The notes under the pieces: model-generated | What the model was told of the DNA's origin: nothing | The model's input: the letters and a program-made list of their open reading frames with translations, nothing else | Database searches by the model: none | Shown here: piece after piece, positions 1 to 64,000 of the stretch | Layout of the letters: every line of letters begins with the position of its first letter | How positions within the stretch are numbered: the first letter of the stretch is position 1 | Made by a program: the position numbers and the translations under genes | IMG/VR virus record: IMGVR_UViG_3300031994_000001 | Span: 311,799-375,798 of that record | Reading direction: 5' to 3' (one strand) | DNA length: 64,000 nt | Source of the DNA: a virus | Lineage: Duplodnaviria; Heunggongvirae; Uroviricota; Caudoviricetes

Positions 1-247
1 CCGCACAAGTCCACTTTTGAACACCATTGCCGTCAAGCATAAGCGGGTCGAAAACGTCATAAATTGCCTTAATGACATTTTCCTCAAACTCAATGGCGTA
101 AAGATATTCGCCTTTCTCCCCCTTGTTCCAAACAGCCTGCGCGGTGTGACCGTTGTGGGCGAGAACCCCGTTCAGTTCATTTATCGCAAATCCGTTTGCG
201 AGGAAATCGTCCTTCGTGATTTCCGTAATCAAAAAAATTGTGTTCAT
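1..247 (-). CDS. hypothetical protein, partial (runs off window start)
   Basis: ATG at 247 (MNTIFLITEITKDDFLANGFAINE...) stays open to the window edge; follows 268..609 on the same strand. Confidence 0.6.
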   Translation of the reverse strand, partial: MNTIFLITEITKDDFLANGFAINELNGVLAHNGHTAQAVWNKGEKGEYLYAIEFEENVIKAIYDVFDPLMLDGNGVQKWTCA

Positions 248-267
248 ATTCGTTATAATGTTTTTCG

Positions 268-609
268 CTATTTTCTTCCTATACTGTGGTTGTAAAAATT
301 GCCGTCAGACCATATATAAGGTACGTTGGCGTGTTGGTGTGAATCCCAAGTGTCGTCATAAAACGCATCCCACATCTTGTTTTCAATGTATGAATTGGCG
401 TTGCCATCGTGATAGAACACAAAATGTATCACGGGTACATTGCCTTTCGGGTCGGCTTTCTCGTTCATTCTCTCCATAAGCGAGACGAACTCGTTTACCG
501 ACTTGCCGTGGAAGTTCGATATTATGTTCTCGTGTTCCCTAACCGAAGCGAACCAAGCGAGTATTTCGGGTACTTCCTTCATCTCATTTTTAATTTCTTC
601 AAGTGTCAT
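268..609 (-). CDS. hypothetical protein
   Basis: 113-aa ORF; TTTATTATA element upstream (633-641). Confidence 0.65.
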   Translation of the reverse strand: MTLEEIKNEMKEVPEILAWFASVREHENIISNFHGKSVNEFVSLMERMNEKADPKGNVPVIHFVFYHDGNANSYIENKMWDAFYDDTWDSHQHANVPYIWSDGNFYNHSIGRK

Positions 610-719
610 ACAGATTCAGTTTATCACTATAATATAATAAAAAAATCAAAATTCGTGTGTGTTGTTCAAAAATAATTTATATGCGCGTCCGAGATTGGAA
701 AAATGCCAATTTCAACCAT

Positions 720-727
720 TATAAATA
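720..727 (+). promoter_or_regulatory. T4-type late promoter TATAAATA
   Basis: exact gp55-dependent consensus 21 nt before the tail sheath ATG. Confidence 0.75.
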
Positions 728-748
728 ATATAAAATATTTTAATCAAT

Positions 749-3700
749 ATGGCACTATCAACAGAACTTTACGGTCTCAAATCAGCAGGTACATACAGAT
801 TTGAAAGAGACCAGTCCGTGACAATGGACACCGCCACTCCGTTGGAAAATGTCAGAATGTTGGTCGGATTCTCAAAGGTCGGCCCCTTTAACACACCCGT
901 GTTTATCCAAAACACTCGTGAGTTCATCAACACATTCGGTGACATTGACCGCACGTTGGAAAAAAGAGGTTCATACTTCCACAGAAGTTGTCTCGCCGCT
1001 TTGAGTGCTGGACCAATCTACGCGCTCAATCTTCTTAAACTCACCGATGAAGACAAGGTGGACGCTATGCGTTTCTCAACCTCTGTCGCTTCAGAGGCGC
1101 AGGACGAGAACCCGCAAGCGGAAGGCAACCTTTTCGACTACCGTGGAATGTATAACATCGAAAACTTCTACACTCCTTCAGAGGAGTCTTTCCTCTACAC
1201 TATCGGCAGAAAGAACTACTATGAGGAAAACAGCACCAACTGCATCCTCAACTTCACCAACATCGGCAAGTCACCCGTTTCAGTCATCGTGACAAGGGCT
1301 AACGAGTACAACTCAACCAACTTCAAGGTAACTGCACAAGAATGGTACGGCAAGGGCAATGTTCCCGAATACCTCCACGAGACCTCTTATATGAGCGACT
1401 ATATGGTTGACGTTTATGTTCTCGCAGGAAATTGGGGCGGCGACTTCAATGACGAGGAAGGTCATCCTTACAGAAGATTCGCTTCCGACATCAAGTTCGG
1501 CAAGTATTTCGACAAAGACAAGGGCTTCATCAGACGCAAGAACGCCGATGACACAACCGACACTATGCTGACACAGTTCCTCAACGAACCCGATGTCAAG
1601 TTGATTGGGAAGTACACGGGTTCTCTTATCCCAGGCTTGGTTGACAAGAACGGTCGCAACATCTATATTGAATATATGATTAACAGCGACACCGCAACCA
1701 ACGGTCTTATGTGTTCTGTGAACGAGCAAATTTTTGACGGCGATGTGAAATTGGACGGCGCACGCTACGGTATTGATATGGTGGGTCACTCACTCTATGA
1801 CGCTATCCAAAACGAAAACTACTCAAATGTTAGGTTCTTGAGTTACAGCGGCAATGTCAGCGGAAAACTCGAAGACGACATTTTGGGCGGCGCAAGCCTC
1901 TCATTGGGAACGGGTACTGACGCTCCTTATTCACTCACTATTGACACAAACATTCCGAAAGACCTCGAACTCGCTTCAAACGCAACCCCACGCAACGGTG
2001 CTGCTGTTGACGAATTTAGAGGCGGTATCGCAGTCATCAACACAAAAGAAGGCAACGGCACTATCAGAAAGTATGTTTACTACTATATGGAAAAAATCGG
2101 CGAAGATGCCGACCATAACCCAACCTACGAATATGTAGAGCCATCCGCTTCTGCAACCAATACAGAAGACGAGCAAAGGGACGCTGCCGCTTACGAAACC
2201 ATTTTCGCACAAGTGGCAAAGAACGACAAGGTGTATATGGAGTACAACAACAACTTCTGGCCTATCACCAACATCACCAAAACAACGCTCAACGGTGTGA
2301 CCGACAATTCAGCAATCCCGCAAGAGGTCGCTAACATAATCAACGGCAACGCCGCACAGCAAACCGACAAATTCTTCAACAACATTGACACCGAGACAAG
2401 AATCGCTCACCCAATCGTGAAATACGTCATCACGCTCAAGGCTGACGCAAACCACCAACTGTCCGATTCAAGCGACATCTCAAATGACGGCGGTTCATAT
2501 CTGATTTCAGAAGACTTTAACGGCGGATTCATTTTCAACGGAAATCCTTTGCCAAACTTTGTGTTCTTGGAAGGCTCTAATGTTTACGCAAACAGAAAGA
2601 ACCTCTCAACCCACGACAAGATTGACAAAGACGGTGGAATTGACATCGATTGGTACGACAACATCCATCCTATCACAACCGTAAACGGAACTGAAATCGC
2701 AAACGCCGCATACGCTCCCGACTATGTTGCCGCATACCTCACCGAAGGCGAGGAAGACGCTCAACAGCAAATCACAAACTTCTCATTCAACGACAACAAA
2801 GTGACTGTTCTTCTTGGTGCAGGACACTACGAAATGACAATCACAGTCAAGAGAAGCGTGTACGGAATCGAAGCAAAAGAAAACGAGTTCTTCATCCCCG
2901 CAGAGAGCAACGATGAATCATACGACTATGTTAAAATCGGAAACTTCATTCTCTCAAAGGACGGAGACAACCACCGTTTGACAAGAATCGCGGAAATCAC
3001 GGGTGTCAGCGACCCCGAAAGCGGTATCGTCACTTGGAGAAAAGTCGCCTGCCAAGACAAGGTTGTTCTGAACAACTTCTTCCTTGATTCAACCGACAAC
3101 ACCGAATGGTGTTCAACCGAGTGCTTCTGCGACATTACCGAATACTTCACACACTACAATGTGTTCACTTTGGGTGGCTTCACCTTGAAGAAATCACATA
3201 TGCCCGATGGCACAAACGAGCGTCAACACGAAATCCTTGACCTCTTGGCAGAGGACTCAAAGGACAGCAACTTGTTCAACGCTCTGATTGACCGCGAACT
3301 TATCCAATTCCGTTATTTGGTTGACACCTTCGGATTTGGTATCGAAGAATCCTGCAAAGACCAATACACAAAACTTTGCAAGGAAAGAAAGAGTGCATTC
3401 GCCATCATCAACGCTCCGTCAAGCAACGACTTCAAGATTTCGGAGAATCCGTCATTCATTGACAAGAACAAATCCGTATCAGCAGAGTTCATCGCAAAGG
3501 GCGGCGACCCCGACAAGAACCCTACATTCTTGTTCTCACTTCCCGATGTGGCACACGGCGCAACTTGGGGCGCATACTACTACCCATACCTCAAAGTGTA
3601 CAGCAACTACACAACAATCAATGTTCCGCCTGCCGCTTACGTTTCCAACTTGTATGTTGCGAAGTACGAAACGGGTCAACCTTGGAACGCTGTCGCAGGA

Positions 3701-4201
3701 CAGAACAGAGGTGTAATCAGCGGTAACAATGTTGTTGGCGTTGAGTCAACACTCGTAAGAGACAACCGCGATTGGTTAGAACCTGCGGGTATCAACTCAA
3801 TCATCTACCAAAACGGCGTTGGCTGCGTAATCTACGCTAACAAGACTGCAAAGCAAACTCCGAAGTCCGCTTTGAGCGAAATCAACTGCCGTGAGGCTTG
3901 TATCTACATCCAAGACGGTGTTGAAAAGATACTCCGTAACTACTTGTTCGAAGTGAACAACGCACAAACAAGACTTGAAATCAAGACTTTGGTTGACAAC
4001 TTCATTGATATGGTGAAGAACAACGGCGGCGTTTACGACTTCAAGACCGTTATGGATAAATCAAACAACACCAACGAGGTCATTGACCACAATATGGGTG
4101 TGATTGACATCTTCATCGAACCTGCCCGCGCAATGGACATCCTCGTTCAAAAACTCACAATTTTGAGAACGGGTGTTATCGAAAGCGGTACGTTTGAATA
4201 A
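749..4201 (+). CDS. contractile tail sheath protein (T4 gp18-like) with large internal insertion
   Basis: N-terminal SAGTYRFERD..VGFSKVGPFNTPVFI..FINTFG; C-terminal sheath signature PWNAVAGQNRG, INSII, NKT..SALSEINCRE, FEVNNAQTR, DKSNNTNEVID, IFIEPARAM. Confidence 0.92.
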   Translation: MALSTELYGLKSAGTYRFERDQSVTMDTATPLENVRMLVGFSKVGPFNTPVFIQNTREFINTFGDIDRTLEKRGSYFHRSCLAALSAGPIYALNLLKLTDEDKVDAMRFSTSVASEAQDENPQAEGNLFDYRGMYNIENFYTPSEESFLYTIGRKNYYEENSTNCILNFTNIGKSPVSVIVTRANEYNSTNFKVTAQEWYGKGNVPEYLHETSYMSDYMVDVYVLAGNWGGDFNDEEGHPYRRFASDIKFGKYFDKDKGFIRRKNADDTTDTMLTQFLNEPDVKLIGKYTGSLIPGLVDKNGRNIYIEYMINSDTATNGLMCSVNEQIFDGDVKLDGARYGIDMVGHSLYDAIQNENYSNVRFLSYSGNVSGKLEDDILGGASLSLGTGTDAPYSLTIDTNIPKDLELASNATPRNGAAVDEFRGGIAVINTKEGNGTIRKYVYYYMEKIGEDADHNPTYEYVEPSASATNTEDEQRDAAAYETIFAQVAKNDKVYMEYNNNFWPITNITKTTLNGVTDNSAIPQEVANIINGNAAQQTDKFFNNIDTETRIAHPIVKYVITLKADANHQLSDSSDISNDGGSYLISEDFNGGFIFNGNPLPNFVFLEGSNVYANRKNLSTHDKIDKDGGIDIDWYDNIHPITTVNGTEIANAAYAPDYVAAYLTEGEEDAQQQITNFSFNDNKVTVLLGAGHYEMTITVKRSVYGIEAKENEFFIPAESNDESYDYVKIGNFILSKDGDNHRLTRIAEITGVSDPESGIVTWRKVACQDKVVLNNFFLDSTDNTEWCSTECFCDITEYFTHYNVFTLGGFTLKKSHMPDGTNERQHEILDLLAEDSKDSNLFNALIDRELIQFRYLVDTFGFGIEESCKDQYTKLCKERKSAFAIINAPSSNDFKISENPSFIDKNKSVSAEFIAKGGDPDKNPTFLFSLPDVAHGATWGAYYYPYLKVYSNYTTINVPPAAYVSNLYVAKYETGQPWNAVAGQNRGVISGNNVVGVESTLVRDNRDWLEPAGINSIIYQNGVGCVIYANKTAKQTPKSALSEINCREACIYIQDGVEKILRNYLFEVNNAQTRLEIKTLVDNFIDMVKNNGGVYDFKTVMDKSNNTNEVIDHNMGVIDIFIEPARAMDILVQKLTILRTGVIESGTFE

Positions 4202-4253
4202 ACCACACGATTATAAACCAAAGAGGGACGTTAAAAACGCCCTTCTTTTTTGT

Positions 4254-4261
4254 TATAAATA
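4254..4261 (+). promoter_or_regulatory. late promoter TATAAATA
   Basis: exact consensus just before 4279, directly after a hairpin/T-run ending the sheath gene. Confidence 0.7.
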
Positions 4262-4278
4262 TTACAATAAAATAGATT

Positions 4279-4776
4279 ATGAAAATATATTCAATAGACG
4301 AATTTGTAAACGAGAAATTGGATATACAACCAATCTCGAAAAAGAGACTGCAAGACCTGCAAATAGAAAGCCTGCCTGGGTGGAGCGACCACAAACTCAA
4401 GCAAGAGGCTATGAAGTGGGCGGAAGAATCCGCGCAATGGCTTGTTGACAACAAGGAAAATGGCGGATGCTGCTTCTTCAAACTCGGCGCGTCAAAATGC
4501 AAGACGGGTGAAATGTATATCGTTATGGGTTGGAGCGGCGGCTTTGACGAAGACGACACGCAGAACCCCTATGCCGATGGCGAATACAGAATCTGTACCA
4601 AACTCGCGTACAATGAAAGTTCAATGCAAAGCGACTATGAGTTTGATTGGGAAATGCCATACGATGAGAACACGGGTGACGTTGACGACACCGACACGGA
4701 GTACAGCGAACCCAATGATGTCTTGTGGCAGATAGAGCATTGGCAGGAACTTTACAAAGAAAACGATGACGAATAG
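4279..4776 (+). CDS. acidic hypothetical protein with the shared leader (FVNE-KLDIQPISKKRL)
   Basis: ORF with leader motif, late promoter and downstream terminator. Confidence 0.8.
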   Translation: MKIYSIDEFVNEKLDIQPISKKRLQDLQIESLPGWSDHKLKQEAMKWAEESAQWLVDNKENGGCCFFKLGASKCKTGEMYIVMGWSGGFDEDDTQNPYADGEYRICTKLAYNESSMQSDYEFDWEMPYDENTGDVDDTDTEYSEPNDVLWQIEHWQELYKENDDE

Positions 4777-4780
4777 TCAG

Positions 4781-4807
4781 AGGCTCGCAGACGCGAGCCT
4801 TTTTTTT
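4781..4807 (+). terminator. Rho-independent terminator
   Basis: AGGCTCGC-agac-GCGAGCCT followed by a T-run. Confidence 0.85.
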
Positions 4808-4808
4808 G

Positions 4809-4880
4809 TGTTGATAAGATTGTTGATAACTTTTCTGAAAAAAATGATGCGCGTATAAAAACATTTTGTATTTTTGCGGC
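4809..4880 (+). promoter_or_regulatory. Bacteroidota-type promoter (TATTTTTG -7 box) with tandem TGTTGATAA boxes
   Basis: TGTTGATAA at 4809 and 4821; TATTTTTG at 4869-4876; same geometry at 6994-7062 and 43004-43059. Confidence 0.6.
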
Positions 4881-4943
4881 GTAATCTGTTTATAAGCAAA
4901 ATCGCTTATAAAACACATATATAAGTCATATAACTTATAAAGT

Positions 4944-5504
4944 ATGAAGATAAAGAATCTGAAATCAACAATCACCCTAATCAAGAAGCACTTGATTGAC
5001 TGCGGGTGCGAGTTCGACCACAGCAGCGACAAGTCGAACTCCGTATATCTGAAACTGCTGAAAAAGACAATCCGCATTTCAGACCACTTCGGCCCGCTTG
5101 CCTGCAAGGACATCAACATCGTTGTCTCCGTGAACGGCAAATACTCCGTTGTCATAAACGGAGGTCTGCTTATTTACGACAAAATCAGCGAACTGAAATC
5201 CTTTATGAAGAATTACTGCGAACTCCAAATCTGCAACAACACCGTTGATATGAACCTCGTAAGCGAGAAAATCGTGTTACAAAAGGAAAAACTTGCCAAA
5301 ATCAACAGCGACCTTGCCGATTCAAACAGCAAACTTATGCAGTTGCAAAGCAAGGTGAACAAGGCAAACATACAAATATCGCAAGTGTCACACCTCAAAT
5401 TCAGTGATGACAGAACCGTTGACGTGTCAACACTCACGAGCAAACAAAAAGCGAAACTGTTTCAAGTTGCAAACAGTTTCGCGAAGCAGTTGTCACAGAA
5501 TTAG
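4944..5504 (+). CDS. hypothetical protein (SNSVY...IRISDH motif, C-terminal coiled coil)
   Basis: 186-aa ORF after a host-type promoter. Confidence 0.7.
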   Translation: MKIKNLKSTITLIKKHLIDCGCEFDHSSDKSNSVYLKLLKKTIRISDHFGPLACKDINIVVSVNGKYSVVINGGLLIYDKISELKSFMKNYCELQICNNTVDMNLVSEKIVLQKEKLAKINSDLADSNSKLMQLQSKVNKANIQISQVSHLKFSDDRTVDVSTLTSKQKAKLFQVANSFAKQLSQN

Positions 5505-5869
5505 TTTGAATCCTCGAAGCATTGAATAGGAATCTTGACAATGCCCAAGTCCGATTCGACTTTCGGATGCAGGGTGTTCCACCCCTGCGCAAGACCCGTC
5601 CACGCATAACTCGTGAAGTAGTTGAACGGGTTTTTGTATTTTTCGGGGTCGAAGTTGCGCCAATACCGCAGTATGTTCATCATAGCGTGAGCCTTGCAGT
5701 CCTCCGCATCTTCCTTTGAGTCGTAGTGGTTGCAACGGCTCACACGCTCAATAAGCATCTGACAATAGTTGATTGCGTTGTTCGTCAACTCGTCTTTTTC
5801 CAATGATATGAGCATTTCATTATAAAAGTCGGTCGGGTCAATATAATTCTTTCCTCTCTTGCGTCCCAT
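5501..5869 (-). CDS. T4 gp55-like late sigma factor (short)
   Basis: KNYID...EDC..HAM..ILRYWRNFDPEKYKNPFNYFT resembles the gp55-family NFDPEK.KNPF.YFT motif. Confidence 0.75.
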   Translation of the reverse strand: MGRKRGKNYIDPTDFYNEMLISLEKDELTNNAINYCQMLIERVSRCNHYDSKEDAEDCKAHAMMNILRYWRNFDPEKYKNPFNYFTSYAWTGLAQGWNTLHPKVESDLGIVKIPIQCFEDSN

Positions 5870-5945
5870 ATTGAATATTATGTTTATTACTATATAATAA
5901 AAAACACGAATGTTTGTTCGTGTTTTCGTATTTGATTAGTCCGAT

Positions 5946-6374
5946 TTACTTATTGTGCTTTCTTCTTTTCGGCGGGTATGTCACCTTCAGTTTCTTGTAT
6001 ATCGGATATTTCGGTTTGCGCTTTTTCTTTTCCAATTCGGGATACGCACTGACCAACCTGCTGTAACTCGAATAGGTCTCCACAATGTTCACACCCTTTT
6101 TCTTCACTCTGAACTGACGGAAGTTGTTTCTCTCCAAATCCCAATACTGTATGTAACCCATAGCCTTCAGCACCTCAATCGAATAGCAGTACACCCCTTT
6201 CGGTTTCCAATATTGTAGTATGTAACTGCCCATAAGCGTGCCGAATGCCTTTCTGTGAGAGCCGTCCTTCTTCGTGTACTCGAACACGACAAACCCCCTG
6301 CGCAGTGCATCCTTGATTGTCTTGCGCTTATAGGTCATTGATTCAAACAGTTCCTCGAATGTGTAGATTTCCAT
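5946..6374 (-). CDS. SH3-fold WYL_2/DUF2693-like protein
   Basis: FEYTKKDGSHRKAFGTL...YWDLERNNFRQFR. Confidence 0.65.
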   Translation of the reverse strand: MEIYTFEELFESMTYKRKTIKDALRRGFVVFEYTKKDGSHRKAFGTLMGSYILQYWKPKGVYCYSIEVLKAMGYIQYWDLERNNFRQFRVKKKGVNIVETYSSYSRLVSAYPELEKKKRKPKYPIYKKLKVTYPPKRRKHNK

Positions 6375-6376
6375 TG

Positions 6377-6925
6377 TTAGTCTTTGTTGAAGTATATACC
6401 GTTGTACTTGGAATCAGAACCCTTGTTGATTCTCACATAGCCTTTCGGCTTCTTTGTAACCAAGAATGTGACGGAAGTGTCAACCATAACGTGAGCGGTG
6501 TTCATAAACAGTCTGTTCACGAGCATCTTCACATAGTTCTTTGAACGGTCAACGAGAGCAAACGGAATCTTGTAGTCCTTGCCTCTGAAAGCGATGTCAA
6601 GCATAACACTAACCCTTTCCTCATCGTTTCTGTTTCTCACAACGGACTTGCCGCATTTTTTGGAGCGCATCTTGATTCCATTGATTTCCCAATTCACATA
6701 GTCGCCGTCAACCTCGTATTTGTCGCACATAATGGACGACACCGTTCCGTTGCCGCTGTCGAACTTGGCAACGAAATCACCGATTTCGGGAACGCTTATC
6801 ATTTCAAGATAGCCAACCCTCGTTAGTTCATCGGAGGACTTGTGGCGTTTCACACGCTTCTTTTCGCCACCGTTCTCATAAACAAGTTTCTCGCAGATAA
6901 AATTATCGTATGTCTTTATTTCCAT
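6377..6925 (-). CDS. RimK-associated retropepsin-like ('putative ATP-dependent zinc') protease
   Basis: AKFDSGNG..S catalytic-type motif, EER..V.LDI, F.LVDRS....MLVNR.FM; late promoter at 6944-6951. Confidence 0.65.
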   Translation of the reverse strand: MEIKTYDNFICEKLVYENGGEKKRVKRHKSSDELTRVGYLEMISVPEIGDFVAKFDSGNGTVSSIMCDKYEVDGDYVNWEINGIKMRSKKCGKSVVRNRNDEERVSVMLDIAFRGKDYKIPFALVDRSKNYVKMLVNRLFMNTAHVMVDTSVTFLVTKKPKGYVRINKGSDSKYNGIYFNKD

Positions 6926-6993
6926 AATTCAAATATGTCATAATATTTATATCGGCTAACTTGCCGCCATTGAGACATTACCGACAATCTCGG

Positions 6994-7066
6994 TGTTGAT
7001 AACTTTGTTGATAACTTATTTCAAAAACCCGTTTTTCCGTATCTCATTTTTTTGTATTTTTGCGGC
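6994..7066 (+). promoter_or_regulatory. host-type promoter with tandem TGTTGATAA boxes
   Basis: TGTTGATAA at 6994 and 7006; TATTTTTG at 7055-7062. Confidence 0.6.
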
Positions 7067-7173
7067 ATTGATTCAAACAACGTTATTATGGTTAAAACAA
7101 GCCCAATTATGAAACAGATAACCCTTTCGGCAGCAATAAACAATATTAAAACGCAAATCTAAAACCTACGATT

Positions 7174-7914
7174 ATGAAAAATGTAGTATTCATTAACGAG
7201 GTGTTCGACAATGTGAACGGATACCTAAAATCACCAAATTTCCAAAAGTATGTGAGCGCAATAGCAAGACGACTATCGGTAAATGAAAACAGCGAGTTCT
7301 ATGACGACATCTCGCAAGAGTGTGCAATCGCCGTGATTGAGGCATTCAACACATTCGACCCGCAGAAGTGCGGTGGATTCAACTTCTTTTGGGGTCACGC
7401 CTACCCCCGTATGTACGAGTACGCAAAAAAGGAGTTGAACAAGCAAATCAATGTGGTGCATATCCCAATCAACAGAGCCAACTCCGCGTTCTCAAACGAG
7501 AAAAGGAAGTACGCTTACGAGCAGATAAAGCACACCTACGTGCGCGGTCTTATGTTCGAGAAAGTCACCGATTTGAACTGCGACATAGAGACCATTGAGG
7601 ATAACGAATCAGCATCGCACAACTTCCGTGCGTTAGTGCCAGAGAACAGAGATGTTTCCGATTTCAACGCATACCAAATTGCTATGTCATCAGACAACGA
7701 TGCCATAATTGACATTGCCGAAGCATTCAAACTGCTGCCAAACGATTGCAGGGATGTCGTGGGTATGAGGGTCGGAAGCATTCCAACGAACAACGGCAAG
7801 AACGACTACGATAGCATAGCGAAAACGCTTGGCATATCAAAGCGCAACGCCCAATACCTATACGCAAAGGGACGGGATTTCCTAAAAGAGAAACTGTCCT
7901 GCTACACAAAATGA
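7174..7914 (+). CDS. phage sigma70-family factor
   Basis: region 2-like DDISQECAIAVIEAFNTFDPQK..FNFFWGHA; region 4-like LP..CRDVVGMR...YDSIAKTLGISKRNAQYLYAKGRDFLK. Confidence 0.75.
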   Translation: MKNVVFINEVFDNVNGYLKSPNFQKYVSAIARRLSVNENSEFYDDISQECAIAVIEAFNTFDPQKCGGFNFFWGHAYPRMYEYAKKELNKQINVVHIPINRANSAFSNEKRKYAYEQIKHTYVRGLMFEKVTDLNCDIETIEDNESASHNFRALVPENRDVSDFNAYQIAMSSDNDAIIDIAEAFKLLPNDCRDVVGMRVGSIPTNNGKNDYDSIAKTLGISKRNAQYLYAKGRDFLKEKLSCYTK

Positions 7915-7928
7915 CAATTCGACAAAGC

Positions 7929-7962
7929 AAAGACCGCAACGGGAATCCATTGCGGTCTTTTT
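7929..7962. terminator. bidirectional terminator between convergent genes
   Basis: AAAGACCGCAA...TTGCGGTCTTT inverted repeat. Confidence 0.8.
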
Positions 7963-7993
7963 ACATATCGTCAAAGCCGTTGGCTACAAATCC

Positions 7994-8566
7994 TCAAAGG
8001 AACACAACCGAATCGTATCGGTCTTCAACTTCAACCGTATTTGCGGGGAACAGCATATTGCGGTAACTTTGCAGGATTGTCGTGTGTGTAGTCCAACCTG
8101 GCTCCGCGTAGCAAACGCTGTAAACCCCGTGGAGGTAAATGTCGTACAGTTCACGGAAATAAACGTGATAGCGGCTAACGGTATCGTCCAAGTAACCCCA
8201 TTGGCGTTCCTTTGATGTAGCCCAAACGGAGTTGCGTTGGTTGTCAAACTCGGATATGTCCCTCAAATAGTGGTTGCCCGAAACGTCATACGCGCCGAAT
8301 GCCATAGTGTAAGTCGGGTCAAGTTCGCTGTCAACCGTGAACCAATTGACACCCCAAATGTCGCCGAACACCCTACACAAGTCAAACGGGGCATATCTGT
8401 TGACATAAAAGTCGTACAGAGCGTCATATCCGTCAAACGTGAAATACTGATATTGGCGTGTTTGCTTTTTCCAAAGGAAAACCTGCACCTCTTTGAGTTC
8501 CATCTTGTAAACCCGAAGGGTGTCGAATAGGTCAATAATCAGTTTGAATGTAAGCAGTTCTATCAT
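7994..8566 (-). CDS. hypothetical protein
   Basis: aromatic-rich 190-aa ORF; TATAAATA at 8588-8595 (minus). Confidence 0.65.
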   Translation of the reverse strand: MIELLTFKLIIDLFDTLRVYKMELKEVQVFLWKKQTRQYQYFTFDGYDALYDFYVNRYAPFDLCRVFGDIWGVNWFTVDSELDPTYTMAFGAYDVSGNHYLRDISEFDNQRNSVWATSKERQWGYLDDTVSRYHVYFRELYDIYLHGVYSVCYAEPGWTTHTTILQSYRNMLFPANTVEVEDRYDSVVFL

Positions 8567-8615
8567 ATATCGCTGTAATATACGATATATTTATAAGACC
8601 GCCGCCGTCAACGAG

Positions 8616-8867
8616 TTAGAATCGTGCGAAAATCCTATCCTCCTTCAGACACTCGTAATCCTTATTTCCTATCCTTACGGGGGTGGTATGACCTATCGGT
8701 TTAAGTATCTTATCACCGACCTTGAAGTGAGAGCCTTCGCATACCGCAACAACCACGGCTACCCTTTGGTAGTTCTGCTTCGGCAATATGATTCCGCTTT
8801 CAGTTTTTTCTTCCATAATAGGCTCGTCCTTAATCATAACGTAGCCGTTTTTCATATCAATCTTCAT
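8616..8867 (-). CDS. groES: co-chaperonin GroES (Cpn10)-like
   Basis: EEKTESGIILP mobile loop, VVAV, KVGDKI, E..IFA. Confidence 0.8.
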   Translation of the reverse strand: MKIDMKNGYVMIKDEPIMEEKTESGIILPKQNYQRVAVVVAVCEGSHFKVGDKILKPIGHTTPVRIGNKDYECLKEDRIFARF

Positions 8868-8878
8868 ATATGTTCGTG

Positions 8879-9529
8879 TTAAAACAATTTCGGTTCTTTC
8901 GGTTCTTCCGCCACTTCGCCGTTCTGCATTTCAGCCTTTACCTTTGAAGCGGCAGCGTCTATCAGTTTCATCAAATCCCTCGAACTGCGGGTCTTTGCAC
9001 TTATGGCATCGGCATCTTCCGCAGTCTCCACCTCAACAGCAGCGGTCATTTCGACATCAGAGGTGATTTGCTTGAACGATTCCTCTATCGAAGTGAGGTA
9101 CATATTTTTCGTTTTGAGGAGTTCGACCTCCGTTTTCTGCAAGTCGGTAAAGCATTTAACAAGGTTCGGGTTTATGAACCCGACCAATATGCTGTTGGCG
9201 ACTGCCTTGATTACGTCCTCGGTCAGTTCGACTTGGTAGATTATCTTGCCAAGACTGTCGGCATCCGCTTTCGCCTTGAACTGAACATAGTCAATGTCGT
9301 TTGAATTTTTGCTGTAAAGGTTCTTTGCCGATGACACAATCTCATCAGCAGCCTTTTTTGCTGTAATGGCACGCTCTATCATTTCCTTGTCGCGTTCCTC
9401 ACGCGCCCTGCGCAGGGTTTCCTCGTCATTTTCCTCGAACACAAGCGTATTGTCTTCGAGCAAATTGTCAACCGTGCCGTCATTGAAATCGTCAAGGATT
9501 TCCTTTATTTCATCTGCGTTACTGCTCAT
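8879..9529 (-). CDS. helical acidic protein, possibly terminase small subunit (gp16-like)
   Basis: helical coiled segments, P.LVKCF..L.K and a C-terminal SSRDLMKLI reminiscent of gp16; weak. Confidence 0.35.
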   Translation of the reverse strand: MSSNADEIKEILDDFNDGTVDNLLEDNTLVFEENDEETLRRAREERDKEMIERAITAKKAADEIVSSAKNLYSKNSNDIDYVQFKAKADADSLGKIIYQVELTEDVIKAVANSILVGFINPNLVKCFTDLQKTEVELLKTKNMYLTSIEESFKQITSDVEMTAAVEVETAEDADAISAKTRSSRDLMKLIDAAASKVKAEMQNGEVAEEPKEPKLF

Positions 9530-9836
9530 TTTCGTTTATCAATGTTGTATTGCCTCCCGTTGAGGTTGACCAACCGCCGCTACCATATCCACGCAACGGG
9601 CAGTTGATACAATCCCTGCAAGGATTAGGACAGTGCGCCCAATCGGTACAATTCTGATTGTCTTGTGTGGGAACGGGAACATAAATTGGATTCCTGCTGC
9701 CCAACAACGCCGCATCAAGCGCGTCATTGCAGGCAATAAGCATATCAATCAACTCGGCTTTTGATTTCTTCGAGTAGATTTTCCTCGCTTCCTCACGGGT
9801 AAGTTGTCTTATTGTTACAATATCTGAATTTTCCAT
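9519..9836 (-). CDS. hypothetical protein with Cys cluster
   Basis: CTDWAHCPNPCRDCINCP; TATAAATA at 9844-9851 (minus). Confidence 0.6.
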   Translation of the reverse strand: MENSDIVTIRQLTREEARKIYSKKSKAELIDMLIACNDALDAALLGSRNPIYVPVPTQDNQNCTDWAHCPNPCRDCINCPLRGYGSGGWSTSTGGNTTLINENEQ

Positions 9837-9843
9837 ATCCTTT

Positions 9844-9869
9844 TATTTATATCAACAACCTTATAAATA
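9844..9869. promoter_or_regulatory. back-to-back late promoters
   Basis: TATTTATA at 9844-9851 and TATAAATA at 9862-9869 between divergent genes. Confidence 0.7.
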
Positions 9870-9898
9870 TATAATAAAAATCTCAAAAAAGTGAATAT

Positions 9899-11794
9899 AT
9901 GAAAACTTTTCAAGAAACCATACAATCAAACGGGCTTGAATTTGTAAGAGACCTTATGAACGGCTACACGATGGTGTACGAGAAAATCAACGCATCAACC
10001 CTATCGTTCAAACGAATTGACGACACCCTCTATTTCTACAAGGGTCGCAACAACGAGGAAATCAACAGCATCAATTCTATGCTGTACTCCTACTTCCAAA
10101 ACGGAATAGACCACGTTAAGAGAACAAGCCTCATTTGGTACAAGGAACTCCCAGAGAATTGGCTGTTCAGAATGCAATATGTCATTCAGAACGACAACAA
10201 TATGATTAACTACAACAATATGCCGCAGAACAATCTGATTCTGTCCTGCATAGACACGGGCAACACGATTATCGAAGACCCCAATGTGCTGAAGAAATGG
10301 GCTGACCGATTGCAGATTGACTACACGCAACCCGTGTTCAACGGATTCCTTTCGGAGTTCCAAAAGGAGAGATTGGTCGAATACCTGCAAAACGGAGACC
10401 TCAACGGAATATCGTTCTCGCAGTATGTCATCAGCCTGCTCAACCCGAATCTCACGCACAGCGCGTTAAGCGATGAGTTTATGGGCGGCATTGACAGTTT
10501 CATATTCAAGTTCTACAAGCCAGGCGCGAAGAAATCAACAACACTTAAACTCATTGACCCGTATATGTCCGCACTCATCAAGCAAAACAAGCACGAGTTC
10601 GGAAAGATAGACGGCACTGAATCCGAGGTCATTCTTGCCAACTTCATAGCATACTTGCAAACGGTGAATCTCAACGACATAAAGGCTGACGGCGAAACCG
10701 AGGACGAAAGGTACATTGACGTTATCTGCAAACTCTTCAACAACTACATCAAGAAAGAGCAGGAACTTATCAAGGGTATGAAAGGCGGCGTGAACGAATC
10801 CTATTCGGTGAACCTTGACAAAATCAAGAACGAGGAAACCGTTGAACTTCTGCGCAGCAACCCAAGCCTAACCACCGTGTTCCAAATCATAACGGGTATG
10901 TTTATGAACAAAAAAAGCGAGAACAATCCGAACTCCCTAATCAGCGGCAGCGTTATGGACGCATTCAACAAAGAGGTGAGCGATATTTGGAATCACGTTG
11001 CGGACAAAACCACATCAGTTCAATCGTTCAAAGAACTTATGGGCGGTGACAAAACAGAGGAAACACCCGAAAAGGTGCTGACATTCTCCGAGTTTATGAC
11101 GAGCATCGGCAAGGCTGACGAATACTCTGATGACGACAACGGCGGCAAGGAAACCGAACACAAGGAATCCAAACCAAAAGAGACCGAACATCACGAGGAA
11201 GCCCACACCGAACCCGACAAATCCGAAAATACCGACAACGGTGACGGAGGTAAATCCGAACCAAGCAAAACGGAATCTGACGGCGGTGAAAAATCAGAAC
11301 CCGAACAAAAAACAGAACCCGAACACACGGAAAAGACAGAACCCGAAAAGGAAGAAAAAACCGAAGACGGAGAAAAGAAAGACGATGGTGAATCCGAGAG
11401 CAACAAAGAAAACAATGACGGAGAAACAAAGGACAACAAAGACAACAAAGAGGAATCTGACAAAGGAGAGTCCGATAAAGGAGAATCCGACAAAAAAGAA
11501 AACGAACACAAGGGTTGGGGTGACGAAGGAGACGGAAAAAAATCAGAAAAGGATTCCGACAAAGGCGAAGGAGAATCCGACAAAGGAGAATCCGATAAAT
11601 CCGACAAATCCGATGAAGGAAAGTCCAATGACGAGCCAAAGGAAGAAAAAGAACCAAAGACCGAAAAGGACGATACATCAAAAAAGGACAATACATCCAA
11701 AAAGGACGATACATCCGAAAAGAAAGAGAAACCCGAAAAGAATGATAAACCAAGCAAAGACGACAAATCAGATGACGGAGGAATAACATTGTAA
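9899..11794 (+). CDS. hypothetical protein: ligase/nucleotidyltransferase-like N-domain plus ~220-aa D/E/K/S low-complexity tail
   Basis: VYEKINAS resembles a degenerate EKxDG motif I; ESDKG and KKDDTS repeats in the tail. Confidence 0.6.
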   Translation: MKTFQETIQSNGLEFVRDLMNGYTMVYEKINASTLSFKRIDDTLYFYKGRNNEEINSINSMLYSYFQNGIDHVKRTSLIWYKELPENWLFRMQYVIQNDNNMINYNNMPQNNLILSCIDTGNTIIEDPNVLKKWADRLQIDYTQPVFNGFLSEFQKERLVEYLQNGDLNGISFSQYVISLLNPNLTHSALSDEFMGGIDSFIFKFYKPGAKKSTTLKLIDPYMSALIKQNKHEFGKIDGTESEVILANFIAYLQTVNLNDIKADGETEDERYIDVICKLFNNYIKKEQELIKGMKGGVNESYSVNLDKIKNEETVELLRSNPSLTTVFQIITGMFMNKKSENNPNSLISGSVMDAFNKEVSDIWNHVADKTTSVQSFKELMGGDKTEETPEKVLTFSEFMTSIGKADEYSDDDNGGKETEHKESKPKETEHHEEAHTEPDKSENTDNGDGGKSEPSKTESDGGEKSEPEQKTEPEHTEKTEPEKEEKTEDGEKKDDGESESNKENNDGETKDNKDNKEESDKGESDKGESDKKENEHKGWGDEGDGKKSEKDSDKGEGESDKGESDKSDKSDEGKSNDEPKEEKEPKTEKDDTSKKDNTSKKDDTSEKKEKPEKNDKPSKDDKSDDGGITL

Positions 11795-11800
11795 TCCGCT

Positions 11801-12676
11801 ATGGAAATAATGCGTTCAAACGAGTTAAACGAAAAACTTAACATTCAGCCAAGGTCAAAGTCGGACATTGGCAAATGCTTGGATAGGGCTAAAAAGGATG
11901 CCTACGCCAAACAGAAGTTCATAGAAGATAACCGTCTCGTTTATAACAAAAAAGAGAATGTCTATGACTGTCACGGCGATGTCACCGTAGAAGAAGAGCA
12001 TTTGACACAAAACGGCATTATTCCAGTGAAACTCGGACAGGTTCTCGGCAATTTTTTCTGTTACAATACATCCATCAAATCTCTGACAAATTCCCCTGCA
12101 AGGGTAAACGGCGGATTCAACTGTCACGAATGTAAAAATCTGAAATCGCTGAAAGGCGCACCCATATATGTAGGCAAGGATTTCGACTGCGTTAAATGCG
12201 AAAACCTCGAATCACTCGAAGGCGCACCCGAATATGTCGGTCTCGCATTTATGTGCCACAGTTGCACAAGTCTGAAAAACCTTATAGGCGCACCCGAATA
12301 TGTTGGCGGAACATTCACTTGCGGCGGTTGCACAAATCTTGAAACTCTTGAAGGCGCACCGAAAAAAGTCGGCGGCGATTTCGCCTGCCACGAATGCGGA
12401 AAATTAACATCGCTCAAAGGCGCACCAGAATATGTCGGCAAAGACTTGTTCGTAAGGGACTGTAAAAATCTCGAAACACTTGAAGGCGCACCCGAATATG
12501 TCTCCGAAACATTTTACTGCCTATTCTGCAAAAAACTCACAATAGATACCGAACACTTCTATTCAAAAATGCCTAAACACATAAAAGACATTCGCATAAA
12601 GGGCATAGGGTTCGGCAGATTTGTCACAAGAATAGCCAAAAGGTATTCACAGTTTAACAGTGTGTACGAGCGTTAA
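11801..12676 (+). CDS. LRR-like repeat protein (22-aa GAPxxVGxxFxCxxC repeats) with shared leader
   Basis: LNE-KLNIQPRSK leader; about 7 repeats with a 66-nt period. Confidence 0.85.
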   Translation: MEIMRSNELNEKLNIQPRSKSDIGKCLDRAKKDAYAKQKFIEDNRLVYNKKENVYDCHGDVTVEEEHLTQNGIIPVKLGQVLGNFFCYNTSIKSLTNSPARVNGGFNCHECKNLKSLKGAPIYVGKDFDCVKCENLESLEGAPEYVGLAFMCHSCTSLKNLIGAPEYVGGTFTCGGCTNLETLEGAPKKVGGDFACHECGKLTSLKGAPEYVGKDLFVRDCKNLETLEGAPEYVSETFYCLFCKKLTIDTEHFYSKMPKHIKDIRIKGIGFGRFVTRIAKRYSQFNSVYER

Positions 12677-12704
12677 AATATAAATATATAAACAAATAAC
12701 AATT

Positions 12705-13331
12705 ATGAAAATATTACTCACCGAACAATATTCGGAACTTATAACCGAAATGGCGGCTATCAAAAAAGTCGCGCAGGAAATTGACGACTTCTTTGAAATG
12801 CTTAAAGCACACAAAAACACATTCGCCTACGTATATACGGCTAACACTATGGACGGCAAACTCAAAAAGAAATTCGTGAACGCCGAGGGATTGACTGTTG
12901 AAAACCCTATGCTTGGCAAACTGTTCAAGGTCACTACATACAAGTTCAACTTCGGTCGCACATACAGAGAGGCTGTCAACAGAAAGAACCCCCAATGGCA
13001 GGTTCAGAACAGACGCGAGTGGAATGCCAAACTGCAAGGGTTCAGAATGACGGAGTTCAACGAGAAAGGTGACTTGTTCTTCACTATTGCCGACTTCACA
13101 TCAAAAACAAGGTATTTTATGCTTGACGACAACAGCATTCCGTATGAAGTGACAATGAACGATATTGACGGGTATTTGAAACCATCGTCAAAAACAACAA
13201 AAGTGAGCGGGTCTGGCGTTAATTTCCGCAAATTAAATGTGAATAAAATATACCGTTTCAACGCGGGTGGTAAAACTTGGAACAACAAGATTTTCCTCTA
13301 TCCGATTCTTGACCCAATTTTACGGAAATAA
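12705..13331 (+). CDS. hypothetical late protein
   Basis: TATAAATA at 12679-12686; N-terminal ...ELITE-MA. Confidence 0.75.
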   Translation: MKILLTEQYSELITEMAAIKKVAQEIDDFFEMLKAHKNTFAYVYTANTMDGKLKKKFVNAEGLTVENPMLGKLFKVTTYKFNFGRTYREAVNRKNPQWQVQNRREWNAKLQGFRMTEFNEKGDLFFTIADFTSKTRYFMLDDNSIPYEVTMNDIDGYLKPSSKTTKVSGSGVNFRKLNVNKIYRFNAGGKTWNNKIFLYPILDPILRK

Positions 13332-13366
13332 CAAACATATTCAATAACCAACCAAATCAAAACACT

Positions 13367-13669
13367 ATGGGAATCATATCAAGACTGTTCCACAAATGCG
13401 GCGAACACCTTGAATACATTGAAGGAACGCGCTTCCCCGAAAAAGGAACAACGGGCTTGGGCAAAGTATGGAAAAACTACCGTTGCAATGTATGCGGCAA
13501 AATGTATATGTCTTGTGGAAACAAGTTGCATAGAATCCAATTCCAAGATGCGAAACCTATCAAAATGACGATAGGCGGCTGCACGGTGACAAAACAAATA
13601 AAATTTGACAAAACAGTATATGAAAAAGTTGTCGGACTACACCAAAAAGAAGGAACAACAACCGATTGA
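13367..13669 (+). CDS. hypothetical protein (CxxC)
   Basis: HKC...YRCNVCGK. Confidence 0.55.
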   Translation: MGIISRLFHKCGEHLEYIEGTRFPEKGTTGLGKVWKNYRCNVCGKMYMSCGNKLHRIQFQDAKPIKMTIGGCTVTKQIKFDKTVYEKVVGLHQKEGTTTD

Positions 13670-14087
13670 CGTATCACTCGGAAAATGCTTCGGCGATGGC
13701 GGGTACTGCTGCACCAATGTAAGTGCGGCAGATTTGTTTCTGCGTATAATGCCGCAACTGAACAGTCTGTTCAAATCCGAACTTCTGCAACTGAAGGATA
13801 ACCCGAAATTCTCCAACGAACTGTCACCCGCCGCCGTGAACTACTACGGAAGCGACAACAAAATCATAGCGACATACAAGCGCGAGGTTATGCGCAAGAT
13901 ACCGACACGATTGACACCATTCGCAAAATCTGCGACATACGTGCCTACGGTCACACACAATGTCATAAGTTTCGGCGACAGTTGCGACAGAGACAAGTTC
14001 ATTGAGAAATGCAAGGAACTGTCAAACGGTGTGATTGACTTCGACAAGTACATAGCGCAATCAATACAGAACAAAGAACAACAATAG
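13620..14087 (+). CDS. hypothetical protein
   Basis: ATG at 13620; fills the gap before 14094. Confidence 0.6.
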   Translation: MKKLSDYTKKKEQQPIDVSLGKCFGDGGYCCTNVSAADLFLRIMPQLNSLFKSELLQLKDNPKFSNELSPAAVNYYGSDNKIIATYKREVMRKIPTRLTPFAKSATYVPTVTHNVISFGDSCDRDKFIEKCKELSNGVIDFDKYIAQSIQNKEQQ

Positions 14088-14093
14088 GCAAAA

Positions 14094-15101
14094 ATGGAAA
14101 TACTCAAATCAGAACAATACATAAACGAGAAACTGAACATCAAGCCCGTCACGAAAGATAGGATTGATAGCATATATGCTGAAATGTATAAAGACCTTGC
14201 TAAAAAATACAACCTTGTTTGGAACAAAAGTACAAAAAGGTTTGACTGTGACGGTGACGTGGAAATTGATGCAGACGATATTGTTGACGGAAAATTACCT
14301 TTGCCATTCGGCGTAATAAAAGGCAACTTCTACTGTTCTGGACGCACTGACAAAAAAGTATTCGATGACCCACTTGCATACACGGGCAAAGAACTTACAA
14401 CACTCGAAAACGCGCCAACAGAAGTTGGAAAAACATTTGATTGTTCATATAATAAACTGACAACACTTGAAGGCGCACCAAAGAAAGTTGGTATGGATTT
14501 TTATTGCCCATATAATTTACTAACATCTCTTAAAGGTTCTTCAGAATATGTCGGACACGATTTTAGTTGCTATGGGAATAAACTGACAACACTTGAAGGC
14601 GCACCAAAGAAAGTAGAATACAGTTTTTATTGTAGTAATAACAAACTAACATCGCTAAAAGGCGCACCTCAAAGATTAAAAGTTGATTTTGATTGCAGTC
14701 ACAACAATCTGACAACACTCGAAGGCGCACCGTCAAAAATAGGATGTATGGAAGATTGCACATTTGATTGCAGTTATAACCAACTAACATCACTTGAACA
14801 CGCACCTTGGGGCGGTAATGGTGGAATAAGATATTTTATTTGTGACAACAACAAATTAACAACACTCGAAGGAGCGTGTAATTACATAGAACGTGATTTC
14901 AGTTGCAAAAACAATGAACTCAAATCCCTTGAAGGCGCACCACAAACAGTTGGAAGAAATTTTGATTGTTCAAATAACAACCTAAAAACACTTGACATAC
15001 ATCCCGAAATTGTTGAAGGCTCATTCACTTGTAAAAACAACAAAGATTTAGTGTTGCCGAAAAGAAAACCGAGATGGATAAAAGACAAATTTATAAAATA
15101 A
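14094..15101 (+). CDS. LRR-like repeat protein (21-aa GAPxxVGxxFxCSxNxLTxLE repeats) with shared leader
   Basis: MEILKSEQYINE-KLNIKPVTKDRI; about 10 repeats. Confidence 0.88.
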   Translation: MEILKSEQYINEKLNIKPVTKDRIDSIYAEMYKDLAKKYNLVWNKSTKRFDCDGDVEIDADDIVDGKLPLPFGVIKGNFYCSGRTDKKVFDDPLAYTGKELTTLENAPTEVGKTFDCSYNKLTTLEGAPKKVGMDFYCPYNLLTSLKGSSEYVGHDFSCYGNKLTTLEGAPKKVEYSFYCSNNKLTSLKGAPQRLKVDFDCSHNNLTTLEGAPSKIGCMEDCTFDCSYNQLTSLEHAPWGGNGGIRYFICDNNKLTTLEGACNYIERDFSCKNNELKSLEGAPQTVGRNFDCSNNNLKTLDIHPEIVEGSFTCKNNKDLVLPKRKPRWIKDKFIK

Positions 15102-15104
15102 GTT

Positions 15105-15515
15105 ATGGAAATACAAAAATCTGACAGATACATAAACGAGAAAATCGGCATACAACCCGTCACAAAAGACCGACTTTCAACAAATATGGAATCAATTTCG
15201 CAGAATTATTCCATAATGGTTTGGCTTGACTTCGAAGAGGTCAAAAAGAAATTCCACGAAATCGTGGAAAAAGACAACGAGTTGTTGATACAGTCGGAAT
15301 TGGCGGGGAACAGCGTAAACAATTTCTATTCTTTCTTGGTAATCTGCCAAGAAATCAAAGACAAACTCGGTGCTGAAATAAAACTCGAACATTCAACCTA
15401 TGCGGACACCCCCGTAGGAACGATGTATATGAACAATGAGGAAATCGGCTCTTTTGTCATATCGAACAACAGCGATGTGAAACGACTACTCAAATCAACA
15501 AATATGTCAGTATAA
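15105..15515 (+). CDS. hypothetical protein with shared leader
   Basis: MEIQKSDRYINE-KIGIQPVTKDRL. Confidence 0.8.
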   Translation: MEIQKSDRYINEKIGIQPVTKDRLSTNMESISQNYSIMVWLDFEEVKKKFHEIVEKDNELLIQSELAGNSVNNFYSFLVICQEIKDKLGAEIKLEHSTYADTPVGTMYMNNEEIGSFVISNNSDVKRLLKSTNMSV

Positions 15516-15518
15516 AAC

Positions 15519-15546
15519 AACAGCCGTCAGATTTGACGGCTGTTTT
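15519..15546. terminator. bidirectional terminator
   Basis: AACAGCCGTCA-gatt-TGACGGCTGTT between convergent genes. Confidence 0.85.
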
Positions 15547-15550
15547 ATTA

Positions 15551-16006
15551 TTACCAATGTTGGTAGATTATATCAAATCCACCGTCCTTTCTCTGCGTCA
15601 CGCCGATAGCCCGATTCATAATGTCGGCTGAACCGTCACTTCGATTATACCAAGCGTCAAGATACATTTCGGGATTGCCGTCATCATTGTTCTCGAACTT
15701 GCCTTTCTTGAACCCGCTAACTATGTCATTCCACAAATTTCTGATATCGCTTTCGCTTTTAGGCAAGTTGTATATTTCATTGTTCCACGGAAAACGCAAG
15801 TCCAAATTTTCCATTTTCCTGCGCTCACCCCTGCTGTTACCGCCATCAATGTCATCTTCCAAATCAGCAAGCAATTCTTCAAGGTTTTTCTTGAACGTCA
15901 TATATGGTATGTCGTCTTTCAGACTTTCCAACCTATCCTTGCCTATCGGTTGAATACCAAGCCTCTCGCAAACACCGAACTCCGAAAATTTCTTTATACG
16001 AACCAT
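15551..16006 (-). CDS. hypothetical protein with shared leader
   Basis: MVRIKKFSEFGVCE-RLGIQPIGKDRL; TATAAATA at 16023-16030 (minus). Confidence 0.8.
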   Translation of the reverse strand: MVRIKKFSEFGVCERLGIQPIGKDRLESLKDDIPYMTFKKNLEELLADLEDDIDGGNSRGERRKMENLDLRFPWNNEIYNLPKSESDIRNLWNDIVSGFKKGKFENNDDGNPEMYLDAWYNRSDGSADIMNRAIGVTQRKDGGFDIIYQHW

Positions 16007-16137
16007 AGTGAATTATTTTGAGTATTTATAAAGCAAGAGCCGCCAAAAACTGACGGCTCGGTAACTTTTTCAACAACTTGGTTGATAAGATTAAGTATTC
16101 ACAACGGTCGGTTTAATCTCCATCGCTTATAAATGAC

Positions 16138-16878
16138 TTATATATAAACATTCTGACTTACCACATCGGGATTCATAGACGGGTTGGGCGGCTCACTCTC
16201 CATACCATTAACCATATGCGTATGCTTGTTGAAATACTTTAAGAATGTGTCGCCTTTAAGCAGACCCTCAACAGCGTCCTGCCCAAGTTTAACACAAGGG
16301 GCGTTTATCTTTATCTCCTTATCGGAGTTTATCGTTATGTCGCCGTTCTTCAACGAAACGCTGTCACCGTTTGAGTTATACATAGTGATTTCACCCTCTG
16401 GTGTAAGGTTGAATGTGGCTGAACCGTATGCGTTCTTGAAGTCTATGACGAATCCTTTTTCCTCCGTGAAAAAAACCTTTATGTACTCGCCCTTTCTGAA
16501 ATTGTCGGCATCATTTGCAAGGTTGGTGTCATATATGAGAACGTGAGCATTGGGATAGTAGTCCGTGCCTATCTCGGCAGAAACCTCATCCGACACATAC
16601 ATATTGCCGCCCCATTCGGGAGTGTTGATAGTGCCGCCGACCTTTACGATAGAACCTATCTTCGGAACGGAGAAACTGCCCGCGCCGCTCGAACTTCCGC
16701 TCTGCGGCAGGCAGGTAGGCATAGCCCACGGAAGCATCTCCGCAGGAATCACATAAGAACCGTCAGCGTTCTTTTGGTCGGTAACGCCGAATATTCTGAC
16801 GCGCACCCTTCCCTTGAATGTGGGGTCGTAATTGTCTTCTACTCTTCCTATCATATTGTTTGGCTTCTCATTATCCAA
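16138..16878 (-). CDS. baseplate hub/spike protein (gp5 OB-fold, no lysozyme domain)
   Basis: GRVEDNYDP..KGRVRVRIFG, LPWAMP, VPKIGS.V; beta-rich middle; C-terminal HTH metal-tip motif. Confidence 0.8.
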   Translation of the reverse strand: MDNEKPNNMIGRVEDNYDPTFKGRVRVRIFGVTDQKNADGSYVIPAEMLPWAMPTCLPQSGSSSGAGSFSVPKIGSIVKVGGTINTPEWGGNMYVSDEVSAEIGTDYYPNAHVLIYDTNLANDADNFRKGEYIKVFFTEEKGFVIDFKNAYGSATFNLTPEGEITMYNSNGDSVSLKNGDITINSDKEIKINAPCVKLGQDAVEGLLKGDTFLKYFNKHTHMVNGMESEPPNPSMNPDVVSQNVYI

Positions 16879-17486
16879 TAGGCATCAATCAAGTCGTCTA
16901 TCGGCTTTATATTATTATAGTCAAGTTCATTTTCCGTGACATATTTATACAAAGCGGTCTTTGCAAGCATTTCGTCATTGAGTTTGTTGTCAATGAAAGC
17001 CTTTATCATATACTCCTTGTTTGCGTTGCCCTTTCCCGCAAGTTTCTTCGCGGAAGTCGGGGCGACAATCATAAGTCTGTCATAGCCGAACATTCTGATA
17101 ATATCCTTACGAAGAAACGAGTTGAACATAATGAGGTCAATAAAAGCCGCGCCCTTGCTTTGGAATGCGAAGCCTTCAAGTGAAATCATACTCTCGCCGC
17201 TCATATAACGGGTAAGCCGTTCCGTGATGATGCTGTTCATAATCGAAGCGTCACGCATTTTCGACATCTGCTCCGTCTGATATGACGATTTGTCAGTCTC
17301 CCTATTGTAAGGTATGACTTCGATTATGTTTGAGAGAATGTTGTGATAATGGAATTTTTTAAGCGGTTTCTCACGTTTCCATTCAGCACCCTCGGCATTG
17401 AAAAAAGAAATGAAGTTGATTTCCTCGCCATTGTCTATGCAGACGGCGGGTGAGTTAAGTGAATAGTCTATACCAATTCTTATCAT
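16851..17486 (-). CDS. RuvC-like (RNase H fold) Holliday junction resolvase/nuclease
   Basis: IGIDYSLNSPAVC, LEGFAF, PTSAKK.AGKGNANKE.M, DDLIDAYWI. Confidence 0.8.
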   Translation of the reverse strand: MIRIGIDYSLNSPAVCIDNGEEINFISFFNAEGAEWKREKPLKKFHYHNILSNIIEVIPYNRETDKSSYQTEQMSKMRDASIMNSIITERLTRYMSGESMISLEGFAFQSKGAAFIDLIMFNSFLRKDIIRMFGYDRLMIVAPTSAKKLAGKGNANKEYMIKAFIDNKLNDEMLAKTALYKYVTENELDYNNIKPIDDLIDAYWIMRSQTI

Positions 17487-17488
17487 TG

Positions 17489-18160
17489 TTATTGATTTTG
17501 CTTGTTTTTGAGGTATTCGTTATATGTTAAAAGACCTTCACGCCACTTGTTCTTGCAGGCGGCGTACTCGCTCCTTGCGGAATCCCGCAGATTTCTGCCG
17601 TGCCTTTTCGACAACACCGTGCCGTCCTTTGCTATGACGGTATTGCCGTCTTCCGTGACGGTGCATCCATTGGAAGCGACAAACGGTTTTACGGAATCGA
17701 ATTTGTCGTGTTCCTTTCTATACTGTTCAACATACTTGTTGTATTCTTTCAGACTGTCATCAAGTTCCTTTCTTTCCCTCTCCATTTTTTCATTGTAGGA
17801 TTCGATATAGTCCTCGAACAACTGCTGAACGCCAAGTATGTTGTTCTTACGGAAAAGTGCTTTTATTTCATTCGACTTATCCTCCCAACAGTATCGGCAG
17901 GCATCGTCCAAAAAGGAATAGAACGGCGTTTTGTTACCGAACTTCGATGTATGATGCCATTCGTTATTTGTCACATAACCGAGTGTAATCAGCAAATTCA
18001 AAACACTGTCGCTTATGCCATAATTGCTCTTGAACTCTGTTTTCGGAAACCTGCCGTTGTCTTTCGCCTTTGCCGCACGGACGCTAATAGAGTAACCTAT
18101 GTAACCCGAATTTCCGCCAAATGATTCCGATACAAACTCGTTGAAAGATAGCATATTCAT
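17489..18160 (-). CDS. hypothetical late protein
   Basis: MLSFNEFVSE-S leader, GY.GYS.S.RA and EWHHTSK motifs; TATAAATA at 18171-18178 (minus). Confidence 0.75.
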   Translation of the reverse strand: MNMLSFNEFVSESFGGNSGYIGYSISVRAAKAKDNGRFPKTEFKSNYGISDSVLNLLITLGYVTNNEWHHTSKFGNKTPFYSFLDDACRYCWEDKSNEIKALFRKNNILGVQQLFEDYIESYNEKMERERKELDDSLKEYNKYVEQYRKEHDKFDSVKPFVASNGCTVTEDGNTVIAKDGTVLSKRHGRNLRDSARSEYAACKNKWREGLLTYNEYLKNKQNQ

Positions 18161-18173
18161 AGTTTTTCTTTAT

Positions 18174-19751
18174 TTATACATTCTCAAAATCAACACGCAT
18201 AAGAACTTCCTTTGTTATCATACGCTTGGAATCCTTGAATGTTATGCTTTTCAGAAAGTCAGCGACACAATCCGTGTTCAGCATTTTCCAAGCGCGGACA
18301 GCCTCTTCCAACGTGTCAAATCCAATATAATAGCAAGTGTCGTCAAGCATAACGGGCTTGCAGTCCTGCGGCTTCACCAAACAGAAATGATAGGTCTTAT
18401 ACAAACCCGATATGGCAACCTTGTACGGCTTGAACGCATAGTCGCCTATACCGAATATGGAAAAGTCACACTTGTCACGATATATTTTCGACTTCCTTCC
18501 ACGGAACATACCTATATGGTCGTTGAGATAACTGAAAGTGTTTGGATAATCCGTTATGTATGAAGTGTCCTGCCCGACATACCGTTGCGTTACTATGGTG
18601 CGCCTATCTGTATCACGGGCGACATCGTGTTTCAAGTCGGAACTTTTCAGCAGCGGATATACCATATCGCGTTCAAGCACAAACCGCTCGCCCAATTTGT
18701 TGCGATACATATCGCCGTCACGGACAAACTCCATAACTTTAGAACAGTCGTGCTTCATACCCTGCCGCCACTCATAAGGGCAAACCCCGTCAACCCTGCT
18801 TTTACCGAAAGACAAATCCGAAACAAATCTGCCGTCACTATAACCGAATGTCCGTTTCTCTTTCAACGTGTACAAGTCAAACTCTCGGCAAGACAGTTCG
18901 CAACCGCTGTTAAGTCTGCAAAGGAACAATGATGCGTCCGCACTTATACCGAACTCCGACTTCGCGTCAAAATCATACTTGCGCATATCCGACACGCGGA
19001 GACCGCTGCGTTTCAAGTCACGGACAACCGCCCGTATGACAGACCCCTTTACAAGAAACGCCATACGACCGTCACAATCGCAGAAATTGGCGAGCAAATC
19101 GGTTGTTATATATTCCGCTATGTCGAAGTTTCCTTTGCCCGTCATAGCCTCAATTCCTCGAACACATTTTTCGTTGCTCTTGGCGGGAACATTGTCTGAA
19201 CCAATCGAACACAACTTTGTATTAGTCACCCAAGGCGGATTGCCTATAATCAGAAGCCTGCCGCCCACTGCGGATTCCCTTATCGGCGAAAAGTCGAATC
19301 CGAATATGCTTGACCGCAGTATGTGTATGCGTGGCTTTTTCCTTTCGGGTCTGTTTAAGAAATAATCCAAAATTCTGAACTTCGCCTGCCAAACATATCC
19401 GTCTTGTATCTCAACGCCAAACACCTCATCCACATTCGGAAAAGCGTCCAACGCGGCGATTATGAAATCGCCCCTCCCGCAAGTAGGCTCGAACACAACG
19501 CTCGGCTCAAACCCGCTTCCCGATACAAGGAAGACCACACGTTCAGCCAAATTGTCGCCCGTCTGATAGTCACCATATTCGGTTCTGTCATAACCGTCCG
19601 AAGAATGGCATACAGAGCCAAGTTCCGAATCACTGCCGAAGAATCCGACAATGCCGCAGGCATTTTCAATCATAATGTTCGCCGATTCATAAGAATTGCA
19701 AGACGACAAAACAGAGGAAATAAAATTTCGTGACAATTCAAATGCGTTCAT
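18174..19751 (-). CDS. orphan N6-adenine DNA methyltransferase (gamma-class motif order)
   Basis: motif X YGDYQT, motif I FEPTCGRGDF, motif IV IGNPPW, C-terminal target-recognition region. Confidence 0.85.
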   Translation of the reverse strand: MNAFELSRNFISSVLSSCNSYESANIMIENACGIVGFFGSDSELGSVCHSSDGYDRTEYGDYQTGDNLAERVVFLVSGSGFEPSVVFEPTCGRGDFIIAALDAFPNVDEVFGVEIQDGYVWQAKFRILDYFLNRPERKKPRIHILRSSIFGFDFSPIRESAVGGRLLIIGNPPWVTNTKLCSIGSDNVPAKSNEKCVRGIEAMTGKGNFDIAEYITTDLLANFCDCDGRMAFLVKGSVIRAVVRDLKRSGLRVSDMRKYDFDAKSEFGISADASLFLCRLNSGCELSCREFDLYTLKEKRTFGYSDGRFVSDLSFGKSRVDGVCPYEWRQGMKHDCSKVMEFVRDGDMYRNKLGERFVLERDMVYPLLKSSDLKHDVARDTDRRTIVTQRYVGQDTSYITDYPNTFSYLNDHIGMFRGRKSKIYRDKCDFSIFGIGDYAFKPYKVAISGLYKTYHFCLVKPQDCKPVMLDDTCYYIGFDTLEEAVRAWKMLNTDCVADFLKSITFKDSKRMITKEVLMRVDFENV

Positions 19752-19768
19752 ATTGTGAAATTAAAAAA

Positions 19769-19821
19769 GATATGCCGAATACCCGTATTTGCCCCCTATG
19801 GTCTGGTATTTCGGCATATCT
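19769..19821 (-). terminator. hairpin, probable terminator
   Basis: GATATGCCGAA...TTCGGCATATC inverted repeat next to an A-run. Confidence 0.6.
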
Positions 19822-19852
19822 CCGTTATTGTGGTACAATCTGTCGTGCGGCA

Positions 19853-20626
19853 TTAAAAAACCGATTTAATGGAGTTTTTTGATTCCTTTGAATCGCCAAA
19901 AACAGACTTCAAATTGGAAACCTCCATCCTGCTTGCGAGATTTTCAAGGTTCATATCCGTCTCGTTACCGCTGTTCTCTTTCGGTATGGTTCTGTCCTCA
20001 ATAATGTTCGCCTCAATGTATTCCTGCGAACTCACAAGTGATTCCAATTCGGTGAGTTTCGCACTCAAAGCAGCCTTTTCCGCTTCAAGTGAATCAATCT
20101 TGTTTTGCATATCGGCGACCTTTTCGTCATATTCCGCGACAGTTGAGGTCAGTTGCGCACGCAGACTGTTGACCGTGTTGTTAAGTGTAGTGATTGTTTC
20201 GGTAAGTGAAGTCTCCATCACATTGGCATAGTCGCCCCAACGACCACTGTACAAAACGGTTTCATCGGAAGATGTCCTGCCGTCCTCTATCACGGTTGAT
20301 ATGTAAAACGTCTTGTCGGAGAGGTTCAATATCCTCTCGGCTTCCGATTCGCTTATGCGGAACACAACCTCGCCGTTAGCCATATCCACATTCTCCGCAT
20401 CCTTGTAGTGGGGGATACGGATTTTGGTGTCGCCAGAGACAAAGGAGAGATACACAGTTCCGAGATTCGTCAGATTCAACGGGACGTGGTTGTCAACCTC
20501 CTTATCCTCGCTTTCACGGTATATGGTGAAGAGGTAGTAGTTCGTGAACGGGGAAATCTCCATACAAATATCCCCGCGATAGTACATAGTTGCATTGGAC
20601 GCTAACTGCTGTATGCGTGTTGACAT
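19853..20626 (-). CDS. hypothetical protein (beta-rich N-domain plus coiled coil)
   Basis: 257-aa ORF with heptad C-terminus. Confidence 0.7.
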   Translation of the reverse strand: MSTRIQQLASNATMYYRGDICMEISPFTNYYLFTIYRESEDKEVDNHVPLNLTNLGTVYLSFVSGDTKIRIPHYKDAENVDMANGEVVFRISESEAERILNLSDKTFYISTVIEDGRTSSDETVLYSGRWGDYANVMETSLTETITTLNNTVNSLRAQLTSTVAEYDEKVADMQNKIDSLEAEKAALSAKLTELESLVSSQEYIEANIIEDRTIPKENSGNETDMNLENLASRMEVSNLKSVFGDSKESKNSIKSVF

Positions 20627-20955
20627 TACCTTTTCTTTTGTTCTTCAAGTTTTTGCAACTCGGCATCAATCTGCTTTTCACGCTCCAAGTCGAAACGCTT
20701 TCTGTCGGTTGACTGAATCATACGCTTCTCGCTTTTCAAGCCTTCAATGCGCAGGTCGGTGTCGGTTATCTGATATTTGTTTATACTGTCAATTCGGTCG
20801 TTGATTACCGCAATCTGCTCGGTCTGACGCTTGTCAAACTTTTTAATCTTCTTGTTGGTTGAGCAAGTTTTCAGCATAACGACAGCCATAAGGCACATAA
20901 TGATTATGATGCCGTATTTGTTCAGAAAGTCAAGTATCTTTTTCATAGTATTCAA
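20626..20955 (-). CDS. membrane-anchored coiled-coil protein
   Basis: N-terminal hydrophobic helix IIIIMCLMAVVML followed by a charged helix. Confidence 0.65.
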   Translation of the reverse strand: MNTMKKILDFLNKYGIIIIMCLMAVVMLKTCSTNKKIKKFDKRQTEQIAVINDRIDSINKYQITDTDLRIEGLKSEKRMIQSTDRKRFDLEREKQIDAELQKLEEQKKR

Positions 20956-21843
20956 TTAAAATTGTTCGTTGTCAAGCGGAATGTAGGAGTTGATTTTCTC
21001 ACGGAGTGTGACTTCCTTGATTTCCTTTCCGTCTTTGTCATACACTTTGACCTTTTCTTTCATAAGGTCTTCATAGTCGCGGTAGTCCTTACCCGCTTCC
21101 TTGCACTTGATAGCGCAGAAGTCAGAAACATACTTTCCGCCGTTTGGCGAAGACATTTGTTTGGCATCACCCGTGTAGGTACTGCCGAAGTAAATCCAAA
21201 CATCGCCGCCGACAATATCGTGACCCTTTCCGTATTTGAGAATTCCGAGCATTTGTTCGGCGCAACCCTTGTGGGTCTTTTCAAGGATTTTGTCGGCTAC
21301 CTTACGGCTGCGCATTTGGTTCTGTTTCTTCGCGGTGTCGAAGTTGTTGAGAACCCAAACGAGGTGGATGTTGTTAATGTCGTATCCGCCTATACCCGCA
21401 AGAACGGCAATATCTTCGAGTTTAGGATAACTCTTGAGGGTGACATCGAACATAACATTCTGTTTGTCCTTTCTTGTTGACTGCTGTCTGAACAGAGTGT
21501 TGTTCACTTTCTTGGCAAGTCTGTTGGTGTCGGAAAACTCGTGGAGGTTTGAAACGTCAGTCGGATTGGTCATATCAACCTCACCGAGAAACTTTCCATA
21601 TTTCTCCTTGTATTGCTTGCTCAACGGCTCGTCATCTTTCATCTTGACAAGTGTTTCCTTGATGTCGTCAACATTGAGAACCTTGCAGTCAATGCCGAGT
21701 ACGTTATTGGCAACGAATCCCTTCCCGCTGCCGCCACCACCGCAGAGAATGACAATCTGCCCGCTCTTCGGATAAGCCTTCTTGTTGAATGTTATGAGTT
21801 TTTCATTGATTTGTGAAAACTCGTTGTAAAGCATTATTTTCAT
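20956..21843 (-). CDS. P-loop kinase (zeta-toxin/AAA_33-like)
   Basis: ILCGGGGSGKGF Walker A, LNVDD, VMFDVT, A..QNQMR.R lid motif; leader YNEFSQINE-KL. Confidence 0.7.
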   Translation of the reverse strand: MKIMLYNEFSQINEKLITFNKKAYPKSGQIVILCGGGGSGKGFVANNVLGIDCKVLNVDDIKETLVKMKDDEPLSKQYKEKYGKFLGEVDMTNPTDVSNLHEFSDTNRLAKKVNNTLFRQQSTRKDKQNVMFDVTLKSYPKLEDIAVLAGIGGYDINNIHLVWVLNNFDTAKKQNQMRSRKVADKILEKTHKGCAEQMLGILKYGKGHDIVGGDVWIYFGSTYTGDAKQMSSPNGGKYVSDFCAIKCKEAGKDYRDYEDLMKEKVKVYDKDGKEIKEVTLREKINSYIPLDNEQF

Positions 21844-22148
21844 TTCAGTTCATTTATTTTTTCCATAATCTGTTGTTCGGTTTGGAGACCCGCAGCAATA
21901 CCCATAACCTCGCCGTCTTTGAAATAAACAAGCAACGGTATGTTGCGCACACCGAATTTTTCCGCGAGTTCCTTGTTGTCCTCAATGTCGCATTTCGCTA
22001 TTTTGAACTCATTGTGTTCCTCTGATATTTTGTCAAGGGTTTTACCCAACACCCTGCAAGGGGAACACCATTCGGCGTAAAAGTCAACAATCGCAATACC
22101 ATCAGCGATGGTTTCGGGTAAATTTTCTTCGTTTACTGTTGTAATCAT
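21840..22148 (-). CDS. trxA: thioredoxin
   Basis: VDFYAEWCSPCR, GVRNIP, FKDG. Confidence 0.92.
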   Translation of the reverse strand: MITTVNEENLPETIADGIAIVDFYAEWCSPCRVLGKTLDKISEEHNEFKIAKCDIEDNKELAEKFGVRNIPLLVYFKDGEVMGIAAGLQTEQQIMEKINELK

Positions 22149-22166
22149 ATCAATATGTTTTAGTTG

Positions 22167-22622
22167 TTATATTTTTCCAAAATAGATTTTTTCCAACTGT
22201 TTGTCATCCAAATCAAAATCCTCTTTTACACGGGCAATGTAATCTTCAATTACCGTTTCATATTTCGGGTCACTTTTGTAATACACAAACGCCTCCCAAA
22301 GCGTAGCGAACACCTTGACTTTCGTGAGTTTCTGTTTCGAACGGGTCTTGTGCTTTTTCAATTGTTCAGCCATAGACAATTTATCCCACGAGTCAAACCT
22401 CTTGCTTGTGTCATCGCAAGCCTTTGTGAAATTAAGCCAGCACTCCTTTGAAAAACCGAGTTTCATTATATTGAAGACCACCTGCTCCTCACCGACAGTC
22501 CTTTTTCCCGTCCAAAAATGTTTTTTACCCAAAACATCGCCCATCTTGTTAAGCCTATCCTTGGACACGGGCTGTATGTTCAGTTTCTCCGAAACAAATC
22601 CTCTGTATGATAACACTTTCAT
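22167..22622 (-). CDS. hypothetical protein with shared leader
   Basis: MKVLSYRGFVSE-KLNIQPVSKDRL; TATAAATA at 22641-22648 (minus). Confidence 0.8.
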   Translation of the reverse strand: MKVLSYRGFVSEKLNIQPVSKDRLNKMGDVLGKKHFWTGKRTVGEEQVVFNIMKLGFSKECWLNFTKACDDTSKRFDSWDKLSMAEQLKKHKTRSKQKLTKVKVFATLWEAFVYYKSDPKYETVIEDYIARVKEDFDLDDKQLEKIYFGKI

Positions 22623-22653
22623 AATTTCCGTTATTTGTTATATTTATATCGGA

Positions 22654-23127
22654 TTAGAACGGGAGTTTGAAGAAAATCTGTATTATTTTCTCGAATGTCA
22701 TAAACTTCACGTCTGTCATAAGACGCTTCACATACCAAAATATGACAGACTTGTAATCATCGTCATTCCCATACATTTTGAAAGCCGCCCAAAGAGAAGT
22801 GTACAATTCGGTCTCGGTCATATTTTTGTTGACGCGAACGGCGTGTTTATTCAGTTGGATGCGAAGTGGAAGCGAATGCCATTTCTTGAACAACGCCAAC
22901 ACTTCGTCAGATGTTTTCTTCATTTTCTCGCTGTTCCAAGCGATGAAACTGTTAGTCCACATATTCCTTCCGAGTTGGTCAAGGTCAACCAACACATCAA
23001 TCGGGTAGTTGTAACCAAACAACTTGTTTTTCATATCGGAAAGCCGTTCAACAGTCCGTTTCAACCTATCCGCAGTAACGGGCTGTATGTTCAGTTTTTT
23101 CTTCTGTTCATTGGGATTTGCCTGCAT
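22654..23127 (-). CDS. hypothetical protein with partial leader, probable paralog of 22167..22622
   Basis: KLNIQPVTADRL; shares a LWxAF..Y..D..Y..VI block with its neighbour. Confidence 0.75.
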   Translation of the reverse strand: MQANPNEQKKKLNIQPVTADRLKRTVERLSDMKNKLFGYNYPIDVLVDLDQLGRNMWTNSFIAWNSEKMKKTSDEVLALFKKWHSLPLRIQLNKHAVRVNKNMTETELYTSLWAAFKMYGNDDDYKSVIFWYVKRLMTDVKFMTFEKIIQIFFKLPF

Positions 23128-23139
23128 ACCAACGGAATA

Positions 23140-23988
23140 TTAAAGTGAAAGCATATCGCCGAACATTCTGTCAATGTCGGGGTTAGTCCATTTTATGAAC
23201 CCCGTGTTCGGTGTGAATGTCATCTCTCCGAGATACACACGACCGTTCACCTCGTAGAAGTCAACCCTAACGAATCTGAAGTCGGCAGACAGAATCTCCG
23301 CATATTCCTTCATAGTGTGAAAGCACAACGGCTTGCTGTCAAGCATAGCGGGATTGTTTGGAAAGTCGGTACGGCAGATGTCAACGAACTTGAAATCCAT
23401 ATCGTAATAGTTGAGACGCTTGGTTTTCTTGTGTCTGTCGTTGATTATCTGAACGAATGTCGGCTTTCCGTTGAAACAGATGAACTTGTAATCCGTCACA
23501 TCAGCCTTGCCACGATTCTCTATGAATTTCTCGGCGAAACACTTTCTCGGTATGTTGAGGTAGTGCGGCTCTATTGTTTCGAGTCCGAATGGTATGTTTA
23601 ACCATTCTTTCAGTTTGCTGACACAAGTCAGTCTGTTCAGAGTCGTCTTGCTTCTGCATATTATGTTATACCCGTAACCGTGGTTGCATTTCAGAACGAA
23701 CCTGCTCGGCAGTTCCTTGAAGTCAAGCCTTTCGGGAAAATCATAGATTTTGAGCAGAGGCACACATATATCGCTGCCAAGTTTAGACCTGCAATAATGG
23801 TGAACCTTTATTTTGTCGGCGCAAACCGATTTCAATGGATTCTTGTCATCGTAGATTTGCAGCCATTGCATTTTCTCACACCAAGTCTTCGGATTGTCTA
23901 TGTCGAAGTCTTGAAATTCTTTTAGGCGGGCGCGTTCAATGATAGCCTGCTTCAGTTGTTCGCTGTCGCCGAATGGTTTATTGTCCAT
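23140..23988 (-). CDS. TupA-like ATP-grasp ligase
   Basis: NPKTWCEKMQWL, ADKIKV, FVLKCNHGYG, DYKFICFNG, FVRVDFY, YLGEMTFTP. Confidence 0.88.
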   Translation of the reverse strand: MDNKPFGDSEQLKQAIIERARLKEFQDFDIDNPKTWCEKMQWLQIYDDKNPLKSVCADKIKVHHYCRSKLGSDICVPLLKIYDFPERLDFKELPSRFVLKCNHGYGYNIICRSKTTLNRLTCVSKLKEWLNIPFGLETIEPHYLNIPRKCFAEKFIENRGKADVTDYKFICFNGKPTFVQIINDRHKKTKRLNYYDMDFKFVDICRTDFPNNPAMLDSKPLCFHTMKEYAEILSADFRFVRVDFYEVNGRVYLGEMTFTPNTGFIKWTNPDIDRMFGDMLSL

Positions 23989-24009
23989 AACTTGTTTAGT
24001 TTGAGATTA

Positions 24010-27000
24010 CTATTTTGTTATACGGTATTTGTCAATCCCGATAAGGGGCCAAATCCTCTTGCACACTTCCTCCGTGTGCGTTATCTTGATTGCATTATAG
24101 AAATTTCTCTCTTTGTCGCGCATACCGTTTGCAACAACCCTCTTGTTGAGATTCCAAAGCGAATCGTTCTGTGAATCCTCCAATGTCGGATAGAACCTGC
24201 TGTTGAAAACCTCCATACCGTTGACCTTGATATTGTGCTTGATGAAATGCGGTCTGTACCAACTCTCGTCACAGTTCAGCACGTACTCATTGCGCATCGT
24301 TTCATTATTGTATGAATCAAACGGGAATATGAAAGGAGGGAAGCAGGAACATCCTGCCATAAACATATTCTTGTGTGACGGTTCTTCGGACAGCGGTATT
24401 TCGACAAACCTATTGCCTCTGTAATCGCCGCCCCTTGAAGAATACACACTCAAACAATCTTGATGACGCTTCGCCTCATTGTAAAGTTCCTCAATGAATG
24501 TAGGCTTGTAGAGAATGTCATCGTCAAGCAGGAAGTTGTAGCAGTTCGGAAAATACTTGAAACAGTTGTAACGCTTGTGACCCTTTGTGTTCTTTTCAAC
24601 CCACATAATGTCGGTGAGCAGATTCTCTTCGATGCACCTGCGTATGTTTTTCGGCAGGTTCTTGTCGTTGTATTCCTCCCTGCAAAGCCAAAGCACAATC
24701 CTGCTCGGATAAAGCGTCTGCTTTTTGAGATTTTTCAACATAGGATACAAACACCAATCGCGCTTAATCCAAGTTGTGATGTTCACGACAATCTCGCCGT
24801 CAAGCAAGTCGGAATAAGTCTTTCCGAATCTCTCATATATGTACTCTCTGAAAAGTTCGTGGCAGCGTTGCAGGTTCGGGGCGTAAACCTCCGAATATGC
24901 GTGCATCTTGTTGATGTCGCTGTTGTCACGCCTATCCTGCATATCAAGACCGTCAAGACCGAATGTGTAACGCTTGCCGTTAAGCAATGCGGCATAGGTA
25001 TAAAGCAAATCGTCATTGCCGAAAAAGTCTATGCCGTATTTGAGAACCACATTCTCGTATAGGTCTTGCAGATAGTCCCCGAAAAACTCCTTTTTCACCA
25101 AAGAGAACGCCCCGTGGTGGGAATACAATCCGCACTCCCATCTGCAATTCTCACCGCCGCCCGTAACGGGTGCGTGCTTGCCGTTGTATTGGTAACGCTC
25201 GTACATTTTCTCAACGAAATTGTTGGGGTATTCAATGTCGTCATCAATACTGATGATAACGTCATTCGGATAGCGTTCAAGCGTTGGGATAATCTTCTTG
25301 TATGTCTTTGTGTTTTCAGCAACCCAATGAATTTCGAACACGCTGTTCTGCTTGCGCACGAGTTCGTATGGCAATTCCTTTTCCTTGCGGGGGAACTCTT
25401 CTGACGAAAGGTTAAGGACAATCTTGTTTGGTCTGATTGTCTGCCGCATCATCAAATCAACAATGTGTGCGCAATTCCAAATACGCTTTTTCCAAGAGGT
25501 GAACGATACCACAATCCTATCGTTTCTGTTGAGCCACTTGGACGGCAAGTCCTCGCAAAGAAACACCTCTTTGCAGGAAGTCGTCACCATTTCGTCAAGT
25601 ATAGGCTTTGATTCCGAAACCGTGTCAATGTAATGTTTATGCTCGGCACGTTTCTGCGACTTTAACCCAAGGTCTTTCGACAGCGTGAGTTTGTTACAGT
25701 TGTCAACCCTCAAATTGTAAAGAGCCTTTTTGATTGTGAATATCTTTATGACTTTGCGAAGCCTTGTGCGCAATTCAGTATCGCCACTCATACGCCAAGG
25801 CATATAGCCACCGTATTTAAGCAACACGCTTTTCTTTATGCAAACACTGCCCTCGGCAAAACAGTTAGTTCCAACAACAGTGTTTTCATCACTGAATCTG
25901 TCCTGCGCATACTTAATCATATCGGCATTCTCCTTCTCGGCGGCGAGCATAACTTCGGAAACCATATCCTCGTACATTCTGTCATCGCTGTCAAAACGGA
26001 GAATCCAATCATACTGCGCTTTTTTCATAATGGTATTGCAGGTGATATATGTACCCACATTTTCGTCCATCATAAAGACGCGCAGGTTTTTGTATTTGTA
26101 CATTATGCCCTTGATTTTGGCAAGCGTGGTCTCGCAGCCGTCAATGCCAATCAAAACCTCCCAATTATCGTTTTCTTTGAGCCAAGACTGCGCGTACACA
26201 GAATCCAAGCATTCTCCAATGTATTTTTCCGTATGCCAAGCGGAAATGCAAATGCTGACACCGAATGTTGAAGACTGTTTCTTTATGACGGGAATTGCCG
26301 TCTGCTTAACAGCCTTGACCGCTTCGGGCGGCGTGTGTTTTATTGCAGGGTTTGAAATGCGTTTAGCACCAGGGCAGATGGCGCGTTCCTGCGGTGTTGA
26401 AAAACTTGCGTTGCCAAGGCTTTTCTTCGGCTCAACAACGGGAATCTCAACCTTTGGCGTTTCAACTGAAACATCTTTCTTTTCCGTTACTGCGGGTTTC
26501 GGCGTTGGCGCGTTCTGTATATTCGGGACGTTCTTTATGATTGGTGTTGTCGGAGGGAAATTCGGTTTTTTCTTGTTTGTTTCAAGAGCCTTGAAATAAG
26601 CATCGAAATACCTTGACTTATCCTCGGTCATCATATTGTACTTGAAATAGAACGCCTTGTTTAGACGAGTCTTTGAACTGCCGTTGCTTCTGCGCTTGTA
26701 CTTTATGTCAATGAACTCCTCCATTGACTTCGTTACATAGTGACGGATATAGCCGACATCGTGCCGTATGTTGGAATCCGTTGTCTGCAACATATACTTC
26801 GCCTCGCTCCCATCGGGATAGCGTATGCCCATCATATAGTCGCAATAATGGACATTCAACATTCTGAATCTGTTGATATTTGTTCTGTAAATCTGCTTGT
26901 AGTATTTGTTGACCTCTCTGTTTTGGCACAGTTCAGTGAACCTCTCCAACACGGGGGCATCCTCGTAACGAAGTTGCTCCGAATCGGAATAGCACAGCCA

Positions 27001-27366
27001 ATGGAAACGGACGGCATTAGCCTTCCTGCACCAATCCTGCGCCAAGAAATCCTTTATCGTGTCGTGGTCATTCAGCGTAAGGAACTCATCAATGTCAAGG
27101 AACATTATCCAATCGTATTCCTTGCCATAAGTCTTGTAACACTCGTTGTACGCCTTGACCTGCATTTCACACGACAACTGATGCCTGCCGCGATAATTGA
27201 CTATCGTGACACGCTCGTCTTTGATGACATCGGAGATTCGTTCCCCGTCAACCTCGTTGTTGTCGTAAATGTAGATATGGTCGAAACCCAATTTGAGGTG
27301 GTAGTCCACCCACTCTTTAATGTATAAATTTTCACACTTCGCAATAGCGCATAAAGAAACTCTCAT
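24010..27366 (-). CDS. multidomain glycosyltransferase (four GT-A-like domains)
   Basis: EWVDYH..LGFDHIYIYDN/FLDIDEF; P/K-rich linker; GT2 LRFDSDD; tandem IVVSFTSW..R/SIDDDIEYP and IVVNITTW..R/LDDDILY. Confidence 0.85.
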   Translation of the reverse strand: MRVSLCAIAKCENLYIKEWVDYHLKLGFDHIYIYDNNEVDGERISDVIKDERVTIVNYRGRHQLSCEMQVKAYNECYKTYGKEYDWIMFLDIDEFLTLNDHDTIKDFLAQDWCRKANAVRFHWLCYSDSEQLRYEDAPVLERFTELCQNREVNKYYKQIYRTNINRFRMLNVHYCDYMMGIRYPDGSEAKYMLQTTDSNIRHDVGYIRHYVTKSMEEFIDIKYKRRSNGSSKTRLNKAFYFKYNMMTEDKSRYFDAYFKALETNKKKPNFPPTTPIIKNVPNIQNAPTPKPAVTEKKDVSVETPKVEIPVVEPKKSLGNASFSTPQERAICPGAKRISNPAIKHTPPEAVKAVKQTAIPVIKKQSSTFGVSICISAWHTEKYIGECLDSVYAQSWLKENDNWEVLIGIDGCETTLAKIKGIMYKYKNLRVFMMDENVGTYITCNTIMKKAQYDWILRFDSDDRMYEDMVSEVMLAAEKENADMIKYAQDRFSDENTVVGTNCFAEGSVCIKKSVLLKYGGYMPWRMSGDTELRTRLRKVIKIFTIKKALYNLRVDNCNKLTLSKDLGLKSQKRAEHKHYIDTVSESKPILDEMVTTSCKEVFLCEDLPSKWLNRNDRIVVSFTSWKKRIWNCAHIVDLMMRQTIRPNKIVLNLSSEEFPRKEKELPYELVRKQNSVFEIHWVAENTKTYKKIIPTLERYPNDVIISIDDDIEYPNNFVEKMYERYQYNGKHAPVTGGGENCRWECGLYSHHGAFSLVKKEFFGDYLQDLYENVVLKYGIDFFGNDDLLYTYAALLNGKRYTFGLDGLDMQDRRDNSDINKMHAYSEVYAPNLQRCHELFREYIYERFGKTYSDLLDGEIVVNITTWIKRDWCLYPMLKNLKKQTLYPSRIVLWLCREEYNDKNLPKNIRRCIEENLLTDIMWVEKNTKGHKRYNCFKYFPNCYNFLLDDDILYKPTFIEELYNEAKRHQDCLSVYSSRGGDYRGNRFVEIPLSEEPSHKNMFMAGCSCFPPFIFPFDSYNNETMRNEYVLNCDESWYRPHFIKHNIKVNGMEVFNSRFYPTLEDSQNDSLWNLNKRVVANGMRDKERNFYNAIKITHTEEVCKRIWPLIGIDKYRITK

Positions 27367-27390
27367 TTTCAAATGCTTTTAGTACAGAAA

Positions 27391-27520
27391 TATTTATAAA
27401 AAAGCAAAATTGTGGTGGTCTGCAAAAGAGCAGGTTTTATGGATTTAACAAAAGCACGCCATATTCTACCGATTTTTATTGAATCCCTAAATATTGAATT
27501 AAACAAACAGCGTATAAATA
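27391..27520. promoter_or_regulatory. divergent late promoters of the glycosylation cluster
   Basis: TATTTATA at 27391-27398 and TATAAATA at 27513-27520. Confidence 0.7.
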
Positions 27521-27535
27521 CCAAAAATTTTAGTA

Positions 27536-28135
27536 ATGAACATAATATGCAACAACTGTGTGGGGGCAAGGCTATATGAGACTACGGGCGTTCAATTCAA
27601 CAACCCGTTTATGTGGTCAATAACAGAACACAAGCATTACATAAACCTCGTGAAAAAATTTGAAAGCATTAACTTCTCAAACGTAAAATTCAGCCTTGAA
27701 TATTACAAGTACAAAGACAGACAAAATGTATTTTGCAACATAGATGATACCATACAAACTCATTTCACCCATTACATATACGACACCAATTTGTCAGAGC
27801 CTACAAAAAGAGGGCTGGACATTATGTACGAAAACATACTGAAATATACAAATGAAAAATACTTCAGCAGACTGTCAAGAATGAATGAAAGTCCAATCTT
27901 TGTGTATTCATTCAACGGGTTCAAATTCAGTGACGAAGAATACGCAAAACGATTCAATGACATACTCAAAATAAAAGACAAACCGATACACATATTGGCA
28001 TACAAATCAAAAGGCGAAAGAGACAACATATCAAACAACATAAAAGTGATTTATCTTGACGATGCCATTCTAAACGGAACAACGGGCAGCGTTGCAAAAA
28101 ATTCATACAAACAAATAATTAACTATGAAGAATAG
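27536..28135 (+). CDS. DUF1919-like polysaccharide biosynthesis protein
   Basis: IICNNCVG..LY.....FNNPF, IQTHFTHY, RL.RM. Confidence 0.6.
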   Translation: MNIICNNCVGARLYETTGVQFNNPFMWSITEHKHYINLVKKFESINFSNVKFSLEYYKYKDRQNVFCNIDDTIQTHFTHYIYDTNLSEPTKRGLDIMYENILKYTNEKYFSRLSRMNESPIFVYSFNGFKFSDEEYAKRFNDILKIKDKPIHILAYKSKGERDNISNNIKVIYLDDAILNGTTGSVAKNSYKQIINYEE

Positions 28136-29747
28136 CAAGTTAAATGAATACTTTTTCGTATTCGATTCAGACAACTTTGACAAAATCGAACCAAAGGTGT
28201 ACGGATTCACATTAAGCGAAACCGATGGAAAACTGTTTGTTTCAAACAAAACGGAAAACGTAATCGGCGGTTGCTACATATCCGTAGAGAGAAAAAACGA
28301 TGAGGTCTGCATAAAGCAGGACGAACTTTCGTCACTATATATCTATTACTATAATAAAGACGGATATTGGGCAATAAGTAACTCATTCTATGAATTATGC
28401 AAACTGCTCACCGAAAAAGGAAAAAAACTAACGGTCAGAAACCTTTACATAGACCAATATATTCAACAATCTTTGCAAATTCACTCACGAACAAAAAGTA
28501 TGGTTGAAGAAATCAAAATAATGGAATGCTTCCGCGAAATGCACCTTACAAAAAACGGAATATCCATATCAAAAAAAGACGAAAACTTCAACACCATTGA
28601 CCTTTTATCAGAGGAAGGCATCACACTTATTGACGAATGGATTGACAAATGGTCAAGTATAATGAAAGCGTTATGTAACAGTGGAGTCAATGTCCGCATT
28701 GATTTATCTGGCGGTTTCGACAGCAGGGCAATATTCACCCTTTCCCACTATGCGGGTATCAATCTTATGTCAGATAACATAAACGTGTTCTCAAAAATAG
28801 GCAATTCAAAAGGTATGGTAAAACATTTGGATAACGACTATCAAATAGCAGAACAAATTTCAAAACGGCTTGGATTCAAATTAAATGCACAAAATAAAAA
28901 AAATATACCACAAACAATAGATAATAAAGGTGAAACACAATATGAAATTATGCGTAATTTGTTTATGTTTACACATAAAGAGGGATACCATTGTATTGGT
29001 GTAAAAAAATCACCAATAATAACATTTGGAGGAACAAACGGTGAATTAGTAAGACGTAAATTCGATTGGATAACAGATGTAAAAAAACATACAACTGACC
29101 CATTTAGAATATCACAAGATGTAATAGATGAACAAAATAAAGATATAGAGGAATTAAAAAACATATATAAAACAGAAAAAGAAATATTTATAAAAATTTC
29201 TTTAGAAACTGAAGCAAAATCTCATTTTGGTTCATCTATATACAACAACTTTATAGCAAACACATTAGCCATATCACCATTTAGTGACAAAAATCTGTTA
29301 AAATTAAATATTAAAGATGGTATTAATACAAACATTATATTTGCTATAATTATATATAGAACAACACCAGAAATATTTGACATACCATTTTCAAGCAACA
29401 GAAGTTTTGACGATGAAGTAAAGCAACTCGCCGTTGAATTATGCAGCAAATACCCGAAGCAAAAGCATACACGCGATTATGTATGTGAGTTTGACACAAA
29501 CCTCGTCAAACAATTAGATGAAATTGGTGACGGTAAAAAAGGTGAAGATATTATGTACGAGGTATTTTCAAACAACAGAGAATTGTTTGTAAACTACATA
29601 AGCGGCGTTTGGGGCGAACAATATGCCAATGATATATACGACTATGCGGATAAATTCTATCTAAATAAAGACAATTTTTTTCCAAACAAATGGATAACAC
29701 CTTTAACATCCGTAATTGAACTACTGAAACTGATTGAAAACAAATAA
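28125..29747 (+). CDS. asparagine-synthase-like (PP-loop) amide ligase
   Basis: D....L.IYYY....WAISNS Ntn-like region; DLSGGFDSR PP-loop; GGTNGELVR; SPFSD; very AT-rich. Confidence 0.7.
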   Translation: MKNSKLNEYFFVFDSDNFDKIEPKVYGFTLSETDGKLFVSNKTENVIGGCYISVERKNDEVCIKQDELSSLYIYYYNKDGYWAISNSFYELCKLLTEKGKKLTVRNLYIDQYIQQSLQIHSRTKSMVEEIKIMECFREMHLTKNGISISKKDENFNTIDLLSEEGITLIDEWIDKWSSIMKALCNSGVNVRIDLSGGFDSRAIFTLSHYAGINLMSDNINVFSKIGNSKGMVKHLDNDYQIAEQISKRLGFKLNAQNKKNIPQTIDNKGETQYEIMRNLFMFTHKEGYHCIGVKKSPIITFGGTNGELVRRKFDWITDVKKHTTDPFRISQDVIDEQNKDIEELKNIYKTEKEIFIKISLETEAKSHFGSSIYNNFIANTLAISPFSDKNLLKLNIKDGINTNIIFAIIIYRTTPEIFDIPFSSNRSFDDEVKQLAVELCSKYPKQKHTRDYVCEFDTNLVKQLDEIGDGKKGEDIMYEVFSNNRELFVNYISGVWGEQYANDIYDYADKFYLNKDNFFPNKWITPLTSVIELLKLIENK

Positions 29748-29750
29748 ACG

Positions 29751-29778
29751 AAAGACGAAGCATTTGCTTCGCCTTTTC
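29751..29778. terminator. bidirectional terminator
   Basis: AAAGACGAAGCA/TGCTTCGCCTTTT between convergent genes. Confidence 0.65.
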
Positions 29779-31623
29779 TTATCTTATCAATGCCATTATC
29801 TTGTCTATCTGACCGTTCAGTTTGTTTTGAACTTTCTTTCCCTTTTCGTTTCTATCCCTATAACTGCCTTTAGGTTTTGACGGTGTTGACGAATCCGTCT
29901 CATTCGGGTCTTTGACACCGCCCTTAACGTGCATAGGTATATTCTTCCTGCCTTCGGCAATCTGTTTGTAATACTGCTCCAATTCCGCTGTGTTCGGATT
30001 GTCTTTGTCAACATTGCCGAGATACGGAGTGTGGAAGTAACGACCCCTGCCCGCATTGAACATTGATTCAATGTCACCCGCGTCACGGGGCTTTCCGTGT
30101 TTGAGTTGGCAGGTGAACGCAACATTAACGGGGAAGTCGTCATATCCAAGACCCTCGCCCATTTGCATTTCGATTTGGTTGCAGACCATATTGCCCATCA
30201 TAGCGATTGGGTTGAGCGGGTTTCCGATTGTAACGTGCCACATACCCGTAGGCTCGCCCGAAAGCAATGCGTTTGCAGGTTGGGTGACACCGAGTTTACC
30301 GAGTTTTCCGTTGATAAGACCGCCGATAATGTTCTGCAACCCCCCCTTGATGACATTCTTCGCCAAGTTAGCCCATTCCTCAAGGCTCTGCGGGAACTCA
30401 CCGCCGTTCCAACTCTCAATCTGACCCATAACGTGGTCAACAAGACTCTTGCCGTATGCGGCGTAGTCTCCACGGGCGAAAGCGGCAAGGTCGCCAGGCT
30501 GCTTGCCGTAGCCACCGCCGTTGCCATAGTAACGTGTAGCACCGCCCCACCAAGTACCCGTGTTAGTACCCATAAGAATCATATTGCCGATAATGTCAAG
30601 CATAGCGATTTTAGGGTTCACATATTGGAGAGACTTCAACTCGTACTCGAATTTGAGATTGAAGTTCTGCTCAAAGTTCAGACCAATGTCACGGATGTTG
30701 GTTTTCATCACCGTATCAACAGGTCCCTGCGTGTACTTGGAGTATTTGTCCCACGGGTTTATCTGCGCAGCCTGCGCAGCAATGCTCATTTGTTGGGGTG
30801 AATAGTTGTGACCCGAAAGCATACTGAAGAACGTAGCACCCATACCCGCAGCAACCGCGCTGTCGCCTTGTGAATCGTTATGCCATTTAGCACCGATACC
30901 GAAACTTGACGCACCTGGCGTACCGCCCGTAATGGTCTGAATCTCCGAGGTCTGCTCTTTCCAATTCGTACCCCAAGTGAATTTGAGTATATCTTCCATC
31001 TTATTACCCGCAAACTCCGACATATATGTCGTTGCCGTTGCGATAGGAAGTATTGCTGAACGCACATCCATATCGGCGTGTACGTCTTCGGGATAGGCGA
31101 GAACAAACGGAATGTCCGTACAAGGCATACCATAACGCCTCAATGTGATAAGGTAGTTGGGCGGGATATGCTTGTAGTATTTGTTGTAAATGAAGTCTTG
31201 TATCTTGTATCTGCCTGCCTTTATGTTCTCGAAAGCGTCAATGATATTCTTGTATGTGGGTTCTGCGTTAGACCACATAACACCGCCACGGGCAAGACCC
31301 GTATCGAAATTCTTGGTGAGTACGGTTTCGTCACACACACGCATAACGCCGAGCATACCCATATAATCCATAAGCATATGCCTTGCGAATATGCTGAACG
31401 GGGCATAGAGGCGGTCAGTCCTTATGTCATAAAAATCCTTTGAAACGACCTTGCCGTTCTCGTCCTTTGTGTCCATTGTGGTATATGTGTCACCCACAAC
31501 AACACCGCCGTCAGCACCCTTTGACACCATCCAAGTCCAAGTAGGCGCAGACGTACCCGAAACCTCCCACACTTCTGAATAGGGGTTGAACATATCAGCA
31601 TAGGCTTTATCAATGGTACTCAT
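29779..31623 (-). CDS. probable virion structural protein (baseplate/tube-fold, gp48-like?)
   Basis: GLNFEQNFNLKFEYEL...VTIGNPLNP...DDFP..V.F.C.L; co-transcribed with the gp4-like gene; function is inference. Confidence 0.45.
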   Translation of the reverse strand: MSTIDKAYADMFNPYSEVWEVSGTSAPTWTWMVSKGADGGVVVGDTYTTMDTKDENGKVVSKDFYDIRTDRLYAPFSIFARHMLMDYMGMLGVMRVCDETVLTKNFDTGLARGGVMWSNAEPTYKNIIDAFENIKAGRYKIQDFIYNKYYKHIPPNYLITLRRYGMPCTDIPFVLAYPEDVHADMDVRSAILPIATATTYMSEFAGNKMEDILKFTWGTNWKEQTSEIQTITGGTPGASSFGIGAKWHNDSQGDSAVAAGMGATFFSMLSGHNYSPQQMSIAAQAAQINPWDKYSKYTQGPVDTVMKTNIRDIGLNFEQNFNLKFEYELKSLQYVNPKIAMLDIIGNMILMGTNTGTWWGGATRYYGNGGGYGKQPGDLAAFARGDYAAYGKSLVDHVMGQIESWNGGEFPQSLEEWANLAKNVIKGGLQNIIGGLINGKLGKLGVTQPANALLSGEPTGMWHVTIGNPLNPIAMMGNMVCNQIEMQMGEGLGYDDFPVNVAFTCQLKHGKPRDAGDIESMFNAGRGRYFHTPYLGNVDKDNPNTAELEQYYKQIAEGRKNIPMHVKGGVKDPNETDSSTPSKPKGSYRDRNEKGKKVQNKLNGQIDKIMALIR

Positions 31624-31639
31624 TCTCTCTCAATATATT

Positions 31640-32125
31640 CTAAAACGACAGTTTGGAATCCTCCGTTATGAACTTGTATTCCATACCGTGCAAATCGCAA
31701 TAGTTGCGGCAAGCCTTCGCCTTCTCCATATTCTTTATGTAGGTCTTGGCTTGGTATCTGTAATTCTCCAACGCTTTCTCGGTTTCGCGTTTCGGTTTCT
31801 TCGGCTCGGTCAAATCCTTCTTCGGCTTGACCTCCGCGATTATCTTCCTAATGCCGTTTTTCGTCTTGTACTCAAAATAGAAGTCGGGAAAATACTCGTG
31901 GTACTTTTCATCGGTGATACTGAAATACGAAATCCGTATGCACTCGCTGCCCCATCTGACAACGGTGGCACACTCATCGAGGAACTTACAAACCTTGTAC
32001 TCCCAACTTGAACGGTAGATAATTGGCATCTTACCGCAATACTTGCTCGGAAACAGAGGATTGTAGATTCCCTGCCTAAACGGACTGTTCTTCGTGGTTC
32101 TCGGTTTTAACGATTTAATGTCCAT
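31640..32125 (-). CDS. head completion nuclease (T4 gp4-like)
   Basis: IIYRSSWE, RWGSE, YFPDF, EVKP, N.EK..A...YC...G..Y..ITE; TATAAATA at 32144-32151. Confidence 0.88.
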   Translation of the reverse strand: MDIKSLKPRTTKNSPFRQGIYNPLFPSKYCGKMPIIYRSSWEYKVCKFLDECATVVRWGSECIRISYFSITDEKYHEYFPDFYFEYKTKNGIRKIIAEVKPKKDLTEPKKPKRETEKALENYRYQAKTYIKNMEKAKACRNYCDLHGMEYKFITEDSKLSF

Positions 32126-32158
32126 AAATGATAAATTCCCATATATTTATAAAGGAAA

Positions 32159-32180
32159 AAAGACGGGTTGCCCCGTCTTT
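32159..32180 (-). terminator. Rho-independent terminator
   Basis: AAAGACGGG-ttgc-CCCGTCTTT with an A-run. Confidence 0.75.
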
Positions 32181-32203
32181 GCTCATTGTGGTTAAGTTCA
32201 CGA

Positions 32204-32563
32204 TTAAATGTCAAGACAGTTGATGATTAAATACTCAACAATCTCTTTGCACATACCATCATTATCACACCGTGAATCCGCGATTGCAGACAAACGGTCT
32301 TTCAATGATTCCACCAAAGGCTCAACATCGGTGTCATTTGTGCAGTTGCCTTTCACCTCGTCCCACCAACCGAATACCATATTTGCCATTTCGTCAACCT
32401 TTGTTTGGATTGAACGAAAATATGGATTGTAGGTTTTGATGGTATTCACAACGTCATCCCAAGCGATAGGATTTTCCTCGTTAAAGGTGTCGGGTGTGTA
32501 CTTACCCTCGGCTTGCGACCAATTCTGCGCAGCCATTTCGTCAATTTTCATAATGTGTGTCAT
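32204..32563 (-). CDS. hypothetical protein
   Basis: MTHIMKIDEMA start shared with 40129..40536. Confidence 0.7.
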   Translation of the reverse strand: MTHIMKIDEMAAQNWSQAEGKYTPDTFNEENPIAWDDVVNTIKTYNPYFRSIQTKVDEMANMVFGWWDEVKGNCTNDTDVEPLVESLKDRLSAIADSRCDNDGMCKEIVEYLIINCLDI

Positions 32564-32565
32564 AA

Positions 32566-33147
32566 TTAAAATCTATCCTTTTCTTTTTGATATTCGTCCA
32601 TAAACGCAGAAACTGCGGCATCCTTGATTTCGTCAAGGATTTTGTTGTACTCGTCAATGCCAAGTTTGTCGTCAAGTTCGTCAGCGATATCGCTGCCTGC
32701 ATTCGCGCCCTCGTCCCAACTGTCTGAAACAACTTCACGCAAGGTGTCGTCATTCACGTTGTAATCTTCGAGCATATTAACAAACTCTTTCATTTTCTTC
32801 GTGTACTTGACATCAATGTCGTAATCGTCATTCGACATATCGCTCCAATGCAGGTTCACAAGCATTTCGACAGTGCAGGAATCAAGTTCTTCATCCTCAT
32901 AATCCGTCTTTTTGTTAATGTCAAAATAGAATTTGAGGTACATTTCAAAGTTGGTGTTCTTGTTTTTATCCAACGCCTTAAAATCTTCAAGAGTACCCTT
33001 GTGTTCTCTGTCGAAATAGTACCAATGCTCGCCGTCCCACTTGCAGTCAGCACTCACGGTGTCCAAGTCAAGCACATTGGTCTCTGTGCGGCTGATAAAC
33101 ATAGCCGCCTCCTTTATGTACTCGGTGCTTTTAAGTATCTTCGTCAT
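32566..33147 (-). CDS. acidic hypothetical protein
   Basis: likely start MTKILKSTEYIKE-A (first half of the shared leader only). Confidence 0.7.
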   Translation of the reverse strand: MTKILKSTEYIKEAAMFISRTETNVLDLDTVSADCKWDGEHWYYFDREHKGTLEDFKALDKNKNTNFEMYLKFYFDINKKTDYEDEELDSCTVEMLVNLHWSDMSNDDYDIDVKYTKKMKEFVNMLEDYNVNDDTLREVVSDSWDEGANAGSDIADELDDKLGIDEYNKILDEIKDAAVSAFMDEYQKEKDRF

Positions 33148-33161
33148 ATTTTTTATTATGT

Positions 33162-33656
33162 TCAATCATTAAATTTAGGTTGTCTTGACTTATCATTTTC
33201 CAAAGGTGTTCCGTCAAAACAATTTTGATGTAAATCAACATTAGAAACATCCCAAGAAGAAAGATTCCCGTCAAATGCAGAATCAGTAAACATAAACGAC
33301 ATATCAATAAGATTTGACACATTCCATTTAGAAATGTCACCATTGAAATCCGATTCATAGAACATTTCAGTCATATCTGTAACATTTGAGACATCCCAAA
33401 GCGATATGTCTCCATTAAATTCAGATTTACTGAATATTCCAATCATATCAGTTATGGCAGAAACGTCAATGTTATTCAGATTGCAGTTACAACCTTCTTC
33501 ATCAATGCGCTCTTTCACCAATTCAATAAGTTCATCCCTTGTTTTCGGAAAATATTTGTAAATAAGACCCTTTCCTTTTGAAAGTTGTTCTTTTGATATT
33601 GGTTGTATTCCCATTTTTTCAAATATAAACCTTTCCGAATTAAGTATCTTCGTCAT
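33162..33656 (-). CDS. BspA/DUF285-type repeat protein with shared leader
   Basis: MTKILNSERFIFE-KMGIQPISKEQL; FNGDISxWDVSNVTDMxxMF repeats. Confidence 0.85.
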   Translation of the reverse strand: MTKILNSERFIFEKMGIQPISKEQLSKGKGLIYKYFPKTRDELIELVKERIDEEGCNCNLNNIDVSAITDMIGIFSKSEFNGDISLWDVSNVTDMTEMFYESDFNGDISKWNVSNLIDMSFMFTDSAFDGNLSSWDVSNVDLHQNCFDGTPLENDKSRQPKFND

Positions 33657-33681
33657 ATTATATATGTTTTTTATATAAGTC

Positions 33682-35118
33682 CTAATTGTCGAAATATCCC
33701 TCCACGTCTTCGCCTTTCCAAACATACAGCGTCTCTTGGTAGAATATCTTGACGCTTGCATATCCGTCACTGCCTATTTTCGCACGCTTTGTCTCGTCTT
33801 CGTAAACAACATCGGAATCGGGCTGCACCGAATATGTCGAAGAGTTTTTCGACCCCTTTGTCAACTTTTCGCCAATGCGCACAAGCCAAAGCCAACTTTT
33901 TGTCCTTTTGGTAATCTCATAGAAATAAACCCTGCCGAGATAAGTGCAATACACAATATCACCAACACGATAGATTTTACGGGAGACATCAGTCTTGGCA
34001 AGCCGTTCTTTCGTAACGGGCTGTATTGTCAGTTTCTCGGAAACATACCTATTGCCTCTGCTCCAAATAAGATTGGCATTACTTTTTGAAAAAATTGAAA
34101 CAAATTCTTTTATAAGAAAATTGTTTTCATTATCCCTGCATTTTAGATTAGGAATCCGATAAACATTCATTATGTCACATATACCAACACTCTTTATATC
34201 TTTCAGTCTATTTGCATTAGATTGAAAAACTTTTCTTGGAACATTCCAATTCAAATTTGAATCATAATCTTCCAAAAATGTGTATGTTTCCCAAGCAACC
34301 GAATACACAGTATTTGCAAAACCATCGCCAAAACCTATGAATACACCACTTTCGTTTTTATCGCCATCATAATATGTTTTAGTGTATTTTGCAAGCAAAG
34401 ATGTATAATCAGAAAATGCGACATATAAAAATGTTCTATTGGCATCCCCTCTGAATGTCACAACGTCACCCGTTTGGAAATTATTACGCATATCATCCGA
34501 AGAAACTATGTTGCGGTTTTTAAGAGAATTTTTCGTAACGGGCTGTATTGTCAGTTTCTCGGAAACGAAGTTGACTTTCCTGCTCCAAACAACAACCGCC
34601 CTTTTCTTTTGAAATTCAAAAGTATCCTCGTCAAAAAGCAAAGTGCCGTCATCGTTTCCGCTTCTGTTACATTTGAAATCCAACATTCTGTAAACGCGGA
34701 GAATATTACCTACATATCCGCCGCTCCAATCCAATTTGGAATTATAGTCCTGCAAAAACGTATAGTTGTTCCAATCGAAAGAAGTCTTTCCGTTTTCGTC
34801 AATAAGGAAAACCACAAAGACACCCATCTTCTGTGTGTCTTTTCTATCAAAATTCATACCCGTATGCCAATCCAAATAATCATAATCCGATGGAGCAATA
34901 TACATAAGTGTCTGCAATTCGGTGTATTCACCGCTGCGCTCATCAATTACCGAGCCGAATGTGACAACATCGCCCGTTTGGAAATTATCCTTCATTTCAT
35001 CTGATGAATTATAATGGACTATGCCCTTTTTCACCATCCTCTCCTTTGTCACGGGCTGTATGGATAATTTTTCCAAGACATTATTGGTAAACTCTGCAAA
35101 CTTAAACACTTTTGCCAT
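33682..35118 (-). CDS. three-module protein, each module starting with E-KL(S/T)IQPVTK (putative polyprotein)
   Basis: VLE-KLSIQPVTKERM, FVSE-KLTIQPVTKNSL, YVSE-KLTIQPVTKERL; modules 1 and 2 share NFQTGDVVTF; TATAAATA at 35136-35143. Confidence 0.85.
   Translation of the reverse strand: MAKVFKFAEFTNNVLEKLSIQPVTKERMVKKGIVHYNSSDEMKDNFQTGDVVTFGSVIDERSGEYTELQTLMYIAPSDYDYLDWHTGMNFDRKDTQKMGVFVVFLIDENGKTSFDWNNYTFLQDYNSKLDWSGGYVGNILRVYRMLDFKCNRSGNDDGTLLFDEDTFEFQKKRAVVVWSRKVNFVSEKLTIQPVTKNSLKNRNIVSSDDMRNNFQTGDVVTFRGDANRTFLYVAFSDYTSLLAKYTKTYYDGDKNESGVFIGFGDGFANTVYSVAWETYTFLEDYDSNLNWNVPRKVFQSNANRLKDIKSVGICDIMNVYRIPNLKCRDNENNFLIKEFVSIFSKSNANLIWSRGNRYVSEKLTIQPVTKERLAKTDVSRKIYRVGDIVYCTYLGRVYFYEITKRTKSWLWLVRIGEKLTKGSKNSSTYSVQPDSDVVYEDETKRAKIGSDGYASVKIFYQETLYVWKGEDVEGYFDN
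34009..34044. repeat. 36-nt direct repeat, copy 1 (module junction)
   Basis: tttcgtaacgggctgtattgtcagtttctcggaaac, identical to 34531-34566. Confidence 0.9.
34531..34566. repeat. 36-nt direct repeat, copy 2 (module junction)
   Basis: identical to 34009-34044. Confidence 0.9.
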
Positions 35119-35138
35119 AGGTCGGTTTATTTCTATAT

Positions 35139-35636
35139 TTATACACGCTCAAACAGCGGAACAAGCAAACTCGCGTCAACATTATTGAAAAAATCAATGT
35201 CAAACGGCTGACTTGGAAGTTTCTCGTATCGGTATATGCCGTCAACAAAAAGCGCACCGCCAGTTGATTGCATACGGTCGTCTCTGAAAATATCCATAGA
35301 CGTATAGCCCGAACCAATATCACCGCCACCCTTGTATTTGCAACTAACAAACACACCTTCCATAAAACTGTTTTCTGTGATATGACCTATTCTAACAATA
35401 TCATTGTACTTGTACCTCATTATGTCATCGTGGGAAATGTAAACGAACAGATATTCCATTTTGCGCGAATTGCTCGTTTTCGACATAGAAAATATGTCAC
35501 CCGTCCGAACCATAGATTTCCAACCTTCCTTATCCTCTATCTTTCGGAATGCCACCTCCCTATAAAGCCTATCGGAAGTAACAGGCTGTATGTTCAGTTT
35601 CTCTGATATGTATTGTTCGGATTTGAGTATTTCCAT
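35139..35636 (-). CDS. hypothetical protein with shared leader, related to modules 1/2 of 33682..35118
   Basis: MEILKSEQYISE-KLNIQPVTSDRL; TGD....YI...D....GVFV....YR pattern. Confidence 0.8.
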   Translation of the reverse strand: MEILKSEQYISEKLNIQPVTSDRLYREVAFRKIEDKEGWKSMVRTGDIFSMSKTSNSRKMEYLFVYISHDDIMRYKYNDIVRIGHITENSFMEGVFVSCKYKGGGDIGSGYTSMDIFRDDRMQSTGGALFVDGIYRYEKLPSQPFDIDFFNNVDASLLVPLFERV

Positions 35637-35650
35637 AAGTTATTAAAATA

Positions 35651-36355
35651 TTATAATTTAAACTTGCCGTGCAACCAATTTGGTTTTATTTTCGGCAAAA
35701 CAAGATTTGGATTATTCTTATAATAAAAATCGCCGTTCACATTATTTGGAGCATAATCAAAGGATTTTAACTGATTATGTTCACAATGAACATCTCCGCC
35801 GATTTCAAGTGGTAAATAATTAAAAGATTTTACGCTATTATATGCAAACACAAAATCTCCACCGACTTTCTGCGGTGCGCCTTTTAATGATTCCAAACCA
35901 GTGCTGTTGGCAAAAAAACCGCCTCCTACTTCCTGCGGTGCGCCTTCAAGTGTTTTCAATGTATTTACATAACATCGAAATGCTCCTCCTACTTTCTGCG
36001 GTGCGCCTTTGAGTGACGTGAGTTTATTACCACTGCAATCAAAGTACCCTCCGACTTCCTGCGGTGCGCCTTCAAGATTTATTAAATTATTCGTCTGACA
36101 TACAAAATTCCCTTTAACACGACCAAATCTGATGACAAGGACTCCATCAGACACAACATTTTCATCAATTTCAACACTTTCGTCACAATCATAGCATTTC
36201 GTATGCTTATTCCATTTAAGACTGTGGTCTTCTATGAATTTTTTAACCTTATTGTCAACCGAAGGCTCGTTTGTCCATTCAGCAAGCCTATTTTTTGAAA
36301 CGGGCTGTATGTTCAGTTTTTCGCCAATATATTGTTCGGATTTGAGTATTTTCAT
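35651..36355 (-). CDS. LRR-like 21-aa GAP-repeat protein with shared leader
   Basis: MKILKSEQYIGE-KLNIQPVSKNRL; GAPQ(E/K)VGGxF repeats; C-cap LVLPK.KP.W as in 14094. Confidence 0.88.
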   Translation of the reverse strand: MKILKSEQYIGEKLNIQPVSKNRLAEWTNEPSVDNKVKKFIEDHSLKWNKHTKCYDCDESVEIDENVVSDGVLVIRFGRVKGNFVCQTNNLINLEGAPQEVGGYFDCSGNKLTSLKGAPQKVGGAFRCYVNTLKTLEGAPQEVGGGFFANSTGLESLKGAPQKVGGDFVFAYNSVKSFNYLPLEIGGDVHCEHNQLKSFDYAPNNVNGDFYYKNNPNLVLPKIKPNWLHGKFKL

Positions 36356-36356
36356 A

Positions 36357-38033
36357 TTATTCGTCTGTTTTCCACTTGTATTCTATCGTAACATCGCCAA
36401 ACACATAGGTCACATTTTTCAAACCATAGCCCGCGTCCTCGAACTTCTGTGAATACTCGCCGACAGAAAAGTCTCTCTGCTCCACAATAAGCGGGCGTTC
36501 CTTGTGCGATACGCGGCGGTCGTCCGTTGTAGGTATCTTATAGTCAACTCCGTCATAGGTGAAATTGGTAAACACTATGTTCTTACCGTTGTAGAGCATA
36601 TCAATCAAATCGCCGATGTTCACCTTGGTTTCTATTGAACCCGCGTACCATCTCGGAAGCATACGCTTGACAAAGCCCGCGCCCTTCTCAATGTAAGAAA
36701 CATCGCGCTTCAGCACCTTGTCGCCGACATAACTCAATCCAAAAAAGATTCCACGGTCATTCACATATTTATCCCCGAACAAACTGAACCCGAAAATGTC
36801 CTTGTTCTCTATGACATAATAGCATTTGTTTTTATGTTTGTACCAAGTGCCTGCCATACCCTTGCTCTTGTCATTTCGGACTTTCGCCATCATATTGTTC
36901 GCCTCCTTGAACGGTGCATTCCATTCGGTCTCAAACTCCTCGTCTGGCAAATCAACCAAATGCGACACGCATTCATTGCCAACGTGGAATATCTGACCTT
37001 TCGGGTTTCGTATAACCATAACATTCACAATGGGGTCTTTCCCGCAATGCTCGCAAACCTCGCCAGCGTGGGTTCTGTAATAGTCAACCAACTCATAATG
37101 GTCTTTCGGAAGATTGCGTTCTGTATAACGGGAAACATAGGGTTTGGAATCATCCAAGTTCTTCATATCCGATGTATCGGGATGGATTTCATTGTCACGC
37201 TCGTATTGCAACGTTAGTTTGGCATTCAACGAAAATGCGTACCTTATGTTCAAAGCAGAGTCAACAGACCAAGCCGATTCAATTTTCCTTATTTCTTTGC
37301 CTTTGTAATACACGGTCATAACAGCACCCTTGTTGCGAATGCTATTCCGCATAGTTTCCTCCATCTCCTTGTTTTCACGGGCAACACGCTCTTTCTCGTC
37401 ACGCTCAACTTTCTTCGCATAAACGTCTTTTACAATGGCTGCGAGTTCGTCATTCTTTTCGGCATACAATCTGTCAAACCCCCAAGACTTAACATAGTCA
37501 TTCATAATGGAAACAACTTTGTCCGAACTCTTGGTATCACTATGCGATTTGAAATTGTTGTCGGCAAGATAATAGTGGTTGAACTCGCCGTCAATCTTCG
37601 TAGCCTTTCCATTTGCGACAGCATACATAACAAGAACGCTGTATTTCGGGTCGGTGACTGTGTTAGTGTCGGGATTCTTCCTCAATTCATTACCGCCTTT
37701 TTTCTCATCGCACATAGGATAGAACACGAAACTGTGCTTGTCGTCAAGAGAAAACACGAATTTGTCGCCTTTCTCGGTTTCGACAAACTCCGTCTTTATG
37801 CCGTAGAAGTCAAGCATATCGAACATTTTGCCGTAAGCCTTTTCATATTCCCAAGAAAAATAAAAATAAGAGTTGCCGCTTTTCGTGTTTTCTGCGATAA
37901 TATCCTTGTACCCCGTAATCTTGTCGGCACAATATCCAAAGAATTTTTCCAACGAATACCAACGGAAAGTGTGCAGTTTGCAGTACACATTCTCATTCAA
38001 CAACTCGTCAGAATTAAGTACATATTTTTTCAT
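36357..38033 (-). CDS. hypothetical protein with Zn-finger-like motif
   Basis: CEHCGK.PI...VGNECV; leader LNSDELLNE-N. Confidence 0.7.
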   Translation of the reverse strand: MKKYVLNSDELLNENVYCKLHTFRWYSLEKFFGYCADKITGYKDIIAENTKSGNSYFYFSWEYEKAYGKMFDMLDFYGIKTEFVETEKGDKFVFSLDDKHSFVFYPMCDEKKGGNELRKNPDTNTVTDPKYSVLVMYAVANGKATKIDGEFNHYYLADNNFKSHSDTKSSDKVVSIMNDYVKSWGFDRLYAEKNDELAAIVKDVYAKKVERDEKERVARENKEMEETMRNSIRNKGAVMTVYYKGKEIRKIESAWSVDSALNIRYAFSLNAKLTLQYERDNEIHPDTSDMKNLDDSKPYVSRYTERNLPKDHYELVDYYRTHAGEVCEHCGKDPIVNVMVIRNPKGQIFHVGNECVSHLVDLPDEEFETEWNAPFKEANNMMAKVRNDKSKGMAGTWYKHKNKCYYVIENKDIFGFSLFGDKYVNDRGIFFGLSYVGDKVLKRDVSYIEKGAGFVKRMLPRWYAGSIETKVNIGDLIDMLYNGKNIVFTNFTYDGVDYKIPTTDDRRVSHKERPLIVEQRDFSVGEYSQKFEDAGYGLKNVTYVFGDVTIEYKWKTDE

Positions 38034-38037
38034 ACTG

Positions 38038-38994
38038 TTATCTGTCTTTGTTCTGCTGCGGTTCGTTATAGCCCGCCGTCTTTATCGTATAATCCAAGTC
38101 TTTGCCTCTGTTGGATTCCATATATGTCTTCGGGAACTCCCGCTCGGTTATCACATTTTTGTCAACCTCGCCGCCCTTTATTCTATCAGCGAGTTCGGGT
38201 ATGTCACGCTCGTCATAATGGTCGTCTCCAAGGTGGAATTTGGTGATAAGACCGCCTGGATATACACCAACATTACCGTATTCATCTGAACGGAACATCA
38301 TAACAGAGCCGTCCTTACCATTAATCATATCGTTTATCTCGTCAAGCAGTATGCCGTTCTCGAACACGGGATAGAAACTCTTTACCTCTATGCTGAACGA
38401 CACCTTGTACTCCTTCTGTTGGTCAATGCCGAACTCAATGGGTCTGTCCTGCGAATAGTCATTCGGCAAAGTGTACGCCGACTGAACCTGCATCATACCC
38501 AAGTCAACGAAAAACGTGTTCACAGCATAGAGTTTGCTCAATATGCTTTCTGTCACTTTCAGCATTTCGATTTGTGACGAACATACCATATTGCAGGTGA
38601 ACGACATATTGATTGGCAGGAAGCAGCACCTCATATAGAAAGTCTTGAGAATGCCGTCAACCTCGTGTACGAATTTAGCCTGCGTGAACTTGTTGACTTG
38701 GCTTCCCGAATCAATGGCTACGTTTTCAAGGTTGATTACACCCCTCGGAACTTTCTCGTAGTCACCAATAGCCTTGCCGTTGTTTATGGCATCATATTGG
38801 AACTCGTCTTTCAAGAAACGCTCGCCACCAGTGACGGAAAAGAAAAACGGGATGTCAATCTTTTCCATAACCTCGTTTGTCGGGTGCTGATAGACATATA
38901 TCCTTTTGTTGAGTTCAGCCAACAAAGCGACAATAATGTAGCGTATCACACTATTGTCGTAATTCATTGTCTGATTGTAAACATTCATTGCCAT
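38038..38994 (-). CDS. tail sheath stabiliser/completion protein (T4 gp15-like)
   Basis: IRYIIVALL, IPF, PRG, P.NMSF....S...MLKVTESIL, F.IEVK.FYP. Confidence 0.55.
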   Translation of the reverse strand: MAMNVYNQTMNYDNSVIRYIIVALLAELNKRIYVYQHPTNEVMEKIDIPFFFSVTGGERFLKDEFQYDAINNGKAIGDYEKVPRGVINLENVAIDSGSQVNKFTQAKFVHEVDGILKTFYMRCCFLPINMSFTCNMVCSSQIEMLKVTESILSKLYAVNTFFVDLGMMQVQSAYTLPNDYSQDRPIEFGIDQQKEYKVSFSIEVKSFYPVFENGILLDEINDMINGKDGSVMMFRSDEYGNVGVYPGGLITKFHLGDDHYDERDIPELADRIKGGEVDKNVITEREFPKTYMESNRGKDLDYTIKTAGYNEPQQNKDR

Positions 38995-39003
38995 ATTTGC
39001 GAA

Positions 39004-39552
39004 TTACATATTGTTTTTGTGTTGAACATCGGCTAAATAGTCATTGAGAAGTTTCAAATGCTCTTCCTCGTCAGCCAAGATATGAACAGCCATATCGTAT
39101 GTCGTTGTGTCTTTGCCGCGTGTGAAGTCAAGGAGTTGCTGATACCCGTTGATAGCGCATTTCTCGTGTGCGATGTTCATCACAACGAGGGAAAGCGTGT
39201 CGTATGGCTTCGCGGGAATCGCATAGTCACACTCGCTCAATTCCGTAAGATTGCGGATGTCTTTCAGTTTCTCAACATCGCCGCCGAGTTCGGATATGCG
39301 GTTCAATATCTTCGCCGCGTGGTCGTTGAGTTCATCATCAGCCATTTCAGCGAATGTCTTTTCAATGTTCGGTCTCTCATTGCCTACAAGGAACGGGGCT
39401 ATGATATTGTAGTGATACCATTGCAGCACTTCCTCCGCATAGCGTTTTTCGAGCATAGAGATGAGAACAGCCGTGTCTATTCTGTCCCCAACGGCTTCGT
39501 TCACTTTATTCTTGAAATAGTCTTTGCTTGTGTATTGACTCAAATTTTTCAT
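39004..39552 (-). CDS. ferritin-like (bacterioferritin/DPSL) protein
   Basis: AEE....Y, DELNDHA....RI.ELGG, E.CAI..Y, D.TT......ILADEEEH di-iron motifs; TATAAATA at 39618-39625. Confidence 0.85.
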   Translation of the reverse strand: MKNLSQYTSKDYFKNKVNEAVGDRIDTAVLISMLEKRYAEEVLQWYHYNIIAPFLVGNERPNIEKTFAEMADDELNDHAAKILNRISELGGDVEKLKDIRNLTELSECDYAIPAKPYDTLSLVVMNIAHEKCAINGYQQLLDFTRGKDTTTYDMAVHILADEEEHLKLLNDYLADVQHKNNM

Positions 39553-39630
39553 ATTTTATTGTGTTTTTTATTATATTATATCTGAACACGCAATTTATTT
39601 TTGCAGCGTAATCAATATATTTATACAAAT

Positions 39631-40047
39631 ATGGAAAGACTATACACATTACCCGAAGATTCAAACCGTCTGATAGCGGGCGGGTTGTCACCCGAAACGT
39701 CTGACGGATGGGTGAATGAACGGAACGATTTTGAATCTCGCAAAAGCCAAACATCCATTGCGAGAAGTTGGAGCGTTGCCAAACTGCTTGACCTTATGCC
39801 GCCGTTTATCAGAGTAGGAAAAGACGACTACGGGTTCACCCATTGGAAGTGCGCCGTGAACACAGAGGACGGGTTGGAAATCCAAGAAGGCATATCGTAC
39901 CACAGCGAAACCGCCGAACTGCGTGGCGACTTCGTTGGGTTCTCAACAACAACTGAAAAATGCACATTCCTCGAATGCTGCGTCAAGATGATGTGTTGGA
40001 TTAACAGCCAACACAAAATCAGAATCGAAGCGGCGTTGAACATATAG
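39631..40047 (+). CDS. hypothetical protein
   Basis: S.RL...GL.PETSD, WS...LLDLMP; TATTTTTG at about 39596 and TTTATTATA at 39567 upstream. Confidence 0.7.
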   Translation: MERLYTLPEDSNRLIAGGLSPETSDGWVNERNDFESRKSQTSIARSWSVAKLLDLMPPFIRVGKDDYGFTHWKCAVNTEDGLEIQEGISYHSETAELRGDFVGFSTTTEKCTFLECCVKMMCWINSQHKIRIEAALNI

Positions 40048-40075
40048 ACTCTCTTGACTGCCGCCCCGAAGACAA

Positions 40076-40108
40076 GAAAGCCCTGCCGATTGGCAGGGTT
40101 TTCTTTTT
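40076..40108. terminator. bidirectional terminator
   Basis: GAAAGCCCTGCC-gatt-GGCAGGGTTTTC. Confidence 0.8.
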
Positions 40109-40128
40109 AGTTCACAGCGAGATTACTG

Positions 40129-40536
40129 CTAAATCGCTTCGGCACGTTTCTTCTCTATGATAGCCATAAGTTCCTCTTTTGTGCTGAAATATTCATCTTC
40201 ATAGTGGAACTCAATCGGGTTGTAGTCCATTTCGATTCTTTCGGACTCTTCCTCGGTTATGTCACCGTTATCAACAAGGCTTTTGATGTAAGTGTCGAAA
40301 ATAGACCAATAGTATTGACGCGCTATTTTCCTCATATCGTCAATTCCGATTTCGCTCATTGCGAATTTAAGGTCATCCTCGCCATAGTCCAAGTCTGGGC
40401 AAAGTTTATCGAATTTGTCCAACTCACCCATTCCCGTACACAATTGGAAGAATTCAATGTATGAATCATCCCCGAATCCTTCATTGATTCTACGGGTAGG
40501 CTGTGCCATTTCGTCAACTCTTTTAATATGTGTCAT
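40129..40536 (-). CDS. acidic hypothetical protein
   Basis: MTHIKRVDEMAQPTRRINE-G. Confidence 0.7.
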   Translation of the reverse strand: MTHIKRVDEMAQPTRRINEGFGDDSYIEFFQLCTGMGELDKFDKLCPDLDYGEDDLKFAMSEIGIDDMRKIARQYYWSIFDTYIKSLVDNGDITEEESERIEMDYNPIEFHYEDEYFSTKEELMAIIEKKRAEAI

Positions 40537-40565
40537 AATTCAATTATATGTTCTAAATATTTATG

Positions 40566-42971
40566 CTAACTGTAAAACGGGCTTTCCTTGCCTTGGTTTT
40601 TCTTGCACTCCTCGTCAAGTTCGATATAGCACTTCGACAATTGGTCGAAATTCGGGTCAACACACCATTTCAATCTCTTCTCAAATTTCTTCATAATGTT
40701 GTAGTTGTAAATAACAAGCATCAACTTGGTTTTTATAGGGATGAGTTTTGAAAGAGGTTTTGCGTTAAACTCGCCGTCCGTCAAGAAAAGCCAAACGGAA
40801 AATCTGTCCGTCTGAACATTCTTCAGTATGTAGTCAACACAGTCGGTAACACGTGTACCGCCGCCTGCCTCATTGTTTTCAACCATATCCAATACTTTTG
40901 AAATGGCTGCGCCTCTGTCCTTTTTGACATCCTCAACTTTCAAATAAACAGCGGCATTGGTATCAATGGTGGTTGCAAACGGTATAAGGGTTATGCCCGA
41001 ATATTCGAGTTTGTCGCAGCAACTGACAATGGTGTCGGCAAAAAGTTCAACGGTGTCTCGGTTGACGGAAGTTGATGTGTCAACAAACACATTGATATTC
41101 TGCGGTGCTGCGTCATTCTTCGGGTGATACGGCTGCATAATCTCGTGAGCAAGCGTTCTTTTGTTACCCCAACGAATCTTGTTTCTGTCGGCAATCTTGT
41201 GCTTTCTGTTGGCGAACATTGTGTTGGCTTCAAGGAATTTCTGTATGATTTCCTGCCACAAGTCATTGATGGTCGCCTCGCTCATCTTGATTTTGGTGAA
41301 CAGTTTGCCGAGTTCGCTTTTCGGTTTATTGCGGACAATATCGTCACGGAGTTTCTTGATTGAATCCTCGTCCATAATAGGTCTGCCGCCCAACTCGCCC
41401 ATCAAGTCTTTAACGTCTTCATCACTGAATCCGCTTCGTCTCAATGATTCGCCAAGCCTTGCATTGACATCGGACTGCTTTATCATTTCACCGACAACCT
41501 TTTGCTGTGTCGGCTCTTGACTATGATGTATTCTTGCGGTACTTTCATTCGGATTGTTCTTTCTGTTACGGTTTCTGATTTTCCGCATATCGCCGTTTGA
41601 ATAACCGTTTGGTTTCCTATGCTCACCGCGTTCACCGCCTTCACCATTGCCAGGCTCACGGTCGGAATCGTCATTTGACTCATCGCCGTTTTCACCGCTT
41701 TGCTGTTCACTTTGCTCGCCCGACTGCTGACTGCCTTGCTGATTGTTCTGACCACTTTGACTTTTCTGACCACTATTACCTGCTTCAGAAGCATCGTCAG
41801 CAAAGTCAACTGCCTTGTCTGCGGAATCCTGCGCCTTCTCATCTTCACCCTGCGCTTTCTTCGCATTGTCTTTTGCACCTTGGGTGTCACCTTTGTCGGC
41901 AGCGTCCTTTGCGGCATCAGCAGCGTCCTGCGCTTCATTGGCAGCGTCTTGTGCGTCATTGGCAGCGTCTTGCGCTTTATCAGCCGCTTTCTGTGCCTTG
42001 TCAGCCTTGGACTTCGCATTTTTATATTCCTGCGAATCCTCACCGAATTTGCGTTTAACCTTTTCAGCGTTTTCATTCGCTTGGTCTGCTATGTCCTGCG
42101 CATCATTGGCTGCTTCCTGCGCATCGTTTGCAGCGTCTTGCGCTCTGTCGGCAGCGTCCTGCGCTTCCTTCGCAGCCTCGTCAGCGTTCATATTGGAGAC
42201 ATCTTTCTTCTGATTGCCGCCGTTACCGCCTTCTCCGCCGTTGCTTTCTTTTGCTTCGTCAGCAGCATCTTTTGCGAACCAAGAGTTCATTTTGGAATCA
42301 GCCTCGGCGTTCTTTGCGTCATCAGCGTTTTCCTTTGCACTCTGCGCCGCACTCTGTGCGCCTTTGGTATCGCCGTTCTTTGCAGCCTCGCTTGCCTTTT
42401 TAGCATCGTCACGAGCCTTGTCAGCGGAATCCTGCGCTTGGTCTGCCGCGTCTTGAGCGTCATTTGCCGCTTCCTGCGCTTCGTCAGCAAGACTTTTTGC
42501 ATTCTTGTATTCCTGCGAATCCTCGCCGAACTGTGACTTCGCGGATTCAGCCTCGTTCTTTGCTGAATCGGCAGCGTTCTGTGCGCCGATAGCGGACTTA
42601 CGTGCATTGTCGGCTGACTTCTGTGCCTTGTCTGCCGACTGTTGTGCGCTTTCGGAAGCCTCCTGCGCGTTCATATCGGAAATATCCTTTTTACTACTAC
42701 TCGGACTACCTTGGTCTTGTTGTTGGTTGTCACTTTTCTCGTCAGAAGGTAGCAGGCTGTCATCACCATCAGACGAATCACCGCCCCCATTATTCTTTTG
42801 CGGAACAATGGCTCTTTCCTTGTACGTTTCGGGTTTCTTTTCCTTTGGCTGCTCACCACCCCCCATTGGAGGGGGTGTACCGCCTTTCAGTTCCCCGATA
42901 CTGTCGGAAATGCCTTGCACCAAACCATCTTCATATTTTTTGTATTCAGCGGATTCGTTTATGTATTCCAT
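40566..42971 (-). CDS. vWA (MIDAS) domain protein with long duplicated A/Q/D coiled-coil stalk (DUF2201 C-terminal-like)
   Basis: VFVDTSTSV (DxSxS), GGGT, FLTDG; two KKD.S.MNA...FGEDSQEYKNAKS modules of AQDAAND heptads. Confidence 0.82.
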   Translation of the reverse strand: MEYINESAEYKKYEDGLVQGISDSIGELKGGTPPPMGGGEQPKEKKPETYKERAIVPQKNNGGGDSSDGDDSLLPSDEKSDNQQQDQGSPSSSKKDISDMNAQEASESAQQSADKAQKSADNARKSAIGAQNAADSAKNEAESAKSQFGEDSQEYKNAKSLADEAQEAANDAQDAADQAQDSADKARDDAKKASEAAKNGDTKGAQSAAQSAKENADDAKNAEADSKMNSWFAKDAADEAKESNGGEGGNGGNQKKDVSNMNADEAAKEAQDAADRAQDAANDAQEAANDAQDIADQANENAEKVKRKFGEDSQEYKNAKSKADKAQKAADKAQDAANDAQDAANEAQDAADAAKDAADKGDTQGAKDNAKKAQGEDEKAQDSADKAVDFADDASEAGNSGQKSQSGQNNQQGSQQSGEQSEQQSGENGDESNDDSDREPGNGEGGERGEHRKPNGYSNGDMRKIRNRNRKNNPNESTARIHHSQEPTQQKVVGEMIKQSDVNARLGESLRRSGFSDEDVKDLMGELGGRPIMDEDSIKKLRDDIVRNKPKSELGKLFTKIKMSEATINDLWQEIIQKFLEANTMFANRKHKIADRNKIRWGNKRTLAHEIMQPYHPKNDAAPQNINVFVDTSTSVNRDTVELFADTIVSCCDKLEYSGITLIPFATTIDTNAAVYLKVEDVKKDRGAAISKVLDMVENNEAGGGTRVTDCVDYILKNVQTDRFSVWLFLTDGEFNAKPLSKLIPIKTKLMLVIYNYNIMKKFEKRLKWCVDPNFDQLSKCYIELDEECKKNQGKESPFYS

Positions 42972-43003
42972 ATTGATTTCTTTGATTGTTTTTAATTACG
43001 TTG

Positions 43004-43059
43004 CAAAAATACAATTTTTTTATACACGCCGCACTTTTTTATCAAAAAAGTTATCAACA
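43004..43059 (-). promoter_or_regulatory. host-type promoter with TGTTGATAA box
   Basis: minus strand TGTTGATAACTTT...TGTATTTTTGC, 48-nt spacing as at 4821/4869. Confidence 0.6.
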
Positions 43060-43078
43060 GCAAACCAATGATTGTTCA

Positions 43079-43954
43079 TTAAGCACCAAAGCGGTTTTTA
43101 AGTTCATCGGCAACTTTCTTAATGTCACCATTGTATTTTTTCATAAGCGTTTCGATTTCCTCCATTGTCTTTGTAGCATTACGCTTGTTGGACTTGTAAA
43201 GTTTTCTGATAAGTTCGCGTCCGTCACGATGTCCGTCCTTCCATTCAACTGAAGTCGGAATTTTGTCGTTCTTTTCCTTCTGCTTATCACCCTGCTGTTG
43301 CTGCTGTTGTCGCTGCTGTTTCTTTGCCTGCTTCGCGGCATACTGCTGTTTCTTTCGGTCAATGTAGAACTTATAATGCCGCATAATGGTCTCCATAGGA
43401 ATACCTATGAATTTTTCTTCATACCAACAGTCAAGATTAGGCCAGAAATCGGGCGGACAGAGATTGTCACTGACCATCATACCGTTAATCTCCAAGTCAC
43501 CTGCAATGTTCAAATCACCCCAAGTGGCAGGCGGAGTGTTCACTTCGTTGTATGCGTGCATTCTCGCTATGTGGGCGAGCATAGAGTGCATAGCCTCGTG
43601 ATACAGACATCTGAACACGTTGATTGCGCTCATTTTAAGTCCATCGTACAAAAAGCCGACATTTATCATATAAATCATTCGACTGTCAACACACATAGTG
43701 GGAGTGACATAATCGTCAAGAAGATAGATTATGGTAGCACCGCGAATGTATTTGTATTCGTATGGATGTGTATTCTTAAAGTATGCCAACGCCGTATTAA
43801 CAAGGTCAACAAAACTGCTGCCTTCAACATAAGTGCCGTCATCCATTTGGATTCTTCCAAGCGCAATAAGTTGTTCGGCATTACCGCCCTCTATATTGTT
43901 GTAACTTTCGAGGATTATCGAATACTTCGATGAATCATATACATAGTTTTTCAT
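43079..43954 (-). CDS. putative metallopeptidase (DUF2201 N-terminal-like)
   Basis: PTMCVD, IN..F, YHEAMH...H (HExxH), NIAGDLEIN. Confidence 0.8.
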   Translation of the reverse strand: MKNYVYDSSKYSIILESYNNIEGGNAEQLIALGRIQMDDGTYVEGSSFVDLVNTALAYFKNTHPYEYKYIRGATIIYLLDDYVTPTMCVDSRMIYMINVGFLYDGLKMSAINVFRCLYHEAMHSMLAHIARMHAYNEVNTPPATWGDLNIAGDLEINGMMVSDNLCPPDFWPNLDCWYEEKFIGIPMETIMRHYKFYIDRKKQQYAAKQAKKQQRQQQQQQGDKQKEKNDKIPTSVEWKDGHRDGRELIRKLYKSNKRNATKTMEEIETLMKKYNGDIKKVADELKNRFGA

Positions 43955-43972
43955 TTCGGGAAAATATTTCAA

Positions 43973-43997
43973 AACTCCCGACCGAAAGTCGGGAGTT
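43973..43997 (-). terminator. hairpin between the AAA and peptidase genes
   Basis: AACTCCCGAC-cgaaa-GTCGGGAGTT with a short T-run on the minus strand. Confidence 0.6.
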
Positions 43998-44008
43998 CGT
44001 TAAACATA

Positions 44009-46861
44009 TTAAATCATTGAGTTTGGAATGGATTTGTAGATTCCCTCCATATCAATCTCTGGGTGGTTCTTTTGAAAGTTCTTCCAAATTTCAAGATACT
44101 TCTTACTGTTCGGGTCGTCCTCTTTGTAGTTGATACCCGTGAGGTCACAATATTTGTAAACCCTTGCGATGAAATCACTTGTTGTGTTTCCGCCTTTCTT
44201 GTCGAAATTGATTTCCAAGAATCTGACAAGTTTCTCCAATTCTTCGGCAGGAATTGGTTTCTTGACACTATATCTCTTCATAATGTCGCGTTTCAAGTGG
44301 TTGGTCATAACGGAAGATTTCATTTTGTCGTCAACTTTCATAGTCGGGTCAGCCATAATGTCCTCGTATGTGTACTTGAACGAACCGCCGCTGAAGTTAT
44401 CCATATAATCCTCAACATATTCCTCTGCCGTCTTGTCGGGGAGGAACTTCTTTACGATACGCAGAAATTCCTTTTCACCAAGTTCGGTATAGGACTTGAA
44501 TCCACGAAGCCTGCAAACGCGGTTAAGTTCCTCAATACAGAACGACCAAGAACGCGGGCTGATTTGTCTTGTCTTGTTTTGTGTGGTTGATTCAGTAGGG
44601 TCAATATTGTGCCATCTTGAATTTTTATTATCAGCACCTCTTGCTTGGATATGTTCGATTGTGAAGTCGTCAAATCCGCCTTTTTCTTTCGCCCATTTAG
44701 CCCATTCGTTAAAATCTGGAACGAAATTTACTGAAACGAAACGCTGTTTCAAAGCATCGCTCAACAACTGCCAATTCTGATTCACTTGAATATCGTCAGT
44801 AGGTCTGTTTGAACAAGCCATACAATACCACTTGCTACCAAGTCTGTAACCCGAAGTGGTTTTGCGGTTCATCATAATCTGCGCGATACCGAACAATGTA
44901 TCGGGGTCTGCACGCAGGAACTCGTCAAACATCAAAATACCGCCGCCACCGTGAAACTCGCTGTCCATTTCGATTCCGTCTTTGTCATAAACGACATCAA
45001 CAGCACCGTTTGCTGTGGCATTACGAGCCTTGTCAATTTCACGGTCGCCAGTTGGTTGCCACATAGGAAGCCAACTCTTCGGAGCGTCAGTCGCGTGCGC
45101 CGAAATGTATTTTTCAAAATCAGCGTTAGTCATATTACGACCTTTCACCATTTCCTTTATGACGGGGTTGTTTTTCACGTTTTCGATGTCGGCATCCGTT
45201 ATTTTGACTGGCATAGGCATAAACAAGTCGCCCGCTTGGAGTGTTGAACAGTCAATTACTATGATTGACATCATATCCTTGCTCGTTCCGCCGCTTTCCG
45301 CTATGCGTTTGTTTGCCGCTTCAATCAAAGTGGTTGGAATTGTTGTCTTACCGATACCTGGCGCACCCCACACCAACATAGGCTTACCCGATGGACGACC
45401 ATCCATAATGATTTCGTTGATGTTGTCGTTCAAGTCAGCCTCCAACTCACTTGTGGAAACATCAACAGCGTCAATGTTCATATAGGTTTGATTGCCCTCC
45501 TTGTCGAAACTCCTCAAACCGACACGGCGTTCATTCACTTCTTTAAGGGATTCGCTGACACCCGCAGCCTTGGAAACATAGTCCAAGAATTTGAGATAAT
45601 TGTCGTATTCCCTACTTCCCTTTTCGATTTTTTCGTAATAACCGCTCTTTTCGGGATAGTTGACTGGCTTGCCGATTTCGGCATACACACCCTTAATGTT
45701 GTTTTTGTGGATGAATTCAACAATGTTCTGCGGCAAGTTAGCACCGAACATATCAAATGTCTTGCCGACAACGAATGTGAATCCGTCTTTGAGTTTTATA
45801 CCAACGCTCTTGAAAGCCTCTTTGATTTTGCCAAACGCTTTCTTGGCGAAGTCACCTATAACACCCTCGTTCACCCCGTAGTTTTCCTTGATAAACTCGG
45901 CTGTGTCCATAATGTATCTTTTGCTTTCGTCAGTATCCATAATTCCCTTATTTTTGTATGATTTCAAATTTTTCACTTTGCGTTTAACGTCCTCGGCGTT
46001 TCCGACCATCGCACTCATTTGCTTTCTTGAAATTTCGGCATCGTCAACACTCATCTGACCGATAACGGGCATATAACCGAGCATCGGGTTGATTGAAGCA
46101 CCCCAACCGTCAATCACATCCTGCTTGTCAAAATCAGAACCGATAAACATATTCTTGATATTCTCCGCGCTTGCAAGTTCCCAACCACGGATTGAATCGT
46201 TGTTGAAAGTTGATTTGTAGAACATTCCCTCGAAACTTGTTGCGTTCGACACATCCCAACCGCTCAAATCAACATTCGGCAAATCCTTGAATGCGAACAC
46301 AGCGCAGAAATTCTTAACGTCTTTCACATTGAAAATAGAGTAGGGGAGTTCGACATCCTGCGTTGTCATACCCTCCAAGTCACCTTTAAGCAACATATCG
46401 TAAACAAGGTCGGAAGCGTAGTTAATGTCACGCTTGTCGCCTTGGATATACGCATTGTCGCCACGGTTTCTCATTGCAATCTCCCAATGTGAAAGCCAAT
46501 CAGCCTGCTCGTCAGAAAGGGTTTTACCCGCAGCCGCGTTCTCGGCACGGTTCTTCCGTCTCTCATATTCGTCCATAGACTTAACGCCGTCCATATCATC
46601 GGGAATGCTGTCCTCAAGTGAATCGCCGCCCACAACGGTGTCTTTCACGTCATCGAAGAAACCCTCGTTGACCACCATTTTCGTATTCCTGCTTGCAAGC
46701 AGTTCGTTCACAGATTCGGAAATCTGCTGTGCGTTTTCAGCAAAGAACTGTTCGTAAAGTTTACGCTTTTCGGAAATAGGCAGGCTCTTGTCAACCTTGT
46801 TCCAAAAGTTTTCCCTCGCGTACTTTGAAACAATACCTATATTATAATCAAATGCGTTCAT
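44009..46861 (-). CDS. MoxR/dynein-related AAA+ ATPase with N-terminal BspA/DUF285 repeats
   Basis: LSGWDVSNATSFEGMF repeats; VWGAPGIGKT, ILMFDEFLRA, SNRP.D, AL.QRF, SPRSW. Confidence 0.85.
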   Translation of the reverse strand: MNAFDYNIGIVSKYARENFWNKVDKSLPISEKRKLYEQFFAENAQQISESVNELLASRNTKMVVNEGFFDDVKDTVVGGDSLEDSIPDDMDGVKSMDEYERRKNRAENAAAGKTLSDEQADWLSHWEIAMRNRGDNAYIQGDKRDINYASDLVYDMLLKGDLEGMTTQDVELPYSIFNVKDVKNFCAVFAFKDLPNVDLSGWDVSNATSFEGMFYKSTFNNDSIRGWELASAENIKNMFIGSDFDKQDVIDGWGASINPMLGYMPVIGQMSVDDAEISRKQMSAMVGNAEDVKRKVKNLKSYKNKGIMDTDESKRYIMDTAEFIKENYGVNEGVIGDFAKKAFGKIKEAFKSVGIKLKDGFTFVVGKTFDMFGANLPQNIVEFIHKNNIKGVYAEIGKPVNYPEKSGYYEKIEKGSREYDNYLKFLDYVSKAAGVSESLKEVNERRVGLRSFDKEGNQTYMNIDAVDVSTSELEADLNDNINEIIMDGRPSGKPMLVWGAPGIGKTTIPTTLIEAANKRIAESGGTSKDMMSIIVIDCSTLQAGDLFMPMPVKITDADIENVKNNPVIKEMVKGRNMTNADFEKYISAHATDAPKSWLPMWQPTGDREIDKARNATANGAVDVVYDKDGIEMDSEFHGGGGILMFDEFLRADPDTLFGIAQIMMNRKTTSGYRLGSKWYCMACSNRPTDDIQVNQNWQLLSDALKQRFVSVNFVPDFNEWAKWAKEKGGFDDFTIEHIQARGADNKNSRWHNIDPTESTTQNKTRQISPRSWSFCIEELNRVCRLRGFKSYTELGEKEFLRIVKKFLPDKTAEEYVEDYMDNFSGGSFKYTYEDIMADPTMKVDDKMKSSVMTNHLKRDIMKRYSVKKPIPAEELEKLVRFLEINFDKKGGNTTSDFIARVYKYCDLTGINYKEDDPNSKKYLEIWKNFQKNHPEIDMEGIYKSIPNSMI

Positions 46862-46882
46862 ATATTTTGCTTATGTTTTTTC

Positions 46883-48883
46883 TTATTCTTCGGGTATATT
46901 GATTTGTGAAATCAAGTCGTCTCTCCAATCAAGACCGTTCAAGAAACTCTCTTTCAGAGAACCGTTCACGAAAGCACGCCAAGTCAGATACTGACCGCGA
47001 CCATTTGCAAACTCTTCTTCAACAGCCTCAATAACCTCATCAACGTGTTCGGGTGGAACAGCCCAACTGTTGTCATTGTTAGCCTTGACCTCATTCAGTT
47101 TAGCCTTGACCTTTGTCCAAATCACAAGAACGGGAGGTGCGATTCTGTAAAACTTGCATCTTCCTCTGATTGCGCCCCAACTGTCACCCAACTGACTTGA
47201 AAGTTTCTTTTCGGAAAGGTTGGTGATAATAATGAACCTACTCATAATGCTCATTTCATCGGGAATCATACGCTCAACGGTCTTGACTTTATCTTCCTCA
47301 TCGTCAGATACAGTAGCACCTTTCTTGCCCTTGCTTACCTTTTTCAGCATTTCTTGTGACGGACATTCCTTCAGATACCTTTTCTTGTAGTTCACAATGC
47401 CGCCTTCCTTGCAACTTTCCATACTGTAAAAGTTACCTCTGATGACATCGCCCATATCCGAAACGGTAGGACACTTCACTATCGGGAAGTCGCCTTTCGG
47501 TTCGAGAGCCTTTTTCCAAAATCCGATTTGGAAATCGCTGTCAAACAACTTCGGGGTGTCGTCAAACACAAGCACCTTGCCGTTGTTGTTGTATATGAAG
47601 TTGTAAAGTTCCTTTGCGTTACAAGTCGTGTTGTCACGCTCGGCATAGTCCTTACCCTTCACGAGTTTCATTTCTTTCTTGATTTCATTCCAAGTCTCTG
47701 ACTTACCGATACCGCCGACACCCGAAATAAAAATGGCGGGCGCACCCGTGTCAAGGGTTTCAAGTTTTTTAACCCTTGTTCTCTTACAGAACTCAACAAG
47801 GAACTGTGTTCTCACTTTCAAATCGTCCATCTGCTTGAAATACAAGTCAACAAGTCTCTTGAACTCGCTGAAATTGTTTCCGTACATAAGATTCACGAGG
47901 CTTATGTCAATGCCACGGTACTCCGTACCGTATTCACTTGTCACACCGCTTTCAACACTGACAGTCTCGTTTGTGAGAACATTGGCGTTGATGCCGAAAA
48001 TAGGCATTGTGCATATTGCATAGACAACAGCACAATATGTATCGGGGTTGCTGCTTCTTTTGATGGGAACGCCGCAGGAAAGAATCTCACGGTATTTTCT
48101 TCCGTCAGCGTCTCCAACGCAAAGTGATTCGGCAACGTCAAGCGGTCTGAAGTCAATGGTCTTGAAATATTCAGCCAACTTACCAATACCTTCGAGTGTG
48201 ATTTTGTCACCGAGGTCGCCAGGTCTTGAAAACTTCCTGCCGCTTCCAAGTTCGCCGTTAAGCCAATCTATGATTTTCAAAGTTTTTGGATTCTTCGCGG
48301 TGTTATTCCAAACTTTCAAAATATCGTCTCTGCTAAAAGCAGCCTCGTTAATCATAGGTTCGGAATACTCAACATCCATACCCTCGTACAAGCCGTTCTT
48401 GTAACCTTCGGGATGGTTGATGATGTCGAACAAAAGGTCAAGCATACGAACCAATCCCATATTGGTAGCCTTGACTGTGTAATTGGCGTTTTGTGAATCC
48501 TGCTTCAAATCATAGTTGGTGTAATAACGAAGCACGGCAATGTTTTCGTTTCCAACGGGCGTAACTGTGACAGCCTTTCCGTCACCGTGTCCGCTCATAA
48601 TAAGAACTGTTGACACGCCGTCAATGAGTTTGAAGAAAGTGTTGTAATACGCTTTCCAACCGCAATTCTTGTTCAAAAGGCTTATAACAAGTTCAGCCAT
48701 CTTCTTCATTTTCGGATTGTCCGAAACAACAAGATTCGGATTGGCTGCAATCGGATTTGCATTGAGTTCGTCAGCAATCTTAACGGTGTCTATTTCAGAA
48801 CCGTTTGCCTCAAGAATCAGATTCTCGCTCTCAACAACAGCGTGTTTGCCTAAACGGTTTATTGATTCAGATAATTTTTTCAT
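46883..48883 (-). CDS. AAA+/P-loop ATPase with long N-terminal extension
   Basis: ISGVGGIGKS, VLVFDD, IIITN, AIRGRC; TATAAATA at 48908-48915. Confidence 0.8.
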   Translation of the reverse strand: MKKLSESINRLGKHAVVESENLILEANGSEIDTVKIADELNANPIAANPNLVVSDNPKMKKMAELVISLLNKNCGWKAYYNTFFKLIDGVSTVLIMSGHGDGKAVTVTPVGNENIAVLRYYTNYDLKQDSQNANYTVKATNMGLVRMLDLLFDIINHPEGYKNGLYEGMDVEYSEPMINEAAFSRDDILKVWNNTAKNPKTLKIIDWLNGELGSGRKFSRPGDLGDKITLEGIGKLAEYFKTIDFRPLDVAESLCVGDADGRKYREILSCGVPIKRSSNPDTYCAVVYAICTMPIFGINANVLTNETVSVESGVTSEYGTEYRGIDISLVNLMYGNNFSEFKRLVDLYFKQMDDLKVRTQFLVEFCKRTRVKKLETLDTGAPAIFISGVGGIGKSETWNEIKKEMKLVKGKDYAERDNTTCNAKELYNFIYNNNGKVLVFDDTPKLFDSDFQIGFWKKALEPKGDFPIVKCPTVSDMGDVIRGNFYSMESCKEGGIVNYKKRYLKECPSQEMLKKVSKGKKGATVSDDEEDKVKTVERMIPDEMSIMSRFIIITNLSEKKLSSQLGDSWGAIRGRCKFYRIAPPVLVIWTKVKAKLNEVKANNDNSWAVPPEHVDEVIEAVEEEFANGRGQYLTWRAFVNGSLKESFLNGLDWRDDLISQINIPEE

Positions 48884-48910
48884 ATTATATTGTATTTTCA
48901 GCAAATATAT

Positions 48911-49690
48911 TTATATAGCGGTATGCTTTGTCCTTCGTGTGAAATCCATAATATCAACAGTCATAATCGGATTATCATCATAACTGTTCGAAATTATGCC
49001 CCAAGCACCCTTTTTATTGTTCCAACGAAGTCTTGCATAATAAATCTCCCTTCCGTGCAAATCCTCTGTCGGATATGTGAAATGACCGTCAGAACTTATT
49101 TTGGTGACATTCGCATATTTTTTATATTTGTCTGGAACATAGTCCTCCCTCACATAAATCCCAAGAACGCTCTCCTGCTCATATTTTTTCACACGTTTGG
49201 CAAGGTCTTCATATTCATATATGGTTGTTTTTAGCGTCTTGTTTGCATAAGTAAACCCGTTGTTAAATATATTGGTGATGATTGGCATAAGACAGCAAAA
49301 GCCGTCCATCGGTTTGACACCTATGACATAGCCGTTCAGTTCAAGAATACGCATAGCGTCATTCTGCTCGTCCCAAGTGATTGGAAGTTTCCAAACCTCG
49401 TTCTCAATGTCATTGTCGTAATCTATATAAAGTCCGCCGACAGACGACTTGAACACACTGACACCGCCGTCTGAATTTGAGCGGTCAAACTTGTTTTCGT
49501 CCCAATACCACATAATAGACGATACAAGGGCTGACGCGATAGCCTTCAGTTTCTCGGCTCTGCTTTTCGGCATTTCGGGAAACCCTTTCAAATCCGCCTC
49601 GGTTATTTTCAGATTTGACAACGCCGCACCCTCGCTTGCAAGCCTCGCCTTTGTAACGGGTGATATTTTCAGTTTACTTACGCTTTCCAT
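48911..49690 (-). CDS. hypothetical protein with degenerate shared leader
   Basis: MESVS-KLKISPVTKARL. Confidence 0.75.
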   Translation of the reverse strand: MESVSKLKISPVTKARLASEGAALSNLKITEADLKGFPEMPKSRAEKLKAIASALVSSIMWYWDENKFDRSNSDGGVSVFKSSVGGLYIDYDNDIENEVWKLPITWDEQNDAMRILELNGYVIGVKPMDGFCCLMPIITNIFNNGFTYANKTLKTTIYEYEDLAKRVKKYEQESVLGIYVREDYVPDKYKKYANVTKISSDGHFTYPTEDLHGREIYYARLRWNNKKGAWGIISNSYDDNPIMTVDIMDFTRRTKHTAI

Positions 49691-50238
49691 ACTGCCAACT
49701 TTATTTCAACCTCCTGCGCACGGAATGTGCAGTTAAAGGTTTTCATATCAATCATATTGCTCGAATAGTTGAAGTCAAGACCGTCAATGCTTGTAAACAG
49801 CACGTTCTTGAACTCTATCGTAAACACCTCATAGCCGCTGCCGTCAAATATCCTAATGAAAGGAACTCCGTTTATGAATTTGTCCTCCGCCGAAGAATAA
49901 TAGTAGTTGAACAAATCGCACATAAGGAAATAATTTATATATCCGTCATATAACTGCTGTGTCACCGTAAACTCCTTTGACACGAGTTTTTCGGGTGACA
50001 TAGCGGAACGGTATATCCTCGAATACGGGGTTTTTCTGTCGTATTGCTCAACGACATCGAATTGGATATTCTGCATATTGAATCCCTGCACGCCGTAGTT
50101 CACATAGTCAATGCAACGGTCGAACATCGTGCCTGGGATTCTTTGCAGATAAGGCATATACTTGTCGTTTATCTCATCGGGAACGAGTGTCTTTGAAAAA
50201 AAGAACTCGAACATATTGTTTCTTGCAGGTTGTAGCAT
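49678..50238 (-). CDS. tail tube-fold protein (gp19/gp3/gp54-like)
   Basis: EFTVT...DGYINY..M; FKNVLFTSIDGLDFNY.....TFNCTF; TATAAATA at 50256-50263. Confidence 0.55.
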   Translation of the reverse strand: MLQPARNNMFEFFFSKTLVPDEINDKYMPYLQRIPGTMFDRCIDYVNYGVQGFNMQNIQFDVVEQYDRKTPYSRIYRSAMSPEKLVSKEFTVTQQLYDGYINYFLMCDLFNYYYSSAEDKFINGVPFIRIFDGSGYEVFTIEFKNVLFTSIDGLDFNYSSNMIDMKTFNCTFRAQEVEIKLAVWKA

Positions 50239-50285
50239 ATAAAAACAGTTTTCAATATTTATAAATCCGCCGACTATAAACAGAA

Positions 50286-50315
50286 AAAACGCCTCCGAAT
50301 AATCAGAGGCGTTTT
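50286..50315 (-). terminator. Rho-independent terminator
   Basis: AAAACGCCTC...GAGGCGTTTT. Confidence 0.75.
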
Positions 50316-50343
50316 CTAATTTAGAATGGAAAGTATTTGAAAG

Positions 50344-50526
50344 TTACAGATTTTCTTTATTTTCTTGCGGTTCTCCGCCTTTTTCTTCCTTCTCGTTGAA
50401 ATAGTTTGGCAACAACACACGGATTGCTGCATAAATCAACGCGGAATCTTTGATTGTGTACGCACCTGCCTTCTGCCCAAATTCAGCAGCCTGCACAAGT
50501 ACATTGATTGCTTCTTTTTCGTTCAT
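50344..50526 (-). CDS. small hypothetical protein
   Basis: 60-aa ORF directly after Hsp20. Confidence 0.65.
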   Translation of the reverse strand: MNEKEAINVLVQAAEFGQKAGAYTIKDSALIYAAIRVLLPNYFNEKEEKGGEPQENKENL

Positions 50527-50536
50527 ATCTTATGTA

Positions 50537-50974
50537 TTATTGAATTGTTATCGCTTTTTTTGAATCTTTTTTAGCACGTTTCGGCATATAGATTGTCATA
50601 ACGCCGTTGCGCAGTTGAGCCTTGATTTCAGAATCGTCAATGTCGTAGCCAAACGGGATTTTAATGTCCTCGTCAGACTTCATATTTACGAATGTGCGCT
50701 TGATGTCAGTCTTGGCAAAGATTCGGACATAATTCACGCCGTTCTTTTCGGTCGATATCTCCATACCGAGACAATCCTTTTCAATTTCGGGCATAAGGAT
50801 TTGGACAACCCTCATATCGTCCGATTCGGTCATCTTGACGCTCATATTGTCGTAACAGCAGGAACACCCGCATTCGTTTTTTGAAGAGAACATTTTTGTA
50901 AACGCATCGTTCAGTTCTTCAAAGTTTGTGCCGAAGTTGGCAAACAGTTCTTCTAAATTTTTAATACCGCTCAT
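50537..50974 (-). CDS. small heat-shock protein (Hsp20)
   Basis: MP.IEK, IKAQLRNGVMTIYMPK, C-terminal ITI (IxI motif). Confidence 0.8.
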   Translation of the reverse strand: MSGIKNLEELFANFGTNFEELNDAFTKMFSSKNECGCSCCYDNMSVKMTESDDMRVVQILMPEIEKDCLGMEISTEKNGVNYVRIFAKTDIKRTFVNMKSDEDIKIPFGYDIDDSEIKAQLRNGVMTIYMPKRAKKDSKKAITIQ

Positions 50975-51056
50975 AGTCTTGTGTTTAATAGTATATAATA
51001 AATTTTTGGATTTTTTGTTTGTGTTGGAATTTTTTTTTTTTCAACGGGGAACTGCC

Positions 51057-51100
51057 AGCAATTTATGTGCCAAAGCACAAAAACTGACATTTTGTCAGTT
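51057..51100 (-). promoter_or_regulatory. sigma54-type -24/-12 promoter plus palindromic operator
   Basis: minus strand TGGCAC-ATAAA-TTGCT (51057-51072); palindrome AACTGACA-ttt-TGTCAGTT (51082-51100). Confidence 0.65.
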
Positions 51101-52444
51101 CTTCATAATGCTCTTACGCAAAGTTTTCAAGTCGTCCATATACATATCTTTCGGCACACGTTTGTTCATATCCGAAAGTTCAGCCTTTTTTAACTTGCAT
51201 TCTTCAAGCAGTTCGGCATACCTCTCCTTTGTAAGAGAGTATATCGGCATATTGATTAGGTAGTCGTATGAATTGGAAACCTTATCGAACTTGTTTGCTT
51301 CAAGCCAAGCGCACACATCCTTTTTCGGAACGTTGTTGACTTTGAGTTTCTTGTCTATGATTGACTTGACGAAACGAGCCTTGTTGGTAAGAATCATAAG
51401 TTCCTTTTCGAGTTTGGCAACAAGGTATGCCTTGCGCTTCGCATACCAAGTAAGTCGGTAATCACAGAAATAAGGAACAATGTCCTCCGCCTTGCTGAAT
51501 TGTCTCAACTTGCCGTTCTCGTCAATCGTAACGATATTCTCCGTGTCGGAAGTGTTGACACACAACACCTTTTCGAGTTTGCCGCTGTCAATGAGTTCCT
51601 TCAGCCCTGCACGTGTGAATTTGAGAACATAGTCAACCACAGACGAACTGTTGTTGTCATAGTCAACAATCACTTTTTTGTCAACAAGACTGTCAAGGTA
51701 TTCCTCGTATTTCTCAAATGTGATTTGCGGCGGCAGGTCTTTCACTCTGACCGTGGTCGTGTTCACAACTGTATAGACACCCGATATGTTCCACTTGTTA
51801 GGGTTGTCCTTATCCCTCGTGAATGTACCGCCGAACTCCGACAGCCAAGGTTTCAACTCCTTCTGCTTCTTTCCGTTGAGGTGCGCTATGCAAGCGTCAA
51901 CAACATCAAGGGGGTTTCGGTTGAAAATGTTGGTCGAATACCCGACAGCGATTCCTGGGCTTCCATTCAACAGCAGTGTCGGAACTATCGGCAGAAAGAA
52001 ATTTGGTTCTATCTCATAGCCTTCCTCAATCTTGTTTTCAAGCAACTCGAAATCCTTATAGAGCATTCGGAAGTTCTTTGACAACTTCGTGCTTATGTAA
52101 CGCGGCGCACCCGCAGACGGAACACGCAGACTTCCATACTGACCCGAACCTTCGAGCAGCGGCAGGCTGTTCTTGAATGTCTGACCCATATACGTTATGG
52201 CATCGCACATACTCTTGTCACCGTGCGCATACAACGCCATAGAGGAAACCTGCCCGCTCAACTGAAAGACCTTCATAGGCTTTTCGCTGCCGCTTTTCCA
52301 AATCTTGTTGGCGACATACACGATTTTCCTCTGAACGGGTTTGAACCCATCTATACAACTCGGAATCGCTCTGTCCTCAACAACGGACTTTGCGAACAGA
52401 AGTTGGTCAACGTCAAGAAAATTGTCTATTGTACGAAATCTCAT
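51095..52444 (-). CDS. DNA topoisomerase II breakage-reunion subunit (T4 gp52/GyrA-like)
   Basis: RAIPS.IDGFKPVQRK, YAHGD, GQYGS, APRY (catalytic Tyr), LLNG..GIAVGYST. Confidence 0.93.
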   Translation of the reverse strand: MRFRTIDNFLDVDQLLFAKSVVEDRAIPSCIDGFKPVQRKIVYVANKIWKSGSEKPMKVFQLSGQVSSMALYAHGDKSMCDAITYMGQTFKNSLPLLEGSGQYGSLRVPSAGAPRYISTKLSKNFRMLYKDFELLENKIEEGYEIEPNFFLPIVPTLLLNGSPGIAVGYSTNIFNRNPLDVVDACIAHLNGKKQKELKPWLSEFGGTFTRDKDNPNKWNISGVYTVVNTTTVRVKDLPPQITFEKYEEYLDSLVDKKVIVDYDNNSSSVVDYVLKFTRAGLKELIDSGKLEKVLCVNTSDTENIVTIDENGKLRQFSKAEDIVPYFCDYRLTWYAKRKAYLVAKLEKELMILTNKARFVKSIIDKKLKVNNVPKKDVCAWLEANKFDKVSNSYDYLINMPIYSLTKERYAELLEECKLKKAELSDMNKRVPKDMYMDDLKTLRKSIMKN

Positions 52445-52446
52445 TA

Positions 52447-52950
52447 TTACATTGAAAGTTTTTTAGAGAAGATGAAGTCTCGGATTTCCATAATCTCGGC
52501 GTATTCATTAACTGAAAAGCCTTCATATATGGTATTAAGAAAATCCGTAAATGTCATAAACGACTGCATATCTTCATACTTCGGATATGTTTTGGTGTCG
52601 AATATATAGTCATTAGCCAAAAAGCAAATGGCTGTGCGCATACCGTACAAGTCGGGTTCGTAAAAACCGCAATGCGGTATGCTGTGCGAGGTTAGGAATC
52701 TGTCAACCTCATCCAAGTCGGCTGATGTTCCAGCGTCAAGAACAATCATAGTCTTATGGCGGTTAGCCCACTCGTGATAGATTCTCCTTGTTTTCTCGTC
52801 AGCGAGAATCGGGTCTTTAATCATTTCAGAAAAATCAACAACCGCGTGAAGCGACTGTATGCCTTTCTGCATAGGGTTCAGTTGGCGAAGCACCATAGAG
52901 TACATCCTTACCTCTTGACCCTTGTATTCTTTCTTTTCTTCTTCAGACAT
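52447..52950 (-). CDS. peptidyl-tRNA hydrolase type 2-like protein
   Basis: MY..V...L...QKGIQ..HA, W....KT.IVL, F.EPDL....TA. Confidence 0.6.
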   Translation of the reverse strand: MSEEEKKEYKGQEVRMYSMVLRQLNPMQKGIQSLHAVVDFSEMIKDPILADEKTRRIYHEWANRHKTMIVLDAGTSADLDEVDRFLTSHSIPHCGFYEPDLYGMRTAICFLANDYIFDTKTYPKYEDMQSFMTFTDFLNTIYEGFSVNEYAEIMEIRDFIFSKKLSM

Positions 52951-53021
52951 TCTGTTAGGGTTTTTGATGAAATCTATAAAATCTTTTATACAGTCAATCT
53001 ATTCGGCAAACGCAGGTCTGC

Positions 53022-53570
53022 TCATTTCAGATTCTCCTTGTATGAGTTGCGGAACACCGTGTCAAACACACCGCCATAGTAACCGCTTTCCTCCATTATA
53101 TCCAACGCCTCATCGAAAGTCCATTCGCCTACTTTGAAATATTCTTCATTGGTAGTATCAAAAAGGAACTCACGAGTAACGTCAAAATAATAGTCACCTA
53201 CCTTATTGAATGCGTGTTCTATCGGTATAACGCTGTAACACATATAACCTTCGACATATTCAACATCAACGCTCCCGACATTCTCGCCAAGGAAAGTGAC
53301 ATTATCCATATTGTTCAGAATCTGCGCAGCGTGAAGTGCGTTGGCATAGCATTTCTTTCTCTTGAATTTACCTATCGCTTTAAGACGCTCCACGGTCTGC
53401 GGGTCGAACAAATCCCTTACGGAACTGATTTCGACCCGTTTCAAGCATTCGAGTTTATGGTTAAAGTAATCACGCTGATAGCCAGATGAAAGTTTGGCGA
53501 ACTGCTTTAACATATTGACGACCGAATAGTCTTCGTTTTCCGTGATAAACTCAATATACTTTTTGACCAT
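53022..53570 (-). CDS. hypothetical late protein with possible Cys-His-Asp triad
   Basis: MVKKYIEFITE-N leader; CYANA, YVEGY, IEHAF, YFDVT; TATAAATA at 53589-53596. Confidence 0.65.
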   Translation of the reverse strand: MVKKYIEFITENEDYSVVNMLKQFAKLSSGYQRDYFNHKLECLKRVEISSVRDLFDPQTVERLKAIGKFKRKKCYANALHAAQILNNMDNVTFLGENVGSVDVEYVEGYMCYSVIPIEHAFNKVGDYYFDVTREFLFDTTNEEYFKVGEWTFDEALDIMEESGYYGGVFDTVFRNSYKENLK

Positions 53571-53591
53571 AGAACATTTTTGTTGACTTAT

Positions 53592-55172
53592 TTATACCTG
53601 CTTCGAAGCATCGGTAAACAAGTCAAACTTTATAGTTGGATAAGATTCGTAGTCGGTGATTCTGATGTCATTCGGTTCGAGTTTGGCAAGTCTGTCATAT
53701 CCGCCGATTGGTTCGGGCAAACCCAACGCCTCGGTGACTGTGATATGAGCCGCATCGAACAGATATGGGTTTCTGTCAAGCATACGCTTCACGCCCTCAA
53801 TGTGGCTTGTGTAGATATGCGCGTTGCCGAGTGAACCCGCGAGCATCTTCGGAAGCATATTGACGGTCTTGGCAATGATAGTCAGCATAATCGCGTAACT
53901 CAAAATGTTGAACGGAACACCCAACGCCATATCGCAGGAACGCTGAATCCAACGCATACTCAAATAGTATTTCGGAACATCGTGTTCGTCAAACACGTCA
54001 ACGATTGACCTGCCGCCAATTTCACCTCCGACATTCTTGTTGAAATAGTCAATTCTGTCGTTAATCGGAATAGGCTCTGTGTAGAACTCCATAGCGTAAT
54101 GGCAGGGCGGCAACGCCATTTCGGGAATGCGTTTCGGATTCCACGCGGTGACAATAAGCCGTCTGTTGAACGGGTCGGTTTTCAGTTTGTTGACAACCTC
54201 TTTGAGTTGGTCTATGCCGCTGTGGTCGAAGTCAGTCCATTGCGAACCGTAGATTGGACCGACATCCCCGAAGGTGTATGCGCCATCTTCCCAATTCATA
54301 GAACCACCTACGTCAACATATTTCATAAATCCATCGAATCCGAGCGGTTCTGTCACGCCGTGCTTTTCGGCAAGTTTCAGATAATGGGCGTATGCGTCCT
54401 TATCCCAAATGTGGACATTTCTGTCGTTGAGGTAATTGATGTTCTTGCAGCCTTGGAAGAACCAAAGCAATTCAACAATGACGGCTTTCATAGCCATTTT
54501 CTTCGTTGTCAGAACGGGCAAGCCCTTGCGCAAGTCGAAATGCAGATGCGCGTCAAACAGACTTCTCGCCGTGCCGACCCTTGTCGGGGTGTCAACACCA
54601 TTTTCAATAATATCGCGGAGCAAGTCCAAATACTGAACGTCACAATGTGACTCGTGGCGTTTGCGAAACACGTTATAGAACGAGCAGCCGTCTCCGTTAC
54701 CTGCCCATCTCACCACATATCTCGCCGTGCGGAGTTTGTCGAACATAGGGAAGTATGTATCCAACCTCTTTTCCTCGCAATCCTTTATGATTGAAAGATA
54801 GATTGTGTCAGCCATATCCCTTTCCATAAGGTATTCAAAAACCTTTGCACCGCCGATATAGAAGATTTCGTCTTTGTAACCCGCTGATTCGGCAGCGGCT
54901 TCCGCTTCATCAATATTGGTGGCAATGGTCGGAATGACACCATTCTCGGACAATCCCTGCGGCTTGTAGTTTCTGTCGCTTGTGAGAATGATATTCAGTC
55001 TGTTTTTTAGCGGATGACCTATTGATTCATAGGTCTTTCTACCCATAACAACGGCTTGTCCTTTCGTAAGGCTAACAAACCGCTGCATATCGTCTTTGTT
55101 TTTCCACGGGAGTCTGCCGTCAACTCCGATGCCACCGTCTTCTGTGGTGGCGACAACAATGTTTCTAATCAT
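53592..55172 (-). CDS. thyA: bifunctional dihydrofolate reductase-thymidylate synthase
   Basis: DHFR: IG.DGRLPW..DM..F, MGRKTYESI..PL..R, IGG; TS: TTKK, ELLWF, GPIYG.QW, ALPPCH, QRSCD..LGVPFN, HIY. Confidence 0.93.
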   Translation of the reverse strand: MIRNIVVATTEDGGIGVDGRLPWKNKDDMQRFVSLTKGQAVVMGRKTYESIGHPLKNRLNIILTSDRNYKPQGLSENGVIPTIATNIDEAEAAAESAGYKDEIFYIGGAKVFEYLMERDMADTIYLSIIKDCEEKRLDTYFPMFDKLRTARYVVRWAGNGDGCSFYNVFRKRHESHCDVQYLDLLRDIIENGVDTPTRVGTARSLFDAHLHFDLRKGLPVLTTKKMAMKAVIVELLWFFQGCKNINYLNDRNVHIWDKDAYAHYLKLAEKHGVTEPLGFDGFMKYVDVGGSMNWEDGAYTFGDVGPIYGSQWTDFDHSGIDQLKEVVNKLKTDPFNRRLIVTAWNPKRIPEMALPPCHYAMEFYTEPIPINDRIDYFNKNVGGEIGGRSIVDVFDEHDVPKYYLSMRWIQRSCDMALGVPFNILSYAIMLTIIAKTVNMLPKMLAGSLGNAHIYTSHIEGVKRMLDRNPYLFDAAHITVTEALGLPEPIGGYDRLAKLEPNDIRITDYESYPTIKFDLFTDASKQV

Positions 55173-55173
55173 A

Positions 55174-55746
55174 TCATTTAAGGTTTTTCTGTAAATAGTC
55201 CTGCGCTTTCTTGAACAGTTCGCGTGTCTTTGATAGGGATATTCCCATAGTCTCGGATATGCTGATAAAATCGGTCTTGCCGTTGTGCGTCTGCTTGAAT
55301 CCGAACTTCATATCCACGATGTCCCTGCTCTTACTGTCAAGTTCGCCGACAAGACGCTTGTAGTCCATAAGCAGTTCCTCGTAAACTCTGTCACTGTACT
55401 GTCCAAAATCAATGTCATCGCCGTTCTCATACGATATGCCCGTATAGGAATGGACGATATTCTCATAGTCTTTGAATCCAGAATTTAATCTGTTGTAGGG
55501 GATTTTCACAATGTTCCGTTGCAGGTTGATTTCGTTCTTCGCATACTCCGTCATAAGCGGCTTACAGTAAACCCAAAAATTAGGGTTCTTTGACGAATCA
55601 TAACGCTCTATGCTCTTTGCAACGGCAATGCAACAAACCTGCCGCACGTCATTCTGCGTGTCGGCGTTGAAGCAATTGAACTTACAAAATATGTAATTCA
55701 GTATTCTGCTGAAATCTTTTGAGTTGATAAGTTCCTCGAATTTCAT
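55174..55746 (-). CDS. phage sigma70-family factor (paralog of 7174..7914)
   Basis: DVRQ...IAV.KSIERYD.SK..NFW.Y; NIVKIPYNR; NGKTDF.SI..TMGIS. Confidence 0.72.
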   Translation of the reverse strand: MKFEELINSKDFSRILNYIFCKFNCFNADTQNDVRQVCCIAVAKSIERYDSSKNPNFWVYCKPLMTEYAKNEINLQRNIVKIPYNRLNSGFKDYENIVHSYTGISYENGDDIDFGQYSDRVYEELLMDYKRLVGELDSKSRDIVDMKFGFKQTHNGKTDFISISETMGISLSKTRELFKKAQDYLQKNLK

Positions 55747-56021
55747 AATGTGTCAACTTTTTTGTACATAGCATTAGTGACAGTTTCGACAACGATTTTG
55801 TCGTCAGTGTTCGCGGTTCGCGAACAGACTTCAAATACGCCCTTTCGCTTGTTATAAAAGGCGAAAGCGTATTGCTTTAATTTCGTCACCGCACTCAAAA
55901 TCGGGTCGTCATCCGACTTCGAGTCGCTAAACAAATCAAGTTGAACATTTCGTTTGATGGCGTACAAAACGCCATAGCCGCCTTCAAGCGGCTTTTCCTT
56001 TCTCGAATCTTTCCATTCCAT
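55743..56021 (-). CDS. hypothetical protein
   Basis: in-operon ORF. Confidence 0.6.
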   Translation of the reverse strand: MEWKDSRKEKPLEGGYGVLYAIKRNVQLDLFSDSKSDDDPILSAVTKLKQYAFAFYNKRKGVFEVCSRTANTDDKIVVETVTNAMYKKVDTL

Positions 56022-56039
56022 AATACATTATCTTTAAGG

Positions 56040-56840
56040 TTAATCTTTAACTATTTCAACATTATTGTAATCTATTGGTGTGTAAAACTTTCTGTTCCTT
56101 ATCAAATTATCAGCCTCTCTGTAATATGATTCAAATTCATCCTTTGCGATAGGCTCTATCTCGTCTTTCGGCGGGATATTCTTGACATTCGGCACAATCT
56201 CGGTACACGAATAGTCGAATCGGTTTATCTTCACAAGAATCCTGCCGCCGTCTTTCATAAGACCGTAACAGTCCGTGTAGAGATAATCTTTTGTCTTTTT
56301 CATAAAGTAGTCGGGGTATCCGTCCGTTGCGTGGACAGACGAATCCTGCGGAGTGATTGACGGCATAGCGGCAGAATGCCTTGTCTGCACGGGTGCTTCT
56401 GTAACTTGGGGTTGCACCTCGGCGGGTTCTTGACGTTTCTGCGCTGCGGGTTTCTTGACCTCGTTCTTCGGATAAAGTGTATCCTTGAAATTAGGATTCA
56501 CACTTTTCCACACAAACTCGCCGTCAACCTTGGTGATGAAGTTATTACGCTTCTGACAGATGGATTCCAACGATTCCTCACCAAATCCAATGTCATTGGC
56601 ACAGTTGGTCTCTATTCTCTCAATGAGTTTAAACAGTTCCTCCGCAATACGCTTCGGACTGTAAAAATCGCAGTATTGCATATACAACGCCTCGCAGCAT
56701 TCCTGCAAATTCTCGCTTACAACAAATGTTTGAAAAACACCGTCATTGTAGGTGGCACGCCAACCACCCTTGTCGAACTGAATGTTTACATTCTTGCCGT
56801 CATCTCCGAAAAGACCTATGATTTTTGTTGTTATGTCCAT
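56040..56840 (-). CDS. hypothetical protein
   Basis: 266-aa in-operon ORF. Confidence 0.7.
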   Translation of the reverse strand: MDITTKIIGLFGDDGKNVNIQFDKGGWRATYNDGVFQTFVVSENLQECCEALYMQYCDFYSPKRIAEELFKLIERIETNCANDIGFGEESLESICQKRNNFITKVDGEFVWKSVNPNFKDTLYPKNEVKKPAAQKRQEPAEVQPQVTEAPVQTRHSAAMPSITPQDSSVHATDGYPDYFMKKTKDYLYTDCYGLMKDGGRILVKINRFDYSCTEIVPNVKNIPPKDEIEPIAKDEFESYYREADNLIRNRKFYTPIDYNNVEIVKD

Positions 56841-56842
56841 AA

Positions 56843-57397
56843 TTAAAGATTGAATACTTTGATTACATCGGTCAGATAGTCGCAGCGCACAATCTGCTCG
56901 CAGCCGCCAAGCGTGCGGACATCAATGCCTCTGTTGTACGGTGCTGAAATCAGAATACCGAACTTTGCGTCAACCCCTTGGAATTTCTTGGGATTGTCGT
57001 CAATGAAAAATTCAAGCCTGCCGAATCTGTTTTTGTCGTGCAGGAAACACAAATCGTCAAACTTGAACCCGTTTTTGGTGAGCCATTCAATAGTGTGTAC
57101 CTTCTGCGCAACATTGGGCTGCGTGGTAAGCACAACGACATCGTGCCTTGACACGAGTTCGTTGAACGCCTCTCTCGCCCCCTTGATTACGGGCGCGTCA
57201 AAAAACAGTTCCTTGACGTGCTTTCTGAAAAAGAAGTCGTCAGCATCGTCAACCAACGGGAAAGACTTTTTCAAATCATAGTGAACGACATCATCCATAG
57301 TTTTGTTGTCGTTGTATTCCCTATTGTAAACTTCGACAGCGGCGAGGGTGAAATCCCTCAACACACCGTCAACATCTATGCCAATTCTCTGTCTCAT
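56843..57397 (-). CDS. 5'(3')-deoxyribonucleotidase (HAD, NT5C-like)
   Basis: IGIDVDGVL.DF, LTT, K..WL, FIDDNP, APYN. Confidence 0.85.
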   Translation of the reverse strand: MRQRIGIDVDGVLRDFTLAAVEVYNREYNDNKTMDDVVHYDLKKSFPLVDDADDFFFRKHVKELFFDAPVIKGAREAFNELVSRHDVVVLTTQPNVAQKVHTIEWLTKNGFKFDDLCFLHDKNRFGRLEFFIDDNPKKFQGVDAKFGILISAPYNRGIDVRTLGGCEQIVRCDYLTDVIKVFNL

Positions 57398-57416
57398 AAT
57401 TTTTTATTTGAAAAAA

Positions 57417-57548
57417 GCACACAAGAACCAAAATCAATTACCTTATCACAATGCAATTCGTCAAGTTTGCTGAAAGGTTCTTTATCGTGCAACGAGGAAC
57501 TGTGTTGTCTCTGCATTTTAGATACAATGGAATCGCTGCGTGTTCCTC
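57417..57548 (-). ncRNA. candidate small RNA of two tandem hairpin units with CAGCRA motif
   Basis: GAGGAAC-acg-CAGCGA...GTTCCTC and AAGAACC-ttt-CAGCAA...GGTTCTT; upstream TTTATTATA and downstream T-run. Confidence 0.45.
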
Positions 57549-57589
57549 TGTAAAGTTAATATAATAAAAATAACGGAAAAATGATTGTC

Positions 57590-58744
57590 TTATCTGCAAT
57601 AAATTTTACGTTCAAGCAGTTCACCAAACTCCGTGTCGTAAACCACATAGTATTGGCAAGGCTCTTCGTATGAGAAACCGTTTGACATAGCAAACGTGTT
57701 GTAACCTATGATACTGCCGTTCACCGCCGCATTCGGAATTGATGTGTATGAATGGAAGTGACCGAGGAAGATTCTGTCTTGGTCGAATGTGTTGTTCCAT
57801 TTAAGGCTCAATCTGTTTAAAGCGGGGTAGATTCCGCACACCGTTCCCGTTCCGCTGCCGCGTATCTGATAGCCGTGGCAGAAAATGAAGCGTCTGTTGT
57901 CATCCGTGTCAACAATTGCAAGTTCACTATCGGGTATGTTGAACTCAATGGGGAGTTTAGCACCGCTGCAATATTTCTCAATGTTCTTATACATCAGCCA
58001 CTCATAACTCATCTTTACGGCGTTTGCGTGCTGAATCTTCTTTGTCGTGCGGGAGTGGTTGCCAACAATGCCGATAAACTGAATCTGCTTCAGTTTGGTG
58101 TTATTGCAGAGGAAGTCCAAACCGCTGATGATGAGGTTCTGCGCAACCCAAGTCGCTTCAAGCGGGGAAAGCCCGTTTGTCTGCGCGAGTTCATCGTGGA
58201 TGTATCCGCTGATGGTGTCGCCCAAACTTGCGAAGATAAGACGCTCAACCCCGTCCGTGTTCAAACAAGCGGCAAGGTTGTCAAAGTAACGCTCAATCCT
58301 CTGCTTTGCGACTTCAATGTTGTACTCATTCTTTCCGAGAACGGAATCCGCCGTAACGGTTTCCTCAATATGCACATCGGAAAAAAGGGCGATTGCATAC
58401 CGTCTTCCCGCAACACGGTTTTTTGCCTTGAACTCGAATTTCTCGAAAGGCAATGATTCAACATCCTTGAATTTTTTGAAGTTCTGAAATTCGGGGTCGT
58501 TGATTAACGCCTCCATTTCAGCGTTTTTATCGTTTTCTTCAGCAGATATTTGCTTCGGAATAGGATTCTTGAATGTGTATGTCACGCCATTGTACTTGTA
58601 AAACCCGTTCAGTTTCAATGTGTCTGCAATACCATCACGGTTCTTGTGAATGTGCTTGGAAAGTTTCCGTATGCTCGGATATTCGCTTCCGTCACTTCCG
58701 ACAATGACCGAACACACGTTCCGTTTGATTTCAAAATTATTCAT
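57590..58744 (-). CDS. calcineurin-like metallophosphoesterase with N-terminal HTH/NUMOD1-like segment
   Basis: SDVH, LGD.ISG.IH, GNHSR, HG, GHFH. Confidence 0.82.
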   Translation of the reverse strand: MNNFEIKRNVCSVIVGSDGSEYPSIRKLSKHIHKNRDGIADTLKLNGFYKYNGVTYTFKNPIPKQISAEENDKNAEMEALINDPEFQNFKKFKDVESLPFEKFEFKAKNRVAGRRYAIALFSDVHIEETVTADSVLGKNEYNIEVAKQRIERYFDNLAACLNTDGVERLIFASLGDTISGYIHDELAQTNGLSPLEATWVAQNLIISGLDFLCNNTKLKQIQFIGIVGNHSRTTKKIQHANAVKMSYEWLMYKNIEKYCSGAKLPIEFNIPDSELAIVDTDDNRRFIFCHGYQIRGSGTGTVCGIYPALNRLSLKWNNTFDQDRIFLGHFHSYTSIPNAAVNGSIIGYNTFAMSNGFSYEEPCQYYVVYDTEFGELLERKIYCR

Positions 58745-58793
58745 ATCTATGTTTTGTTTATTAGTATTCGTATATATAACTTATGTATATGAG

Positions 58794-59516
58794 TTAAAAC
58801 AGTTTCCGTTCCGAACTGTGCAGTTCAATTCCAGCACGCTCGTTTGATATGCGGCAGTATTCGGCATCCAACTCGAACCCTATGAACCTGCGCTTGCAAC
58901 TTGCCGCCGCGACAGCCGTAGTGCCACTGCCCATAAACGGGTCAAGCACAATCTCATCTTCAATCGAACTGCACTTGATAAGCGTCTGCATAAGACCAAC
59001 GGGCTTTTGCGAATTGTGCAGGTTAGTCCCGTCAGCGTTCTTTTCCTTTATGTTCGGGAACGACAAAAGGTCGGAAACCCCGCAATCGTTTATCGGTTTT
59101 CCCGCACCTTTCCTCAAAAAGAAAATATGTTCAACCTGCCCCATATAGTATGTGCCGCATATCTTCGTCTCCTTATCCCACACAAGCAGTTTGACAAAAT
59201 GAAAACCGCTCTGCGAAATAACGTCAAAGAAATGCGGCAAATTGATATTATTGCACATAATGTAGCAATGCGAGTTCGGTTTGAGTATGCGGTAAAATTC
59301 GGGCAGGTATTCCTCTATGTCAATGGCATCGTGTTCAAACACCTTGCCCCTGCGCTTCATATCGCTCGCCCAATTACCGCTCATAGTACCCATACTTCCC
59401 TTCTGCGTCAACTTGTACGGAGGGTCTGTGACTATGAGGTCTATGCTGCCATCGGGTATGAACTGCATACCCTTGAGACAATCCATATTATATGTCTTAT
59501 TCAGTTCAAGCATCAA
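58794..59516 (-). CDS. DNA methyltransferase N4-C/N6-A (beta class)
   Basis: IVTDPPY (IV) before H.SQKP and VLDPFMGSGTT (I). Confidence 0.9.
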   Translation of the reverse strand: MMLELNKTYNMDCLKGMQFIPDGSIDLIVTDPPYKLTQKGSMGTMSGNWASDMKRRGKVFEHDAIDIEEYLPEFYRILKPNSHCYIMCNNINLPHFFDVISQSGFHFVKLLVWDKETKICGTYYMGQVEHIFFLRKGAGKPINDCGVSDLLSFPNIKEKNADGTNLHNSQKPVGLMQTLIKCSSIEDEIVLDPFMGSGTTAVAAASCKRRFIGFELDAEYCRISNERAGIELHSSERKLF

Positions 59517-59575
59517 CTATATATAATAAAATTTCAATATTTTAGAATAAAGTCTTGCATTTTTCTTTCAAACCG

Positions 59576-59689
59576 TCAATAAATGTCAACGAATCGGTTG
59601 ACATTTTTAGAAAACAGAGGCACTATCTGTCCGAGCAACTTGTACTTGTTGCCCGTGTAGTTTATGGGGCTTTTGATATAATCGCTCAT
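59576..59689 (-). pseudogene. truncated duplicate of the Dam-family methyltransferase N-terminus (37 aa)
   Basis: MSDYIKSPINYTGNKYKLLGQIVPLFSKNVNRFVDIY* vs MGGYIKSPINYTGNKYKLLGQIVPLLPKRIGSFVDVF. Confidence 0.8.
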
Positions 59690-59692
59690 ATT

Positions 59693-60562
59693 CTAAAACA
59701 GTGACTTTTTGTTGTTCGCAGGCAACTCGAAATTTGTAACAAACACCTCGTCATCTTCAGAATCCTTATCAGTCTTGTGATATGACGAATTGTTGTACTT
59801 GCTTCCGAGATGGTATGTCTTATATTTTTCACACAGTTTTTCAAGTATCGGATTACCGTATTTGAGATTGTTCGACACACCGAACCAAACTCCACGGGAA
59901 TCAAGTTTGTCTATGACATCCGCAAGCGTCTTTTCCTGCTCCTCCGTCCACCCGTTTTTCTCATTATAAACCGCAACGCTTCCAAGATACGGCGGGTCGA
60001 AATAAACGAAATCGCCATCGCCGAACATTGAATAGTCAAATCGGTCAAAAGACAGATTGAAGCAGGAGACCTCCTTGTCGGAAATCCTCATTTTCATATT
60101 CAATATGTTATCCCTCTGCACATCACTGAAGCAGGAACGGTTCTTTCCGAAAGGCATATTGAATTTGCCGTTGTTTCCGAAACGACCCTGCGAATTGAAT
60201 GCGTAGCAGCAGAGAACATACAGAGTGACCCAATCCTTGCGACCGCTATTGTAATCGTCCCTTAACTTGGCATAGCCTTCCTCGTTTGTTTTCGTGAGTC
60301 CGTACTCTTCAATAACACCATCAACACGAAGTATGATTTCCTCATAACACGTTTCAACAAACCCGCGAAACATATCATACACATACTTTGCATACTCGTT
60401 GTAAACCAATCGGCGTGCGGGCGCGTTCAAAACAACAGTACCGCTGCCGCCGAACACATCGACAAACGAACCTATGCGTTTCGGCAGTAGCGGTACTATC
60501 TGACCCAAGAGTTTGTATTTGTTGCCCGTATAGTTTATGGGGCTTTTGATATAACCGCCCAT
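59693..60562 (-). CDS. Dam-family (D12 class) DNA adenine methyltransferase
   Basis: SPINYTGNK..L, FVDVFGGSG, R....G.FNMPFG, YFDPPY; likely ATG at 60562. Confidence 0.9.
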   Translation of the reverse strand: MGGYIKSPINYTGNKYKLLGQIVPLLPKRIGSFVDVFGGSGTVVLNAPARRLVYNEYAKYVYDMFRGFVETCYEEIILRVDGVIEEYGLTKTNEEGYAKLRDDYNSGRKDWVTLYVLCCYAFNSQGRFGNNGKFNMPFGKNRSCFSDVQRDNILNMKMRISDKEVSCFNLSFDRFDYSMFGDGDFVYFDPPYLGSVAVYNEKNGWTEEQEKTLADVIDKLDSRGVWFGVSNNLKYGNPILEKLCEKYKTYHLGSKYNNSSYHKTDKDSEDDEVFVTNFELPANNKKSLF

Positions 60563-60566
60563 TTGA

Positions 60567-61259
60567 TTACAGTTTAACGGCAAGATGGGTGTTTCGGTCA
60601 ATCCACTTCTCCAATATGGTATATCCCAATGATTCAAGGAAACCGAATGTATTGTCGTGTCTTTCCTGCGACATACCGAACACGCCGACATCAAAACACT
60701 CGAACACTATCGGCGGGAATTCGTTTCTCTTTATGGTTTTCTTCGCACCGCACAAAACCTCGTATTCGTGATTTTCGACATCAATCTTTATCATACCGAT
60801 ATTTTTCAAGCGAAAACTGTCAAGCGTGCGGGTTTTCACAACACAAGAATCGTCACCGTCTTTTATGGCAAACCCGTCAAACTTGACCTTTTTCCTCGAA
60901 TCAGACAAAACCTCTTGGAAGATGTCAATGTCATACACCCGTTCCCACAGCAAAGCATTGGCGCAAAGAGCAAACGCGCTTTCCTTGTTAGGCTCGAATG
61001 CGTATGCGTGTGAAAACTGGGTCAACCAACAATACTCACCAAGGTCTGCCCCGATGTCAATTATGCTTTTCGAGAAATCGAAATATCCGTCCTCATTGCG
61101 GTTTATCTTGTTAATGCCGTCAACTTCAAGACAAAGCGGAGTTGGGTATGCGGCAGGGTAGTTGCTCTCCAACTGCTCAACATCCCAATCCCGTAAAATG
61201 ATTGACTTTTTCGGTATGTTTACGGGATACTCGTTGTACTTTTTATAATATAATTCCAT
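60567..61259 (-). CDS. FkbM-family methyltransferase
   Basis: IDIGADLG, YAFEPN, TLDSF, IKIDVENHEYEVL.GA. Confidence 0.85.
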   Translation of the reverse strand: MELYYKKYNEYPVNIPKKSIILRDWDVEQLESNYPAAYPTPLCLEVDGINKINRNEDGYFDFSKSIIDIGADLGEYCWLTQFSHAYAFEPNKESAFALCANALLWERVYDIDIFQEVLSDSRKKVKFDGFAIKDGDDSCVVKTRTLDSFRLKNIGMIKIDVENHEYEVLCGAKKTIKRNEFPPIVFECFDVGVFGMSQERHDNTFGFLESLGYTILEKWIDRNTHLAVKL

Positions 61260-61271
61260 AGATGTTAATGT

Positions 61272-61670
61272 TTACAATTCAAAATAAGAGCGCACCGTGT
61301 CGTGTATCGCCGCAAGGCAGGCGTTAAGTTTGTCAATGTAAACGAACCTGCTGTCAATGTCGAACTTCGCGTCCTTCCAAGCGATTCGGTAAGTGACAGA
61401 TGTCTCGATGTGCGTCCCCTCGGACTTGAAGTCCGTTGTCGGCTTGTTCATAACCTCATATTCATTGGTTATGATTCCAGTGATTTTTCCTTTCGACACG
61501 GTGACTACATCGTTCACGTCATCGTAACACTTGAAATAAACGGTGTCTCCGATTGACAGTTCGTGCCAACCGAACTTGTTGTTCGTCTGCGTGTCTTTGA
61601 TTGCATTGTCGCCCGCCTCCAAAATGGCGCGGAGCGCGTTTTCGGTTTTCTCGAATTTCTTATTGTCCAT
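61272..61670 (-). CDS. hypothetical protein
   Basis: in-operon ORF with IGDTVY motif. Confidence 0.6.
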   Translation of the reverse strand: MDNKKFEKTENALRAILEAGDNAIKDTQTNNKFGWHELSIGDTVYFKCYDDVNDVVTVSKGKITGIITNEYEVMNKPTTDFKSEGTHIETSVTYRIAWKDAKFDIDSRFVYIDKLNACLAAIHDTVRSYFEL

Positions 61671-62712
61671 TTATAAGTTTTTTTGCTATTTTCTTGATGT
61701 TAGCCTTCACTTTGTCATCGTATTCAAGAACATTGTCAACATATTTGTCAAGCATATCCTCAATGCTGACACACTCACTCATACTGACTTTCGGCATATC
61801 AATGGTCGCCGTGCCTTTCTTCGGCAGAAAGTTTATGTTGTAAATGTCTGAATTGTTGTTTATGTATGCGTAGATTTTGTGGAAACTCAATTTGGACAGC
61901 AAGTCGGAGTCAACCATAATCTCAATGTACTTCCGCTTGCAGAAATCCTTGAACTCACCCATAGGGAGTTCCTTGACTTCATCGTAATCAACCCGCATAA
62001 ACTGCGGGGATATTTTGTTTTCATAAAACACCTCGTCACCACTGTCAGTAAGACACATAACGCCACGTGTGTTGTCACGGTCGTTCTGCGACATCTGATA
62101 GGGTGAACCCACATACACCACATTCTTGTATTTCTGTCTGTGGTGAATGTGACCCGAATAGATACGACAACTGACATCAGTGTTCTCCAACTTGATTTTG
62201 GATTCGGACTTGGTTCCAGAGGCGTTCATTGTGACACCGAAGAAATCGGCGTGGCAAACAAGGAAGTCGGAATCCGACATATCCTCCAAAATCTCGGTGA
62301 ACTCATCTGTTCCGTTCACCCACGGAATCATACCGACATTCTTCGTGCCGAGCAGAAAATTCTGCGGCTCTTTCACAACCTCAACATTCGGAACGTATTT
62401 CAAACAGTCAATTGAAGTGATGTCGTTGCTGTCGTTCTCATAGGCATCGTGGTTGCCGCAAAGAACATAGACCTTGGAAAAAATCCTGCCAAGACGCTCA
62501 AACACGCCCATAGCGAGGTTCATTGTGGAAAGCCCGACAGTCTGTCTGTTGTCGAAAACATCCCCGCAATGTATGAGTATGTCACCGCGTTTCACCTTGC
62601 TCTCAAAGAGAGGAAACACGAATTTGTCGAAGCACTCTCTGAAATGCCCCTCCCAAACCTTTGAATTGTTTTTAAGACCGAAGTGGGTGTCTGAAATGAG
62701 CCAAATGTTCAT
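61660..62712 (-). CDS. recombination endonuclease subunit (T4 gp47/Mre11/SbcD-like)
   Basis: SDTHFG, GDVFDNR, GNHD, IPW, SGHIH, YVGSPYQ...D. Confidence 0.9.
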   Translation of the reverse strand: MNIWLISDTHFGLKNNSKVWEGHFRECFDKFVFPLFESKVKRGDILIHCGDVFDNRQTVGLSTMNLAMGVFERLGRIFSKVYVLCGNHDAYENDSNDITSIDCLKYVPNVEVVKEPQNFLLGTKNVGMIPWVNGTDEFTEILEDMSDSDFLVCHADFFGVTMNASGTKSESKIKLENTDVSCRIYSGHIHHRQKYKNVVYVGSPYQMSQNDRDNTRGVMCLTDSGDEVFYENKISPQFMRVDYDEVKELPMGEFKDFCKRKYIEIMVDSDLLSKLSFHKIYAYINNNSDIYNINFLPKKGTATIDMPKVSMSECVSIEDMLDKYVDNVLEYDDKVKANIKKIAKKLINGQ

Positions 62713-63198
62713 TTAGAAAAGTTTTGTCCACCCGTCATCGCAGACGAGCAGGTTGTTCAACAATGATTTGTTTGTCGTATATCTTGAAAGTTCCTCATAG
62801 AGTTTCACCTTCGCGCCGTTTGGCAGGTCTTTGATGACTACTTCATATTTCAGATTGAAGTAATCACAATAGATAAGCAAGATATTGCTCAATGAGGTGA
62901 CATTCTTGAACACACCGTAGATTTTCAAGAGGTTCATCGGTATGTCCGCTATGCCGAGTTTGCGTGAATCCACGTTGAAAATATCGTTACAGTCGCGTAT
63001 ATCCATAGTTTTGATATACTTGACAACGCTATCCTCAATCTCGTCAACAACACCGCCATAGTCATTCACGGCGAACACATCCATATCCTCCGCCATAACG
63101 CGCTTCATTGAGGATATGCTGTCCGCTTCTGCATAGGAATCCTTGTCGTTGTTGTAATAGATTCCGCGAAGTTTGTTTACGTCAATTCGTTTTCCCAT
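62713..63198 (-). CDS. hypothetical protein
   Basis: ORF between the helicase fragment and gp47. Confidence 0.65.
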   Translation of the reverse strand: MGKRIDVNKLRGIYYNNDKDSYAEADSISSMKRVMAEDMDVFAVNDYGGVVDEIEDSVVKYIKTMDIRDCNDIFNVDSRKLGIADIPMNLLKIYGVFKNVTSLSNILLIYCDYFNLKYEVVIKDLPNGAKVKLYEELSRYTTNKSLLNNLLVCDDGWTKLF

Positions 63199-63880
63199 TT
63201 TCTATCATTTTGAAAAAGTCACCGATGGGTATCTTCATAGTCTGACCCGTCTTTTTGTTACGCACGCAAATTTCCGATTCGGCGCAGACGCATTTTCCTA
63301 TGTTAGACTGACCCACGTAACACACAAGCGTTTTCTCGTCATAGCCGCCCGTAAGCGTATCCATATATTTATAGCCGCTGCGGATTTTCTTGCTCGTGTC
63401 TTGGTAGTGGGAATCGGGGTTGAAAAAGTCCAAGCCCTCATCAAAGTTGAAGTTGACCCCGCTCGAAGTGCCGACAGTATCAACAATACGCTGGACAACG
63501 GTGTCAACATTGTCTATGGTGACATTCGTCATCTTGGCGAACTCAATACTGTCAACAAGGTTCTTTTGGAGATACTTCCACTTAATCCAAGCCTCGGCAG
63601 TCTTTTTCAGCCACTCGCTATCGTAGTTGTCGGTGTCAATGCCATAGACGGTTGAGATAAGGTCGTCCTCAATCTCAATCTTGTCGCTGTCGTGAACCAA
63701 CGCCTTCATCTGATTCTCCGTAGGCACTTCCTTGTATTTGTCATAGAAACGCTTTGCAATCAGAATGAGGGCGGAGAGCGTCTTGTTTGAAAAGAAACTC
63801 TTGTCAACGTGCTTGTAATATGTAGGGTTGTCCAAGATATACTTGAACACCACGCTTTCATTAGTCGTTACTTTCTCCAT
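63182..63880 (-). CDS. replicative helicase (T4 gp41/DnaB-like) N-terminal fragment fused to a split-intein N-part
   Basis: gp41-like N-domain, G....D..TGG...KTL, Walker A GQSNIGK, then CVCAESEI...IGDFF and a stop codon. Confidence 0.8.
   Translation of the reverse strand: MEKVTTNESVVFKYILDNPTYYKHVDKSFFSNKTLSALILIAKRFYDKYKEVPTENQMKALVHDSDKIEIEDDLISTVYGIDTDNYDSEWLKKTAEAWIKWKYLQKNLVDSIEFAKMTNVTIDNVDTVVQRIVDTVGTSSGVNFNFDEGLDFFNPDSHYQDTSKKIRSGYKYMDTLTGGYDEKTLVCYVGQSNIGKCVCAESEICVRNKKTGQTMKIPIGDFFKMIENGKTN
63185..63292 (-). other. atypically short split intein N-fragment (36 aa)
   Basis: Cys1 directly after the Walker A Lys; block A-like CVCAESEICVR, then IPIGDFF. Confidence 0.7.
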
Positions 63881-64000
63881 CCCAAGGTGTATGCAATATG
63901 GTTATGTTATCGTCTTTCTTTTTCACAAACCCCCCGTCAGTGAGAACAAGGAGCAGTTCGTCCAATTTGTCGTAATCCAACTTCACGATGTCCGCCAACT
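63861..64000 (-). CDS. hypothetical protein, partial (3' end only)
   Basis: open frame ...LADIVKLDYDKLDELLLVLTDGGFVKK...PWDGESND*. Confidence 0.55.
   Translation of the reverse strand, partial: LADIVKLDYDKLDELLLVLTDGGFVKKKDDNITILHTPWDGESND

Follow-up and report, generated by a model that had tools for sequence, protein, structure and literature searches.

A 25-residue N-terminal tag joins a T4-like leader, a predicted prohead protease junction and a conserved 12-mer on unrelated proteins of a giant phage

Introduction

Why would dozens of unrelated small proteins of one giant, uncultivated, T4-like phage begin with the same 25 residues? The question comes from a 64-kb stretch of DNA (64,000 nucleotides, here called the window) within a 144-kb phage record, where an earlier note had described a two-part leader and suggested that it marks proteins for packaging and delivery. 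The T4 capsid-targeting sequence (CTS) is the classic route for loading proteins that are delivered with phage DNA. Removal of the T4 leader by gp21 was reportedly described by Mullaney & Black in 1996. The CTS reads MKTYQEFIAE (PMC8442874) and is removed by the S77 prohead protease gp21 (PMC3012670, PMC9026906), and T4 genetics places targeting at CTS residues 4 and 7 and processing at residues 8 and 10 (PMC9026906). Here we analyzed the anatomy, distribution and genomic setting of the tag, which probably addresses proteins to the phage head by means of three elements.

Results

The motif had been listed as 14 copies in 12 ORFs, and all of them were present, every ORF starting with or containing it (Table 1). 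A tag profile found 15 tag domains in the window, comprising these 14 and one first-half-only copy at 6377-6925(-). As the earlier note had proposed, a leader profile was run over the whole record and a relative. The record held 23 tag domains compared to 0 in 20 codon-shuffled copies of it, which rules out chance and indicates that the motif is real. The relative G001 (192 kb), the sole IMG/VR contig matched by a degenerate DNA pattern, held 89 copies in 76 ORFs, and carriers account for 31.6% of its DNA. Worldwide, only ~190 protein clusters bear the tag. The profile found nothing on LR756500, LR745206, Tenacibaculum phage PTm1 or Prevotella phage Lak-A2, indicating that the 12-mer is clade-specific. 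Searching 50,697 phage records by tblastn with one carrier gave no match, and a literature search with motif fragments returned nothing relevant.

Table 1. Tagged ORFs, promoter boxes and structural neighbors in the window.
Position	Strand	aa	Feature	First half	Second half	Remarks
749..4201	+		tail sheath			T4-like myovirus context; TATAAATA at 720
4254..4261	+		TATAAATA late-promoter box			17 nt upstream of 4279 start
4279..4776	+	165	carrier	MKIYSIDEFVNE	KLDIQPISKKRL	cargo without known family
6377..6925	-		first half and K-L only	MEIKTYDNFICE	KLVYE	12-mer absent
9899-11794			ORF ahead of carrier 11801..12676			TATAAATA at 9862
11801..12676	+	291	carrier	MEIMRSNELNE	KLNIQPRSKSDI	cargo cluster C1 (LRR relatives)
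12705..13331	+		first-half-only leader ORF	MKILLTEQYSELITE		TATAAATA at 12679; head of run containing carriers 14094 and 15105
14094..15101	+	335	carrier	MEILKSEQYINE	KLNIKPVTKDRI	LRR_4 cargo
15105..15515	+	136	carrier	MEIQKSDRYINE	KIGIQPVTKDRL	cargo without family
15551..16006	-	151	carrier	...FSEFGVCE	RLGIQPIGKDRL	TATAAATA at 16023-16030
22167..22622	-	151	carrier	MKVLSYRGFVSE	KLNIQPVSKDRL	TATAAATA at 22641-22648
22654..23127	-	157	carrier	MQANPNEQKK	KLNIQPVTADRL	paralogue of 22167; first half decayed, Lys at P1; 12-mer intact
33162..33656	-	164	carrier	MTKILNSERFIFE	KMGIQPISKEQL	DUF285 (BspA-like) cargo
33682..35118	-	478	three-unit polyprotein			three copies; TATAAATA at 35136-35143; junction Lys codons 35070-35068, 34557-34555, 34035-34033
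35139..35636	-	165	carrier	MEILKSEQYISE	KLNIQPVTSDRL	cargo 'TGDIV' module (cluster C3)
35651..36355	-	234	carrier	MKILKSEQYIGE	KLNIQPVSKNRL	cargo cluster C1 (LRR relatives)
38038..38994	-		T4 gp15-like tail sheath stabilizer			upstream in the minus-strand run of carriers (36355-33162)
48911..49690	-	259	carrier	MESVS	KLKISPVTKARL	short leader; within conserved structural block

The genes around the carriers are those of a T4-like phage. G001 encodes a gp23-family major capsid protein (96.7 bits) with tagged genes directly downstream; no gp23-family capsid gene was found in the 144-kb record, which is itself incomplete. By sheath similarity, the most distant relatives are Tenacibaculum phages. 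An exact TATAAATA had been reported before four carriers, and it was present 16-18 nt ahead of those starting at 4279, 16006, 22622 and 35118; the box before 4279 directly follows a hairpin and T run resembling a terminator. When the motif was checked for enrichment, 46 occurrences were counted against ~12 expected (~4 fold), and ~30 of the 46 precede a gene start by 4-45 nt, among them boxes before the sheath, the protease and five carriers. The expectation that most remaining carriers lie in runs behind a TATAAATA held for all of them. This promoter pattern fits late expression of the carriers with head genes.

A candidate processing enzyme is encoded in the 144-kb record (G000:19981-21924(-)). 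This 647-aa S77 prohead protease matches PF03420 at 49.5 bits (cut-off 27) and PHROG 207, head maturation protease, at E = 6.8e-34. Its helical tail consists of about 12 tandem 14-residue repeats, H-[S/N]-D-Y-L-A-E-[K/Q]-L, which are predicted as long helices and conserved in a family of >6000 fused protease-scaffold proteins. The DYLAE(K/Q)L of these repeats is the same junction as in the tag, and when a repeat profile was compared with 411 other proteins, 13 of the 20 best matches were tag junctions, in register. The likeness spans 8-9 residues only and, as the tags are all homologous, counts as one event. Co-folding of the full protease with tag residues 1-45 gave a score of 0.00 in a run made without controls, and we count it neither for nor against binding. 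In relatives with a protease 50-60% identical, the leaders comprise the first half only (e.g. MQYIKTYEEFLNE↓K, the arrow marking the junction), and one relative carries a proto-form, KLNIKPV, with the rest of the 12-mer missing.

Conservation around the junction follows the pattern of a T4-type processing site. P1 is Glu in 173/173 tags, P3 is I, V or L in about 90%, P1' is Lys in 172/174, and the propeptide measures 12 +/- 1 residues in 120 of 135 N-terminal copies. Across 176 N-terminal copies, M, I and L (P12, P10, P9) and Y/F (P4) carry 3.2-3.6 bits, whereas in 49 internal copies the same positions fall to <=0.9 bits while P3, P1 and the 12-mer are still conserved. What persists in the internal copies of multi-unit fusions is [IVL]-x-E↓K-L plus the 12-mer; in the polyprotein of the window, for instance, the internal junctions retain V-S-E↓K-L and the 12-mer and have lost M-x-I-L. 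This contrast matches the division of targeting and processing residues in T4, and the sequence pattern supports cutting at E↓K. The earlier suggestion of a T4-type targeting leader, cut after [I/V]-x-E, is thus well supported in silico by the protease, TATAAATA, the P1 and P3 residues, the repeats and the residue split.

The second half is conserved more strongly than the first, again as described before, and is found where the first half has gone. Some copies were known to be degenerate: 22654-23127 has Lys for Glu before K-L, and 48911-49690 begins with just MESVS, where its positional counterpart in G001 has a complete tag. In both, and in G001 21536-23666, the leader has lost its Glu and the 12-mer is intact. 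Furthermore, three genes in G001 and g012 in the record start exactly at the junction, with M replacing K (M-L-x-I-K-P-I-T-K). The idea that the 12-mer may be a separate, retained signal fits its presence on every unit, on junction-start genes and behind decayed leaders. Under a strict T4 model, 12-mer genes lacking the targeting half would not be predicted to be packaged, so that either the 12-mer also mediates loading or these proteins act elsewhere.

The cargos behind the tag do differ, as had been claimed. Pfam backs LRR_4 in 14094-15101 and DUF285 in 33162-33656, and BLAST relates 11801 and 35651 to the former; the other cargos have no family. The 112 units examined fall into 31 BLAST clusters, showing the same leader on unrelated cargos. 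Over 149 database representatives, Pfam found DUF285 in 18, FISUMP in 9 and LRR in 2, with none in most others. Acidic cargos predominate (median pI 5.2). In an AlphaFold2 model of 35139..35636, tag residues 1-40 had pLDDT 57-66 and the cargo about 90, so the tag is modeled as flexible and outside the cargo fold. Foldseek found no match in the PDB at E <= 0.001 for the 'TGDIV' cargo module. A deaminase reading of 22167-22622 was dropped, as its APOBEC_C match was weak and below cut-off and it has no HxE, PCxxC or catalytic motif.

One part of the earlier proposal found no support, namely that any gene could capture the tag as a ~70-nt cassette. Codons at conserved residues vary freely, which points to selection on the peptide and not on the DNA, and variable tag positions follow the cargo family, not the genome. 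We therefore rejected both a mobile cassette and gene conversion between tags; spread of the tag looks like duplication and divergence under peptide selection.

Discussion

From these observations we infer packaging, cleavage, delivery and a role for the 12-mer, in a scheme with three elements. The first, residues 1-9 (M-[KRE]-I-L-x-x-x-x-[Y/F]), would be a T4-type capsid-targeting element that is needed once per polypeptide and brings the protein into the prohead scaffolding core. The leader center, N-[D/E]-Y-[I/L]-x-E-K-L-N, appears to copy one 14-residue repeat unit of the phage's own protease, and targeting would most likely act by co-assembly with that repeat scaffold. The second element, [I/V/L]-[N/S]-E↓K-L, is a putative cutting site of the S77 (T4 gp21-type) prohead protease, where cutting would both take off the 12-residue propeptide and split the units of fused multi-cargo proteins. 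The third, K-L-x-I-[Q/K]-P-[V/I]-[T/S]-K-x-R-L, would remain at the new N-terminus of each mature unit as a second signal read by one common partner. Our preferred role for this 12-mer is a handle in the filled head or during ejection, the main alternative being docking to the capsid interior. The cargos, for the most part soluble acidic binding modules of small size (LRR, DUF285/BspA and FISUMP, besides numerous unknown folds), would be delivered into the host along with the DNA like T4 internal proteins.

Two features of the cargo set count against this scheme. At least 76 different packaged proteins would be far more than any characterized phage is known to package. The cargos are also acidic, compared to the basic IPII and IPIII of T4.

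Like T4, the phage places a short leader at the N-terminus of mutually unrelated proteins, and the leader ends in an aromatic residue and then [I/L/V]-x-Glu. A variable cargo set, a genome-encoded S77 protease, late promoters with TATAAATA and the split of targeting and processing residues are further points in common. Unlike T4, the tag has a conserved 12-residue extension predicted to stay after the cut, the leader has 12 residues instead of 10, multi-unit polyproteins carry a junction ahead of each unit, and contigs hold 20 to >76 tagged genes compared to 3-4. The cargos here are acidic binding repeats, and the scaffold fused to the protease is built of repeats, one unit of which the tag seems to copy. 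What is new is the apparently retained 12-mer KLxI(Q/K)PV(T/S)KxRL, as T4-type loading was already known.

Other systems share parts of this arrangement. P2 gpO and lambda C/Nu3 also join a protease domain to a helical scaffold in one polypeptide, which is degraded in head maturation, but here the protease is S77-type, the scaffold has 12 regular 14-residue repeats, each with a putative cut site, and a peptide matching the repeat is found on cargo proteins. Encapsulin cargo-loading peptides are short, conserved, present on diverse cargos and dock inside an HK97-fold shell, and by analogy such docking is one possible model for the 12-mer, although encapsulin peptides are usually C-terminal and uncoupled from proteolysis. 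The jumbo myoviruses phiKZ, 201phi2-1 and SPN3US package tens of megadaltons of proteins, and their homologous protease cuts after Glu and auto-processes its own C-terminus; they differ in an A/S/G-x-E motif and propeptides mostly >100 residues long, and lack a shared short tag, a retained conserved peptide and large paralogous cargo arrays (PMC5694885, PMC7411985, PMC10052503).

Three other explanations were weighed. It is unlikely that the whole 16-25-residue element is a single recognition, cleavage or docking site for the protease-scaffold, with the cargos packaged and the 12-mer idle after the cut. K-L at P1'-P2' does occur in the protease's own repeats, the 12-mer always follows immediately after the junction, and the proto-form KLNIKPV suggests stepwise extension of a site; however, the protease repeats have nothing in common with the tag past K-L-N, T4-type proteases need few primed-side determinants (PMC9026906), and the 12-mer is intact on junction-start genes and Glu-less leaders, where cutting would be impossible.

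Slightly less plausible is an uncut tag that docks LRR, BspA-like and FISUMP modules outside the capsid or tail. These families usually occur in proteins that bacteria secrete or display on their surface, which makes an external role conceivable; a 950-aa structural protein in the window also has DUF285, and head fibers are reported for the Tenacibaculum phages. Yet those relatives lack the tag, and the leader's length, residues and Glu-ending site are those of T4 propeptides, which act within the prohead. Exactly the processing residues are kept at internal junctions of fused proteins, the same junction is repeated in the scaffold tail of the protease, and a flexible 12-residue peptide is short for stable outside attachment. 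A role away from the virion, whether as a recognition peptide for a modifying enzyme such as a RimK-like ATP-grasp ligase or as a regulatory or degron peptide on late cytoplasmic proteins, seems improbable. An ATP-grasp gene does sit between the protease and two tagged genes, and the 12-mer has conserved Lys, Thr/Ser and Arg, but the gene is equally syntenic in relatives without the 12-mer, so we rejected a specific link; moreover, the acidic position of the 12-mer (P10') is unconserved, and the T4-like leader, fixed propeptide length and protease-repeat match would be left unexplained.

Under the preferred reading, a head-loading label, the comparison of N-terminal and internal copies is a natural one that separates targeting from processing residues, and it supports rules mapped in T4 in a distant T4-like jumbo phage by comparison, not experiment. 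The lineage also yields a concrete, testable idea of how the tag acts, as one unit of a protease-borne scaffold repeat. The 12-mer is a conserved peptide not described before that would stay on each mature cargo and is kept even without the leader. If the cargos are delivered, up to a third of the contig's DNA would be devoted to injected binding proteins, a set that could be read straight from sequence and searched for anti-defense functions. The two tag halves may also be of use for loading proteins into T4-like capsids.

A more speculative extension, which we hold only tentatively, is that proteins are loaded and then armed, the 12-mer being a second address that is active only once exposed at a free N-terminus. 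The T4-like half would load the protein through mimicry of the scaffold repeat, and the exposed handle would dock to a common partner (portal or tail channel, DNA end or capsid interior), such that ~100 different binding proteins would be retained and then ejected in order. If true, phage-delivered proteins would have their first described signal for ejection or sorting, and the CTS binding target would be the scaffold's own repeat. Exposure could come from the prohead protease or from a start codon exactly at the junction, as in g012, whose upstream neighbor ends ...EDFINEK-YNR-stop.

Occurrence and genomic setting of the tag

Translation of the ORFs in the window gave the consensus M-[K/E]-I-L-x-S-x-x-[Y/F]-[I/V]-x-E-K-L-x-I-[Q/K]-P-[V/I]-[T/S]-K-x-R-L for the N-terminal tag, in which a leader ending in Glu (P1) precedes a 12-mer starting with Lys (P1'). 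All 14 copies that the earlier note had counted in 12 ORFs on both strands were recovered, and a profile of the tag found 15 domains in the window. When the profile was run over the whole 144-kb record (G000), as the note had proposed, it returned 23 domains compared to 0 in 20 codon-shuffled versions, and in the related 192-kb contig G001 it returned 89 domains in 76 reading frames. These make up 31.6% of that contig, compared to a tagged share of 8.8% in G000, while four more distant jumbo phages gave no match. Among 1.84 billion representative proteins, the tag occurred in only 190 clusters worldwide, nearly always starting at residue 1, and a literature search for the motif found no paper containing it.

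The window corresponds to bases 40864-104863 of the G000 record. CheckV rates that record 48% complete, G001 (IMGVR_UViG_3300033463_006479) is 70% complete, and a protease identical to that of G000 is present on a 413-kb contig. The closest relatives of the tail sheath, at 29-42% identity, are from huge uncultured phages, Tenacibaculum and Flavobacterium jumbo phages, and Lak phages. The structural block is syntenic between G000 and G001 with protein identities of 45-90%, and in G001 tagged genes lie directly 3' of a gp23-family capsid gene. The late-promoter box of T4, TATAAATA, occurs 46 times versus ~12 expected from base composition, with ~30 correctly oriented copies located 4-45 nt before gene starts, including those of the sheath, the protease and five tag-carrying genes. 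The four boxes that the note had placed before carriers are there, and its remark that most other carriers lie in runs behind a box extends to all of them, each run being co-directional. Two long ORFs on opposite strands, 4279-4776(+) and 4523-5155(-), share 254 nt; of the two, the one on the plus strand carries the tag, with a TATAAATA box and a terminator-like hairpin upstream, making the minus-strand ORF or its start doubtful.

Table. Coordinates of features in the window, elsewhere in the record and in related contigs
Feature	Location	Strand	Remarks
Tail sheath	window 749-4201		PHROG 34521, E = 1e-123
Extra tag-profile domain	window 6377-6925		first half and K-L only
12-mer without possible cut	window 22654-23127		Lys at P1
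T4 gp15-like protein	window 38038-38994
950-aa protein, DUF285 repeat and ATPase-like region	window 44009-46861	-	PHROG 1297
12-mer without possible cut	window 48911-49690		MESVS alone in front
Gyrase/topoisomerase IV A-subunit homologue	window 51095-52444	-
Fused DHFR-thymidylate synthase	window 53592-55172	-
g011/g012 pair	G000:7335-9434 (L002)	+	outside window; g012 begins three bases after g011 stop, M-LNIQPLTKQDL
RimK-like ATP-grasp ligase	G000:13651-15057	-	outside window; adjoins prohead protease, behind TATAAATA box
S77 (T4 gp21-type) prohead protease, 647 aa	G000:19981-21924 (L003:1981-3924)	-	outside window; three-part fusion: S77 domain, 12 repeats (DUF7603 region), C-terminal helical domain
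Second leader class	window 40129-40536; G000:31616-32149	-
Second leader class, relatives	G001 h016 and h200; L025:457; L026:6418 and 16860; L027:2435 and 3278; L028:3659-3970
Syntenic RimK-like ATP-grasp genes, four relatives	L025:13742-15169; L026:12571-14007; L027:12068-13480; L029:12907-14322
ADP-ribosyltransferase-like ORF (ADPrib_exo_Tox) and TnpB/Cas12f-like genes, relatives	L027:14461-14961; L026:7398-9308; L029:6737-7948; L029:15534-16760

The first half and the protease repeats

The earlier note had read the first half as a T4-type leader cut after Glu. P1 was Glu in 173 of 173 tags, P3 was I, V or L in ~90%, P1' was Lys in 172 of 174, and the propeptide measured 12 +/- 1 residues in 120 of 135 N-terminal copies. 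N-terminal copies (n = 176) conserved M(P12), I(P10), L(P9) and Y/F(P4) at 3.2-3.6 bits, whereas internal copies between the units of fused proteins (n = 49) held these positions at 0.9 bits or less but still conserved [V/I/L](P3), [N/S](P2), E(P1) and the entire 12-mer. This pattern is what would be expected of a polyprotein that is loaded and then processed: one targeting element suffices for the whole chain, and every junction needs a cut site of its own. The G001 capsid protein contains Q-M-L-N-E↓S, which we take to be the counterpart of the T4 gp23 maturation site. The division between N-terminal and internal copies is also that seen in mutants of the T4 capsid-targeting sequence (CTS), where residues 4 and 7 serve targeting and residues 8 and 10 processing (PMC9026906).

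Following its S77 domain, the protease carries 12 tandem 14-residue repeats, H-[S/N]-D-Y-L-A-E-[K/Q]-L-[Q/E]-x-N-F-x, which are modeled by AF2 as long helices at low confidence. The repeats are conserved over a family of >6000 fused protease-scaffold proteins from metagenomes, and their number differs among relatives. When a repeat profile was compared to the 411 other proteins of G000 and G001, tag junctions in the same register made up 13 of the best 20 matches; elsewhere in the record (161 proteins in total), the pattern [YF][ILVM]xE[KQR][LIM] occurs among untagged proteins only as six singletons. T4 gp22 and gp21 (PMC9026906) and giant-phage prohead proteases that auto-process their own C-terminus (PMC5694885) offer an analogy, on which the repeats may be a scaffold cut up at every Glu. 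The tag center, N-[D/E]-Y-[I/L]-x-E-K-L-N, would then equal one scaffold unit and could give affinity for the core, a similarity that is short and drawn from tags of one origin.

The residue statistics, the N-terminal/internal split, the S77 protease and its repeats thus speak for the leader reading, and by the features that could be assessed from sequence, the first half matches a T4-type capsid-targeting system. We consider it reasonably likely that tagged proteins are loaded into the head and cut in this way. T4-type capsid targeting is a well-established principle (PMC3012670). Four points are new: a 12-mer that would stay on the cut proteins, the logic of the polyproteins, a tag that matches the putative scaffold repeats, and the extreme scale.

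The second half

In residue statistics no part of the tag is as conserved as the 12-mer, in agreement with the note, and every internal unit of the fused proteins retains it. It also occurs where no cut is possible, in two window carriers (table) and in two G001 genes behind leaders of 4-6 residues. In three tandem genes of G001 and in g012 of G000, the start Met takes the very place of the Lys (M-L-x-I-K-P-I-T-K), and g011, the 5' neighbor of g012, terminates with ...EDFINEK-YNR-stop. Judged from these sequences, the g011/g012 pair looks like a former polyprotein junction turned into a stop and a start, mimicking cleavage products, which argues that the E↓K boundary is functionally real. It also indicates that the 12-mer can do without the leader and acts at a free N-terminus or close to one. 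In an AF2 model the tag has pLDDT values of 57-66 (helix 6-14, loop N-I-Q-P-V-T, helix 21-37) versus ~90 for the confidently folded cargo domain, so the tag is predicted to be flexible and to lie outside any shared fold.

We propose only tentatively that the 12-mer is a genuine second signal, acting after cleavage. The role we favor is that of a handle, recognized after the cut by one shared phage partner, which could retain or position proteins in the filled head, or thread them into portal and tail at ejection. That the 12-mer serves only as primed-side sequence for the protease is disfavored, since its conservation is too strong and too little tied to the cut. Alternatively, it could bind the inside of the capsid as encapsulin loading peptides do, which would likewise account for the leaderless genes. 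External display of the tagged proteins is conceivable and compatible with the cargo types, but leaves the leader, the junction logic and the protease repeats unexplained.

Cargos and spread of the tag

The 112 cargo units of G000 and G001 fell into 31 BLAST clusters, the biggest being LRR relatives (27), DUF285/BspA-like units (26) and an undescribed module of ~125 residues, "TGDIV" (16), that had no fold match in the PDB. Pfam analysis of 149 of the 190 tag clusters gave DUF285 (18), FISUMP (9), LRR (2) and single oddities, with the remainder unmatched; an APOBEC-like match on one cargo was spurious. Cargos have medians of 174 aa and pI 5.2 and no membrane-like segments, and polyproteins combine cargo types; in one example, an LRR unit comes after three TGDIV modules.

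Codons at invariant residues vary freely (Pro: CCA 58, CCC 17, CCG 13, CCT 12), indicating selection on the peptide and not on DNA or RNA. The tag DNA is not conserved and variable tag positions track the cargo family (at P10', tags of the LRR cluster have Asp and those of the DUF285 cluster Thr), and thus we see no sign of the mobile ~70-nt cassette suggested earlier; the arrays look to have expanded chiefly via duplication. Relatives with 50-60% identical proteases have first-half leaders only, for example MQYIKTYEEFLNE↓K, MKILKSNEF... and MRILKSENFIAE↓KL. The 12-mer was absent from the ~22 kb examined of each of L025-L027 and L029, and present in G000, G001 and, as a candidate, L028. In one relative a proto-form, KLNIKPV, runs into unrelated residues, and in a closer one (protease 84% identical) a leader of another class precedes a sequence resembling the 12-mer, MTHIRKIDE↓KFYIKPLTADKL. 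By comparison of these relatives, the first-half-only leaders and the proto-form make the 12-mer look like a later addition to a lineage already using T4-type leaders.

Further loci

A second recurrent leader class, M-x-H-I-[K/R]-[R/K]-[I/V]-[N/D]-E, likewise ends in I-x-E, and two genes have it fused to the 12-mer or to a sequence resembling the 12-mer. This class is probably a further propeptide or targeting type in this phage group. A 631-aa late protein (window 9899-11794, plus strand) starts with MKTFQETIQS, sharing 6 of 10 residues with the T4 CTS, MKTYQEFIAE, and lacking the final Glu. RimK extends a C-terminal Glu and prohead-protease products end in Glu, making it conceivable that the RimK-like ligase is tied to head maturation. 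In relatives, TnpB/Cas12f-like genes lie close to the head module, and an ADPrib_exo_Tox-type ORF 2.4 kb from the protease recalls T4 Alt.

Follow-up and report, generated by a model that had tools for sequence, protein, structure and literature searches.

The window, that is, the whole stretch of 64,000 nucleotides that was analysed, comes from a 144-kb IMG/VR record estimated to be about half complete. The phage is giant and T4-like; it encodes a contractile tail sheath, and the sequencing runs containing this DNA were from sheep, goat, bovine and pig gut. A search of the 144-kb record for the major capsid protein gave no PF07068 (Gp23) match. At the locus studied here, a 478-aa ORF contains three modules that each begin with a copy of a leader, and further leader-tagged genes stand on both sides of it. 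The features are as follows, with the strand in brackets and predicted cuts marked by an arrow (CTS, capsid targeting sequence).

33162..33656 (-): leader-tagged DUF285 gene, AT-rich; a whole-gene cassette missing in other strains
33682..35118 (-): 478-aa ORF with three leader-tagged modules in a single frame; the identical protein is found on a 413-kb contig
33685..33999 (-): body of module 3, an all-beta domain; a free-standing 133-aa gene (6574-6975) in the syntenic locus L002
34000..34056 (-): junction 2, GNRYVSE↓KLTIQPVTKERL, predicted cut 361/362; pLDDT <50 at residues 356-379
34009..34044 (no strand): one of the two identical 36-nt repeats, located where modules 2 and 3 meet
34057..34521 (-): body of module 2, an AT-rich paralog of module 1, GC3 0.26; missing in the relatives P0003 and P0004
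34522..34578 (-): junction 1, KVNFVSE↓KLTIQPVTKNSL, predicted cut 187/188; pLDDT <50 at residues 187-203
34531..34566 (no strand): the other identical 36-nt repeat, located where modules 1 and 2 meet
34579..35034 (-): body of module 1, an A-type 'TGD[IV]' domain, GC3 0.48; pLDDT 80-93 (AlphaFold)
35035..35070 (-): post-Glu 12-mer tag, copy 1, KLSIQPVTKERM
35071..35118 (-): N-terminal leader, its CTS-like Met-proximal segment MAKVFKFAEFTNNVLE; the predicted cut site VLE↓K closes it
35136..35143 (-): T4-type late-promoter-like box TATAAATA, 25 nt ahead of the start codon of the 478-aa gene
35139..35636 (-): free-standing leader-tagged gene with a D-type module, 165 aa; its L002 homolog is fused behind an A-type module

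In the 478-aa protein, Glu stands directly before KL[ST]IQPVTK at residues 17, 188 and 362; i.e., the E↓KL(S/T)IQPVTK sites lie at 16/17, 187/188 and 361/362. The internal copies keep [FY]VSE and the 12-mer, and the Met-proximal part is gone from both junction sequences. No in-frame ATG, GTG or TTG was found within 10 codons before either internal site. When the protein is split after each Glu, the modules measure 187, 174 and 117 residues. Modules 1 and 2 align as paralogs, with 35% identity across 189 aa (E 7e-25), and the match of module 3 to either of them is confined to the tag and the GD[IV] strand that follows it. Module 2 had a GC content of 0.33 and a GC3 of 0.26, compared with 0.40 and 0.48 for module 1 and 0.44 and 0.50 for module 3; the genome mean GC3 was 0.53 (131 long ORFs), and 4% of 174-codon windows were as low as module 2. 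That is, module 2 is compositionally foreign. The two internal junctions were identical at 36 of 36 nt (34009-34044 and 34531-34566). The initial annotation had described this anatomy from the letters of the DNA: three copies of the tagged site, identical 36-nt internal junctions, diverged paralogs in modules 1 and 2 followed by an unrelated module 3, an AT-rich module 2, and internal copies that keep VSE and the tag and drop the Met-proximal part. All of these observations held when they were measured.

The leader is present in 19 copies in the 144-kb record, where it precedes LRR, DUF285, APOBEC-like and unnamed domains; one more ORF of this record, outside the window, also carries an internal copy. 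We compared the 12 codons of the tag across all 171 pairs of these copies. Mean identity was 23.8 of 36 nt (sd 3.2), the second-best pair reached 31 of 36, and complete nucleotide identity was seen only between the two junctions of the 478-aa ORF. Given the same peptide, the probability of identity at all synonymous sites of the 36-mer is about 1e-4, indicating that the identity of the two junctions exceeds what shared coding would give. Synonymous sites vary freely among the 19 copies; therefore, nucleotide-level selection on the leader, as a general RNA- or DNA-level signal, was rejected.

We considered whether the three-module ORF could be an artefact, arising either through mis-assembly across the 36-nt repeat or as a decaying pseudogene fusion. 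An exact repeat of 36 nt can confuse short-read assemblers, and the Logan contigs from four runs do break at both 36-mers because the repeat is longer than the assembly word, which makes a direct joint of module 1 to module 3 invisible in these contigs. However, P0002, a protein from an independent ENA contig, shows the three-module architecture, and the Logan contigs of the goat runs X3 and X4 and the bovine run X8, from other studies, contain all three modules at equal depth, with the depth of module 2 equal to that of its flanks. In addition, a sheep RNA library yielded one contig that covers 34423-34885, including the module 1/2 junction, with zero differences; the frame is open, and the modules are 76-99% identical between strains. 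Mis-assembly is therefore ruled out by P0002 together with the RNA-library contig, and an artefact of either kind is extremely improbable. The three-module form, for which the initial annotation had named an assembly artefact as a refuting outcome, is thus real. The RNA-library contigs of X11 are limited to portions of these first two modules and could be carried-over DNA; they were not counted as expression. Module 2 differs in X4, where 186 other letters stand in place of its centre (34185-34387), and the resulting length difference agrees with the shorter, diverged centre of module 2 in P0002.

The number of modules differed between relatives: one in L002, two in P0003, P0004 and P0005, three in the window and P0002, and four in P0012. 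P0002 (445 aa) is 97%, 76% and 99% identical to the window in modules 1, 2 and 3, respectively. P0003 (304 aa) is 97% identical with one clean gap, which corresponds exactly to the 174-aa module 2 and leaves the junction WSRKVNFVSEKLTIQPVTKERLAKTD; P0004 (304 aa, 82% identical) has the same architecture. In P0005 (292 aa), a full N-terminal leader is followed by a module-2-like domain and then by module 3. P0012 is 610 aa long, three modules were counted in each of P0022, P0025 and P0027 (454-526 aa), and free-standing homologs of module 3, about 130 aa long with full leaders, were found in P0013, P0016 and others. What P0003 lacks is precisely the segment that runs from one 36-mer to the other, and a crossover inside the 36-mer would produce its junction. 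Breakpoints were read at the protein level for P0003, P0004 and P0005, and at the nucleotide level for L002 only. A single-protein search of viral contigs and a search of metagenome contigs with alignment A1 returned no relatives, and tblastn against isolate phage genomes gave no match.

L002, a locus on a 106-kb IMG/VR contig, was found by a scan of viral contigs with alignment A1. It is syntenic with the window: the window's 558-, 161- and 614-aa genes have counterparts flanking L002 with 64%, 80% and 93% identity, respectively. In L002, module 3 is a separate gene (80% identical) with its own Met-proximal leader, and nucleotide homology with the window at module 3 starts at the S-E-K-L codons. 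The L002 ORF at 5001-6011 fuses an A-type module to the homolog of the 165-aa gene of the window, and the DUF285 gene is missing. Comparison of the two arrangements therefore indicates that the same domains alternate between free genes and in-frame modules; the seams at which they switch lie in the leader core in every case. The initial annotation had expected relatives with other module numbers and had proposed the leader DNA as a point for adding or removing modules. Relatives with one to four modules bear out the former, and the exact inter-36-mer gap of P0003 and the start of L002 homology at S-E-K-L support the latter.

The gene at 35139..35636 had been called a free-standing relative in the initial annotation. 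It is indeed free-standing and related, but only distantly: its identity to module 1 is 30% over 53 aa only, and its identity to an A-type module of a related phage is 27% over 147 aa (E 5e-8). On the other side, a contig in each of the runs X8 (bovine) and X4 (goat) joins 33149 to 33659 and skips 33150-33658, i.e., the DUF285 gene. This indel runs from gene start to gene start, with breakpoints at a 26-nt repeat (33131-33156 / 33640-33665) that includes the sequence ahead of the ATG as well as the first leader codons, M-T-K-I-L. The locus thus varies both against L002 and against other strains, and the bodies behind the common leader are unrelated.

The genome-wide leader pattern is M[KE]IL..[EQ][YF][IV]xE↓K. 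The N-terminal leader of the 478-aa protein, MAKVFKFAEFTNNVLE↓K, ends in aliphatic-x-Glu, as in T4-type CTSs, which measure about 10-19 residues (rule from PMC9026906), and its Met-proximal segment resembles the T4 CTS MKTYQEFIAE (PMC8442874). The TATAAATA box is also found at -24 to -27 in four other leader genes, and 46 copies are present genome-wide compared with about 12 expected. The phage encodes a gp21-family prohead protease (Peptidase_S77, PF03420, E 2.5e-14, above the cut-off), a 647-aa ORF on the minus strand (19981-21924 of contig C1) in which the motifs LGELDHP and HISSR, with the catalytic His and Ser, are intact; the protease domain takes up roughly its first 200 residues. The C-terminal half of this ORF holds a scaffold tail in which a 14-residue unit, ..DYLAE↓(K/Q)L.., recurs in tandem about 12 times. 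One of these repeats, DYLAEKLNQNF, and the leader sequence QYISEKLNIQP have the same site.

The two-part leader might instead be an address other than the capsid (a different part of the virion, a compartment made by the phage, or a membrane or secretion route), or the signal of some other protease or chaperone, and that other system would then process or sort the polyprotein. Packaging is a step that we infer, nothing in the T4 CTS corresponds to the 12-mer, and no Pfam or PHROGs family covers it. However, the Met-proximal part resembles a T4 CTS and ends in a gp21-type site, the S77 protease is intact and its scaffold repeats match, a T4-type late-promoter box stands ahead of the gene, and no hydrophobic or lipobox features were found in the leader. 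We therefore consider a non-capsid address improbable and retain delivery into the prohead as the preferred destination.

We then assessed the internal sites in 23 distinct junctions from relatives, which were collected by the post-Glu core pattern alone, with Glu not required. P1 was Glu in 23 of 23 junctions and P3 was V, L, I or M in 20 of 23, and P4 and P5 were unconserved. In the T4 CTS, residues 8 and 10 control processing and residues 4 and 7 control targeting (PMC9026906). Conservation of P1 and P3 only therefore suggests that the internal copies retain the processing determinants and shed the targeting ones; loss of the targeting part internally would be expected if the first leader brings in the entire protein. 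AlphaFold predicted three folded domains in the 478-aa protein, with pLDDT >90 for module 3 and <50 in the leaders (residues 1-30, 187-203 and 356-379), although the low values of the linkers may partly come from the shallow 27-row alignment. At both junctions linking the folded domains, the sequence is [FY]VSE↓KL. Both the scaffold and the internal proteins of T4 are processed; the former is cut into small fragments (PMC5694885) and the latter receive a single cut after the CTS (PMC8442874). We infer, in agreement with the initial annotation, that the internal Glu sites are cut, which fits the intact protease, the scaffold repeats, the conservation of P3 and P1, the flexible linkers and the lack of internal starts.

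Alternatively, the three-domain protein may be unprocessed, or processed at its N-terminus only, and may work as one chain. The internal leader cores would then be relics of fusion that now serve as flexible linkers or as short binding motifs, e.g., for multivalent docking to the scaffold or another partner. Several points agree with a single chain: cleavage is a prediction, the 12-mer after the Glu is the most conserved part and should not be needed by a T4-type protease, the linkers are predicted to be flexible, and tandem arrays of same-type domains (P0012, P0025 and P0027) look like ordinary repeat proteins. However, relic linkers would not be expected to hold the P1 Glu in every junction and an aliphatic P3 in nearly all of them while P4 and P5 drift, and the same site occurs about 12 times in the scaffold tail of the protease itself. 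In addition, the same modules are found as separate tagged genes in syntenic loci; therefore, their linkage is not needed. These points make a single working chain rather unlikely, and we continue with cleavage as the preferred reading.

The best conserved part of the leader is the 12-mer after the Glu. If a T4-type protease needs only P3 and P1, this conservation is not explained by cleavage alone. The 12-mer may serve in extended recognition by the protease or in binding to the scaffold, it may act on the mature proteins, or it may have a purpose unrelated to processing.

The folds of the modules were compared with known families and structures. No family was found for the 478-aa protein in Pfam and PHROGs; E1_FCCH (20.6 bits compared with a cut-off of 29.5) and phrog_38601 (E 0.008) were dismissed. 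Foldseek gave no match against PDB at E <= 0.001, and against BFVD it returned only uncharacterised phage proteins. Module 1 modelled alone had a pLDDT of 80 and a pTM of 0.80, and its best VIA Z score of 4.5 (3kw0, rmsd 4.7, 107 aligned) was within the noise range. Atlas gave only weak SH3-barrel, NlpC/P60 and L19-like rows with TM <= 0.51. A permuted papain fold of the NlpC/P60 or Peptidase_C92-like kind would call for conserved catalytic Cys and His; despite the recurring weak NlpC/P60-like rows, no invariant Cys or His was found across the module 1/2 family, in which the invariant or near-invariant residues are G20, G70; D21, D49 and R115. That is, no known fold was matched for the modules, and their cargo function is therefore putative.

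We propose, with a probability of roughly 60%, that the gene encodes a late-expressed cargo polyprotein that is predicted to be cut and packaged, and that the leader core provides the homology for module exchange. The starting points are directly established: the anatomy of the ORF, the module variants, the foreign module 2, the protease gene and the scaffold repeats with the same site. Three small domains, which elsewhere are separate leader-tagged genes, would have been joined in one frame, with each junction keeping the leader core, i.e., a hydrophobic-x-Glu site of the gp21-family type followed by the 12-residue KLxIQPVTKxRL. The Met-proximal segment, which is like the T4 CTS, would bring the full polyprotein to the scaffold core inside the prohead. 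The S77 protease would then cut after E16, E187 and E361 and release products of about 171, 174 and 117 residues, each with the 12-mer at its start; these products would remain in the head until they pass into the host together with the DNA. In the DNA itself, the repeated leader core would supply the homology for insertion, deletion and exchange of modules, and the module content of related phages would therefore differ.

All variants end in module 3: M3 in L002, A+M3 in P0003 and P0004, B'+M3 in P0005, and A+B+M3 in the window and P0002. P0005 equals the single gene of L002 after its leader has taken up a module together with a second leader core. A gain of module 2 in the lineage of the window is favoured by its foreign GC3, its lower identity between strains (76% compared with 97-99% for the flanks) and its absence in two lineages. 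Loss of module 2 by recombination between the 36-mers would leave a sequence identical to that of P0003, and this junction does not decide between insertion and deletion.

A more tentative extension, which we consider possible but doubtful, is that the leader is dual-purpose, acting as a mimic of the scaffold repeat, as an address after maturation through the 12-mer, and as an in-frame cassette junction in the DNA. The first half of the leader would mimic the scaffold repeat (DYLAEKLN compared with QYISEKLN) and bring cargo to the core and to the protease. The retained 12-mer would be a second address, e.g., for tail exit, localisation or timed turnover in the host, and 36-60 nt would serve as the cassette junction at which modules are assembled, reordered and discarded. 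If so, the arrangement would allow co-packaging at a fixed ratio from one promoter and would be the counterpart, within coding sequence, of an integron cassette array whose contents are injected effectors.

The CTS of T4 is the textbook route for loading proteins that are injected together with the DNA, and it is also an engineering tool. The locus suggests an extension of the CTS system in a clade of giant ruminant-gut phages, in which cargo domains are chained behind one address, and the natural one-, two-, three- and four-module variants mark the tag DNA as the place of module exchange. If the predicted cleavage is true, the locus gives a compact rule for spotting the effectors that uncultured jumbo phages inject, a natural blueprint for packaging several proteins together at a fixed ratio, and a defined peptide that can be probed directly for its function after maturation.

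The closest known counterparts are the T4 proteins IPI, IPII, IPIII and Alt. As in these, a short N-terminal leader that contains aromatic residues ends in aliphatic-x-Glu, the protease is of the gp21 family (Peptidase_S77), expression appears to be late, the scaffold has the same type of site, and many unrelated, fast-evolving small cargo proteins have only the leader in common. Unlike the T4 internal proteins, which have a single module and are cut once (PMC8442874), the proteins described here chain up to four modules with an internal site before each. They also differ in a conserved 12-residue block after the Glu, which would stay on each mature product, and in being known from sequence alone. 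In the T-even ip loci, the exchange elements are promoter and stem-loop sequences that flank whole genes (Repoila et al. 1994, via PMC2839356). As far as this second-hand account goes, those loci resemble the present one in being hypervariable between conserved genes, with cargo genes of a common leader gained, lost and exchanged at short shared sequences; they differ in that the exchange homology here lies inside the coding leader, and therefore recombination would also build and dismantle in-frame fusions.

In giant phages such as phiKZ (gp175), 201phi2-1 and SPN3US (gp245), many head proteins are cut after Glu at a short motif (PMC5694885, PMC9026906). These phages are similar to the present one in that the proteases are diverged gp21 homologs and the paralog families of ejection proteins vary in number (PMC5694885, PMC9026906). 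In contrast, the extra sites of phiKZ, 201phi2-1 and SPN3US lie in propeptides that are removed, and their motif is S/A/G-x-E rather than aliphatic-x-E; these papers contain no description of chains of independent, individually tagged cargo domains. With viral polyproteins, the present gene shares one ORF, folded domains, flexible linkers with a repeated protease site and the lack of internal starts. Unlike them, it would encode accessory cargo and not replication or structural proteins, its module number is polymorphic between close strains, and its processing would occur inside the prohead. In the papers returned by a literature search on polyproteins, prohead protease and ejection proteins, the word polyprotein is not used. 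Compared with the T4 CTS, the ip loci and phiKZ-like processing, what differs here is the chaining of tagged cargo domains, the conserved 12-mer and the exchange homology within the coding leader.

Within the three-module, leader-tagged ORF of the candidate cargo polyprotein (33682..35118, minus strand), the middle module was variable. In Logan contigs of goat run X4, a 201-nt stretch at the centre of module 2 (window 34185-34387) was swapped for 186 unrelated letters, and the two ends of the module were still nearly identical to the window despite this replacement. The 445-aa, three-module relative P0002 showed the same pattern at the level of protein, with module 2 being 76% identical and modules 1 and 3 97-99%. 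Judged from these comparisons, the centre of module 2 is either locally hypervariable or the site of a mosaic exchange within a single module.

A variable stretch (33131-33665) also lies beside the polyprotein gene and contains one cassette:

33162-33656, minus strand: leader-tagged DUF285 gene

Position 33149 was joined to 33659 in contigs of bovine run X8 (depth ~147) and of X4; thus, the whole leader-tagged DUF285 gene is missing there. The breakpoints fall at a 26-nt repeat, 92% identical, which covers both gene starts and the codons M-T-K-I-L. L002, the syntenic locus on a 106-kb contig, lacks the gene as well. The gene is AT-rich (GC3 0.29), and several leader-tagged cargo genes have GC3 values of 0.29-0.31, among the lowest of the genome, versus a genome mean of 0.53:

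14094-15098, 33165-33761 and 35654-36355: low-GC3 genes, two of them coding for LRR proteins and one for the DUF285 protein

Such low values would fit a history in which cargo bodies were recently brought in behind a leader that was already resident. Two leader-tagged cargo genes had further features:

35651-36355, minus strand: solenoid protein gene, tandem repeats at 35859-36106
22167-22622, minus strand: 151-aa protein, borderline APOBEC-like deaminase match

The solenoid repeats comprise four tandem 63-nt units (61-76% identical) encoding GAPQ(E/K)VGG.F.C..N.L.SL; L002 has no counterpart of this gene. The 151-aa protein matched PF05240 at E 6.9e-5 and 23.2 bits, below the cut-off of 23.6; one possible role for it is that of a packaged deaminase of nucleic acids.

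Beyond the window, the 144-kb record contains another ORF with an internal copy of the leader (..FFKEHVNE, predicted cut, KLGIQPVTKDRL), which is a candidate two-module polyprotein:

G000:C1:111044-111883, plus strand: 279-aa ORF

The leader halves are separable, since some genes have the Met-proximal T4-CTS-like half with its aliphatic-x-Glu end but lack the KLNIQPV 12-mer (e.g., MTKILKSTEYIKE with a predicted cut before A and MKILSFDEFKSINE with a predicted cut before S):

window 32566-33147 (minus strand), G000:C1:30182-30724 and G000:C1:31093-31668: Met-proximal half only

Finally, the prohead protease carries a sequence similar to the leader:

G000:C1:19981-21924, minus strand: protease fused to scaffold-like tail, ~19 kb before the window start

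The tail has ~12 tandem 14-residue repeats, ..(H/N)(S/N)DYLAE(K/Q)L.., each with a gp21-type site whose predicted cut follows the Glu. One of them, DYLAEKLNQNF, is very similar to the leader of the cargo proteins, QYISEKLNIQP; this similarity suggests that the leader mimics a scaffold repeat.
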